Origin: Hormiphora californensis
Taxonomy: Eukaryota > Animalia > Ctenophora
NCBI GenBank assembly: GCA_020137815.1
Contig: CM035354.1
Span: 6,076,001-6,140,000, forward strand
Direction of reading: 5' to 3'
DNA length: 64,000 bases
Part shown: one piece after another, positions 1 through 64,000 of the stretch
Layout of the letters: every line of letters begins with the position of its first letter
Numbering within the stretch: position 1 is the first letter of the stretch
Notes under the pieces: generated by a model
What the model was told of the DNA's origin: nothing
Seen by the model: only the letters and a program-made list of their open reading frames with translations
Database searches by the model: none
Made by a program: the position numbers and the translations under genes

Positions 1-1359
1 CAAGATAGCGTTTGTTTCCTCTTTGACCCACTCGCTGCTCTTCTCCGGGTCTCCACTGTCTGGTTCAGTAAACACCCTGCAGTATTGAGACTGTAACAGT
101 TCTGCCTTTTCAGCATTGTCAGTGGTTAGTGTTCCATCGTCACGTTTGAGGGGAGCTATTGAGGATCTGTTAGTTGATAGCTTTTTAGCATAGGAGAAAA
201 AGTACCGAGGGTTGACCTTGATGTTAGCCACTGCTCTCTCTTCTTCCTCCTCCAACGGTGCGAGTAGAAGTTCCTTGATATTCTCTGATATATCGTTCTC
301 TTCATCTGTTAGGTCAGATAACTTCTTGCTGTTGTTCCCTATTTTGGTCAACGCTTCAATTCTCGATTTCAGTTTTCTTCTCCTCCGTTTCAGCTTTTCG
401 AGGGGACCCTTTTGGTTGTGTGGTTTAGGTTTCTTTCGAGGACAGTGCTTGATGGCTATTTGGAGGACGGTTAACACAAACAACTCCTTGAATTGTTCGC
501 CTTCTGGATCACCTGACTCCTTGCACAGCTGTTGAAGTTTTTGCCAATCTATTTTCATAAGATCGACAGACATTTCATCAAAATCACCTTTATGTACATT
601 AATCCCTCGAAAACTCTGGTAGTCCCAGGTTATTATGGAAGGGGATAAAGCTGCTGTGGGGTTTATTGTTAATAGACACTCAACTAACATGTGATCAGAA
701 ATTCCCGTTGCTTCAGTACCGATACTAGCCACATTCTGTGGTGTATTTGTAAAGATTAGATCCAGAATGTTACTACCCCGTGTAGGTTGGTTAACAACTT
801 GTGTTAAAAAGTTATCACCGATGAAGTCAGAGAGAGCAGCATAGCCCGGTGAAGAGTTTGGCGGTGGAGAACCTATATCCCAATTGAACAACGGTAAATT
901 GAAATCCCCCAAAATAAACATATCAGGGAGGTTGTTGTTAGAAAGGGTATTGATTTGCTGCTGGAGTACGTCCAAAATGGATAGAAAGGACTTTTGAGAA
1001 CAGTCCGGGGGACGATAAACACAGGAAAATAATAGGTTCTTCGCCTCACTGAAAGCTAAAACAATGCTACATTCCCTATCACTGAATGAGTGTGCGAAGC
1101 TGATAGGGATATCATCGTGTATGTACAATACACAACCTCCACCAACACGTTCTGGTCGATCAGAACGGAAAACACTGTACCCCTGAAGAGATATTTGGGC
1201 ATCGCTGATATATGGTTTCAGCCAAGACTCCGTGATACCGAGGGCAATTGGTGGAACTGATGATGAAGTTTGGAGGATAGTTGATTCGATGAAGGGAATT
1301 TTCCAGCGGGTGCTTCCTGCTGCTGATGGGGAGATGCTCCGACCGTTTAGTAAGAACAT
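1..1359 (-). mobile_element. CR1/L2-type LINE ORF2, apurinic-like endonuclease domain; runs off the window's left edge
   Basis: Minus-strand translation from ATG 1359 gives MFLLNGRSI..GITESWLKP..GYSVFRSDRPERVGGGC..ILGDFNLP..QVVNQPTRGSNILDLIFTN..SDH, the canonical APE motifs. It is absent from the ORF track because there is no stop in the window. Confidence 0.9.
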
Positions 1360-1640
1360 CTTAGAGAGGTTCGTGGGCTCAGTATTGGTTTTCTGAGGCC
1401 CTGGGTCAGCGTCATACCCCTGGGAATGGAGTACTGGCTCTGTGGGATCACCTGGGAATGAATCATTGGTGATTCGTCTTGGGACTCGATGAGATGAGCC
1501 ATGATTTCGTCCATACGATCCGCTTGTCGAAGAGATTCCTCCCTTGCATCTCGGGCTTCCTTCAGGAAGATCGACAGAAAACCGTGTTTCTTCTTTTCAA
1601 AAGCCGGTGATACAGATGTTGTGTTGAATAAGCCCGTCAA
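1347..1640 (-). CDS. Probable C-terminal part of LINE ORF1 (5'-truncated element)
   Basis: 97-codon open frame immediately upstream of ORF2 and overlapping it by 13 nt. Confidence 0.45.
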   Translation of the reverse strand: MTGLFNTTSVSPAFEKKKHGFLSIFLKEARDAREESLRQADRMDEIMAHLIESQDESPMIHSQVIPQSQYSIPRGMTLTQGLRKPILSPRTSLRCSY

Positions 1641-2181
1641 GAACCTCCTCTAGCTAGCTGTGACCGCACTGTATGGGGCGTGTGCGTTGTGTGCGTCAAG
1701 ATATACAACTGTGTTCGTCTTTACTGGTCGGAAGTTCAGCCACTTTTCACCTTTTGCATCTCGCTTCTCTCTCTCTATCTGTATTTTGTCTTTCCCTCTC
1801 TCCTTTTTTCTCTCTCTCATTTTCTCTATCTTTCTCCAGCTCGCTGAGAATTTTGCCTCTAATTGACATTGCACCGTTGCGAGAATACGTGTTAACTAAA
1901 ATCGCGACGCACGAATCTCTGAAATACTCCTCTAGCTCTCTTCAGTGCTGTCTTGTTACTCAACAAGACATGCTGTCGGCAGGCAATGGAATGCAGTTCT
2001 TGTCCCACGCTTCGTTTGCTTGCACCTGTTATGGGCGGTGAGAGAAAACAAGATAGTTATTCAGTCATGGTTATTGAGGTTGAGTGAGAAAATTAGCGGT
2101 ATGATGTGACTGCTAAAGGAAGCTTGTTCGAACACTAGACTGTGTTGCGGTCCTTTGTTTATATCACACTACTCCTATTAT

Positions 2182-5100
2182 CAGGGTGTGAACTGCATGT
2201 CGTGTTTGCTAGTCGCGAGCGCGCTTGCGAGACAAGCAAACACGTCAAGGTTCATTAACAAGCATACTGCTCAGTCATTTTAGATTTAATACACAATGTA
2301 AGGATACCATGTAATAGGTGAGACTCTTGCCGTCACCCTCGTTCAAGTCCCGTAAAAAACGGAGCAGTACACGCAAACTGATGCCCATTTTCCTCGCGTG
2401 ACCCCGATTCAGCAGTTTGAGACACCAACTCTTTAGGGGGCCATATCTCAGGAACCAGACAAGATAGGAAAAATCGCCGTCTAATGAGGCGTACAGTTTT
2501 TAATCTAGTTTACCACTGTACCGGCCGTTTCACTCTCCGACCTAAAACAAAAATCGCAACCCCACAAAACTTCAAAATAATGAAATTCGCATCTCGCATG
2601 TCGTGTTGCATGTCGTGTCATGTTATTGACGCGCTCGCGTTCAACTCTCACACAGCAGCTGCAGAACATGGCGGGAAACATCTCTCAGCTATCCTACCCC
2701 TCATCAACTCGATCTCTCAGCTACCCTACCCCTCATCTACTCCATCTTTCAGCTACCCTACCCCTTATCTAGTCCATCTCTCAGCTACCCTACTCCTCAT
2801 CTACTCCATCTCTCAGCTTCCCTATTAGGGAAGCATAGAGATGGAAACGATTAGGGGTAGGGAATCCCTATCCATAATCGTTTCCATCTCTATGCGTCCC
2901 TAGCCCTCATCAACTCCATCTTTCAGCTACCCTACCCCTAATCTAGTCCATCTCTCCGCTACCCTACTCCTCATCTACTCCATCTCTCAGCTACCCTACC
3001 TCCCATTTACTCCATCTCTCAGCTTACCTACCTCCCATTTACTCCATCTCTCAGCTTACCTACCTCCCATTTACTCCATCTCTCAGCTTCCCTACCTCCC
3101 ATTTACTCCATCTCTCAGCTACCCTACCTCCCATTCACTCCATCTCTCAGCTACCCTACCTCCCATTTACTCCATCTCTCAGCTTCCCTACCTCCCATTT
3201 ACTCCATCCCTCAGCTTCCCTACCTCCCATTTACTCCATCCCTCAGCTTCCCTACCTCCCATTTACTCCATCCTTGCCTCCCATTTACTCCATCTCTCAG
3301 CTTCCCTACCTCCCATTTACTCCATCTCTCAGCTACCGTACCTCCCATTTACTCCATCTCTCAGCTTACCTACCTCCCATTTACTCCATCTCTCAGCTTA
3401 CCTACCTCCCATTTACTCCATCTCTCAGCTTCCCTACCTCCCATTTACTCCATCTCTCAGCTACCCTACCTCCCATTCACTCCATCTCTCAGCTACCCTA
3501 CCTCCCATTTACTCCATCTCTCAGCTTCCCTACCTCCCATTTACTCCATCCCTCAGCTTCCCTACCTCCCATTTACTCAATCCTTGCATCCCATTTACTC
3601 CATCTCTCAGCTACCCTACCTCCCATTCACTCCATCTCTCAGCTTCCCTACCTCCCATTTACTCCATCGCTCAGCTACCCTACCTCCCATTTACTTCATC
3701 TCTCAGCTTCCCTACCTCCCATTTACTTCATCTCTCAGCTTCCCTACCTCCCATTTACTCCATCTCTCAGCTTCCCTACCTCCCATTTACTCCATCTCTC
3801 AGCTTCCCTACCTCCCATTTACTCCATCTCTCAGCTACCCTACCTCCCATTTACTTCATCTCTAAGCTTCCCTACCTCCCATTTACTCCATCTCTCAGCT
3901 TCCCTACCTCCCATTTACTCCATCTCTCAGCTACCCTACCTCCCATTTACTCCATTTCTCAGCTTTCCTACCTCCCATTTACTCCATCTCTTACCTTCCC
4001 TACCTCCCATTTACTCCATCTCCCAGCTTACCTACCTCCCATTTACTCCATCTCTCAGCTTCCCTACCTCCCATTTACTCCATCCCTCAGCTACCCTACC
4101 TCCCATTTGATCCATCTCTCAGCTTCCCTACCTCCCATTTACTCCATCTCTCATTTATCCTAACATTCCTACCCCTGAGAGATGGAGTAAATGGGAGGTA
4201 GGGAAGCTGAGAGATGAAGTAAATGGGAGGTAGGGTAGCTGAGAGATGGAGTGAATGGGAGGTAGGGTAGTTGAGAGATGGACTCCATCATGGAGTAAAT
4301 GGGAGGTAGGGAAGCTGAGAGATGGAGTAAATGGGAGGTAGGTAAGCTGAGAGATGGAGTAAATGGGAGGTAGGTAAGCTGAGAAATGGAGTAGATGAGG
4401 AGTAGGGTAGCGGAGAGATGGACTAGATTAGGGGTAGGGTAGCTGAAAGATGGAGTTGATGAGGGCTAGGGAAGCATAGAGATGGAAACGATTATGGATA
4501 GGGATTCCCTACCCCTAATCGTTTCCATCTCTATGCTTCCCTAATAGGGAAGCTGAGAGATGGAGTAGATGAGGAGTAGGGTAGCTGAGAGATGGACTAG
4601 ATAAGGGGTAGGGTAGCTGAAAGATGGAGTAGATGAGGGGTAGGGTAGCTGAAAGATGGAGTAGATGAGGGGTAGGGTAGCTGAGAGATCGAGTTGATGA
4701 GGGGTAGGATAGCTGAGAGATGGAGTAGATCAAGATCAAGAAATATTTGATTCGGCACCGACCCTCTCTCTACTCCTCGATGTTTCCCGCCATGTTCTGC
4801 AGCTGCTGTGTGAGAGTTGAACGCGAGCGCGTCAATAACATGACACGACATGCAACACGACATGCGAGATGCGAATTTCATTATTTTGAAGTTTTGTGGG
4901 GTTGCGATTTTTGTTTTAGGTCGGAGAGTGAAACGGCCGGTACAGTGGTAAACTAGATTAAAAACTGTACGCCTCATTAGACGGCGATTTTTCCTATCTT
5001 GTCTGGTTCCTGAGATATGGCCCCCTAAAGAGTTGGTGTCTCAAACTGCTGAATCGGGGTCACGCGAGGAAAATGGGCATCAGTTTGCGTGTACTGCTCC

Positions 5101-5279
5101 GTTTTTCACGGGACTTGAACGAGGGTGACGGCAAGAGTCTCACCTATTACATGGTATCCTTACATTGTGTATTAAATCTAAAATGACTGAGCAGCATGCT
5201 TGTTAATGAACCTTGACGTGTTTGCTTGTCTCGCAAGCGCGCTCGCGACTAGCAAACACGACATGCAGTTCACACCCTG
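2182..5279. mobile_element. Non-autonomous foldback DNA transposon, copy 1 (CAGGG...CCCTG, 5-bp TSD, hAT5-like)
   Basis: Starts CAGGGTGTGAACTGCATG and ends CATGCAGTTCACACCCTG. ATTAT on both flanks (2177-2181, 5280-5284). About 500 bp of unique TIR followed by inverted minisatellite arrays. No transposase. Confidence 0.92.
2680..4730. repeat. 32-bp minisatellite (TACTCCATCTCTCAGCTTCCCTACCTCCCATT), inverted about a ~25-bp spacer near 4152-4176
   Basis: Direct reading. The 32-aa periodicity of spurious ORF 3274..4110 equals 3 x 32 nt. Confidence 0.95.
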
Positions 5280-6073
5280 ATTATTACATCTCTCTTTCTC
5301 TCTCTCTCGACTCTCTGTCAATTTCTATCTCTCGGGCACCCTGGAGTGGTCGTCAACCTGACTGGCCAATAAATATCCCACCCTCCTCATAACTCTATCT
5401 CTCTCTGTGCACTTCCCGTTCAATTTTCGGCTCTGTATTGCAGAATTACTGGCAAACACTAGCTGTGTACTAAATCTTGTTGTGGTCAATATAATTCTCT
5501 ATCCGGGTCTTGTGTCCGGGTACCAGTCAGGGGTGTTTCCCCTCCATCTGATGATGTATCCTAAATTCTTAGTTTGGGTACGTTCCTGGCCGTGCGATGT
5601 TTCTGACTGTTGTGGGACTGTTCCTGACTGTTGTGGGACTGTATACAGTAGTAGTAGGACCCGGGACAGTGTGTTCCCCTCTTGTAGTGTGATACATTCC
5701 ACCTCCCCAAGTACTAACCTAATTTCCCATCGCTCTGCACCGTCCTGCTACTACCCTGAGGGGAGGGGTTGTTGTTCGATGTGACTGCCCTAGGTTGTGA
5801 TCCCCGTCTGTGTAGTACTCTCTAGCACCTTCATAAGTCCACCTGATATTGCTGACCGTCAACCTGACGCGGATTATGTGTTCGAGAAACTGCTGATACT
5901 TCTTCTTTATGGCCGTGATTTCACTAGGTTGCTTGTCACAGTTGTAGGGATGCGAGATAGGAGAAGAGGAGAGGAGGAAGAGGAGAGAGTGTGTTCTCTC
6001 GAGTGGTAAACACAAGAGTCAAAACACACGTCTATCTCAAATGTGGGTGTGTTGTGTCAGCAGTCAGATGGTT

Positions 6074-6192
<119 letters not shown>

Positions 6193-7650
6193 CTCCCTCG
6201 TTCCTCCAGATGCTGTTGTTGTTGTCAGTTCATGGGCTTCCCAGCTCGAGCTGGTATTATCCTCACCGGAATTTTAAACTAAAGCTAAATCTCCTAGTTC
6301 TTTGTTTCTCTATCTCCACTATCTCTGTGTCGCTTCCCTTTCAACTATCCTTCCCCTTTGTTGGTTCTATCGAATTCGCGTGCCGACATGACTCTCAGGA
6401 AGTTGTTAAACCCGTAAAAACTCAGGTTAAACACCCTGCTGCAGCTGCTCCCCTTGCTGTTAGAAGTGTGTTTCATGTGCCATCTTCACCTCTCTCAGTC
6501 TCTAACTTGGCCTTTTTGTGTTCTCTCAGTCATCTCAGTCTCTATCTTAGCCTTTCCCCTCAGTCTTTACCCATCTCTTTTTTACAATATTTGCGGCGTT
6601 TCAACAGTCGGTAAGGGTACGTGGCCCTCATCCTTTCTTCATAGCCCTCTCTGTATTGCCTGGGGTGCTATAGTTATACAGCCCACCTAGTACCAATTAG
6701 ATGCATAAGTAGCCCTAGCTCGTTTAGCAATGTTTCAACTCCCCACCTCACGATATAACGAACATTATTGGGTGATACATATAACTCACATCTCAACACA
6801 TATATTCATATTGATATATTGCGAATTGAAGGCACGTTTCTAATGTGGATTAGGAGAACCAAGAGAGGGGGATAAAGAGGGAGATGAGAGACCTATAATA
6901 GATAATATAGAGAACTCGAGGCGAGATGAGAGGGAGTTATATCTGAATAATGTATTTTCTCTCCTCGCTCGATGTGACCTATTATAATAGTGGGCCGACT
7001 TCGTTAGGTCTATTATTACACTTGCAAATTGGAGCTATTTAATTATGACTCTTACACGTCCCTACACGGGCTGCCCTCTCAAAAGGGGAGTCCTAATCTG
7101 TCAGCGAGTGGTATTTTAGTCGCGTCTCTAAAGAGAAGAGACCCCTCAAAGAATGTTCCCACAATGTGCTGATTTAATATACGTCACGTAATGTGCTATA
7201 TTCAGGTCTGGTGATGAAGCTAACTAGACATTATGTTGTATAACCTTGCTAAACATGGGTGTGTCCACCTCCTTGTGCTGCACCATGCAGTAACCGCAGT
7301 CTGCAGCAGGGGTGACGTGCCTAGCACATTGATAAAACCACAATTATAGGATCGTTCTGCGGCAAAGTTCAGTGGCTCTTTAATAGTGGCACTGTGCGAC
7401 ACACACACACACCACAAATAGTAGGACGCTGCTGCCCCTGTTTACTGTCAAACAAGCATGGTTGGGCTGGTTACGAAGTCACCCCTATCCAGGAGCTGGC
7501 GATGAGGGGTAATTTTATTACAAGCAGGTTGAGCTGGTAGCTGTCCTATATAACCGCAGTGTTGTGTGATTCCCGCCCTTGCTTACACTCTCTCATGATG
7601 TTCACAACACGAGCAGAGTTTGTGTGTTTAGAGTACGCTCTTTAACTTCA

Positions 7651-7730
<80 letters not shown>

Positions 7731-9704
7731 ACGGCACGTGCCAGCTGTCACAGTCCCCCTCTCCCCAACTCCCACACAGGATCACGTGATTGAAGGGGAG
7801 GCCATTGTTTGAACTGTGTACTGTGCTGAGTGGGAGAGAGAGAGAGTTGATATGATACTGATGATCGATTAGAAAGCTCCTTACCCGCCGTCTCTCCCTC
7901 CACTAGTTGACCTATAACTATCTCTCCGCTGTTTGATCCATCTATCTCCCTCCTTATTTCCCTAAGCTCCCTCTCTTATATATCTCTCCCCTTTGACCCA
8001 TCGGCTCTGATCCGCCTCCTTCCCTTTCCCTCCCGATAGTTTAGAGTCATTTGTTTGTATTCATTGGTTCATGTTTATTGGGCCACCCACTGCTATAATA
8101 ATTAGAAGGAGGACGCTCTTTGAATCTTTTGTCATTTGTCTCATTTTCATTTAGCTTGTCATATGTCAGTTTGTAAGTTTTCTCTTCTTTTTCTTCTTTG
8201 ATAAAAACTCCATAAATAGAGCTCGTTACTGGTTTTAAAAACTCGTAAAACAGCGATCTGTACTTCATCATAAATATCCGTATGATCTGTCAGTAGAAAT
8301 ATGATCTCAAACCAGGTCTCCTGTCTCCTAATGTTGTGTGTTCGTCATTAAGTGTCCTCAGTCTCTATTCTTTTCCCTCCTTTTCGACACGGCCATCCTA
8401 GGGCCTTTATACCTTACCTCAACCAATTTTTGGTCATTATACGTCATAGTATGGGGACATAGATCTATGTACAATTGCATGAATCATGAGACCTTGCAAG
8501 TCATGAGGGACGGGTTATGGACTATGGTATGGTAGTATGTGATCTTAATTTGTAGTTGCACTCTCTCTCAATTGTCCCTGATTACCTCAATTCAGTGTGA
8601 ACTCTGGCCCATGATACACTGCGTCACTACATATTAGCTCTCTCACCCTCGTCCCTCTCTCTCTCTCTCTCTAACAGTGCTCAGTCAGCTCATCCTCTCG
8701 CTCTTGTTAGTTGTTGCGTTGACCCACTTTACACAACAACCTTTAAATTGTCTGTCAACATTGTGTGCAGAATAATTAAGGTTCTAGCCCATCTCATAGC
8801 CCACTGCAGTGCACTGATTTGAGACTGTTGGTTGGGGTGTTCAGACTGCAGCTCCAGACGTCTTCTGTTTCGTCTACAGCCATCTCAGATATGTTTCCAT
8901 CTATCCGTCGCCAGACAGAGGTAGTCTTGTATCAATATCCAGACCGGATTTTGTCGTATCTTATCTGCCCTGTAGTAGGTCAACATGCCAGGTGGTATAC
9001 CCGCCATTCTGGCTACCCCACCAACTATCTTTTCTCTCTCTATCTCTCTCTCACTCTCCACTCTCTCTTTCTCCATTCCAATATCTGACAACTGGCAGCA
9101 GCAGCACGGGGCAATTAATCTTCCATTCCCTCTTGTTTGGGCAGCGGCAGTTCCTCCTCTCTCACACTCTCAGGTCCTCTACTCTGTCTTGCAGTTAGCT
9201 CCTTCAAGATTGCATCTTCTGAACTGTTGTTGTCTATGCCTTTGTCCCTTAGTTTCTATCGCATCATTCATCAATCAGTGCCACCACTTCATTGGAGAGA
9301 TCGTTTGAGTGAGGGAGAGAAGAGGAAGAGATTAACGAGGGAAAGGGTGATTGAGCGAGTTGGGGGGGGGGGGGGGTGATATAGAGGGTTGTTATAGTAC
9401 ATCTCTTGAGAAGGAACCCACAGGGTCCCCAACACACCAACTTCCCTTCCTCTCTCTCTCTCCACCTATAATTACCGCTGTTAAACACACGGAAGAAGTG
9501 AATGTGATATGCGATCCTCGTCCTCTATTTCTGACCACTTCGTCCCCTCTCTCTCCACTCTCTCCTTGTTCCCTGTCATCTCTCTCCCTCTCTCCCCTCT
9601 CTCATCACACCAGATGGTGTCTGTTGGTGAAGATCAGTGACACACTCTCTCCTCCTCGAGGGGCCCTGTCATAGTTACACCTGCTTTCTGTCTCCCCTCT
9701 CCTT

Positions 9705-9815
<111 letters not shown>

Positions 9816-10241
9816 ATCTCTCCCACTCAATCACCAGTTTCCCGCCTCCTGTTTAACAAGCCTCTGTCTAATTTGCATCTAAAGAGCTGTGCTATTCTGG
9901 TCCAATTTGTCGGTTCCCTGTTATAGCTAACAGGGGGGGGGACCTTATTTGTCTCGCCACGAACTGTGTCCCATACTTCCGGGACCTTAATAGTGTTCCC
10001 CCTCTCTCAATAAATTCCACCTCTCTCTCTATGTTATTCCTATCTTTCTCTCCCTCTTGTTCTCTCTCTCTAGTACTGACTAATTGGGTCTAACACATGT
10101 GACGCGTGTTCCGATAGTGTAGCGATAGTCATACTTTTCCCACTAGTGTGATATGTGCTAGAAATGTCTGGTTAGAGCTGGACTGGTCAGTAATCAACGC
10201 AATATTACTCCTATATTTGCATTTCTCTATCTCTCTCGCTT

Positions 10242-10296
<55 letters not shown>

Positions 10297-10426
10297 CTCC
10301 ATCTCTATCTTTATTCTCTCATTGTGCTACAACTAGTAACTACACAATTCTACTAACGAGCAGAGTGCTGATTGAGTACCAACCAGCGTTCGGCAAAGTA
10401 ACAATTCTCACCTCATTCCCAGAGTT

Positions 10427-10539
<113 letters not shown>

Positions 10540-10969
10540 CCTCCCCTCTCTATCACTCAGGACTTGCTTTTCTTTTTATTTACCGACGAAATACATTTCT
10601 TTTCACCCAACACTTATCTGATTTCACTTTAGTATAGCTGCTGACGCATTTTGATTCTTGATTTCAATTTCATCTCTAGTTTCTTAGTCTAGTCAGTATC
10701 CACTAAGAAACTAGAGATGACTATCCAGAGTCGCCATGATAGAGAGGTCTTTTCTCTTTCTCAAACGGGATGATTTTGATAAAATGTTCTCTGAGTGCTT
10801 TTTCAATCACATTTATAGTACCTTTCACGTACTTTTTTATTGCAAATATATTATATCTCTCAGCTATCTAAATGCAATCTAAAAGGAATTCTACTGACGT
10901 GTTGATAGTTTTCACATTTTAACTATCTTCCCTCTTGTTATAGCAAGTGTTCCATGGACTCATGATAGT

Positions 10970-13192
10970 ATGACAGAAAGCATTTTAGGACGGTACCTAG
11001 TGTTAGGTACAATAGCTACCATTCTCAGCTCTACACTCACCCAAGCAGAACGTGAGTAAAGCCACTTGTATTAACCGAGTATTATGATTTTCTATTTCAG
11101 ATCTTAATCGTTAAATTTCTTAGTTTAGTTAAAATTTCTTAGTTTAGTTAAACTAAGAATATAAGAAACTAAGTTAGTTTCCCTTGTTGAGTAAGGGGTG
11201 ATATCTTACTCAACAAAGTTTCTGGGTTTCCCAAATCTCTCTCTCTCACAGCTCACCTAGAGCCCAATTCACCCTCAGTTCTCCCCACCTTGGTACTCAA
11301 GCCCAGTGGATTCATCCAGTTCAAGAATGAAACTGAAACCAAGACGTCCTACAACAAGTTCTCATTTTACGTGAGGGCTAATGAGGAAGTAATGGAGAAG
11401 CAGCATATCATTAGCATTCGGAGTGATACCAGATCTGAACAGGTACCTAGTAAATCTTTTTTTGAGTTTTGTGTGCTGGAATTGTGGTTGTTTTTTATCG
11501 ATCAGCATCTCTATTTTGAAATAAGTTACCCAATCATCTTTGTGTGTATTGGTGTGTGTAAGTGTGTCAGTGTGACTGAGTGTGACTGTGTGTGTGACTC
11601 AGTGTGATCAGTTGTGAGACATGTGTAATATCGCCAGGAACAGCAAGACAATTACAATATGGGATCAGATTTGAGTTATTGGGCCGCTCAGAACGGAGGA
11701 AAACCTCTTTTGGTGAATTTACCACGGATTAGTGTGTGCCACTTGAACTGATAAACAATCTGATTAATAGCCACCTAGATCACTTTAGATTTGCCTGACA
11801 TGTGTGAATCTTAGACCTCTTGTAAATTTATAGATCTCCAATCTTTTTCTATTCAGTAGTTTCCGTCTCTTAAAGCATCTTTTAGTAATCAAGACTCAAG
11901 AGCCCTCCTTTGATCCTAAAGCAAATCTTCCAATATTGTCCCCTATTTACCCGCCCCATTCTAACCCCTCTCCTCTCCTCTTCAGTTTATCAAGGTGAGT
12001 CTGATCAAGATGCAGATTTCAGTTCTGGCCAACCTCCGACACCCTGCTGTCAGTAGATGGTTCCTTGTTGGGGAACCACTTGTACCCAAAGAGGTAATGT
12101 TTGGAGCTTTGCCCCTCCCTATAGAGTCCTAATCTCTCAAGTATTTAGCTCCCTTTTGCCCCTCCCTAGTTCCACTTTCTCTCCAAGATTCCCAGCATTT
12201 CCCCCTCTCACCCCATTACTCATTACTCCAGGCGTATTACATAGCTGTGAATCAAGTGGGTGATAAACTGAGTGTCACTATCAATAACTCAACTAACAGC
12301 TACAGTTTAGAAAGTGTGGAGGATTTCATCTTTCCTTCCATTCTTGTCCTAGGTAAGAGAGTTGGAGATCTGTTCTAGAGAGTGGACGAGAACTGAGAAG
12401 TTTTCGACGTGTTTTATATCTACCTGTATAAATATTGGGTGATGGGTCAGAGCAAGATTCAAACACTAACTCTCCATCTCCCCATGTTACAGGCAACATC
12501 CAGTCAGCATCAGGTATAAACGGCTCTGTAGCGGGAGTGCACTATAACGGTGTGGATATCCTCAAAGTTACCTAGCGACGGGATCTGGATTTTAGAAACG
12601 TCGCAGTTGAGATGGGTGGTGATGTGACGATCAAGGAACGGGAATGGATAACTATCGAAGAAAGTAAGTTCATTTACGAGAATGAAATACGAGGGGTTAG
12701 AATAACAAATTCTTATAGTTACAAGTTCCAACTACAGTTTTCCTAACCATCACTTCCCTAGAAAATCGATGAAGGCTTTTGTACCAGAAATGAAGTTCAT
12801 ATGAATTCATATGAAGCTCATTTCCACTTCATTTTTGGGTAAATGAAGCTCATTTAGCTTCATATGAGCCTCATTTTTGGTCCGCGCGCACCGGAATCTG
12901 GGAACGTAGCTCATAGGAACGGCGCCAAACCTCTAGGCTGGAATGCATCGCGCGTTACAGCTATGATGTGGGCAATGTATTTCTATACACAAAATGTATT
13001 TTTCGAGATGATACAATATTTAGGGGCCATTCAAGAATGATTTTTGGTCCAACACCAGATCCTCACTGGCTGTCCCTTTTGGACTCAAATTGGAAATTTT
13101 GAATGGCCCCTCACGATATCAGATACCAAATTGGAACAAAAAAATTGAAAATCATAATAATTATAATATCAAGAAGTGCAGCCCCCTCTCTT

Positions 13193-13281
<89 letters not shown>

Positions 13282-14342
13282 CTCTCTCTCTTTCTCCCAC
13301 TTCTATCTCTTTCTTTCTCTCTCGCTATCTCTCTCACACACACGAAATTTCTACTGAAAGTCTGTTCGTTGCTATTTAACAATGTCTTAGGTTTGTTGAA
13401 TGCAACCGATTCGTCATGATGGATATATCATTCATCCTTGGCCTTTTCACGTCCTGTAATTCCTCGCCGAAGTTGAGTGGGAAATCATAGTGGTGAACAT
13501 GTTTCAGAGGAATCTGTCTGTTACTTCTGTATCCATATCCTGGGAAGGAAAGAGAAGAATTGATAATGGGGTCTGCGGATTGTATTTAGAAGGCCTATAT
13601 CATTGATATGGCTTGTGAGGTACACACCACCACCGTGCCATCAACCACTACTGCACACAACAGTACAAGTTGTATGTACTACAACAACATTATGATGTCA
13701 TAACGTCACTGTAGCAGCCGTATATCAACTATATGAGCTGCCACACTCAGAGTACAATTTTTAATCTATAATAGAACTCCAAACTATAGCCTGGTTTTAG
13801 GTGATATATTCTAACAATGAATGAATCATATTAATGAACCGAACTAAGGGTTAAGGTACTACTACCCCGGGTTCTTGAGTAACAACGAACCCCGGTTCGT
13901 TAGGTATTGACACACAGCTGATATACTAACACGGCCAAGAAACTGTGTAACTCCCTAGTGTCACTTAGTACAACTGTGTACGTCAACAGTTTAACTATTA
14001 TAGACACACAAACACACAGACTCGCCCAACAACCAACAACATGTGTGACTCACAAGCTGTTTACAAGACCAGTAGCAGCGACGAATTCCGGGAATATCGA
14101 CTGATAACCACTCCGCCGATTAAAGGAGTGGACCCTGAAAGCTTCCTTGACAACCCGTTCTCTAGCAAACTTCCTTGCCACACTCAAGACGTGGAAAGAG
14201 GAGTTGCTATAACAACCGCAGCAGTTAGCCGGGCCCGAACACACGAGAAACAGCTCGGAGCAGCACTGGCGAGAGCAAACCACATAAAAAAACAGAGACA
14301 AGAGTAGTGGTTTGCAGAGAGCAAGAGAGAGCAAGAGAGAGA

Positions 14343-14391
<49 letters not shown>

Positions 14392-16872
14392 CGTGGCCCA
14401 GCCACAGCTTTGTCTTCTCTGGGAGACAGGGCAAAACGGTGCTTTTCAGCGCCCTTCCAAAATTAAGAAATCAAATCTGTGTGTCAAAGAAACCTGGTAA
14501 ACATGGTAAAGGTCAAATCAAAAACAAATCAAAGAGTTCATGTTGTTGAAAAGGCGGACGGGGTGATAACTTTGTGTGTGGGGGAGAAGTCCGGGTTCCC
14601 GCCACACGCAAACAAAGAGAGTTTTGAAATCTGTGTACGGGAGTACAAGTCACACGATTTGAACCAATCACAAAGCAGATCGCGCGTGTCCTCCCACACA
14701 CACACACACAAAGAGAGAGAGAGAGAAAATACATTTTGTGTATAGAAATACATTGCCCACATCATAGCTGTAACGCGCGATGCATTCCAGCCTAGAGGTT
14801 TGGCGCCGTTCCTATGAGCTACGTTCCCCTATTCCGGCGCGCGCGGGCCAAAAATGAACCTCATATGAAGCTAAATGAGCTTCATTTACCCAAAAATGAA
14901 GTGAAAATGAGCTCATTATGAATTCATATGAACTTCATTTCTGGTACAATAGCCTTCATCGATTTTCTAGGGTTTCTCATTCCCAGGGGAAAAGGTGTAC
15001 TGTCCACATACGAACCACTTCCCAAAAAGTGAGGTTGGCACCGAGATCAAGCTGGAGAATTGCCCACAAAATATCGCCCGGGCAGTTTGTGGGGATAGTA
15101 AGATTTGGCTGGTTGAGAAGTGTGATACTAACGAGAAATGTGAGTGTAACCGGCAGATATATCCAATATCTCCCATTTAGCTAGTTTCTCAATGATCGAG
15201 CTAAAAAACACACTTTGTCCAATCAACCACTGAGGTAATCCATCCGCCCTCCAACTAAAAAAAATAGTTTCAGTATTTCTCAATTCTCGTAACCCCCTTC
15301 TATTTCTCACAACCCCCTCCTCTCCCCAGCAGTAAAGGGTCGGTCAGGGGGTGACATGGCGGATACAGAGTCTCTCTCTAACAACATGCTGATCATCTAC
15401 ATTGGTGCTGGTGCCTCTGCTGCCCTCTTTATCGCTGTCATTGTTGTAGCCATCATCGTCAAGTGAGTTACCATGGCAACCATGTTGTTTCTGTTGCGGT
15501 TACCATGTCTCTTTGTTACATTTTCGATCGTGTATTCAGTTCAAGTTTGTCGTGTACCATTTTGGTCTCCTTTAAACTGTCGTCTACCGCGGTTCCGTTG
15601 TAAGTTGTGGTCCTAATTAGTTGTCCTAATTAGTTAGTGTTCTTAGAACTGTAGTGTGTTATGATTTCCCTTCTTGGAAAACTGTATTGTGAAATGTGAT
15701 CCAACTATCATGTTAGACAGTGTTAAAACACTACTCTGTCCGTCAGTCCGTCTGTATGCCAATGAGCAGTATACCGGGGGGGGGATCAACACTTAACTGC
15801 ATGATACTCATGCCGATAACTGCCAAATTTTCAAAAAATTTTTGACACCCACCACCCCCCACATATTTTGCACTTAAGTCCCACATTTAACTGCCGCCAC
15901 ATCTGAAAATGTAGACCCACCCCCCAAATCTAGCTAAAAGGGAGCTAAAAATAGCACGAAAGACACGGAGAGACTTATATATTGTGTCTAAAATCAACTG
16001 CCATCAACTAAGAACAATACAGACCAGTTTAGGTAACGGATCCGAATTCCGAATTAGTTAGTATGAGACACTTAGAGTGGCATGCGTAAAAAATATTCGC
16101 CACACACATGTGATAGGCGCGCAAAAAATAACGAGCGCGTGAAAAAGGGGGTTGAAAACTTCAAAAAATCGGCCATTTAGAGCAGTTATTTAAATTTTCA
16201 CCATATACACACCCCTAGACCCCCTATTTTTAGGCAGTTAAGTGTACAACTTAACTGCCGGACCTCTCGTACACCCACCCACCCTAACTGGCATGAGTGT
16301 CACAAAGTTAAATGTTGATCCCCCCCCCCCGAGTATACCTATAACTTGTTGAGTAGTTCAACAACCTATAACGGGGTTTTGTAGCAAATGATTTCAGGCG
16401 ACGACGAAGGAACAGGGTGGTGCGGTACAAGTTAGCTATGGACGACCACACACCTCCCATCATGGGAACCTTCCCTCCCCCACCCTCCTCTCAACACCGC
16501 CTCGAGGGGGTCTTGACCCTTCCACCGGGTCTCAAGAACGACTCCCTGACCACAGCACCTAAACGGGAGCCATTCGAGATGTCTTGTTCTACCCTTGAGT
16601 ATCCACCCTCCGACATCCTAGATAACAGAATACCTGTATTCACCGCAACCAGTAATCCCCTGGGGAAAACAGAGGATCTGTACCCCATGTATATGAGCAC
16701 TGATGGGCATCTGAATAGTCGTGACAATGGGGACATTATCAGTACAATTTTGGGCGAAAAAGCAGAGAGACAGTACACTAATAGTTATGCGAACAGTCCG
16801 AATCTAATTCCAAGTAGTCTCCTAAACTCTAATAGCGGGTTAAACTCTGAACACAGTTGGTGTGATGTGTGA
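10970..16872 (+). CDS. Neurexin-like single-pass membrane protein: signal peptide, one LamG/LNS domain, Cys-rich HRM-like module, TM, cytoplasmic tail ending WCDV; in-frame TAG at 12573-12575
   Basis: Exons 10970-11051, 11252-11442, 11986-12093, 12232-12352, 12493-12663, 14987-15139, 15330-15462 and 16398-16872 are all GT/AG and phase-consistent (1434 nt). SP MTESILGRYLVLGTIATILSSTLTQA. LamG end INGSVAGVHYNGVDIL. TM LIIYIGAGASAALFIAVIVVAIIV followed by KRRRRNR. Confidence 0.75.
12756..14972. mobile_element. Non-autonomous TIR element (CCC...GGG, ~220-bp TIRs, probable 2-bp TT TSD; CMC/EnSpm-like) in intron 5 of the neurexin-like gene
   Basis: CCCTAGAAAATCGATGAAGGCT at 12756; its reverse complement ends at 14972. 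The TIR extends to ~12975 and ~14753. Confidence 0.85.
14041..14307 (+). pseudogene. Transposase C-terminal fragment (hAT/hATm-like)
   Basis: LPCHTQDVERGVAITTAA resembles the PCHxQxVERxxxxxTxA catalytic-Glu motif. The rest of the transposase is missing. Confidence 0.55.
15770..16337. mobile_element. MITE with G-run TIRs (TA-flanked, Tc1/mariner-like)
   Basis: TATACCGGGGGGGGGATCAACACTTAACT..ACTCATGCC on the left versus GGCATGAGT..AGTTAAATGTTGATCCCCCCCCCCCGAGTATA on the right. Confidence 0.7.
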
Positions 16873-17399
16873 GAGAACTCTCTGGGGAGAATAATATTCT
16901 TATGCCAAGTTGGTTTATGAGAGAGAAGGTCAAGCCTTGACTCAAGGTGAACTTGCAGTCGAATGGTGGGTTCAGCTCATGGTATATCAGAGACTGTTGG
17001 GTAGAGAGAGAGGTCATCAAGAGAGGCAAGAGACAAACTGCAGTTGCCTCATTCTGTATTGTTGGTTACAAAATACTCGTTCGATAATCATAATGACAAT
17101 GTGAAACTCGCCTTGCTGTAGCGTAAAGATGAGAGACGATCAATTATTTATTGCAATTACACAGTATACTAGATTTGAGCCGCGCAACAAACTGGTCAAA
17201 CGGCCTGTTTCGCAGAACTGTGCAGTATGGAGTTTGCCTATCAATGAAATCTTGATTATCTTTCATACTTTTTTACTTTTAAAATGATAATTGACTGTTT
17301 CCTCTTCTGTTGTGTCATGAAATGTCAATTGTGATCATCTCAATTATTGGGTCACCTACCGGAACGCGCACAGTATTAACACCTTCACTGCAAGTGGTG

Positions 17400-17900
17400 T
17401 ATGCGCGGCGCGCGCTCAGAAGGCTCAAAAATATAAAATTTCAAGCAAGAAAATCGTTTTCGGCAAATGTGTTTTTTTAGTTTTTTCCCCAACCCCTTTT
17501 TGGCTTTTGCGCTTCTTATTTCTAATGATAACTGCGGTTCCTAATGAAACTTAATCACAGGTGCATTGGAAAGATCTTTAACTTCTCTTGCCAATGCACC
17601 CGGAATGAAGTCTTATCAGGAATCAGAGGGCAGAGATATCGCTGAAATTAACTTTGCAAAAAACGAGGGTGAATAGTTGAAAAATGACTTTAAAGTTTAA
17701 ATCTGGGCTGAAAAGCGCTGCCTTATCCCGCACCTATCTCTTTTCAAAGGGGTCTGCTGAAAATTCTTCGATTTTATCGATAGAGACGGGTTACTGCATC
17801 TTTTTCTCATCCTGCTCTACAGAAACCTGTGTGTCAACCTCCCTGACGAACCGCTCGATTTCTGCTCTAAACATTGAATAATGTGACACTTCGCTTTTAC
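17400..17900 (+). promoter_or_regulatory. CpG/GCGC-rich putative promoter upstream of ROGDI-SPAG16
   Basis: GCGC clusters. The 23-mer TGAAAAGCGCTGCCTTATCCCGC (17709-17731) is shared exactly with 37588-37610. Confidence 0.45.
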
Positions 17901-17926
17901 ACTAATTCCTCCCTGATCCCGCAGGT

Positions 17927-18739
17927 ATGTCTTCTGAGTTGGAATGGCTTCTGTCTGCAGAAATGCCCCTGGCATTCAGCAGCATCAGTGAACGTTTTAG
18001 TAAGTTTTCCTCGCTGCTTCAGTACTGCGAAAATGTTGAAGAGCAGGACAAGACCTCGCCTTTCGAGGAAACTATCCCGCTGAGCTCAACACTACGAGAC
18101 GACCACGTGAAGGGTCACATCAAGATGAGAGGTCCACTGATAACCAAGACAGAGCTGTCAATTGAGATCAACAACACCCCAGTACCTGTTAAAACGGTGG
18201 CGTGTATTAGAGAGGACGAGAAGACCCCGTGGAGGTTGTTTCAACTAGGTCACGCTGCTAACTACCTCTACCTCGCACGGACAAAGTGCCAAACCATTGC
18301 TGGAGGTGGTGTTAGTAATGCCAGGGAAGCTACTGATACAATCAATGAGATTTTAGATCATATCAAAAGGTGTAAACTTCAATTTTTCCTCCCCACTCCT
18401 GAAATAAACTGTCAAAATTACGCAGCATTCTGTCCTGAGCTTCCGCCTGGTTTAATCGTCAATTTTCACATCAAAGACATCAAACTAGTTCTCACCATTT
18501 CCTGTCTCAAGAACCCCCAGGACCTGCATGTGAAAGAGCGGTACTGTCTCCCTCGCAACGCCTACATAGACAGGACCATACTTCTCTCTGTTCTCTGGAT
18601 GACTGAGACATATCAGGAACTGAGCGTCCTGCAAAACGAGATCCAAATGATCCTCCAAAAACTGCGGTCCTTGCCCGAACAAACCAGTTCTCACAGCTGC
18701 AGTTGTACTACTAACACTATAGCTGCAGCTGCACAATGA
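17927..18739 (+). CDS. ROGDI: Rogdi homolog (leucine zipper; Rabconnectin/RAVE subunit), intronless
   Basis: LEWLL, DHVKGHIKMRG, WRLFQLGHAANYL and FCPELPPGLIVNFHI match Rogdi family motifs. Confidence 0.8.
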   Translation: MSSELEWLLSAEMPLAFSSISERFSKFSSLLQYCENVEEQDKTSPFEETIPLSSTLRDDHVKGHIKMRGPLITKTELSIEINNTPVPVKTVACIREDEKTPWRLFQLGHAANYLYLARTKCQTIAGGGVSNAREATDTINEILDHIKRCKLQFFLPTPEINCQNYAAFCPELPPGLIVNFHIKDIKLVLTISCLKNPQDLHVKERYCLPRNAYIDRTILLSVLWMTETYQELSVLQNEIQMILQKLRSLPEQTSSHSCSCTTNTIAAAAQ

Positions 18740-19033
18740 CGGCTGTCATGGAAGCGTGGTTTTATATACGGATTTATGTACTTTTATTATTGCAGTTAGT
18801 GTATCGACTGCTGCAAACTGACGTGTGTTTTAAAATATGTTTTTTGTGTGTGCGTGTGTGCTTTTTGACTCATCATTCTATGATTTGGGATTGTGTTTTA
18901 TTGATTTCATTTATGATTAACAAGTAAACGTTTCCTGTTTTTATTCTACCTGATTCCATTTCATCCCACCTCTTGTTATAATTTCTCGCCCAGTAATCCC
19001 TCTCGAATCCCTCTGATCCCTTCCCATAGCGCC

Positions 19034-21412
19034 ATGCCCACCCAAGACCCCATTTACTACGTGGAGAAGGTGGAGGTGGAGGACGATGGAGATAGTGATA
19101 GTTATGATGAGGTAGGACAGTTAACAAATGTGACAGAAATCGGAGATGTGACACATACAGACGGTTAGACAAACTGACAGACATTACAGCCAGGTATAAA
19201 AGGTATACAGTTGCCCTGATATCTGAATGACAAACATCAAAAAACGAAATAGGGGGCTGGGGGTAGTATGTATAATCCCGGATAGCCTGAATATCCGGCT
19301 ATCACGAAAATGTCAAATATCCGGGATATCCAGGATATCCGGGTTATCTGGGATTATTCATACCCCCTAATGAAATCTACACAAATTTATAACAACCCTT
19401 GTTTTCCTAGGTGAGGTTTGAAGATGATATCTCTGAATCTGAGACTGAGGAGGACCTCGAGACAGCTCTGAGGACAATGAAAAACAGTATAAAGGGAGAG
19501 GAGACTCCCCAGGCTGTAGTGATTCCTAAGGCTACAGTCAGTAAACGGGCTGAGGTTGTGGACGATTTTATAAGGAACTTCCTTATCAGGTGGGTTGCTC
19601 GAACCTCTGTCACCGTACTGTTATAAAGGAGGGTTAGAACATTTAAACAAGGGCTGGGTGACAGTTAGTTGTAAAGCTGCAGATTTAGTAGTGTCTTTCT
19701 TGCAATGACCTAGGGAGGCGTAATTGTTATATAATGTGTTGAGATCGTGCTCAAACCTCAACACAGTCTCTCATCATTCTAGAATATCACACCTATAATA
19801 ATACATAATTGTACCTGCAGAACTGTGTCTTTCGTTTTTCCTTTTGAATAAGTACTCAAACCCCGTGTTCACAGAATGTATTCTCACCCCACTCTCTCCC
19901 TCTTTCAGGAACAAGATGACTAGAACCCTGGAGGCGTTCCAGCGGGAATGGTTCGAGCTCCATGAGAAGGGTCAAGCAAACACCCTAGAGATGGTACCTG
20001 ACTGCTACGTTCAAATCGAGGAGCTGGAGAACAGGGTGAAGTTCCTACACAAAGAGATGGGAAAGATGAAGAAGAATGTGAATAACGCGGGAACTCAGTT
20101 CATCAAGATCCGGAAGGAGAGGGATTTCCACCGGATGCACCACAGGCGGATTGTCCAGGAGAAGGAGAAGCTATTTGCGGATATCCGCCGGTTGAAGAAG
20201 CACTACGAGAGCTATGAACCTGCCCTTTCTGAACTACGGGGCAAGTACGAGACGGCCATGAGGGAGAAGATGCTGACCAAGATTGAGTGTGAGAAGAATC
20301 TGACCAAGATCGCTAACCTCACCACAACTCTAACCAACTATGAGACAGTCCGGGGAACACTCAGTACTCCAGGAGGTCCTGTTCCAGAGATCAGCCCTGT
20401 ACCTGGAGTTGTATCAGCAGCAGCAGGGTCAATCAAGGAACACCCCTCAGACACAGTGATCCGGACCGAGGCAGCAGAGAATCCAAATATTGGAGCTAGC
20501 ATTGCAATGACGAGTCATCTGACAAGGCCTGGTGGGTTTAGGGAGACTCACTCCTTCAAGGCCCATGATATGGCCATTAGTGGGTTAGCGCTACACCCCA
20601 CTAAACCTGTTATTGCTACTGTCAGTGATGACACTAAATGGAGGTTATGGAGCATGCCAGAGGGAGAATGTGTGATGACTGGACATGGACACGACATGTG
20701 GATTGGAGGATGCGGGTTTAACCCTGAGGGGACGAGGCTGGCTACTGGATCTGGCGACACCACGGTTAAAGTTTGGGACTTTGCGGAGGGTACCTGTATG
20801 CACTCATTCTCAGACCACTCACACCCAGTTTGGGATGTGGCCTGGCATCACTCTGGCCAACTGGTTGCCTCAGCCTCCATGGATAACACCAGTAAACTGT
20901 TCGATCTAGGGTCTATGAGATGCAGAAGTACGTTCAGGGGACACAACGATAGTGTAAATAGTATCTCCTTCCTGCCCTACAGTAATGTCATTGCAACCTG
21001 CTCAGCCGACAAATCCATTATGCTATGGGACATCAGAACGGGCCTCTCTGTCCAATCCCTCCTTGGGCATGTTAATGCTATCAACTGTGTTACATTCGAT
21101 CTCTGTGGGGAGCTGCTTGCCTCATGTGATGCATATGGTGTGGTGAAGATATGGGATGTTAGGAGGGGTGGAGTGGAGGCTGGGCACTGGGATTACGAGC
21201 CCCACCCAGTTAATAGTGTTTCGTTTGATGCCAGTGGAGCCTGTTTGGCTATCAGTAGTAATGATGGTACAGTAAAGATGTTGGAGGTGGAGAAAGGTGT
21301 TGCTACGGAGTTAACTGGACATGATGATGGAGTCCAAGCGGCCCTCTTCTCCCGAGATGGAGATATGCTGATCAGTGCTAGCTCAGACTCGACCGTTAAA
21401 GTGTGGTCCTAG
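19034..21412 (+). CDS. SPAG16: Sperm-associated antigen 16 / PF20, axonemal central-pair WD40 protein
   Basis: Exons 19034-19111, 19411-19589 and 19909-21412. EVVDDFIRNFLIR, ERDFHRMHHRRIVQEK coiled coil, 7 WD40 repeats. Confidence 0.92.
19250..19369. mobile_element. Small degenerate MITE with ATCCGG subrepeats in SPAG16 intron 1
   Basis: TAGGGGG..TATGTATAATCCCGGATA versus TATCTGGGATTATTCATACCCCCTA. Confidence 0.4.
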
Positions 21413-21599
21413 GACAATGAAGTGACTGTACAGTGTACACACTATGTGTGTGTGTAAATAATATCATGTATTATAGCGTCAGATTTTCATCCAACATCGA
21501 AACAATTCCTTCTCGAGTTTGTAAGTTTGTCTGTGTGCTCGATGTCAACCTAATCAAACTCGATCCATAGCATTTCACAAGCAACGACTCGCTCTCCGT

Positions 21600-22050
21600 T
21601 TACACACACATCGCTCCAATTCGGATCTAGAGTTCTGAGTTACACGGTAGTGACGGAGCGCGCGAACACCATTCTGTTGACTGAGTCGCGCAAGCGAGTT
21701 TCCATGGAGTACAAACATTTCCCAGTGTGCGTTTGGCTTTATTTTCATGGATATTTCTTGACCAGAACAATGATACCACCTTTAAATGACAGTGAATTAA
21801 CAAAGGGGCCAACAGAAACAGGCTTGAGGGCTCAAAAAATGATCTCTCAAGAATTTGCACGCGCAAATATTGAGCCGCGCGATAAGTATATTATTCGCGC
21901 GCGTGATCCGAATAAACTTTCAAAAGATTTTTGAGATCGAGCGCGCTTTGTTCACAAAGGAAAACCAGACCGGCCGCACCACTTTTGTGCAGCTCGATCG
22001 CCCTTGCTGTACTGCCAGCCGTTGCATTTTCAAAAATATTTTGGCAAGTT
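21600..22050 (+). promoter_or_regulatory. CpG/GCGC-rich putative promoter at the head of the ZNF-to-ZNF gene run
   Basis: Dense CGCG. GCACGCGCAAATA (21857-21869) is shared with 37466-37478 and TTGAGCCGCGC (21870-21880) with 17175-17185. Confidence 0.45.
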
Positions 22051-22098
22051 ACTAAAAATATCAACAAACTGAACTCATTCACTGAAAGTAATCCAAGA

Positions 22099-23223
22099 AT
22101 GGAGCCGAATAACTTACAGGACCTCCAAGAACTGATTGTTTCTCCAGACTACCCAGAACAAGAGGAAGACCGAACATGGTCTTTTCCTGTCCAGATCTTT
22201 GTAGACGAATTTGAAAGCAGTGACCCCTTGTCAGCAGGTGTGATATTTTGTCTCCCATGATTGGTAGCCTGGTCTGAACCTTGTTTTGATTTTCAGGAAA
22301 CTTCTCGATCGTTGTACCCGAAGAAGAGACAGCTACAGCTTCCAAAAGACTGAAGGTCTCCAAAAACAAGAAATCTCGAGGAACTTCAACTAGTCATATT
22401 TGTAATATCTGTTCCTTTGAGTTCCAAGATGCTTCGATGTTTGTCAGACATCTCAAATCTCACTCAGGTGATTAAATTTCCTTCCCATCTTTTGACTTTT
22501 TGAAACCAATCTCCAGTCGTACCTTTTGCCTGTTACTATTCGATTCCTTCTGTTCCAGATGAAAGGCCCTACTCGTGTGATATCTGTCCAAAGAGTTACA
22601 AGTATCCTTGGCTACTAAAGAAACACAGAGCAATGGTCCACAGTGAAGTTCATGGTACAAACTCCGTGGTTCACACCTGCGAAACCTGCTTCAAAATCTT
22701 CCCTTGCCAGAGCGCTTTAAAAGTCCACATGAACCACCACCAAGGTACTGCACAATTCAACAAATCTCTGTTTACTCTCTTGTGTGTAGATAATACAGTG
22801 TTACACATCTCAGGTATCAAGGCATATGCGTGTACTCACGAGGGATGTAACAAAACATACACTTGGCCTAGCCAGCTGTCCGAACACATGAGAAGTCATG
22901 GTGCGGATCCGTTCATCTGCAAGACGTGCTCCAAGACATTCAAAAGCAGAAATGGCTGGAGTTACCACACAAAGAGGTGTATCGGATCAAAACTAGTGAA
23001 ATGTCCCAAGTGTGATAGAGAATTCTCAACAAGGCTCGGTCTAACATTACACCAAAGAAAGCCGTGTGAGTTTAAAATACCACACACGGACAAAGAAATG
23101 TATATCTGTGGTATTTGTAGAAAGTATAGCAGTTTGAAGCGGGATAACGTTGAAACGCACGTTTGCACTGTCCATAAAGTTGCCGAGGCGGTTGACGTGT
23201 TTATTGATAACAGTGCGACATAG
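22099..23223 (+). CDS. C2H2 zinc-finger protein (~7 fingers)
   Basis: Exons 22099-22237, 22297-22467, 22559-22744 and 22814-23223 are in phase. CxxC..HxxxH repeats. Confidence 0.85.
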
Positions 23224-23347
23224 GTTGACCAGATGTTTCGGAAGTTGTTTATATAATTTTTGTAATTCATCAATCTTTGTAACTTGTAATTTTAGTTTTT
23301 TATTTCTCATCTGTATTAAACTCACTATTCTAACACCCAATTAGATC

Positions 23348-24261
23348 ATGTCGATTGGACGAATAATTGCATCTCGTACTGCCATGTTTTGCTGTGATAT
23401 GCAGGACAAGTTCAGACCCTCAATTCAACACTTTCCCGCCATCCTATCAAATGCAAACAGACTCCTTGAAAGTGCTAAAATCCTTGATGTTCCCTTGGTT
23501 GTGACGGAGCAGTATCCAAAAGGTAACATTTAGAGAAACTCGATACATTTGTTTTTAGATCTCTTTTCGTGTAGTGAAGTGTTTGTATTGATCTCTTTTC
23601 ATCACCTAAGCCTCTTCTTGTTAGGTCTGGGTAGTACATGCTGAGGAGCTCAATATCGGACATTGCAAGATCAACTGTCCCAAGACTAAATTCAGTATGG
23701 TACTTCCTGAGGTGCAGGCCTTTCTACAGAATAACTCGAACAGACAAACTGTCGTGCTCTTCGGCATTGAGGTATGTTCATTGATTGTTTACAAAATAAA
23801 CAGCGGTATAATGTTACTAAATCAATAAATTGACAGTTGATCGTGTCCTCTAACCGGTGCTGACTCCCCCATCTTCCTAACCAGTTATTCCCCATCCTTT
23901 CAGGCCCACGTTTGTATCCAGCAGACAGCTCTTGACCTTCTGGCCCTGGGTTACAAGGTTCACATTGTCGTGGATGCTACTTCATCTAGAACTGATGTGG
24001 ACAGGTTCTTTGCATTTCAGGGTATAGTATGAACTCCAGTAACCCTAAAACCTCATTCTGTTTTATCTTAGTATTTATTGATTATTATTTAATCCACTCC
24101 ACTTTCAGCGAATGAGGCAGGCTGGTGCCCACCTAACTACCAGTGAGAGTATGATCCTGGGACTCGCTGGAGCCTCCGACCATCCCAACTTTAGGGAACT
24201 GCAGAAGATTATCAAAACCTCGGCTGCTGATACTAACCTCCTCCAGTTTTCTTGCATGTAA
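23348..24261 (+). CDS. ISOC2: Isochorismatase domain-containing protein (ISOC1/2 family); apparent +1 indels at ~23640 and ~24021
   Basis: [50 protein letters not shown]. Exons 23348-23522, 23625-23771, 23904-24021 and 24109-24261. Confidence 0.88.
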
Positions 24262-24574
24262 AAGGCGGGTAAAATAAATTATTAAACACACATTCTTTTT
24301 CTGAAAGTTTTTTATTCGAAATGTAGCTTTAACATTATTAGTTTTCTTTGTGTTCAGATTCTTTGCTTGCTTGGTTTTTCTATGTTTGTTCGTTGAAGAT
24401 TATTCTGTATTAAGGGTTTCTGTAAATGGAGTTATTGCATGAGTTTCTACTGAAAAGATGCCACATGCTTTTTTTTGGATGACAAAAAACTGCTGATTTT
24501 CTTTTACCGCTGCTAATTTTACCGCTGATTAAAGTCTACATTTTGATGTGTAACATTGTATCCTTCCATTAGCT

Positions 24575-25619
24575 ATGCTGTTAGGAGGATGATAGGATAT
24601 CATGTGTTTAGTTGTTTCCTAGTTGCCCTTCTTATCTCAACCATGTTACTATGGTGATAAACTCGTTGCCATCAACTCTCAGACAGTAAGGGAATCTCAC
24701 AATTATTACTTGTCTAGAGACACTAAAGTTCCTAACCATTGAATCGTATCTATATTATCATTTTTCCTATCACTAATACATACATCTTTATATCGTTGCA
24801 GGGTAATCTCCTAGTGCGTGCAGTGACAGATAATCTAGTGCACGGTACCATAGCGGTAGTAGCCTGGATTCTGGGGAGATATAACCATCACCTAACTAAA
24901 GAGGAGTCTGGGTTGAGAGGAGATCTGACCCGAGGGTATAGGAGTGGGTTAGCAACACACACCCTCTTATACTGGAGAGTATTATCTGTGGTGTGATAGC
25001 ATGTCTTATTGACTTGGATCACTTCGTGGCTGCATGGTCGTTTGAAATCGAGGTAAGTAGGGGTTTGGGAAGAAAGATGATCCTTTCCAAAAAGTAGAAG
25101 GGCTTTTGTGAGGTTTACTACCCTCTCCCTCAGTTTAATAATTTGCCAACCCCTTTTCTAATTCTATAATCCCCTTAGGATGCCCTGGCTGCACCGGTAA
25201 GAGGATGTTACATAACAGTGCAATAGTGATACTCTTGGCTGTGTATCATTACTACACACCCTACCTCTCACTAGTTATACTGACAGTGGCCTTCTCTACC
25301 CACCAGGTATGGAGCTAGTTGAACAATTTTATAATCAGTTTCAAATGTGTTTGTTGGTTGGTTTTACTGTACCTCGCACTGCAAATCACTTTCGTGATGC
25401 CTGGCTCAAGTTGTTTGGTTTTTGATTACATATTGTTATTTTCAGTTGAGGGATGCAGTTCGTCGTGGTCTAATGTTTCTACCTATTGGACACACGCCTC
25501 CCATCTCCTATCTCCTTTATCTCACTGCTATATCCCTGATAACTGTCACCTTCCCAAGATGTATACCTTCCTCTCAAAGGACGGTTCAGAGAGATAGTTT
25601 ACTATTGAAGGAGCTGTAA
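24575..25619 (+). CDS. TMEM267: Transmembrane protein 267; several apparent indels
   Basis: RAVTDNLVHGTIAVVAW, ACLIDLDHF and HQLRDAVRRGL motifs. Exons ~24575-24685, 24802-25052, 25179-25305 and 25446-25619. Confidence 0.8.
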
Positions 25620-25869
25620 CAAAGAAATTGTATTAGGTCTCAATGGTTATTAGTTACCCTCTTATTTTGTATGCATGTTGTTGGTTTTGTTGAGCAATGA
25701 ACCCCTTTTTTCTCTTTTTGTAAATGTCCAGATGATGTGTTTAGTTTTGAAATGATATTTATTTTCTTTGGTAGTAGAAAAGAAGTCATTAATTCTGTGT
25801 TTGTAAAATTTTCCTCCAACTCCTATGTCCGGACTGAATAGCCCGAGAAGTGTCCCACATTCCCCAGAA

Positions 25870-26877
25870 ATGTCACAAAGTGGGGATGATGTGTGTAGGA
25901 GAATTATTGATGGGGAGGCTAACCCATACCAGTGTTTTGGGCTGCCTGTTCGGTGGATTGAACCGGCTACTGTGAGAAACATGTACCTGAAAATAGCTGT
26001 GAAGGTTCATCCTGACAAGAATAGTTCTTCCCTCGCTACCAAGGCCTTTCAGGTGACTGTAACCTCACACCCTCCAGTTTCTTTATCCCCCCCCCCATAG
26101 CCTTTATCCCCTCTTTAGCTTTCCCAGTTCTCTCTTTCTTTGTTGCCCATAACCCCTGGCCTTCATCGGTCATCCCCTCGCTAACCCAGTTCCACTGCCC
26201 TTCAGGTCCTATCCGAATCATTTGAACGTCTCCACGATGAGGAAGAACAGCGCCAACTTCTCTCCTCCCTGAAAAGCGGTGGTGGTGGGGGTACTAAAAG
26301 AAAGAAGAAGAAAGAGAAAGATGTGGCTGATCTGGTGCGGCAGACCAGCTCCTGGTGGAGGAAAGATTGGGAAGAAGTGGAGTCAGAGATAAGCAGAATG
26401 ACGAACGAGTTTAAGGAACACTTGGCACGGAAACAGGAAAAACACGAACGGCAACGAGAGAAGAAAATGGAGAGAAGGGAACGGAAAAATAAGAGGATTA
26501 AAAGGAATTTGGATTATCTGAAAGAGAAATACGGGATTAGTAGTAGTGACAGCAGCGACAGTGAAGATAACCAGATTCAAGGTAGCAGCAGTAGTATCGT
26601 CATGGCGGAGATATCTCGGCAGGAGCTGGAGAAGAAAGAAGAGGAAAAGGAGGAAAAGGAAAAGGAAGAAGAGAAAATCTGTTGGTTGTGTCAGCGGAGT
26701 TTCCAATCTGGGAAACTGTTACAAGTTCACAGAGAGAAATCTCAGTTACATAAGGACAATCTTGCGAAACAAGAACAGAAAAACAATGCCAGTGCAGCTG
26801 CTGAGGCAGCGCCCTCTGGGTCTGGGGGTGGTGGCAGTAAGGGTGGGTTCAAGAACACTTTTAGTACAGTCACGTGA
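25870..26877 (+). CDS. J-domain (DnaJ class C) protein with a C-terminal RBM5/10-type C2H2 finger
   Basis: NPYQCFGL..YLKIAVKVHPDKN..ATKAFQ|VLSESFERL and CWLCQRSFQSGKLLQVHREKSQLHKDNL. Exons 25870-26052 and 26206-26877. An upstream in-frame ATG also exists at 25825. Confidence 0.8.
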
Positions 26878-27022
26878 AGAACTGGGAATATTATTTTGTT
26901 TGATGTTTTGTACAGATAACTTTGCGGTATTTAGGTGACCCATCTGGACCAATTGCAAGGTTTAGGTGACCCATTACCCCAGTAGTATAACTGACCTCCA
27001 CATAATTTGTACTAGCTGTGTT

Positions 27023-27602
27023 ATGAATAAACCGCCCACTGGAGAGGATTTGTTGACATTTTTCAAGAGTCTTGACGAGTTTACCCCGAGTCTTCCAGAC
27101 TCCCTCACCGCCCACTATCTGGCACAGGCGGGCCTACACACTTCAGACCCCCGAATTGTAAGTAATTAGGTGCATGTTAAATTGGGTGTTACCCTAATCA
27201 GGTGTATAATAAGATCTGTACTACTTTTTTTAGAACTGAAGTTGGGAAGAAAGTCACCCCTACATTTATTGCGTGTGTGTCTGAAGATATCAAATCTACT
27301 TCCTAATTAGATCCGTAGTTAGCTTGTTAGCATGAAAATTGCTATCACCAAGTAATAAGTATCCATATTTTTCTTTTTCCAACCCCTCCCTCTCCCAGAT
27401 CAGACTGGTATCCCTGGCAGCCCAGAAGTTTGTCACAGAAGTTGCAGCAGATGCGCTAGTCCACAGTACCATGAGGGGTAACCCCTCCACAGGGGGTAGC
27501 AAGAAGAGCAGGGACAAGAGGAATTATCTGACAGTGGAGGATTTACAACCTGCATTAGCTGATATGGGTGTTAATATTAAGAAACCTGCCTACTACATGT
27601 GA
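27023..27602 (+). CDS. TAF10: TFIID/SAGA subunit TAF10
   Basis: LDEFTPSLPDSLTAHYL..SDPRI|IRLVSLAAQKFV..LTVEDLQPAL..KKPAYY. Exons 27023-27157 and 27399-27602. Confidence 0.95.
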
Positions 27603-27918
27603 ACAATATGGGACAGTTCATTATGTGAAGAACATGAACATTCTGTCAGAGACAAGCATCCCTGAACATTATTGAGGCTTCCTTTTATCTTCTCTCAATG
27701 TTGTGTCGCGTGTTTGTTTGTTTGTTTATTTTTGTGTGTTTTAGTTAAACTCTTGTACAATACAGAATATAATGCAATTTCAAATGTTTCATGTATCCCC
27801 TTTTCCTGAAGACCCTAGCCCCTCTAGAGTCTCTACCCATGTCTCACAAAAGACTGCCCTCTCCGATACCAATTGACTATTATAACCCCTACTAACAACC
27901 ACACGACTACCTAGCAGA

Positions 27919-28578
27919 ATGACATACCCGCTAAAGGTGGATTATTGCGGTATCTGCTCCCTTCCTCCTGAGTACTGTGAGAATGGGCCACTTTTTGAGA
28001 AATGTAAGGAGTGGATGGAGGACAACCTACCAGATCACTATGCCAGACTTATCCTCAACAAGACACAGGTAAGAGTGGAGAAGCCCCCTCATCTCCTTGG
28101 AGAAGTTGTTATGTATCTAGCTAATTGACAGTGAAACTCCCCCACACATGACACATGACTCCCAAGCTATCTTTATCCAGAGAGAGAGAAATGCTCTAAA
28201 ATCCTGATTTCTCCCTCCTACAGGAAGAGTTAGAAGCGATGACACTGGGTAACGGTAAAAAGAAGCAGACTCGGGGTGGCAAGGCAATGAAAAACCTAAC
28301 CAAGAAACAGGACGTCCAGAAACAAGTGGCAGTAGGTCGATCAATGCGGGCCAGAAAGAAGTACGTGACCTTGATTCGAGGTCTGAAAACATGCGATATG
28401 AACTTGAAAAAGTGCAGTAAAGCATTCGGTCAGAAGTTTGCCTGTGGTTCTTCAGTAACGGGGGATGATGAGATCACAGTGCAGGGAGATGTTATTGATG
28501 ATATTAATGGACTTCATCGCTGAAGAGCTTGGTATTGATGCAGATCTTGTTGTAGATGTTGGTGATATAAAGGATTGA
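27919..28578 (+). CDS. DENR: Density-regulated protein (SUI1-domain reinitiation factor); +1 indel near 28506
   Basis: YPLKVDYCGICSLPPEYCE, KQTRGGK, FGQKFACGSSVTGDDEITVQGD. The conserved C-terminus MDFIAEELGIDADLVVDVGDIKD* is in the +1 frame. Exons 27919-28068 and 28224-28578. Confidence 0.93.
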
Positions 28579-28832
28579 AATTATATTTGTGTGTTGCTTT
28601 TTTTCAATTGTAGAAAATGGGTTTTGTAAGACTGTGTGTTGTATTTAGAGTGTGTTTCGTTGTTGAAACTTCCTTTATCAACCCTGGGGTTAGACTCGAT
28701 AATTCCGTCTTTCTTATCCACCTCTTCGAACTCCCCTAATTTAACTTCCAGTTTTCTCTCCCTACCTCTACAAACATGTTTTCCAGCTCCCCTTTATTGC
28801 TAACCCCACCATATTCCCAGTAGTTGTCCATT

Positions 28833-30137
28833 ATGGAGACGATTGTTGCGGAGGGAGCCCCAGTTCTAGAGGAGAACCCGGACAAGGCTGTTCCGGAGGA
28901 GGCCGTCACGGCTGAGAATAATCAAAACCAGGAAAACACCACAACTCCTGTTATGATAGAGGAAAGTGTTGAGAAGGTCACGGAGACTGAAGAAGCTGTT
29001 CTAGAAGATGAGGTAGCTGGTGAAGAGAATACTGCTGAGGGGGAGGTTGAGGAGGCTCCTGCTACTGTTGAAGACGAGCCTGTGTTAGAAGAGTCTGTGT
29101 TGGAAGAGGCAGAAGAGTCTGTTTTGGAAGAGGCAGAAGAATCTGTACTAGAAGAACCTGCAACAATAACAGAAGAAGCGGCTCCTGTTTCACGACAGGA
29201 GCAGAAGGAGGGTGCAGGAGAGGGTGTGGTTGAGGAGACCCCTACTCAGGGGGAAGAAGAGGTAATGGACAGTACTGATGTTGGTAGAGAGATCACCCTG
29301 GACGATCTGAAGGATATGGACAATCTAGATTCAACCAAGGTCTATGAGCCCTACGATCAGAGCATGGTGGCAGGTAACGAGAGTCTAGGTGATGAACTTG
29401 GAGATGATCTAGGAGACGAGGATGATGAGGAGGATGATTTCAATGAAGAGAAGACAGGAACTAGGACCATGGCGTACAAGGGTCCTGAGGGAGAGGAAGA
29501 AGAACAAGATGAGGAAGAAGAGTGTGAGAGTCCCCAAAAAGGAACAAAACGAGAGCGGGAAGAGGATGAACAACAGGGAGAGATGGAAGGGGAGGAAGGT
29601 ATGACTCCGCAACCAAAGAAGAGGGTCACCTACAAGTGTTCTGTGTGTAAACTGAGGACGGTCAACAAGAACGAGATGATTCAGCACATGAAGTCACACA
29701 GGACACCCCGAGTTACCAAGAACTACCGGTGTAGTGTGTGTAACTACAGCTCAACTGACCGGAACATTCTAGTGAAGCACATTTCTATTCATAATGGAGG
29801 GAAGCCCTACCAGTGTAGGTCCTGTAATTTCGAGACTTCCCGAAGTGCCCATCTTGTGGAGCATTGCAAGATTCACACAGGCGATAAGCCCCATAAATGC
29901 TCCCTCTGTGAGTATAGTTCCGCTCGGAAAAGTGATCTCGCCCGACACAACCGAATCCACACGGGAGAGAACTTGTATCGGTGTCAACACTGTGATTACA
30001 CGACCATCCGGAACAGCGACTTGGTCCGGCACACCCGGATTCACACGGGTGAGAACCTGTTCCGGTGTAAGTACTGCGACTACAAAACCGTACGAAACAG
30101 CGATCTAATCCGGCACAACCGAACCCACACGAAATGA
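28833..30137 (+). CDS. REST-like C2H2 zinc-finger protein A (acidic N-terminus, 6 fingers), intronless
   Basis: CxxCxY..L..H...HTGE repeats and an E-rich N-terminus. First ATG after the acceptor is at 28833. Confidence 0.88.
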   Translation: METIVAEGAPVLEENPDKAVPEEAVTAENNQNQENTTTPVMIEESVEKVTETEEAVLEDEVAGEENTAEGEVEEAPATVEDEPVLEESVLEEAEESVLEEAEESVLEEPATITEEAAPVSRQEQKEGAGEGVVEETPTQGEEEVMDSTDVGREITLDDLKDMDNLDSTKVYEPYDQSMVAGNESLGDELGDDLGDEDDEEDDFNEEKTGTRTMAYKGPEGEEEEQDEEEECESPQKGTKREREEDEQQGEMEGEEGMTPQPKKRVTYKCSVCKLRTVNKNEMIQHMKSHRTPRVTKNYRCSVCNYSSTDRNILVKHISIHNGGKPYQCRSCNFETSRSAHLVEHCKIHTGDKPHKCSLCEYSSARKSDLARHNRIHTGENLYRCQHCDYTTIRNSDLVRHTRIHTGENLFRCKYCDYKTVRNSDLIRHNRTHTK

Positions 30138-31038
30138 TTTCATCCTGGACCTGAAAATGTTTCCAAAAAGACACTGCTGACCTGTTGGAGTCCCTTCCCC
30201 CTGCAATAGATTCGTTATCGTTTCCGCATTACGACACTGTTTTATCTCACATCAACGTACAGCTCCTAAATGTCACGAAAATCCCTTAAAACATGATAAC
30301 AGAAGCTCCTAAAAACACGTTTCCATTGAGTGTAGTATTATTTCTAAACTCGATATTGGACAGTATACATATATTCAATACTAAACTGTTTCCCTTTTTT
30401 CGTGTTTGACGCGTAGGTGATTTACCCAGTTATCTCAGGCGTTGAGTGATCGGGGGTTTGGGGTGGTTCCATTTTTAATTCTAGTCGACATTTAATCGAT
30501 TATAGTATTTGAGTGTGAGATTGAGAGTGATATTATTCAGAAACATGTATCTGGGAAACCGGACGAAAGATATGTGGTGAAGTTTAGAGAGTGTTTAAAG
30601 TGCAAGGTGCAATATTTAATATCTTTTGAGATTCAATATCTGCAAAAAACAAGGACATCTTCATCGAAAAAGGGTCGTTTTCACTCAAAATGTTTTATAG
30701 GATGAATTACATTCCAGTTTTATCTGTTTCATCCACTACTTTTAGCACAAATGCCTTTGTGTCCGTTAATTGTATCCTATATATATTGAAAATCAACCAT
30801 GCCCGTGTTTTATTAGTGTCTATCCCGATACCCAGACCCCCCAAATTTGTATTGCAATATTATCCACCCCTTCTACCCATTTAATTATACCCCCCTATAA
30901 TCTATATTCTTCCCCTTCCCCGGCCCCCTATATTCTACCCCGCCCCCTTCTAACCAGAACTCTATTCCCATCTAGGCATCATCCAATGTAAATAGCTCCT
31001 CTGGTCCTAACAACACACACAACCCAGTCACACACAAT

Positions 31039-31956
31039 ATGGAGGAACCCCTGAGTAACGTAATGGAGCCTCTACCACACACCCAGGATGGCGAGGAGGA
31101 GATCTCATTTAACGAGGAAGCAGCCCCGGGGAAGAACGGAGATCCCAACAAGACTCAGGTGTATGAGCCTTACGATCAGAGCATGATGGGGAATGACACG
31201 CTAGGAGATGAGGATGATGAGGAGGATGATTTCAATGAAGAGAAGACAGGGACTAGGACCATGGCGTACAAGGGCCCTGAGGGAGAGGATGAAGAGGAGG
31301 AGGAGGAGGAGGAGGAGAGTCCACAGAAGAATCTCAAGAGGCCTCTTGAAGATCAGCAGCAGATGGAGGGGGATGAGAATGACATGATGGATCACCAGGA
31401 GGAGCAAGAGGAGGTATTGGAACATCAACCTAAGAAGAGGGTCACCTACAAGTGTTCTGTGTGTAAACTGAGGACAAGCAACAAGAATGAGATGATTCAG
31501 CACATGAAGTCACACAGGACACCCCGAGTTACCAAGAACTACCGGTGTAGTGTGTGTAACTTTAGTTCGACGGATCGGAATCTGCTCGTGAAACATATTG
31601 CCATCCACAATGGAGGGAAACCATACCAATGTAGGTCTTGTAACTTTGAAACTAGCAGGAGCTCTCAACTTGTTGAACACTGTAAAATCCACACAGGTGA
31701 TAAACCGTTTAAATGTCCGCTGTGCGACTACAGCTGTACTAGGAAGAGTGACCTCGCCCGACACAACCGAATCCACACGGGAGAGAACTTGTATCGGTGT
31801 CAACACTGTGATTACACGACCATCCGGAACAGCGACTTGGTCCGGCACACCCGGATTCACACGGGTGAGAACCTGTTCCGGTGTAAGTACTGCGACTACA
31901 AAACCGTCCGAAACAGCGATCTAATCCGACACAACAGGACCCACAACAGAGGGTAA
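31039..31956 (+). CDS. REST-like C2H2 zinc-finger protein B, tandem paralog of A
   Basis: Near-identical finger array and a shared VYEPYDQSM..EEKTGTRTMAYKGPEGE motif. Confidence 0.88.
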   Translation: MEEPLSNVMEPLPHTQDGEEEISFNEEAAPGKNGDPNKTQVYEPYDQSMMGNDTLGDEDDEEDDFNEEKTGTRTMAYKGPEGEDEEEEEEEEESPQKNLKRPLEDQQQMEGDENDMMDHQEEQEEVLEHQPKKRVTYKCSVCKLRTSNKNEMIQHMKSHRTPRVTKNYRCSVCNFSSTDRNLLVKHIAIHNGGKPYQCRSCNFETSRSSQLVEHCKIHTGDKPFKCPLCDYSCTRKSDLARHNRIHTGENLYRCQHCDYTTIRNSDLVRHTRIHTGENLFRCKYCDYKTVRNSDLIRHNRTHNRG

Positions 31957-32483
31957 CCATAGTAACCAGGACTGTGAGAGGGGAACATGTGTATTATTAT
32001 CCCCACAAGTTTTTGAGCGTGAAAGAACGGTTGTTGTTTCAATATATTTTGCAGCCTTCAACTAACTACTTGATTTATTTGAATCTATATCGATCAGTCT
32101 ATATATAATTACACGTTGAGTATGTGAATGTGAGCCGATATGATAATCAGTGTTTTCTCCTTTAGTATTCATTTCAAGAGGTCTGAATCAGGGTTATAGG
32201 TTGGCTGGAGGGAGAGAGAGCTTCTGTAATGATTCTTATTGCAAGGGGGCTTTGTAAACAATATATCAAATATATACCAAGAGAGTAGGATGGGAATATA
32301 TCATCTTTCTGTCTATTTCTGTCCAGCTATTGTACTATTCTATCGTTATTAACAAAATACTGAGTTTTTGATCGTCTACAATCCCATCTACAACCATTAT
32401 CCATTCTGATTCCAAAACCTAACCCCTCTCTTGCCTCAGTAGGTGCGTAGCGGATGTAGAATCTCCCCTACTCTTCCTGCAAA

Positions 32484-33597
32484 ATGGATGGACCCCATCA
32501 CCCTTTAGAGGTGGCCCCCTTAGCACCACTCCACCACTACTCAGCCGAACACCACCACACTTCTTCGGACCACCATCATAACGACCATCACCATACCTCT
32601 ACCGAACACCACCACCATCCCTCTACTGACCATCACTACTCGCCTGAAAACCATCCCTCTACTGATGACCATCATCCCTCTACTGACCATCACTACTCGC
32701 CTGAAAACCATCCCTCTACTGATGACCATCATCCCTCTACTGATGACCACCACCACCACCACCATTACGATGAGGAGGAGGTCGTTATTGAGCCTCCAGG
32801 ATCCTTCCCCAACACCACCCCTTATACTGAAGAGGAGGGAGGGCTTGAGAAGGAGAAGGAGTGTTATGCTGCCACAATGGTAGAAGAAGAAGAGGGAGAT
32901 GTTGATGATGATGATGAAATGGTAAAGGGTGGTGCTAAAAAAGAGTTCTCCTGCGAGTATTGCATGTATAGCACTAACAGGCGGAGTGATTTGAATAGGC
33001 ACATCAGAGCACACACGGGTGAGAACTTGTTCCACTGTGGCAAATGCGACTATAAAACAGCTCGGAAAAGTGATCTTCGACGGCATTTCCTGCTACACTC
33101 GGGCGAGAAACAATTCAAATGTGGGGTCTGCGCCTTTACAACCACTAGAAAACAGGTGCTGCTAAAACACATGCAACACCATACATCCAAGTTAAAAAAG
33201 GGCAGGGTGATCCTTGTTCAGGCTACAAAGGAAGGCCAGAAGGTGATCAACACCAATGCCCTGGCTGATCTAGCTCCTGAGACACCCCGAAGGAGAAAAC
33301 CCCGAACAGACCCCACCAACTCTGAGACAGGGAGAATGTACACTTGTGAGCAAGTGTTCTTTTGTATCCAACTGCAGGAAATCGTACCACGAACACAGAC
33401 TAACGCACGGCAAGGAAGCAGAAATGGAAATGTCCTATGTGTGGGTATACAACGTTACGGAAAAGTGACGTCACACGACACTTTAATATTCATATTGACA
33501 ATGTTTTCAAGTGCGAACTATGTGTGATTATAAGACTGTTCGGCAGAGCGACTTCCTGAGGCATGGGAAGATCCATGCAAAGGGGAAATATAGTTGA
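32484..33597 (+). CDS. REST-like C2H2 zinc-finger protein C with His-rich N-terminus; the last three fingers are broken by indels (~33351, ~33421, ~33521)
   Basis: Three fingers lie in the ORF. Shifted frames continue CSFVSNCRKSYHEHRLTH, KWKCPMCGYTTLRKSDVTRHFNIH and CDYKTVRQSDFLRHGKIH..*. Confidence 0.8.
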
Positions 33598-34252
33598 TCC
33601 TTGATAGAGGGGTAGATATTCTACTGAGATATGGACTCGTTGTTTTGGGACTGGTTGATTCTTTTTGAAGGACTTTGTTTTTCTTTGCTATTTTCAACTA
33701 CTATGTATCTGTGTATGTGCGAGATGTGTATTTTGGGTGTCTCTTCTTTTTTTAATTTAAATGTCCACAGAGACGGAAGGAAAATATATATGTTAATGTT
33801 TGAAATAATATTCCTGTCTTTTTGTAAAAGGCAGATGTTGAAATTAAATGTTGAGTTAGTCAAACTATAATAACTATGCGTGCTATTTTTTTGTATTTAA
33901 ATATCGGTGTTTAACTCTCCCAATCCCCCCCCCCCCCAATCCCTCTCCAGCTCCCATATATAACTCTTATTATGCTCAATCTCTCTACTGCATATCGCGG
34001 TAGGTCTACATCCCCTTGTACAATGTGTGGAGTGTGAGCCGGGCGGCGCGAACTCCGAATCCCTCGGGTATGGCGAGAACACATAGGACCCAGTGTGACC
34101 GCACTCAAATTATGTGCGCGTTAAGCGCGTTTGTTGTACGTATGCGCGTCCGCCATATTTGCCCGCCCAAACTCCACATCTCTGTCCCTGCCCCCTTCAA
34201 TTGGCTAATTAACCCAGTGACTCACCCATTTCCCTTCTCTAGCTAATGGAGA

Positions 34253-34511
34253 ATGGTCTACTTTATTGTCAGTAACGTCCCGGAGAAATACCGATCCTGT
34301 GATATGAGGCGGCATTTCAAGCAGTTCACTGAGGCGGGATGGTTTGAATGTTTCCATTATCGACACCGGCCTGAAACTACCCCTGCAACTACAGCCAACA
34401 AGGTTTGTGTGTGTGTGTGTGTATATTTAGCATACACTATATCACTGTCTTTCGTTCACACTTTTACACAACACGGTGTAACATGTTACACGTCGTCAAT
34501 TTGTTATTTGC

Positions 34512-34572
<61 letters not shown>

Positions 34573-37334
34573 GAAACCAACATGTTGCTGTGTAGTGCGT
34601 GTATTGGATGGACAGGGCGACAAGTTTCTAGATACCTACCATCACAAGATATGGTGGAGAGAGGACGAGCACGATGGTATGGAGAATAGTTTGGGTGTTG
34701 CAGTCATACTACAACGAACAAAGTCAGGTACATATGTGTGTGTTTCTTTGTAATTTCCTTCGCAACATATCCCTGATACTTTGCTATTACCCAATATATG
34801 CGAGGGTTAGAATATAAAAAGTGGCTATATATCAGTGGTCATCCGACATAATTGCCATACCTCGACGTGAAATTCGACCTGAATCTCGACCTGGAATGAG
34901 ACGCGCATTCGTAGTGAGAGAGACACAAAGACTAACGAGAGAGAAGAGTTGAAGCGCGACATCATTTTCTTACTGCGGCACATCTCTCTGATGCGCGCCT
35001 CATTCCAGGTCGAGATTCAGGTCGAAATTCACGTCGGAATATGTCGGATGACCACTGTATGACCCCATTTCTCTCTCCCAGAGCTTGGTAAATTGCTGTC
35101 CCTCCCTGAGTTGAATCCCCCTTCTGTTATGAAGGCGGGTAATGTCGGCACTCCCACTGCTGTCTTCCTAGACCTGGTTCAAAGGTGCAAACTACCCCCA
35201 CCAATTATCAAGGTTGGTGTAAAGAGAGTTCCTATACAATTCTTGAACATTCTGTATTGGGGGGGGGGGCCGGCTGAAGTTTTTGAAGTTTGAAGTTTTC
35301 CACCCTACTTTTTGAGTTTTTGAAGTTTTTGAAGTTGACTTCAAAAACTTCAAAAACTTCAAAAACTCTAAACTACTTTTATATGCTATCAGTGACTATT
35401 ATTACACTTGTTTAGGTTAGTTTCATGCTTGATACATATTGTGGCAAAGTTATCCGTCCTTGTCTGCCCTTTTTTTACCACAAATTAGGATATTTACAAT
35501 GATTCCTAGCCATGAAATCCATGGCACAATTTGGTGTAAAAAATTAAATTTTTTTGTAAAAACAGATTTCATTTTCATTCTATAACTCAAAAAGTTGCCT
35601 AGAAAGTGCTAAGAAAGTGTTTAAAAATTATGAAGTAAATTTTCAAAAATTTTTTTGGGGCCACACCCTTTTTGCCAGTTTCACAAAATGCAAATTTTTT
35701 ATTAAGGGAGTAGTGAAAAAAATATGGACACCAAAATCATCAGCGGCCTCGAGTTTATATAAGAGTTATGAAGCAACATAGGGCCTATCTCCAACGGTTT
35801 AGGAGACATGAGTTTTTGAAGTTTTTGAGGTTTTTGAAGTTTTCCACCCTAAGTTTCTCTTTGAAGTTTTTGAAGTTGACTTCAAAAACTTCAAAAACTT
35901 CAGCCGGCCCCCCCCCCCCTCTGTATTGAGCATTCCATCTGTTTCAACCTGTCAATTTTTTCAATTTTCGTTATCCAAAATTAATCGCTAAAGTCCAAAG
36001 TTGATGTCTGTGTAGTGAGGTTTACCTGTCCCCTCTCATTTCAGTAGAAGCTAAAGTTGGAGTTTCCCCGGACAATTAAAAGAAAACAGTACAGTGCTGT
36101 ACCCCCCATTGTGGGATCTTGGGAATACCCCGCCACCAGTAGTGAACAAACAACCAGTAGTAGTGAGCCATCAAGTAGTGAAGCATCAACCAGTAGCAGC
36201 GACCATTTGATCAGTAAGGAGCCCACTAAACCATCTACCAGCCAGACACCCTCCGAAGTAGAGTCTAAAGGAGATGAACCTAATGATAAGGGGAGGGGTA
36301 AGAGACGGAAGGAGGAGAGTTGGTGGAGTGAGGAAGAGAGGAAGGAAGAGCATGATGGATCAGAGGACTGGGAGAGACACGAAACATTTCACAATGATGT
36401 TGGAACTCAGGTAACTGGCGTTATTGTCTTTACTTCTCTATAACCAGAAGTTTCTGAATTATTGATGACGAGAGTCCGTATATAATTCATTAATTCATTT
36501 ATAATTCATTTATTAATTAGTAATTATGTAATTAATTCCCACAGGATCGAACAAAGGAGAAGCTGTTTGAGGAAGATATGGAGATTGTGTGGGACAAGGG
36601 CTCCTCTGGTTTGGTGTTCTACACTGATGCTAACTTCTGGGCTGACTTAGAGGGAAAAGGTATGGACAACGTCTTCAAATCATTCACATTATTCTGCTTT
36701 TCAATGTGAACCCCATTTTCTTTCCCAGTTCTCTCCTGTAACTCTACCCTCCACTTCAGACACGGATGGGTTGTGGGCTGATGAATGGGATGTTGATATG
36801 GGGGTATATGAGGGACACCATGGGGACAAGGATGCAAGGGATACCGCTGAAAAGAGAGAAAGTGAACAGTTCAGGAAGTTTGGGGATGTGGAAGAGGAAG
36901 TGGGAGATTTCGAGAGACATACCAAGGTACATAGAGAGATGAAATTAGAAAGTAGTTTCCAATACTTCACTCAGACTTTACAGTTTGACAGTAGTCTCCA
37001 CTGACCTCAACTAACAGCTAACATTCTCCAGGGTTTTGGTGGAAGAATAATGAGACAGCAAGGCTGGAGTACAGGTGACGGACTTGGCAGATCGACCATT
37101 GGAATGATTGAGCCAATCACAGCCGAGAACCCTAAACACCCCAGGGACAAGGGAGGTCTGGGGTACCGGGGAGAGAGTCTGTTAGATGCGATCAGGAAGA
37201 ATAATCCTAAACCTATCACTGAGCCTATGATAGGGAGCAAATATGATAATGTGATAGATCACAGAGACTCTGTGAGAAGGACTGAAGATCCTACAGCGAT
37301 GAAATATCGGAAGTTTGAGAAGAAACCGAAATGA
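34253..37334 (+). CDS. GPATCH3: G-patch domain-containing protein 3
   Basis: CFHYRHRPE, LPELNPPSVMKAGNVGTP, EDWERHE, WDKGSSGLVFYTDA, ADEWDVDM and the G-patch GFGGRIMRQQGW..GDGLG. Exons 34253-34402, 34574-34727, 35082-35212, 36048-36410, 36545-36659, 36760-36926 and 37032-37334. Confidence 0.92.
34833..35057. mobile_element. 225-bp hairpin MITE (CAGT...ACTG) in GPATCH3 intron 2
   Basis: CAGTGGTCATCCGACATA / TATGTCGGATGACCACTG plus a long internal inverted repeat. TAT on both flanks. Confidence 0.8.
35260..35919. mobile_element. Non-autonomous Mutator-like element with G-run termini and 9-bp TSD
   Basis: TSD TCTGTATTG (35251-35259, 35920-35928). TIR GGGG..GCCGGCTGAAGTTTTTGAAG. TTGAAGTTT subrepeats. 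Confidence 0.85.
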
Positions 37335-37419
37335 GTGGGTTGTGTAAATGTTTATGTTTGTTTGTTTATCAATTGGAATTGGATTTATTGAATTCTTGAC
37401 CTCTAATGAGTTGAATATT

Positions 37420-37740
37420 ATCTTTTGGTACGCAAAAACCGGGGAAATCTCGGGACTGAAAATTGGCACGCGCAAATACATTTTGCGCAGGGCAAAAATT
37501 CCGCTGCGCGCTTCAAATTATTGAAAATAATTTTATTTCCGACACAAAAAAATCGCGTCTGCCAACAAAAATTTTCCGTTCGCTGGTTGAAAAGCGCTGC
37601 CTTATCCCGCGCTGCGCGGGGGCCAGCAACGTTTGCCAAGTTCGCTGGTGGCGTTTTTGCTCGTTTTAGCGTTATCAAAAGGCGTTCCTGTATCCGTTTT
37701 AATCGAAATTAAGCCGAGATACATATCCATAGTTGCTACC
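37420..37740 (+). promoter_or_regulatory. CpG/GCGC-rich putative promoter upstream of PPP1R7
   Basis: Shares a 23-mer with the 17.7-kb island and a 13-mer with the 21.9-kb island. Confidence 0.45.
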
Positions 37741-37758
37741 ACTAATTTTTAGCGTATC

Positions 37759-38661
37759 ATGGGCGAAGAGGCGGAACCAGAAGTTGAGGAACTTTTCATT
37801 GATCCAGCTGCAGAATCTCTGGAATTTATTCACAAACGACTAACTGAGATTCCCGATGTTTCTCGCTGTAAAGACTGTGTCCGACTCGTGTGCAGACGGA
37901 ATAAGATTAAGCGTGTTCAGCATCTTGATAATCTCGTGAAGCTTGAGGAACTCGATTTCAATGATAACGAGATTACTGGAATTGAAAACATCGAACATTT
38001 GGAAAACCTTGTTGAGCTTGATTTCAGTTACAATGTGATACCAGAAATTCGATGTATGGAGAAACTCACCAACCTCACTCAGTTGTACATGGCTCAGAAC
38101 TCGATTGAGAAGATCGAGGGAATATCAACTCTCGTCAATTTGAAATGTCTTGAACTTGGTGCTAACAGGATACGTGCTATTGAAAACTTGGATCCTTTGG
38201 TGAATCTTGAGAAATTGTTCCTTGGAAAAAACAAGATTACTCAGATTGTCGGGTTGGAAAATCTGGTGAACCTGAAATGCCTTGATATCCAGGCTAACAG
38301 GATAACCAAAATCGAGAATTTGGAAAACAATCTCAAGTTAGAAGAACTTTATCTCAGTCATAACGGAATTGAGAAGATCGAGAATCTTGATATCAATACA
38401 GAGTTGTACACCATCGACTTATCGCATAACCAGATTGAAGTTTTGGAAAATCTCGGCTCACTTTCTGCGATTATGGAATTTTGGATGAACGACAACAAAA
38501 TTGCCTCATTTGAAGAGTTGAAAAAGTTGGAACACATGAAAGAGCTGGAGACGGTTTATTTTGAGAGAAATCCCATTTCAACAGACACAATGTACCGTAA
38601 AAAGATACAGCTATATTTGCCTGGTATCAAACAAATTGATGCAACTTACGTCAGAGTGTAA
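37759..38661 (+). CDS. PPP1R7: Protein phosphatase 1 regulatory subunit 7 (sds22), intronless LRR protein
   Basis: SDS22-type LRRs (LELGANRIRAIENL, LFLGKNKIT, LYLSHNGIEKIE) and the LRRcap LETVYFERNPI..YRKKI..LPGIKQIDAT. Confidence 0.93.
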   Translation: MGEEAEPEVEELFIDPAAESLEFIHKRLTEIPDVSRCKDCVRLVCRRNKIKRVQHLDNLVKLEELDFNDNEITGIENIEHLENLVELDFSYNVIPEIRCMEKLTNLTQLYMAQNSIEKIEGISTLVNLKCLELGANRIRAIENLDPLVNLEKLFLGKNKITQIVGLENLVNLKCLDIQANRITKIENLENNLKLEELYLSHNGIEKIENLDINTELYTIDLSHNQIEVLENLGSLSAIMEFWMNDNKIASFEELKKLEHMKELETVYFERNPISTDTMYRKKIQLYLPGIKQIDATYVRV

Positions 38662-38795
38662 CTCTCCTACAATTTTTTGTTTCTCTCTTTCTCCGTGTGT
38701 GTTGTACAGCTCTGTTTCGAAAATGTGTGTTTCCTCGTTGCTTCTCGTGCGTGTTCTCATTTGAGCACATACATTTTCCAATCTCCCACCTTTTT

Positions 38796-39337
38796 CAGGG
38801 GCGTCGACACGGGTTCGGGCCAGGTGTGGCAGCCGGTGCGAAGCACCGGTATTATATGTGGCATACAAATATGCGACCGGAGCGCCCGAGGGGCGCGTAG
38901 GGAGCTCCGGCAGGGGGTTTGGGGGCGCAGCCCCCCAACCGGGGTCCAGGGGCGGGAGCCTCTGGTGGGGGTCTAGGGGGCGAAGCCCCCGGAAAATTTT
39001 TTGGTTTAAGCAAGCATTTTAAAGCATTTTCCCGATAACTAATTGTAATATTTTGAACAATCTTTCCCTGTATTTTAGACTGATATCACCAGCGAACGTA
39101 TACAATAGCAGTATTTATCTCCCTTTTTTCTTTTCCCTTTTTGGGAAGCCCCTCAGCCGGGGTCCAGGAGGCAAGGGCCTCTGAATCAAAGTCTGATGGG
39201 GGTCTAGGGGGCAAAGCCCCCGGAAAATTTTTTGTTTAAGCAAGCATTTTAAAGCATTTTCCAGAGAAATTGACCTTTGCCTGGGAATTCCAGGTATGGC
39301 GGCCGCCATACCTGCCATACCCGTGTCGACGCCCCTG
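38796..39337. mobile_element. Non-autonomous hAT-like element (CAGGGGCG...CGCCCCTG) with 5-bp TSD
   Basis: 18-bp TIR CAGGGGCGTCGACACGGG. TTTTT on both flanks. Internal GGGGTCTAGGGGGC..AGCCCC repeats. Confidence 0.85.
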
Positions 39338-39445
39338 TTTTTCCTGTTTTTACCCTTTTCTATAATTGAACATCTCCTTTCTCCTCAACAGATGTACCTA
39401 ACACTTTTCTCTTTTCGTGTAGCTAAGCAGAGCAGGCAAAATGTA

Positions 39446-41165
39446 ATGCAGTCTGGCAACCGTCACATGAGAGACCAGCGGGACTCAGACCTTGTGCGCA
39501 GTCTCAAATCGCCCATGGTCTTCTCTGCACAGATGGGCTCCCAACGGGGGGCTCCAAATCCCAAACTGATGACGATCACACACCAGGGAAAACAGCAGAG
39601 TGCCATTTATAATAGCAGGTAAAATCTTTCTCTCTCTCCGTGATTTGGTAGACTAGGTAACCATTAAACGACCTAGTAAGGGGACCATTTATATGTTATA
39701 GAACTTTCTCTCTCTCTCTCTCTTGTTTCTCACCCCCCCCCCCCCTCCGATAATTTCTCGTTTTATAATCCCTGACATCATATCTCTCCCTAGGTTTCCC
39801 AATCCGAGTATATTTACTGCTAAGAGTTCCCCGCCAACACACGAAGGTGCAAGTGCGTTCAGTGTTCCCCGGTCATCTGCTTTTAACCGAGTAGCGGCCC
39901 TTCAAACCCAGGCTGGGAGGAGGAAAGAAGAGATGGTGGAGCCCAAATCTCGGGGTGGACAGGTTGTGTGGCAACAAGCCAGCTCCAACGAGCAGGTTTA
40001 TAGGATGGCTCACATACAGCAACAACCGGGTAGTAACGGCAGCTCCATCATCCAGATCCCTCAAAATCTCCCTCCACACCACCCCTCCTTCTACATGGAC
40101 CCTCCTAACGTCTCCACTCCCTTCTTCAACTTCAACTCCCAGAACGTCCCTCTAGTAATCAACTCTAATATCAATGGATACCTCTCATCCCGGCCGTCAA
40201 TTCTACGGAAAGTCGCCAAACCTCCCCCTCCCACAGCTGCAGCTCCCCACCATCCCCCACACCACCACGATCACAATGGGTCCTATGGAGAGGTGTTCAA
40301 GGGATTAAAACACGGCAGATCCTCCATGCACGGGGGCGTCTCAACCTCAGTCTCATCAGGCGCAGCAACAGCAGCCCCTGTCTCCAATGACCCCTATGTG
40401 TTCTGCGATTCTCCCCGGAAGAAACCCAGAAAACAGGTGGTGATAGCACACGAGGACTCGTACGCAAGTAATGTTCCTGAGGTGATAGTACCCGTGGGTG
40501 GTATAAAACAACAACAACACCCAGTGGTCCAACAAGAGGATACCATCTCCTTCTATACTCCGTGTCGCCGGATGTCCCTCCTTCCCGCGTCCTCCAAAAT
40601 ACCGGGACGGGATATAAACCACTTTGAGCGGTACCGGGATGTTAAAGTGCGGAAGAAGAGGAAATTCAACGAGCCCGTTCCGGAGGCGAGTTATGTTGCG
40701 TCCCAAGGTTGGCGGCTGATCCACCTAAAAAGTCAGCTGGAGGAACTGACGGGGACGCAGCGGGAAAACAAGGCAAAGATTTGTGAGTTCAGAGATTACT
40801 TCTGTTCCCTCGAGATAGAAGAAAAGAAAATCGGGGGAGGAGGAGGTGGTGGTGGTTCATCATCAGATTCAATCGGAGAGTTGGTAACCAAGATAACGCA
40901 CTGTTGCCATAACAACGGCTCACAAATGAAGCAGGTCATGGGGGCTCTGGACAAGCTGGTGAATAGTCACAAACCTCGTGTACTAGAACTGGTCAGGGAG
41001 TTAAAGGATCGTAACACAAGTTCAGTGGTGGTATCAGCAGCCACAACGGCAGCTAACACCTCAATATCAACACCAGTTGTACCTGGAGTAACGAGAAGAA
41101 AGAGGACACCGCCCCCAAAGAAGGAAGTTAGCAGCAAAAAGAAAAGCAGAAAAAGGAAAACCTGA
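39446..41165 (+). CDS. SAP130: Sin3A-associated protein 130 (HDAC complex subunit), short form
   Basis: RPSILRK, SPRKKPRKQ, HFERYRDVKV and GWRLIHLKSQL are SAP130 C-terminal motifs. Exons 39446-39618 and 39794-41165. Alternative ATG at 39392. Confidence 0.8.
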
Positions 41166-42151
41166 GACACTATTTGAGTGTGAATGAATACATCTATATA
41201 AGATCTGAGAGAGAGAGTTTGTGTGTGTGATTGTGTGATTGTACAGACCTATATGTTGCACTGCTTCCCCCAGTGTGTCACCTGCACGGGACAGAGAGGG
41301 ACAGATATTATATGGGACAGACAATAAAGTGAGTGACAATAACAAAAAGGACAGACTGACAGACGAAATGGTGGTAATACTACTTAGGTGGATATAGGGG
41401 GACAGAGTGAAGATATGGAGAAATATACAACATACCAAATATATATATATTGAGGTTAACGCACACACACACAACATTTTAACTCTTAAATGGTGGACGG
41501 ACTCTTTTTAAGATTGATTTAAATACGTTATGTGTGTGAAGTGTGTGTCTTTTAACTTGTCCGTCTGAAGAGTGAGAGAGAGAGGTGAGTTAGTGTGTGA
41601 TTTTTGAGTGGGCTAGTGTTTGAGATAAGAGTTCAACTGACGGACAGGAAGAGAAGTTTATTTTATTTAGGTCCGGGATATAAAATGAATTAAAATGTTA
41701 GCCAGGGTTAAATAATATATATTGGTAGGGCCCTAAAATGAGATGCCAGCCGCCGGAAGAATCAACAAATCAAAATTGTTAAAAAGTATGAGTAAGAGAG
41801 AAAATAAAGTGAGAGAGAAAGCGCGAAAAGAGATTTATTGTCCGACTTAAACCAATCCTATTACAAGTTATTATACGATTTGTTTTTCTTTGTTTAAAAG
41901 TAGAGATATCTATATCTGGGCCCGGGGCCGGCTCCAAAACAATACACTTTTGTCGACCTCTTGCAAATCGATAAGGTTACCAAATCTACACCCTAAAAAG
42001 GTTTAAATGCCCCCTTCTTTACCGTCTATGTTCACATATTTCCCTCAACACGTTTCCCCTCCTCGCACCATCTCCACAATTTCTTTCCCTGTAACTACTC
42101 TACCTCTCTCTCACATCAATTCCCTCTCTAACATCGCTCTGATTGTATAAG

Positions 42152-44953
42152 ATGTCGGGTGTTAGAAACAACCTACAAGAAGAGTACAGCAGGAGACTGA
42201 ACGAGGCGACCTCTAACCTCCTCTCTAACTATGGTGCAATTGTGTCCGCCCTGAGGATCGATGATGATTCCAAGTTGACTAGTACCAACCAATCATACCA
42301 AGATAATTATCAGGTAATTAATAATCAGAGTGGGGTTGACATGGTCCCCGCAGGAATTGTTATTAGGGGAGGTAAAACTTTGTTTAGGAAATACAGTATT
42401 CTATTTTATTTCACCCTCTGCACATGTGGCGACTGTAGTTGTCCCCCGCGAGTTTCTTTCTCGGTCGTTGTGCCGGTTGTGCTAGTTTATTCTCCCTCCC
42501 TTTCTCTCTATCTATCTCCCTCACATGTGCGGCCAAACTGAATTATGTTTGTGTGTGCGGCCAACACGGAAGAACAATGCGTCTTCTGCAAGCCTGTGCT
42601 AACAAATCGCTGCCTTTTTCTACCCCACTAGGCAAAAAGCAGCTGTACCTTCTCGAGAATTCTACCATTTCACCCCTCAGGCTACCAGCACACTCTTCAC
42701 CCCAGGCCTACTCTTATACACCGCCCCTCAGGGTCCAATAACAATAATATCATGTTTACAGCTGCAGCTTCCCAATGACATCACCCTCGACCTCAGGCTA
42801 ATGTCCGGTGCACGAACATACTAAAGGCAGGGGAGTCCCTACTAGACCTGATATCTGACCTGAAGGAGGCACTGATTTTCAAAGATTTTCCCGCCATCAA
42901 CTCTTCCCTAACTGCACAAAAGGTATAATGAGAAATACAATCAGAGGGAGCAATCAAAAACTGGATTGCGTTAAAGAGAGGGGGTGCTACGGGTTGAGAA
43001 AAAGATGGGAGATAGGGAGCTAAGAGTGAGAAAGAGAAGGGAAGGGGTGAAAATCAAAATGCATAGCTAAGAGCTATCTCTCTTTACCCGCATCTTGCTT
43101 TACTAAGAAAAGTTTCAAACATTAAATTGAATACTGCCCCCTCTTTGTATCCATCTTGACATCTTATTGTTGGCAGTTTTAATTTATTTGTTCTGCGGTA
43201 TGATAGTTCTCCGGAGCTCCTTGCCCTCGATTTCTTGGGGAAGGGGTTTTAGAGAGAGAAAGATAAAGTAAAAAAAGAGTTCCTAACTTCTACATCTATC
43301 CAAAACAACCCTCCAATTTCGAATTCTCTCCCTCCATAAAACAGTTTCTAATTCTATCCCTCCATTAAAGGGATACTGACATATTCAAATCGACCATCTC
43401 AAATTTTAGTAAAACATTGCCCAATCACATCATCTGAGAGAATAAATACATTGTGTCGAAGTCCGAGCTCTCTACTCCCTCTACTTCTCAAGATATAGGG
43501 TCCCAAATATTAACACCCACTAATTGGTTATGGTAAGAGGAGGAGACCAGCATTACAGATTACAGGTAAACACGAGCCTGTTTATATGTCATTATCTCAG
43601 CTAATACACATGCGATTTTGACCGTGTTTTTTCTAAAACCTTTAAGACCACTTCTAGTTTCTGTTTTTGGTTTCCATTTGTCTCTAGACTTGTCATAAAT
43701 AGATAGAACTATAACTAAGCAAGACGGTGATTTTTTTTGAAATGTATGCCTTCTTAGAACAATATTATCATGGTATACAGTAACTAATGTCAATCAGACT
43801 TGGCTATACTTCCTCAATTTTACATACAAATTGTTAGTATTTAGCCCATAGTCAATAACATAGTCAATAGTTATCAACTATTCAGCCCTCAAATGAATAT
43901 TGTATCCTAGGAGAGTATAAACTGAAAAATTTAGCCAAATAATTGGTATAAAAGGCAAAACCACTAAACCCGACTAATTTTGATACGTTGAATCACGTGA
44001 GCAACTTTGGCAAGCGCCCAGGGGTGGAGAAAGTGACCTAATTGAACATAATCGGGTCTAATTGATCGTAACTGTAACTTATCGCATGAAAACGTTATCA
44101 ATTCATGTGAGAGCACTATCATCACTAATTTTGATACGCTGAATCACGTAAGCGGCTTTTCCAAGCCGTCAGAGGTGAAGAAAGTGTCCTAATTGAGCAT
44201 AATTTAGTCTAATTGGCGATAATTGCATTTTTCAACTGGAAATGCTGAAAGATCGCATGTGGGGCACTTTACACACTAATTTTGATACACTGAATCACGT
44301 GAGCAACTTTTCCAAGTCCTCAGAGGTCGGCAAAGTGCCCTAATTGCCCATAATTGGGTCTAATTGACCTTACTCCAGTTTACCTCAAACTGCACTGTTT
44401 ACTTGTTTATTTACTGATTTTTTTGGTCATTCTGATACAGATAATAAGAAAATACTAAAAATTTAAAACATTTCTAACTTCCAGAAAAAAATCCGGTCAA
44501 AATCGTGCATGTGAAAGTTGAGATATTGACAGATAAACAGACTCGTGTTTACATGTAATTTGCAATAAAACTCTCCCCCTATACCATAACCAATTACGAA
44601 GTGCTAAAAGGTGGGGCCCTATATCTTGAGAACGAGAGGGAGTAGAGAGTTCGCACTTCGACTCATCCTATTTTTATCTCCCAACCAGTTACCACACCCA
44701 GGATCGTTGAAAAAGTCAAACAATTTTGAATATGTCAGTATCCCTTTAAACAGTTCCCCCCCCCCCTCCAGTTTCTAATTCTCTCCCTCCATTAAACAGT
44801 TTCTAATCCCCCTGCTCCAGTTTCTAATTCCCTCCCTCCGTTCAGGTACTGATGGAGCAGAACAGGATACGAATTAACAAGGAGTGTATCACTGTTAAGG
44901 AGGAAATGAGCCCGTTCCTTCATGAAATTGAGTTGGAGTATTACAAATCCTGA
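42152..44953 (+). CDS. MED22: Mediator subunit 22
   Basis: YSRRL..NY, VRCTNILKAGESLLDLISDLKEALIFKDFPAIN, LHEIELEYYKS*. Exons 42152-42313, 42797-42922 and 44846-44953. Confidence 0.9.
43369..44745. mobile_element. Non-autonomous Kolobok-like element in MED22 intron 2
   Basis: TTAA|AGGGATACTGACATATTCAAA ... TTTGAATATGTCAGTATCCCT|TTAA. Three internal ~150-bp tandem units at ~43975-44370. Confidence 0.88.
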
Positions 44954-45586
44954 ATCCAATACCTGGTAAGTTTCGTGAATCGTGACCTGATAAAATACAA
45001 CCCGTTGTAATATAATATTCCAACTCTCAATAACTTCATGTTAAGATGTCCTTGATGTGCGTCATTCTAACGTAGTCCTGGTGTTTGAGTAAACTACCTT
45101 GAGAGAGAATTGGAGGCTATAGTTACACAGTTAATCAAGTGGCAGCAAACAATCCATCCAAATATATTTAGCAGATTTCCACACAGTTATTTAGTTGGAC
45201 AAAATAGCTCAGTTATTCATACTACTTTAGGTGGCCAAGAAATTTAATATATGCATTTATGCAAAGTTTCGACACAATATATGCTTCGTGTGGGGTGTTG
45301 GAAAGTGGGAGAGAGAGGAGCGGGGAGAGGCATTAGTTATGTGAGAGGAGCGGGGAGAGGCATTAGTTATGTGACTCGCACTGTTTAGTGAGAATGGCAT
45401 CGTGTGTGGTGGGAGGGGGAGCGTGTGGGCGAAGGAGGGATGGTAGTGTGCCAATCTAGATATGAAGGGAGAGAGAGAGAAGGGAGAGGAGAGAGAGAGA
45501 GAGTGGGCAAATTAAAAAAAGATAGCTGGCAGATGTGTGAGGCCTTGTTGCTCAGTAATGAGACCCCCTCCAAGATAGTTCTCTCT

Positions 45587-45688
<102 letters not shown>

Positions 45689-46786
45689 ATGTGACACGGC
45701 TGCCACTCTGTATTACTGTGGTCTATCTTTATCCTTGTATTGTTATAGATGTACATTTCCCTGTTGCACTGTGCTTTCTTCTCTCGAGCTTTCTTTCTGT
45801 CTCCCACTCTCTTTCCTCTTTCTTCTCTCGAGCTTTCTTTCTGTCTCCCACTCTCTTTCCCTATCCCTTTCTTCTCTTCTGTTTCCCTCTGAATCTGAAA
45901 TTAAGGGGGATTTAGCCTCTGTGCTCTATCCTTCAAGGACCATCCCATTTACAGATTATATGTACTCGTTTGACATGTTCTGACGACTATTAGCCAAGAC
46001 TATCCATCTCTCTCTATCTCTATCTCTCTTTCTCTCTCTCTCTATCTCTCTCTCTTTCTCATACACTCATCTAGGCAGGCCATAGCACAAGTTACACGAT
46101 ATACCCACGGTATAACAATATTGCGTCCACACACATGTAAAGTCAGGAGTTGTTACCATGTTGTCATTCAAATCACATGTGTGTGTGTGAGAGATGTCGT
46201 CATATGCGTAAGTGTACATGTGCAGTACAGTGTGAAGTGGTATGACAGTACATGTGTAAACCTAACAATTGATACATGTATAGCCTTGCCAACACACACT
46301 ATAATATTCTGCTGAAAAGAGGGGTGGAGTGATAGATAGCAATGGAACGAGAGATATTTATGAAAAATCGCTTTAATATGTTTGTAGTCCCTCTCTCTCT
46401 ATCTTTCCATCTCCATCTCTGTCCGCCCTGCGTGACCGCAGATTCTCATTTACATTGATAGATAGTAGGAGCGAGAGAGAGATAGTGATAGAGAGAGATG
46501 GAGGAATATATAGAGAGTGGCTAGATAATACATATATATCTGCTGCGTGAGAATATTAGTATACCGACCTCTCCGGAGATTGATTGAAATATCTCACAAG
46601 AGTGGCCAATACATTTGGAGTGACTACCATCCGTTATAGTGAATGAACAGATATTATAGGGGTAGACAACATACCGCAAACAAAATAGGGGGATGTAAAC
46701 AGCGAAATTAAACCCAGGCAGTAGTGTTAAATAAAGTGTCAAATAATAAAACCAGGCAGTACTAGTGTTAGACATGACTCCGTTAT

Positions 46787-49700
46787 CAGGGTGTGAACTG
46801 CATGTCGTGTTTGCTAGTCGCGAGCGCGCTTGCGAGACAAGAAAACACGTCAAGGTTCATTAACAAGCATGCTGCTCAGTCATTTTAGATTTAATACACA
46901 ATGTAAGGATACCATGTAATAGGTGAGACTCTTGCCGTCACCCTCGTTCAAGTCCCGTGAAAAACGGAGCAGTACACGCAAACTGATGCCCATTTTCCTC
47001 GCGTGACCCCGATTCAGCAGTTTGAGACACCAACTCTTTAGGGGGCCATATCTCAGGAACCAGACAAGATAGGAAAAATCGCCGTCTAACGAGGCGTACA
47101 GTTTTTAATCTAGTTTACCACTGTACCGGCCGTTTCACTCTCCGACCTAAAACAAAAATCGCAACCCCACAAAACTTCAAAATAATGAAATTCGCATCTC
47201 GCATGTCGTGTTGCATGTCGTGTTGCATGTCGTGTCATGTTATTGACGCGCTCGCGTTCAACTCTCACACAGCAGCTGCAGAACATGGCGGGAAACATCG
47301 AGGAGTAGAGAGAGGGTCGGTGCCGAATCAAATATTTCTTGATCTTGATCTACTCCATCTCTCAGCTATCCTACCCCTCATCAACTCGATCTCTCAGCTA
47401 CCCTACCCCTCATCTACTCCTTCTTTCAGCTACCCTACCCCTCATCTACTCCATCTTTCAGCTACCCTACCCCTAATCTAGTTCATCTCTCAGCTACCCT
47501 ACTCCTCATCATAGAGATGGAAACGATTAGGGGTAGGGAATCCCTATCCATAATCGTTTCCATCTCTATGCTTCCCTAGCCCTCATCAACTCCATCTTTC
47601 AGCTACCCTACCCCTAATCTAGTCCATCTCTCCGCTACCCTACTCCTCATCTACTCCATCTCTCAGCTAGCCTACCTCCCATTTACTCCATCTCTCAGCT
47701 ACCCTACCTCCCATTTACTCCATCTCTCAGCTTACCTACCTTCCATTTACTCCATCTCTCAGCTTCCCTACCTCCCATTTACTCCATCCCTCAGCTACCC
47801 TACCTCCCATTTGATCCATCTCTCAGCTTCCCTACCTCCCATTTACTCCATTTCTCAGCTTCCCTACCTCTCATTTACTTACTCCATCTCTCAGCTACCC
47901 TACCTCCCATTTACTCCATCTCTCAGCTTCCCTACCTCCCATTTACTCCATCTCTCAGCTACCCTACCTCCCATTTACTCCATCTCTCAGCTTCCCTACC
48001 TCCCATTTACTCCATCCCTCAGCTACCCTACCTCCCATTTGATCCATCTCTCAGCTTCCCTACCTCCCATTTACTCCATTTCTCAGCTTCCCTACCTCTC
48101 ATTTAGTACTCCATCTCTCAGCTACCCTACCTCCCATTTACTCCATCTCTCAGCTTCCCTACCTCCCATTTACTCCATCTCTCAGCTACCCTACCTCCCA
48201 TTTACTCCATCTCTCAGCTTCCCTACCTCCCATTTACTCCATCTCTCAGCTACCTTACCTTCCATTTACTCCATCTCTCAGCTTCCCTTCCTCCCATTTA
48301 CTCCATCTCTCAGCTACCCTACCTCCCATTTACTCCATCTCTCAGCTTCCCTACCTCCCATTTACTCCATCTCTCAGCTACCCTACCTCCCATTTACTCC
48401 ATCTCTCAGCTTACCTACCTCCCATTTACTCCATCTCTCAGCTTCCCTACCTCCCATTTACTCCATCCCTCAGCTTCCCTACCTAGGGGTAAGGAATCCC
48501 TATCCATAATCGTTTCCATCTCTATGCTTCCCTAGCCCTCATCAACTCCATCTTTCAGCTACCCTACCCCTAATCTAGTCCATCTCTCAGCTACCCTACC
48601 ACCCATTTACTCCATCTCTCAGCTTTCCTACCTCCCATTTACTCCATCTCTCAGCTTCCCTACCTCCCATTTACTCCATCTCTCAGCTTCCCTACCTCCC
48701 ATTTACTCCATCTCTCAGGGGTAGGAATGTTAGGATAAATGAGAGATGGAGTAAATGGGAGGTAGGGAAGCTGAGAGATGGAGTAAATGGGAGGTAGGGA
48801 AGCTGAGAGATGGAGTAAATGGGAGGTAGGGAAGGTAAGCGATGGAGTAAATGGGAGGTAGGGAAGCTGAAAGATGGAGTAAATGGGAGGTAGGGAAGCT
48901 GAGAGATGGAGTAAATGGGAGGTAGGGTAGCTGAGAGATGGAGTAAATGGGAGGTAGGGGAGTTGAGAGATGGAGTAAATGGGAGGTAGGGAAGCTGAGG
49001 GATGGAGTAAATGGGAGGTAGGGAAGCTGAGAGATGGAGTAAATGGGAGGTAGGGAAGCTGAGAGATGGAGTAAATGGGTGGTAGGGTAGCTGAGAGATG
49101 GAGTGAATGGGAGGTAGGGTAGCTGAGAGGGTGTGCGGACTCTAGTGCTACACTCTAAGTCTACAGTGGACTCTATATCTAAATTTAGATTTAGATAAAG
49201 AGTCCAAATAAGTCTAAACTCTAGGAGGACTCTTTATCTAAAAAGTCTACACAGGGCGGACTCTTTATCTAAAAAGTCTAAACAAAGTGGACTCTATATC
49301 TACATAAATCTAAATTAGATATAGAGTCCGCCTTTCGCCGCGAACTCGAGATTTCGGCCGTTAGGCCGGAAACGAGAGTTTGCTCTACCCCTATACTAAT
49401 TTAGAAGTGTTAGGGCCGTTATTTGGGTTCGAGGTTAGGGTTAGGGCCATAAACAATCGAATTCCTGCCAGCGAGGGCGCGGTTAAGATCAATCGATTTC
49501 CTGCCAGGCCCACGGTTAGGAACACAGTGTACGGAAATCCGACACATTTTATTTTTAAGTGCTACTTTAGTTAATCACTGCTAATTAGTGGTTGAATATT
49601 TTGAAGTTTTAAGAACGGAAAAAGGGAACAGAAGGGATTATCTATCCAGCTATGTAATTTTTAGTTGAATTTTCAGATCATAACATAAGTCTATCCTTCC

Positions 49701-52332
49701 AGAACACCAGGTCATTTTTGGTCAATTTTGGACATAATTGATCAATTATCTAATTGACCAATTAACTTTTTTTAAGGTTAAGCTGGCCTAACCTTCACGT
49801 CTCAACGTCCTCTTTCAGATGGTGTAATTTTTTTGGAATTTTGTAAAACACATTATCACTCAGACTGCATTTAACTGTTTAGTACTAGCCTATTGTACCG
49901 TCTTCATAGTGAAGTGCAATTTCGGGTCGAAAAAGTCAATTTTGTAACAAAGTCATATCTTAACTGTTTTTAATCGAATAAATTGTTGCATTAATGTTGT
50001 CGATACAGTTATCCGCTTATTACTACTTACTTTTATTAAGTTTTTTGGCCAAAATCGAGCCAATATAGCGTTTTTTGGTCAATTTTGGACATATATGACT
50101 AAAAAATCCCAAAAATTTTTATGCATAAATGACCTCAGACAGTGCTTGGCATCTGAAGATAACTTTCAGCTCTTTAAATGAAGTCAAACAGGTCAAAAAT
50201 CACTTAGATTGGCATAAATGGTGATTTGGCCAAATTTGGCTGGCAGATCAGCATTGGTGTTAAGCTGAGCACTAACAATATGATTCTTTATTGGTTAGAA
50301 ATGATCGAATTCCGTTCAAATCATTCATATTCCGTACAACAAAACCCTGGTTAGAAAGTATCGAATTCCGTACAACACTTGAACTCTAACCAAAATATAC
50401 TCCATTGGTTAGAAACTATCGAATTCCGTCCAAATCGTTCCTATTCCGTACAGGTCCTAACCGGTTAGAAAGTATCGAATTCCGTACAACACATGAACCC
50501 TAACCATTCATACTCCGTTGGTTAGAAACGATCGAATTCCGTCCAAACCGTTCTATTTCCGTTCTATGAGGCCAGGGTTAGAAAATATCGAATTCCGTAC
50601 ACGCAGGGTACTTACAATAGCACTCTCTGCACTCTTGTACGGAATTCGATAGTTTCTAACCTTGCCCGTGGACGGACATCATACAGACTGGACGGACATC
50701 CGACAAACTGTACGGATAGTAGACTCAGTGGATGCATCAGAAAGATCGGACGGACACTGCACAGTTTGTCGGATGTCCTGCCAATATGTCGTACGGATTT
50801 CGATTGTTTATGGTTAGGGTTAGTGTTAGGGTTAGGTTTTGGGTTGGGTTAGGATTTTAGATATAGAGTCCGGGTTGGAGGATTTGGCGCCAAAATGTAC
50901 TAGAGGACTCTATATCTAAAAATTCTACACAGGGCGGACTCTTTATCTAAAAAGTCTACACAGGGAGGACTCTTTATCTAAACTTTTTTCAAAATCTAAC
51001 TGTAGATAAAGAGTCCGTTTTTAGATATAGAGTCCGCCTTGGATTTAGATAAAGAGTCCGTTAGCACTAGAGTCCGCCCACCAGCTGAGAGATGGACTAA
51101 ATGGGAGGTAGGGAAGCTGAGAGATGGAGTAAATGGGAGGTAGGGAAGCTGAGGGATGGAGTAAATGGGAGGTAGGGAAGCTGAGAGATGGAGTAAATGG
51201 GAGGTAGGGTAGCTGATAGATGGAGTGAATGGGAGGTTGGGTAGCTGAGAGATGGAGTAAATGGGAGGTAGGGAAGCTGAGAGATGGAGTAAATGGGAGG
51301 TAGGGAAGCTGAGAGATGGAGTAAATGGGAGGTAGGGTAGCTGAGAGATGGAGTAAATGGGAGGTAGGCTAGCTGAGAGATGGAGTAGATGAGGAGTAGG
51401 GTAGCGGAGAGATGGACTAGATTAGGGGTAGGGTAGCTGAAAGATGGAGTTGATGAGGGCTAGGGAAGCATAGAGATGGAAACGATTATGGATAGGGATT
51501 CCCTACCCCTAATCGTTTCCATCTCTATGCTTCCCTAATAGGGAAGCTGAGAGATGGAGTAGATGAGGAGTAGGGTAGCTGAGAGATGGACTAGATAAGG
51601 GGTAGGGTAGCTGAAAGATGGAGTAGATGAGTCATGTCGTCATGAGGGGTAGGGTAGCTGAAAGATGGAGTAGATGAGGGGTAGGGAAGCTGAAAGATGG
51701 AGTAGATGAGGGGTAGGGTAGCTGAGAGATCGAGTTGATGAGGGGTAGGATAGCTGAGAGATGGAGTAGATCAAGATCAAGAAATATTTGATTCGGCACC
51801 GACCCTCTCTCTACTCCTCGATGTTTCCCGCCATGTTCTGCAGCTGCTGTGTAAGAGTTGAACGCGAGCGCGTCAATAACATGACACGACATGCAACACG
51901 ACATGCAACACGACATGCGAGATGCGAATTTCATTATTTTGAAGTTTTGTGGGGTTGCGATTTTTGTTTTAGGTCGGAGAGTGAAACGGCCGGTACAGTG
52001 GTAAACTAGATTAAAAACTGTACGCCTCGTTAGACGGCGATTTTTCCTATCTTGTCTGGTTCCTGAGATATGGCCCCCTAAAGAGTTGGTGTCTCAAACT
52101 GCTGAATCGGGGTCACGCGAGGAAAATGGGCATCAGTTTGCGTGTACTGCTCCGTTTTTCACGGGACTTGAACGAGGGTGACGGCAAGAGTCTCACCTAT
52201 TACATGGTATCCTTACATTGTGTATTAAATCTAAAATGACTGAGCAGCATGCTTGTTAATGAACCTTGACGTGTTTTCTTGTCTCGCAAGCGCGCTCGCG
52301 ACTAGCAAACACGACATGCAGTTCACACCCTG
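46787..52332. mobile_element. Foldback hAT5-like element, copy 2 (spacer in opposite orientation to copy 1), with a nested insertion
   Basis: Same TIRs and 32-bp arrays as 2182-5279. TSD GTTAT (46782-46786, 52333-52337). Confidence 0.92.
49130..51082. mobile_element. Nested non-autonomous Mutator-like element with 9-bp TSD
   Basis: TIR GGTG(T/G)GCGGACTCTAGTGCTA. TSD AGCTGAGAG (49121-49129, 51083-51091). Subterminal GGACTCTWTATCTA repeats, internal GGTTAGAAA..TCGAATTCCGT repeats and TTAGGG-like runs. Confidence 0.88.
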
Positions 52333-52747
52333 GTTATATACTATTGTTTTGAGATGCACACTAAGCTACTAGATAAACAACAGAGGCGGGAGTAACATGC
52401 AGTCGTTTACAGTAAATCTCTCACACACTTTAAACTTAGTTTTATCCCTCTCTCGCTGCTTTTTGCGTACTAACTAACAGCTCTCTTTATATTGATTTGC
52501 CGACCGCACTTTTTCAGTCGTGGTTACTATTCATTGTTCGGCCCAGTTCGAATTTCGGGAAAACTCTTCGCAGTTTTTATCAGAATTTGTTTTCACTGCC
52601 AATATGTCTGAGTTTTTGTGTTGTTATGTGAGTCCCGTTTTTCTCTCCCATGTTTTGTATCTACATATATCTCTCCATCTAACACAGCTTACAAACATTT
52701 CTAACCCTCTAACCCGTCTCTCTCCCCTGTCTAGGTAACTACATATC

Positions 52748-53959
52748 ATGAGTGAGGTAGTGTGGACACGTTGCTTCCAGCATGGTACGGCCACCTGCAA
52801 TATAGACCTAGCAGACTACTACACTTCCGGAACCCCCACCCCAGGATGGAGAGATAGACTGCTGGCTAAGATAGAGGCAGGCCTGGCACGGCTTGAGGCT
52901 GGGTTAGCAGAGGGATTGTTCAAGAGGGGGGACTACAGCGTTTACAGTGGTACTAGCGGGCTAGTGCTGCTGTACCTGAGGTTATCAGAGACAGTATACA
53001 GAGATAACCCCACCAGAAAGAGGCAAGTTCTGGCAAGGGCCCAGGAGCTGATAACGAAACCACTGAACCACCTGAATGGGAGGCGGTTAACCTTCCTCTG
53101 TGGAGATGGTGGTGTGTTAGCATTAGCTGCGGTTATCTATACACTAAACGGTAACGAGCCAGTGGCTAAACACTGTACACAGGGTCTGCACACATTGAGC
53201 GAGTTAGCACTATCTGATAGGCACCTTCCCTTTGAGCTCATGTACGGGTGTGTGGGGTATCTCTTCTCACTTCTCTTTCTCCGCCACTATCTACCTGAGT
53301 CAGTGGATAACCGCTTGATCGGCCGGATATCCGCATATATCATCAGCGCTGGTAAGCGTGACACGGCAGGTCCACTAATGTACACCTGGCACGAGAAGCA
53401 CTATTTAGGAGCTGCCCATGGTTTGGCTGGTATACTGCTGACACTACTTCACTCGGGGAGCGTACCACGTGATCAGTTAGATAGTCACGTGATACCGGCA
53501 GTCAACTATCTTCTCTCTCAACGGCACCCTTCAAATAATCTCCGCAGCTCACTCGGATCTCAGCTAGATAAACTGGTACAATGGTGCCATGGGGCTCCGG
53601 GACTTATCTCTCTCCTCACCGAGACACACTCACAAGTTGGGGGAGTGTTCCTACAGGAGGCGTTTAAATGTGCAACACCTATTTGGCAGAGAGGTCTACC
53701 TAGGAAGGGACATGGGTTGTGTCATGGAACGTTAGGGAATGCGTATGCCTTTGTGGATCTATACCAGCGGACTGAAGACCCCTCTTGGCTGTGCAAGGCG
53801 GTACATTTTACTGAGTGGGCGATGGGAGAGAGGGACGTGGGAAAGACATATGACACCGAGATGGGGTTGTTTGATGGACTTGCGGGTGTTGTTTATTTCT
53901 ATACGGACATGCTAGACCCAAAAACTGCAGCCTTTCCCGGGTTCCAATTACCAAAATAA
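52748..53959 (+). CDS. LANCL2: LanC-like protein (LANCL1/2 family), intronless CDS
   Basis: DYSVYSGTSG, TFLCGDGG, ELMYGCVGYL, YLGAAHGLAGI, LVQWCHGAPG, GLCHGTLGNAYAF, LFDGLAG, FPGFQL. Confidence 0.9.
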   Translation: MSEVVWTRCFQHGTATCNIDLADYYTSGTPTPGWRDRLLAKIEAGLARLEAGLAEGLFKRGDYSVYSGTSGLVLLYLRLSETVYRDNPTRKRQVLARAQELITKPLNHLNGRRLTFLCGDGGVLALAAVIYTLNGNEPVAKHCTQGLHTLSELALSDRHLPFELMYGCVGYLFSLLFLRHYLPESVDNRLIGRISAYIISAGKRDTAGPLMYTWHEKHYLGAAHGLAGILLTLLHSGSVPRDQLDSHVIPAVNYLLSQRHPSNNLRSSLGSQLDKLVQWCHGAPGLISLLTETHSQVGGVFLQEAFKCATPIWQRGLPRKGHGLCHGTLGNAYAFVDLYQRTEDPSWLCKAVHFTEWAMGERDVGKTYDTEMGLFDGLAGVVYFYTDMLDPKTAAFPGFQLPK

Positions 53960-55365
53960 ATGTTTTTTATTTAAAATAAATGTTCGTGTGTTTTGCATAG
54001 TTTCTCTTCATCTCTCTACTTCTCTAAGAGAGAGGGCTTCTCTCCACTATTTATGATCAATTATACTGTACAAATATGAACAATATACGATCTTCCTTCC
54101 CCGTGCCGAAAGAGAAGTGTGTTTAGCTCGTATAGACTGCAACTGGGCAGATGTATAATTTTAGATCTCTCGTGCGAGAGAGACGCAAAACACCCGTGCA
54201 GAGAGGGGGTCTACCGGGCCAGCGCGCCTAAAAAGAACGAGAGTGCGCTATTGTTAGAATTGGAAAAGTGGAGCGCGCAGGCACTCGGAGCAGCGCCGTG
54301 TTTACGAACAGATCTGAGAGGACTGGGTGAGATACTTGGTATCGAAGACACCTCACACTCGCGGCCTTCGTTTGGCGTGCTTCGCACGCCGCGCCGGCAA
54401 GGGAGGGGTAACTTCGTTACCAAGTGAGATACATGGGTTGCTGAATGTGAGAGAAACTAGAGATAGAGAGAGGGAATCTTGATCTCTGCAGAAGGCTGGA
54501 AGTGGAATGTGCAACACACACCCCTCCTTTGTTGTAGAGAGAGGGGCAGCTGGCAGCATCTCTCAGCACCTCATGATACATCACGGTACTATGAGCCATG
54601 CGGTATACCTACACTTGTGTGGAAGTTGAACTGTGACACGCCACATGGTACACAGTCAGAGAGAGGAAGAGAGAGAGAGAGAGAGAGAGGGGGGTTGGGT
54701 ATAGCCTTAGGGTGATTGCATACGCAGAGAAAGAGAGACTTGTACTATACTATCAGGCCGGAGAAAGAGAGGAGTGTGTAAAATTTAATGTGACGGCGGG
54801 CTTCAACAAGCTTGTTTCAAATTGACCTCAATGCTTGGCGTAGGGGTGTATTATAGGGCAACTTCTTTTGCCTAAAAGTGACTACTCTCTCTGGAACGTC
54901 GTGTGAAGTGCCAGGAATCCCATCCCGGACCACATACCTTGACATGCTATACTGTCCCTGGGAGGGACGGTGTAATACACCGTGTATCATCATGTCAACC
55001 CGTTATATTCAACCTAGCTCTGCACGGAAATCAAGGACAGGATATTATCTGGCGGCGCTAGACATTGACAGGTCAAGGATTAGACATGCTATTGATAAGA
55101 TCAACTTCCCTAGCAGATTGATAAGTTGAACTAACGGAATTTTCTATCTGTAGCACTTGCTGTGTGGCTTGTAGTTGCTGGGACTGTGATTTCAGATTCT
55201 CGTCCGACAACTTGTTGGTACATTTTGGAAATATGGACTTAGCGGCCAAGTTGGCCCGGAAACTTGGAAATAAAAGCAACACCTGTCTTCAAGTTCAACT
55301 TGAAGTTAAAGGTGAAAGAGACTACTTATACTTAAGCTGCACCAGTGTGAGTTGTTTAGAAAGAG

Positions 55366-55780
55366 GCTGTCTGGCGCCGCGACCCATCTGAATCAAATGG
55401 GGTATGGCGCCGCCATACAGGAAAGAGGTGGGACCCCTAATTTGAAAGAAATGAGAATAGGGTCAGGCCAAAGCTCTAAACTATGTAGTTTCATTCTGGA
55501 GGATGGCTGTCTGGCGGTACCGACCCGTTCATTCTGAGCGCAAAACGAGGTCTGGCGCCGCCAGACAGGGGAATGGAGGGTTGAACACATTTGGGTGCTG
55601 TCTGGCGGCGCCAGACCCCGTTTCCGCCTGTCAGAGCATTGGCCTGACACGTTTCCGCCGCCGGACAGAGTTCTGGTTCGTACTCCACAATTGAGAGTAG
55701 ACGGTCGACTGTCTGGCGCCGCGACCCATCTGAGAATCAAATGGGGTATGGCGCCGCTCATACAGACGGTCGACTACTAC
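55366..55780. repeat. Cluster of ~60-bp hairpin repeats (GTCTGGCGCCGCGACCC..TGAGAATCAAATGGGG..GGCGCCGC); further copies at ~61125-61187 (inverted) and ~61800-61875
   Basis: Direct reading of 5-6 related copies. Confidence 0.7.
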
Positions 55781-56510
55781 TAACGATACCGACTTCCTCT
55801 GATACTGTCATCATGTAGTACAGTTGCAGTGGCCGTCACGTAATTTGTAAAACGAAAATCTTTCCCACAGTTTTGAAGAGGACGTGGGGTCGTGGGCGTC
55901 TGTTCACTGGTGATATTGATAATATCACTGATATGGGATTGATAAAGTCAAAGTGATGAAGTTGATCAAGGCAAGAGGAAGGAAGATATCTACCTGTACC
56001 AGGCTGAACTGAACTGCTCAGACTATTCAGCCTTCAGGTAAAAATGAGGGGGTGGGTCTGAAAGTTCCTCAATTATGATTTGATTTGAAATTTGAATCAA
56101 ATAATTTGATGGAATTTTGCCAAAGCTAATGTTTGCATCTCATGTCATTGCAGAGCTAAGATTCGCTCACCTGCTGTCAAATTATCCATTCATTCTTTTC
56201 TTCTCACGCTGATAGCTCTTGCTTTTAGAGATACCTAGAGCATAAAAAGTATCTCTCCGCGCTCTGCAATCTGCATCTTCTCTCACTATCTTTCTACCTA
56301 CCCCTCCATCTTTCTCTCTGTCTCTGTGGCTGGTGTTTTAAAAGTTCCTCCCCGCACCCTCTTGTTGTGCTTGTTTGGAGCTCACTACAACAGTTACTTT
56401 TAAACTGAGCTCAGGTCTGAGTTGTTCTAACCATTACTTTAGAGCCAGTCAGTGGGACAAAAACACTATTCCTTTCTGGTCTCTTTTTATTTTTTGCATT
56501 TGTCTCATTA

Positions 56511-57863
56511 TAGGCCAGTCATATGACGTCGATATATCGCTGAAAAAGGAAGTAATTGATCTAAAAGCGATTCCACTTCCAGGGCCCTCCAATGGGTCTC
56601 TACAACCACCAAAAAAATTTACTGCGGGTACCGCGATGGAGAAATCGGTCATTTCCGGGTTTATTTTGCACCTGCATAAATATAGGCTAGGACGAATGCG
56701 ATATACGGTAAAAACCGTCTTTGGAAACAAGTAGAAAAGAAATCAAGGGCACTAAAGTGTGTAGCGTCCTCGCATTAGTGGGGGTAGGTGCTGGAATTAA
56801 GTCTCTATCTTATCAGGTTAATTAGATAATTGGATAATTAGATGCGCACATAGCCGTTTTATGGTTATACGGTAAAAACCATCTTTGGAATGGAGTAGAG
56901 AAAAAACCGAGGGTACTAGAGTGATCAGCGTCCTCGAATTAGTGGGGGTAGGTACCAAAATTAAGTTCCTATCTCATCGCGTTAATTAGATAATTGGATA
57001 ATTAGGTATGCGCATAACAGTTTTTAGGTTACATGGCTATAGCCACTTAGGAATGGTTTAGAGACTTTTCATTGGTGCCATTTTGTAGGCAATAGCCAAG
57101 TTATTGGGGGTCGACGTCGGACTTTTAAGCTCTATATTCAACCGTTTAGCCGTTATTTGGCTTTAAAAGTGCTCAAAGTGAGCAAAAAAGCGGTAAAAAG
57201 ACCGATTTTGAGCACCTTTAAAGCCATATAACGGCTAAACGGTTGAATATAGAGCTTAAAAGTCCGACATCGACCCCCCATAACTTGGCTATTGCCTACA
57301 AAATGGCACCAATGAAAAGTCTCTAAACCATTCCTAAGTGGCTATAGCCATGTAACCTAAAAACTGTTATGCGCATACCTAATTATCCAATTATCTAATT
57401 AACGCGATGAGATAGGAACTTAATTTTGGTACCTACCCCCACTAATTCGAGGACGCTGATCACTCTAGTACCCTCGGTTTTTTCTCTACTCCATTCCAAA
57501 GATGGTTTTTACCGTATAACCATAAAACGGCTATGTGCGCATCTAATTATCCAATTATCTAATTAACCTGATAAGATAGAGACTTAATTCCAGCACCTAC
57601 CCCCACTAATGCGAGGACGCTACACACTTTAGTGCCCTTGATTTCTTTTCTACTTGTTTCCAAAGACGGTTTTTACCGTATATCGCATTCGTCCTAGGCT
57701 ATATTTATGCAGGTGCAAAATAAACCCGGAAATGACCGATTTCTCCATCGCGGTACCCGCGGTAAATTTTTTTGGTGGTTGTAGAGACCCATTGGAGGGC
57801 CCTGGAAGTGGAATCGCTTTTAGATCAATTAGTTCCATTTCACAACGTCATATGACTGGCCTA
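56511..57863. mobile_element. 1.35-kb near-perfect palindromic element (TAG...CTA, 3-bp TTA TSD; Academ-like)
   Basis: TAGGCCAGTCATATGACGT / ACGTCATATGACTGGCCTA. Arms ~56553-57176 and ~57210-57830 are reverse complements, which produces the mirror-image ORFs in the track. Confidence 0.88.
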
Positions 57864-57950
57864 TTAGTATCATTGGCTGTGAGTCATAGGTTGGTTAGAC
57901 GGAGTCTTATGACTTCAAACGATATAGTCTCGTTCTCATACTCTTTCATG

Positions 57951-59275
57951 TCATTGGGCGACTTCTAGGGAGAATATATGGAAGCCGCTCCCAGATGAAG
58001 GAAGAGGTAGGGAAAACTCTGTAGCGCATGTAGCTTCAATCAGGGGGTATCCTCTCTCCAGTCTCCTCTTGTAGGTAACTTTTCTCTTGAGCTTTTTTAG
58101 GTCAGGTAGCTCATGGATGGCGTCCTGGGGGGTCCCTCCTAGTAGACTGGTGACCAGCTTCGTAGGGGCGTCAGATGAAGAGGTAGTAACTTGCCGGAGT
58201 CTAGAGAGGAAGGCATTTGCCGATGTTGTCTGGATGGAGGGGTCATGGGTGTGCGGGGTCTCCTTTACTACTGCAACTGGTTCATCGAGGGTGGTAGTTA
58301 GTCGTCCCGTACAGTTTGGTGTGAACTGTTTCCGGTCCTTACAGGCCCAGTGCTGGACTTTCTGGGTTTTCCTGTTTCCACAGTAGAGGTATCCATTATA
58401 GGCGGCCTGTCGTCCACCTTTAGCCCCAGTCAGGAATTGAAGAGAGGATGTGACAGGAGGAGGAGGGGTATGTAGGGTAGGTGTAGCAGGCGGAGGAGGA
58501 GGAGGGGTAGGTAGAGTAGGTAGGGTAGGTGTAGCAGGAAGAGGAGGAGGAGGAGTAGGTAAGGAAGGTGTAGAAGGATCAGGATGTGGTGGAGGAGGAG
58601 GAGGAGGAGGTGTAGTATCGAGTAGGGAGTCCATTGCTGTTCGAAGAGCTGTTGATAATGGTAGAGACATGATTGTTAGTTGTGGCTGTGTGACCTCGAC
58701 CTTTATACCTCTTTGCCACCGTTAGATGAACTGCCCATATCACGTATCCGGGCATCTGATCCAACCGATTAGCATAGTGAATGAGACATGAGAGCTCCTC
58801 TAATCGTTGTAACAAGCCGTTAGATAAACCGCCCATATCACGTATCCAATCCGACATGAGACATGAGAGCTTAAGCCTTACCGATTAGAGGAGCTCTCAT
58901 GTCAATCGGTTTACTCCAATAACTAACGAGCCATATCGTATTGGTGCCGCCCTCAGGGTCACGTTACCAATCGGGATATGATGATTTGACGCTTGTAGGC
59001 ATTATCGCCATATCAACAATAATATTGACGCTTTTGCCTACACCCAATCACCCCTGTAGGCATTATCGCCATATCAACAATAATATTGACGCTTTTGCCT
59101 ACACCCAATTATCAATAATGTAGGCATTATTGATCGTAGGCATTATCGTACTTTATCGTAGGCATTATTGCCACCGTAGGCATTATTGCCGTTTTGACGG
59201 TTTTGCCTACACCCAATTATATATGCCTATATACCCTGTAGGCATTATTGACCGTAGGCATTATCGTACGTAATC
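57951..59275 (-). mobile_element. Truncated Mutator (Phantom-like) element: one terminus with GTAGGCATTAT subrepeats plus a FLYWCH transposase N-terminus (ORF 57951..58670)
   Basis: FLTGAKGGRQAAYNGYLY..HWACKDRK..CTGRL..PHTHDP is a FLYWCH finger. No DDE domain or second TIR seen. Confidence 0.78.
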
Positions 59276-61007
59276 ATCTAAATTGGCCAGCGAAAGCCGA
59301 ACTGGATTGGATCTGCTTCTACCAGATCCATGTTGCAATTAGCACATATGAAAATAATTGTAACTGTAGTTAGGGTTAGGGGTGGGAGGACCCTTGATCA
59401 CTCACCAAGGAATATATTCAAATTCAATATTGAATTGCAATGGTACTTGGTCGGCATGACCTCTTTGTCCCGGCCCCCTCATCTCATCGTGACCACGGTG
59501 TGAAGTGTAGGATATTGCATTATTTATTCGTAACCAAGGGCAACCCCGGGGTTCTATTTAATGAGAGAGGTGTGCGCCTGATAAATCTCCATAGCAACGG
59601 AAAATTCTCTCGCATGACCTCTCTAAATAGAGCATGTCTCTCATTCTACTCTCTCTCTTATCGCCCCAGTCACTTGATCCCTTATTGGATTTTCTGTTCT
59701 GGCATCTCTTGCAACTCAGTAGTTCCCAACATTTGTTTCTATGTGTTTGCATCTTCCCATTGCTGCTGCAGAGGACCACTTCTTAATCTTTGCACCATTC
59801 TCCACTGAATGCGGTCGGTGGGACCATCTGCATCAGAAAGGGTCAACACGTATCTTGAAATTACACGATAGAGAGATACAGGGGAGAAACTAAGAGTGAG
59901 AGTTAGAGTGAGAAAGAAAGAAAGAGAGTTGGAAGATAGGTCATCAGCCACCTGTCGCGTGCTGTCCCCATCCGTTTCTAGGGCAACTATTTGAGAGTGA
60001 TAACATTGCCCCACCATGCATCTCCTTTCTAATCCTCTTCTGCTTCCTTAGTCCATCATGATGGTGTTGTCAATTGATTGGAGGGGTCTTGTAGTTTGAC
60101 TTCTCCACCAAGTTCTCTATATTTCCAACAATCTAAATAGGAAAACCAGAATCTGTGTCCTAAATTTGTTTGCTTCAGCTCATTTAGAATCACTTTGTGT
60201 GCATGTGTTTGTGTGTATAGACATTTCCCCTCCCGCCCCCTATCAATTTGCTTCTGCGTGTTTCATTCTCAAGCAACAGGTAGTGATAGGTAAACTCTCC
60301 CTGATTCTTTTGATCCGCCGCAAAGTTATTAATTCCATTAACGGCACAGCGGTTTATTATTTTCTCAAAAAACACGTCATGTTTCCTCTGAATATATTCT
60401 GCAAGTTTACTGCAGAGTCGGCACGAGTGCACACGTCCTACCATGTATACATGAGTAATATAGCACCTGTCCGCTCTCTCTCCTCCCTGTACCTCCCTCC
60501 AACTCTACTCTTCTCTTTCTCTCACTCCGGTTTTTTCTTCTCTCCTCTCTTTATTGCACGACAAGGATGGATTGAGCTCCTTGCAAAAATGCGGGCTGCT
60601 CAACTGTTTTTCTACTTCTACTTGTTATTCTCGCATTGTCGCTCTCCTGCACTTTCTAACAGATCCGTCCTACAATGTGGGTAATTGTCTCTAGTCATTT
60701 TGTCACACAGACCAAGCTATTCTCCCACGTTTTGCCAATCATATCCCACCGTTCATGTCTTCTTCCTCGATTCACGAACAATACAATTAATCGATGTTTT
60801 TGTATAAAATAGAAAGAGATCTTGTACTATAAGTTATAGAGAGAGAAAGAGAAAGATTTTTATTGAGATTCTCTTGCATGAGAATCGTATAATGTTTGTG
60901 GTTTTGTTGGTAACCGATTACTTTCCAGTTTCTAGCATTGAAAAAGAACTAAATCGGCGTCAGTTTTTGTCTGCCAAGGGTCCAGGACCCTAGATAGTCC
61001 AGCCAAT

Positions 61008-64000
61008 ATGCCGACCCAAACCCTCATGAGACCAGTCTCTCTGCCTAACATGGGTAATAGCGGAGGAACTAAAGCAAAGGATCTTGGTTAGTGTTTTTAC
61101 CTTCCCCTACCTCCCCCACTATAACCTCTATGGCGGCGCCATACCCCATTTGATTCTCATATGGGGTCGCGGCGCCAGACAGACTATAACCAATCAATTG
61201 TTTGTTTCCCAATCACTGTTTTCCTTCTAAAACCTATCAATCTTCTCAGGAATAGCAGTCAAGGGTAACGATATTCTGAAACGACCCCCTAGTGGAAGCA
61301 GTAGGAGATTATACAAGCCCGCTGCAGCCCCTCCCTCTACACCACGCATAACCCTACTAAACGAGCGACCATCCTCTGCAGCCAGTAGCAGGCCCCAATC
61401 TGCCAAGAAGGAACAGGAGGGTGCCCTCCCCAACGGGTGGAGACCTTCCTCTGCTGTTCGCAGGCTTGGTACGTAACTGCAGATTCAATTAGAAATCCAG
61501 CCTTATTGACTGCATGAACTATCCTGATTCTACCTTCCGAATAAAATCCCTAACCCCATCCCTCAGGAGGCCTACCCAGTACCCACTCTATAACCCATCC
61601 CTCATCAGGTGAGATAGAGATCCCCTCAGTAGAGGAGAGTACAGTGGACATGATGGAGTTGGTGAGATCAGCACATGCTCTGAGACAGGAATCCGCTGAG
61701 GTCACCTCTATCAAGTCACGTGAGTGCAGTGCAGCAGGGTTCACTACTTGGGGTCCAACAATACAATATAGTAAACATACCTAGTAGCTATGCCAATCTT
61801 TCTGGCGGCGCTGGCCGCTGACTCGATCTGAGCACACTGTCTAATATCTGAGAATCAAAACGAGGTCTGGCAACGCCCCCCCCCCCCCCACTATTAGTAT
61901 TACCGAATTTGTGTAAGACTGACCGGGTTCACAGTACCATCGCCTACACGCCCTCGACAATGGGTTTAGTAGCTCTCTTCTCCTTTTTCTTCTGGTGAGA
62001 AGAGGAAGAGAGAGTTACCCATCTGTAATCAGAGATTAGATTATACACCTGTACGTGCCTGTGTCCTGTACGTACCTTGTGTCTTGTGGAGCCCACCCTG
62101 CAGCACTTGTTCTCTGTGTACATGGCTGTGATGTATCCAAGCTAATCACTAACATGGTATCTACCAGTATTTTCAGGTATAGTTGCTGGTGATATAGTGG
62201 TACCACCCTCCTCTCCCTACCTACTGGACTGCAGGTGTCAACACGAAGTGTCGCTTGTAGCCCCCTCTCGGTAGGTAGAGCATAACCCAAGCGTTATAAC
62301 ATCTAGATTCTAGCTCTCACCAGATCCTTCCTCGCGAGATTCGCTGCACAGCTGGCTATCATGACGACCAAATTTGCAAACTATATCCCAGTCCATAATT
62401 GATAATGAACTCCTACTAGTCGTGTTTTTCTTACCCATCACCCCCTTCAGAACTGGAGCTGTATGTCTGAGGATCTACTAGAGCACGTCTCACAACGTGT
62501 AGCATTGGAACAGCAAATGCCATCATCCTCCCGACTCTCACTCAGGAACTCCCGGCCCCCATCTGCCCCCTCCTCCAGAGCATCCAGCCGTCCCCCTTCA
62601 TCCCAGGTATATGTAATTCATTTATAGTTTTCAGCTACCACTGCAGTGCCACACCTTGTTATATATTCTTCTTCAATCCACCTTCTTTTCTATATTCTCC
62701 CTCTTTCCTCCCTCATGATCATTTTACTTCTCTCCGGTGTTTTATTATACACACACCATCTGTATATAACATGTGTGTGGATGGAGGACACATATTCACA
62801 CATGTTGGGAGGAGGAGGAGGAGGAGGAGGAGAACGTGTTGCTTTCTCTCCTTCTCTTCTTTTCACGCCTTCCACAAATATATCGACCTCTTGGTTTCAC
62901 CATATCAGTATATCTTCCTTCATCAAATCTTTCTCTCCAGGCAAGTTATCCCGGTGACCTAGGCCGGCCCAAGACAACCTCTACCACCCGTCGTAGTACC
63001 CCGGGAACCAGGAGTAGACCTAGCACGGCCCGGGAACAGAGATCCCGGGACAAGTACAGGGAATCTCTCTCTGAGACTGGTATAGCACTGCCATCCCGAG
63101 TTGTGGAGCGGCTGGTATCCTCCTATAGCGCGGATAAGCTGCAGTCACGGCCTATGACAGCGTGCTCTAGCCATGGGCTATACGATGTTATGAGGGAAAA
63201 GGTGAGTGCTCACTAATTAGCTTCACAAGTCAGGTCATTACAAACTTTAGTTGGATAACCATGGTTACAGACATCTGACAGATTGGGTTAGCCAATGTTG
63301 ATATGTGGTAACCATGGTAACACAACAAAGTTAAACAAACATCTCCTAGGTAAACAAAGGGTATAATGATATGATATCAGCATTCCAAGTTTATGATAAG
63401 TTAGACAGGGGCTTCGTTTCTCGGGACCAGTTTAAAAGGGTACTTCGACATTTTACTGTCGATCTGAACAGGAATCAAGTGGAGAACTTGCTACAGAGGT
63501 ATGTTAACTATGGTCACCAATTAGTTTGAGGGAAGTTGTTATCAGAGGTAACCATGGTAACCATAGATAATCATGGAAACCCCACTACCCAGGTCTGATT
63601 TGGTGGACGATTGGAATTATAACCGGTTACCATATCGAGTATTCCTGGACCGGTACATGGAGAGGGGGAGAAGTGGGTACATCAGACACTCCTCACCAGT
63701 TACAGGTAATTATCGTTGTGTTTCACCCGTTTAGACTCCCGGATAATAAGCAGCATCTTGAGCCGTTTATCATTTCTCATCATATTCTAACGAGATGTGG
63801 GAGCGTGTCAATCACAATGAACCAAACTTGTTGAGTAAGTTACCCCTTAAAAACCAAACAGCACCATGTTGACATCCTCCATGATATATCACCCATGTGT
63901 TTCAGGGGAGAGACCAGGGACTGCCGACACTCAGTTTGCAGACATTGCAGAGGCGCGGTTATTTGCTCAGTTACACAGTGACTTTGTTGACGTACTGGAG
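61008..64000 (+). CDS. Multi-exon gene, 5' part only; RP(S/G)(S/T)A-rich N-terminus and an EF-hand-like segment (EFCAB6-like)
   Basis: In-phase exons ~61008-61086, 61250-61468 and 61567-61719, plus further GT/AG exons. YDKLDRGFVSRDQFKRVL near 63390-63450 is EF-hand-like. Confidence 0.55.

Follow-up and report, generated by a model that had tools for sequence, protein, structure and literature searches.

The closest described counterparts of the gene arrangement considered here are the operons of nematodes and tunicates. In the SL2- and SL1-type operons of C. elegans, unrelated and largely housekeeping genes lie on the same strand with spacers of approximately 100-300 nt, a U-rich segment separates the upstream 3' end from the downstream acceptor, and a spliced leader (SL) joins the mRNA a few nucleotides upstream of the ATG. 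The tunicates Ciona and Oikopleura use a single SL for both monocistronic and operon genes, and leave very little or almost no sequence between cistrons. Outside of nematodes and tunicates, SL trans-splicing is found alongside operon-like clusters in a chaetognath and in Hydra (PMC12460157, PMC3273482).

In ctenophores, SL trans-splicing is known already. In Hormiphora californensis, at least 56% of Iso-Seq reads (mRNAs) bear a 44-nt SL, and more than half of the annotated transcripts start with AG (Schultz et al. 2021; PMC8527503). These AG-starting transcripts concern the same genome, the same leader, and the same acceptors as those analyzed here, and Schultz et al. (2021) make no mention of operons, intergenic distances, or strand runs (PMC8527503). 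The 2021 SLIDR/SLOPPR paper states that operons are unreported for ctenophores, and none were found in the literature searched, in agreement with a preliminary description of this DNA, which supposed that operons are undocumented in this animal. The locus described here contains candidate operons, predicted mainly from the arrangement of genes and splicing signals.

The locus is a 64-kb window of the forward strand of the H. californensis genome (GCA_020137815.1, contig CM035354.1:6,076,001-6,140,000), and its features are listed in the table. All genes of the window other than those of transposons are on the plus strand, as had been claimed for the host genes, and the minus-strand open reading frames (ORFs) are a reverse transcriptase and a multicopy FLYWCH ORF with 24 genomic matches. 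Pfam searches, which used separate exons rather than joined (spliced) protein models, identified ROGDI, a SPAG16-like WD40 protein, isochorismatase, DnaJ, TAF10, DENR, C2H2, G-patch, LRR, Med22 (weakly), and LANC-like families, and thus confirmed that the run is made up of unrelated genes. The TMEM267-like gene is named provisionally from a reading of its translation, and its exon 2 has no Pfam match. Its ATG at 24575 opens just a 5-codon frame in this assembly, and RNA differs from the assembly by an additional A after 24966 and an additional G after 25202. No Rfam family or tRNA was detected in the window.

Table. Features of the window (numbered from its first nucleotide), with heads denoting CpG-rich regions before gene starts
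Feature	Position	Strand	Remarks
Head A, CpG-rich region before ROGDI	17300..17926	+	CpG block 17301-17550; GCGCGC at 17408/17410
Box A of bipartite promoter-like element, in head A	17709-17732		22-mer with 670 genomic copies versus 0 in control
ROGDI acceptor	AG 17923-24		2 nt before ATG; score in top 1.8%
ROGDI, single exon	17927..18739	+	Pfam Rogdi_lz, E 2e-21
Spacer ROGDI>SPAG16-like, 294 nt	18740..19033	+	Acceptor AG 19028-29; CpG 3.4 per 100 nt
SPAG16-like WD40 gene	19034..21412	+	Pfam WD40, 7 repeats
Head B, CpG-rich, before ZNF1	21413..22098	+	37 CpG, o/e 1.28; no second genomic copy; candidate promoter for the long unit
ZNF1, C2H2 zinc-finger, first gene of the run	22099..23223	+	Pfam zf-C2H2; weak acceptor, top 20% by score
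Spacer ZNF1>ISOC2, 124 nt	23224..23347	+	ATTAAA at 23315, CTAAC, AG 23343-44, 3 nt, ATG; CpG 0.8 per 100 nt
ISOC2, isochorismatase domain	23348..24261	+	Pfam PF00857; RNA contigs cover 24102-24326
Spacer ISOC2>TMEM267-like, 313 nt	24262..24574	+	Acceptor AG 24571-72
TMEM267-like gene, frameshifted in assembly	24575..25597	+	cis intron 25051-25176 in RNA; stop TAG 25595-97
Spacer TMEM267>DnaJ, 272 nt	25598..25869	+	Acceptor AG 25866-67, weak
DnaJ-domain gene, C-terminal zinc-finger-like motif	25870..26877	+	Pfam DnaJ; intron ~26050-26203 in RNA
Spacer DnaJ>TAF10, 145 nt	26878..27022	+	Trans-splice acceptor AG 27014-15, RNA-confirmed
TAF10	27023..27602	+	Pfam TAF10, E 3e-20; intron 27158-27398 in RNA
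Spacer TAF10>DENR, 316 nt	27603..27918	+	CTAAC, then AG 27913-14 and AG 27916-17
DENR	27919..28578	+	Pfam DENR_N and SUI1; one apparent frameshift near 28510
Spacer DENR>ZNF-A, 254 nt	28579..28832	+	CTAAC, then AG 28819-20 and AG 28822-23
ZNF-A, single exon	28833..30137	+	Pfam C2H2 zinc fingers
Spacer ZNF-A>ZNF-B, 901 nt	30138..31038	+	CpG-poor; acceptor AG 31026-27
ZNF-B, tandem paralogue of ZNF-A	31039..31956	+	83-91% identical blocks
Spacer before ZNF-C, 527 nt		+	CpG-poor
ZNF-C, end of proposed 9-gene unit	32484..33597	+	Pfam zinc fingers; three apparent frameshifts near end
Head C, CpG-rich, before G-patch gene	33900..34252	+	5.25 CpG per 100 nt, 4 GCGC
G-patch gene	34253..37334	+	Pfam G-patch
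Head D, CpG-rich, before PPP1R7-like	37335..37758	+	7.25 CpG per 100 nt, o/e 1.66; acceptor AG 37751-52
Full bipartite promoter-like element, in head D	37588-37645
PPP1R7-like LRR gene, single exon	37759..38661	+	Pfam LRR_4 and LRR_9
MITE, 542 nt, in spacer before 39446 gene	38796-39337		Inverted repeat
Gene with no Pfam family	39446..41165	+	Preceding spacer 784 nt
MED22	42152..44953	+	Pfam Med22 weak, E 0.0016; acceptor AG abuts ATG

Counting from a zf-met gene that lies 21.7 kb upstream of the window, at least 22 non-transposon genes in succession share the plus strand as far as the window end. Under random orientation such a run has p ~5e-7, before allowing for the post hoc choice of window. 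In a descriptive sample of 264 kb, made up of the window and 200 kb of neighboring sequence, the neighboring part has genes on both strands, and thus co-orientation is not universal. The arrangement could in principle be a product of chance or annotation, with gene starts misplaced and the plus-strand run picked post hoc from many windows. The window was chosen by a reader, the starts of TMEM267 and ZNF-C are uncertain, and apparent frameshifts affect TMEM267, DENR, and ZNF-C in this assembly. Such an artifact is nevertheless highly improbable, since Pfam matches start near the proposed N termini of ROGDI, ISOC2, DnaJ, and DENR, the start of TAF10 is fixed by RNA, and the unselected flank repeats this architecture at zf-met and PSMB3, a tight pair with a 277-nt gap and an AG 6 nt before the ATG.

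Seven consecutive genes, from ZNF1 to ZNF-A, are separated by gaps of only 124-316 nt, short intercistronic distances of the kind that an SL-resolved operon would have. The stop-to-ATG gaps given in the preliminary description are reproduced for six spacers (294, 124, 313 [to ATG 24575], 145, 316, and 254 nt), and its value of 250 nt for TMEM267>DnaJ has to be corrected to the 272 nt measured from the TAG stop codon. All eight tight spacers examined begin with a T/G-rich part (U/GU-rich in the RNA) and continue with a C-rich, G-poor part that typically contains a branch-point-like CTAAC and is closed by an AG, which is the layout originally described. The most compact, ZNF1>ISOC2, resembles tunicate intercistronic regions in having its ATTAAA 28 nt upstream of the acceptor AG. 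Canonical AATAAA or ATTAAA signals are absent from most spacers, and hence the 3'-end sites are not placed, although RNA contigs extend the ISOC2 3'UTR to at least 24326.

The short AG-to-ATG distances reported earlier all recur on remeasurement (ROGDI 2, SPAG16 4, ISOC2 3, TMEM267 2, DnaJ 2, TAF10 7, DENR 1, ZNF-A 9, ZNF-B 11, PPP1R7 6, and MED22 0 nt). Because 65% of the 2152 ATGs that the window contains have an AG within the 12 nt upstream, the dinucleotide alone says little, and acceptors were scored jointly for pyrimidine tract, G-poverty, YAG, and a branch-point-like motif. By this measure, 14 of the 16 gene starts rank within the top 0.6-20% when set against background ATGs, eight of them in the top 3%, and Fisher's combined p is ~1e-7 (a hand calculation that gives the order of magnitude). 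CTAAC-like motifs are found 10-25 nt before most AGs. The typical start is thus preceded by a branch-point-like motif, a pyrimidine tract, and an AG that apparently lacks a paired upstream donor. The acceptors of ZNF1 and DnaJ are weak, and ZNF-C and LANCL have no acceptor within 12 nt before the start. Since SL trans-splicing is pervasive in this species, such acceptors are to be expected with or without operons and are no guide as to whether a gene belongs to an operon or stands alone.

The genome holds many copies of the leader. The 3' 17-mer of the SL occurs 822 times versus 48 for a control, and in 96 copies (versus 0 in the control) the SL end is followed by GT, as expected of SL RNA genes with a splice donor; these include a run of copies ~745 nt apart at C13:3.19 Mb. 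No copy lies within the 64-kb window at up to 3 mismatches. Direct evidence for use of the leader comes from an RNA contig in an environmental metatranscriptome, which differs by 3-9% from the window and hence represents the same species or a close relative rather than the sequenced animal. The 19 loose letters at the 5' end of this contig are the last 19 of the published SL; they are joined exactly at AG 27014-15, from where the contig continues into TAF10 exon 1 and across the TAF10 intron. For TAF10, therefore, a common leader that is not locally encoded is attached at the predicted 3' splice-site AG, just where the preliminary description had advised looking for one. Together with the ~820 genomic SL copies, this junction supports the proposal that the AGs are SL acceptors. 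With 7 nt separating it from the TAF10 ATG and 138 nt from the preceding DnaJ stop codon, the junction requires the DnaJ 3'UTR and poly(A) site to share 138 nt with the TAF10 branch point and pyrimidine tract.

RNA supports one of about ten predicted junctions, and the other acceptors are predictions from the genomic letters. Among the 10 listed of 17 matching RNA pieces, which come from the contigs of one metatranscriptome, none crosses a spacer or spans two genes. A second RNA data set gave two partial matches only (90-95% likeness) and was uninformative. On a TMEM267 contig, 21 loose letters before 24827 were considered as a possible leader, but are probably clipped divergent exon sequence. 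Apart from ZNF-B and short intronic repeats, window genes have no matches in the genome, and SL-headed retrocopies or paralogues were not found there.

Sequence by itself cannot tell a trans-splice acceptor from a cis 3' splice site, and the AGs might instead belong to 5'UTR introns whose noncoding first exons lie further upstream, with no shared leader. Gene clusters that seemingly share a 5' exon were indeed seen by Schultz et al. (2021), who explain them by SL reads having been mapped to whichever SL copy was closest (PMC8527503). At this locus, the lack of an SL copy in the window excludes a local shared exon, and the TAF10 contig carries the SL rather than local genomic sequence, which makes cis-splicing a very unlikely source of these signals.

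A much stronger competitor holds that each gene is its own transcription unit, with a compact promoter in the 3'UTR, last exon, or intron of the upstream gene and a short outron removed by SL trans-splicing, so that close packing and co-orientation reflect genome compaction. This explanation is possible, with a sizable probability that nonetheless stays well below even. It accords with the high level of trans-splicing genome-wide in a species with no reported operons, and with the genes on both strands in the neighboring 200 kb. Candidate promoter features also bear on it. Among pre-gene sequences, only those of ROGDI, ZNF1, the G-patch gene, and PPP1R7 contain CpG-rich unique regions, and head B, like the genes of the run, is single-copy in the genome. 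Transposons and some exons are also CpG-rich, making CpG blocks nonspecific, and the comparison was therefore limited to sequence upstream of gene starts. Tight spacers contain 0.7-3.4 CpG per 100 nt versus 1.75-7.25 in the 400 nt directly upstream of loosely spaced starts (Mann-Whitney one-sided p = 0.001; small n). CpG richness is no more than a candidate promoter mark here, and AT-rich 3'UTRs would lower CpG content anyway. The box A promoter-like element is absent from all tight spacers, and GCGC occurs in one of eight, as a single copy in ROGDI>SPAG16, and in none of the other seven, six of which are in the core; both observations weigh against separate promoters. The ROGDI>SPAG16 spacer is not CpG-poor and its status is ambiguous. 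Furthermore, in heads A and D only ~100-200 nt separate the promoter-like element from the acceptor, and a compact promoter could therefore fit spacers of 270-316 nt. The 124- and 145-nt spacers, however, must already accommodate a 3'UTR, a poly(A) site, and a full acceptor, which bears out the original remark that little room is left for a promoter. The long same-strand run likewise argues against independent units.

The presence of one or more SL-resolved operons in the window is credible, if unproven, and has somewhat better than an even chance of being correct. The best-supported candidate is a core of seven genes, ZNF1-ISOC2-TMEM267-DnaJ-TAF10-DENR-ZNF-A (22.1-30.1 kb), which may extend to ZNF-B and ZNF-C to give up to nine genes (22.1-33.6 kb). 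In such a scheme, transcription of these ordinary ctenophore housekeeping and zinc-finger genes would start in a few CpG-rich regions (~17.3-17.9, 21.4-22.1, 33.9-34.25, and 37.3-37.75 kb) and run through several genes. The upstream mRNA would be cleaved within the U/GU-rich first part of each spacer and polyadenylated there, and the next mRNA would be capped by the SL at the acceptor closing the C-rich, G-poor second part, such that trans-splicing to a 3' splice site located 0-12 nt upstream of the ATG provides the mRNA 5' end.

Several differences set this candidate apart from established operons. Tunicate operons have been validated by cDNA and 5' data, and the chaetognath and Hydra clusters likewise have transcript evidence (PMC12460157, PMC3273482), compared with one junction here. 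Nematodes belong to another phylum, in which trans-splicing probably arose independently, and no specialized second leader of the SL2 type is known for downstream genes in the ctenophore, the single downstream junction carrying the end of the major SL. A search of metagenome contigs with the 500-aa exon of the SPAG16-like gene gave a best match of 41% identity, and hence no ctenophore relative and no synteny.

Ctenophores may be the sister group of all other animals, and confirmation of the candidate would provide the first operons from this phylum. It would also bear on which of the two, trans-splicing or operons, evolves to serve the other, and on ctenophore gene regulation and genome annotation, including transcription starts, promoters, and fused or split gene models. 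The locus offers a concrete test case, with a run of 7-9 genes, delimited candidate promoter regions, and a junction verified by RNA only 138 nt past the preceding stop codon. If operons were widespread in ctenophores, polycistronic transcription would rank among the principal ways in which genes are expressed in this basal animal lineage. A genome widely organized in SL-resolved operons with CpG-rich promoter heads, some carrying the bipartite element, is a speculative and rather unlikely generalization at present. The element itself is ~60 nt long, is present in ~670 copies, and is also located directly upstream of at least one of the SL copies with a GT donor.

Gene starts and ends were reconstructed from the window sequence, and Pfam searches were run exon by exon. 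ROGDI, a WD40 protein (SPAG16-like), isochorismatase, DnaJ, TAF10 and DENR_N plus SUI1 were recognized, as were C2H2 zinc fingers, G-patch, LRR (PPP1R7-like), Med22 (a weak match) and LANC-like domains, which bears out the preliminary description of these genes as unrelated to one another. Because the only sizeable minus-strand ORFs belong to a reverse transcriptase and to a multi-copy FLYWCH sequence, the accompanying statement that all host genes lie on the plus strand holds for every non-transposon gene in the window. The FLYWCH ORF is either transposon-borne or a domesticated multi-copy gene. Recomputed stop-to-ATG gaps of 294, 124, 313, 145, 316 and 254 nt are identical to those first proposed, and all 11 AG-to-ATG distances were recovered; the gap between TMEM267 and DnaJ, previously put at 250 nt, is 272 nt when measured from a revised stop codon.

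Certain gene models contain apparent frameshifts relative to the expected proteins, with three in the TMEM267-like gene (24589-25597), one in DENR (~28510) and three in ZNF-C (33350-33560). They reflect either indels in the assembly or a null haplotype. RNA contigs from an environmental metatranscriptome carry an additional A after 24966 and an additional G after 25202 in the TMEM267-like gene, and the former, on our reading, puts the gene back in frame. Separately, the gene starting at 39.4 kb has at 39441-39448 the sequence ATGTAATG, a one-codon upstream ORF whose stop overlaps the main ATG.

Coordinates of features in the window, its upstream flank and the wider genome (C5, the contig that carries the window; C13, another contig; L047 and L048, flank loci; heads, CpG-rich regions before genes)
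Feature	Position	Strand	Remarks
zf-met zinc-finger gene followed by PSMB3-like proteasome subunit	C5:6,054,276-6,057,419 (L047:8276-L048:1419)	+	unselected flank
FLYWCH zinc-finger ORF	57951-58670	-	24 genome matches sharing as much as 98% identity; several contain stop codons
Bipartite element	17709-17732 (head A, box A), 37588-37645 (head D, full element)		exact 23-mer common to both
Spliced-leader cluster with GT donors	C13:3,189,668-3,195,354	6 on +	7 copies; plus-strand sites mostly ~745 nt apart

An AG lies no more than 12 nt upstream of 65% of the window's 2152 ATGs, so the dinucleotide by itself is weak evidence for a splice acceptor. Candidate acceptors were scored by pyrimidine tract, poverty in G, YAG and a branch-point-like YTRAY, and were ranked against background ATGs. 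Fourteen of 16 gene starts fall within the top 0.6-20% of that background; the acceptors of ZNF1 and DnaJ are weak, and no AG occurs in the 12 nt before the starts of ZNF-C and LANCL. It is most improbable that the whole pattern is an artefact.

More direct evidence comes from the metatranscriptome, whose contigs resemble the window at 91-99%. Their coding sequence is 3-9% divergent, chiefly at third codon positions, and they come from this species or one closely related to it, not from the sequenced animal itself. One 199-nt contig aligns to 27014-27157 and resumes at 27399 beyond a GT..AG intron of TAF10. Its first 19 letters match nothing in the window and correspond to positions 24-42 of the published spliced leader (SL), whose terminal AG coincides with the genomic AG at 27014-15. 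The TAF10 mRNA thus begins at 27016, 138 nt past the DnaJ stop codon and 7 nt upstream of its own ATG. The earlier interpretation of these AGs as SL acceptors is right, with the TAF10 junction documented by this one RNA contig and the other acceptors predicted from sequence. SL acceptors are already-known biology in this species, in which a 44-nt SL is carried by 56% of Iso-Seq reads and more than half of annotated transcripts start with AG (PMC8527503). The C-rich, G-poor second part of the tight intergenic spacers resembles the 3' portion of local cis introns, and cis introns in TMEM267, DnaJ and TAF10 are borne out by RNA contigs. With a leader foreign to the window at the TAF10 acceptor, cis-spliced 5' exons are a very unlikely explanation for the acceptors, if marginally less so than an artefact. 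Spacer-crossing RNA is absent among the listed metatranscriptome pieces (10 of 17).

The published assembly comprises 110 Mb in 44 scaffolds (PMC8527503), and SL copies were counted across all 110,691,255 bases (45 contigs), with the reversed sequence as control. The last 17 letters of the SL occur 822 times, versus 48 for the control, and 96 SL copies are directly followed by GT. The sequence after the SL is unrelated in most of 10 copies inspected. Among the copies with a GT donor is a run of regularly recurring sites at C13:3.19 Mb, which is probably where the true SL RNA genes lie in tandem.

Eight tight spacers were compared, seven in the window and the zf-met to PSMB3 spacer in the flank. 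All share a T/G-rich start (TTTTGT, TGTGTT) that gives way to a C-rich, G-poor stretch of 60-130 nt, often containing CTAAC 10-25 nt ahead of the AG. Only two include AATAAA or ATTAAA, and that between ZNF1 and ISOC2 has ATTAAA 28 nt ahead of the acceptor. Such a layout looks like that of the intercistronic region of an SL-resolved operon. For the core run from ZNF1 to ZNF-A, a shared operon is the best explanation and one toward which we lean. The case is strongest at ZNF1-ISOC2 and DnaJ-TAF10, where just 124 and 145 nt have to accommodate the upstream 3'UTR with its poly(A) site as well as the acceptor. The spacer after PPP1R7 holds a 542-nt MITE-like insertion (38796-39337) with perfect 19-nt terminal inverted repeats, and without it would measure ~243 nt.

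Candidate promoters are the non-coding CpG-rich regions that precede ROGDI, ZNF1, the G-patch gene, PPP1R7 and LANCL, and within the range of the operon-like run GCGCGC is confined to such heads and one intronic inverted repeat. The eight tight spacers have 0.7-3.4 CpG per 100 nt, whereas at 10 loosely spaced starts the 400 nt immediately upstream have 1.75-7.25 (one-sided Mann-Whitney test, p = 0.001), a correlation in a small sample in which AT-rich 3'UTRs reduce CpG anyway. The spacers before ZNF-B (901 nt) and ZNF-C (527 nt) are CpG-poor to the same degree, which fits the nine-gene unit originally suggested. The ROGDI-SPAG16 spacer is not CpG-poor. Head B, before ZNF1 (21413-22098), has no second copy anywhere in the genome.

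Heads A and D, before ROGDI and PPP1R7, share a bipartite element of ~60 nt. In 12 copies compared (loci L011-L022) it consists of a box A containing GAAAAGCGCTGCCTTATCCCGC, a variable GC-rich linker and a box B ending in GCAACGTTTGCCAA, with flanks unrelated to each other. The 22-mer core of box A has 670 genomic copies versus 0 in the control. Several copies are followed, at 110-310 nt, by the start of a coding ORF in matching orientation, and one copy (C1:7,438,496) lies ~60 nt upstream of an SL copy with a GT donor (C1:7,438,584). The element is a plausible candidate promoter element. Internal spacers contain no copy, an absence that says little since the element would serve only ~670 genes at most. 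Its distance to the acceptor, ~100-200 nt, would also leave room for a compact promoter in spacers of 270-316 nt. A separate compact promoter for each gene, with short outrons, is accordingly a possibility to be taken seriously, albeit one we doubt.

In 200 kb of upstream flank, too small a sample for a genome-wide strand statistic, host genes occupy both strands (DSPc and KH on minus; MAP65-like, CLPTM1 and UDPGT on plus). The plus-strand run starts 21.7 kb upstream of the window with zf-met, PSMB3, a DIS3-like gene and a DUF2465 gene, and carries on to the window's end, for at least 22 genes. The zf-met to PSMB3 spacer shows the pattern seen in the window: it spans 277 nt and has a C-rich tract, with an AG 6 nt ahead of the ATG; the DIS3-like gene lies 681 nt downstream of the PSMB3-like gene. 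Operons had not been reported in ctenophores as of the 2021 SLIDR/SLOPPR paper (PMC7986045), and our literature search on ctenophores, Mnemiopsis and Hormiphora found no report of operons or polycistronic transcription. The window also carries two large foldbacks (2650-4750 and 47300-51800), head-to-head arrays of a ~29-nt satellite bordered by the same ~600-nt CpG-rich arms, the second of which is broken by another element.
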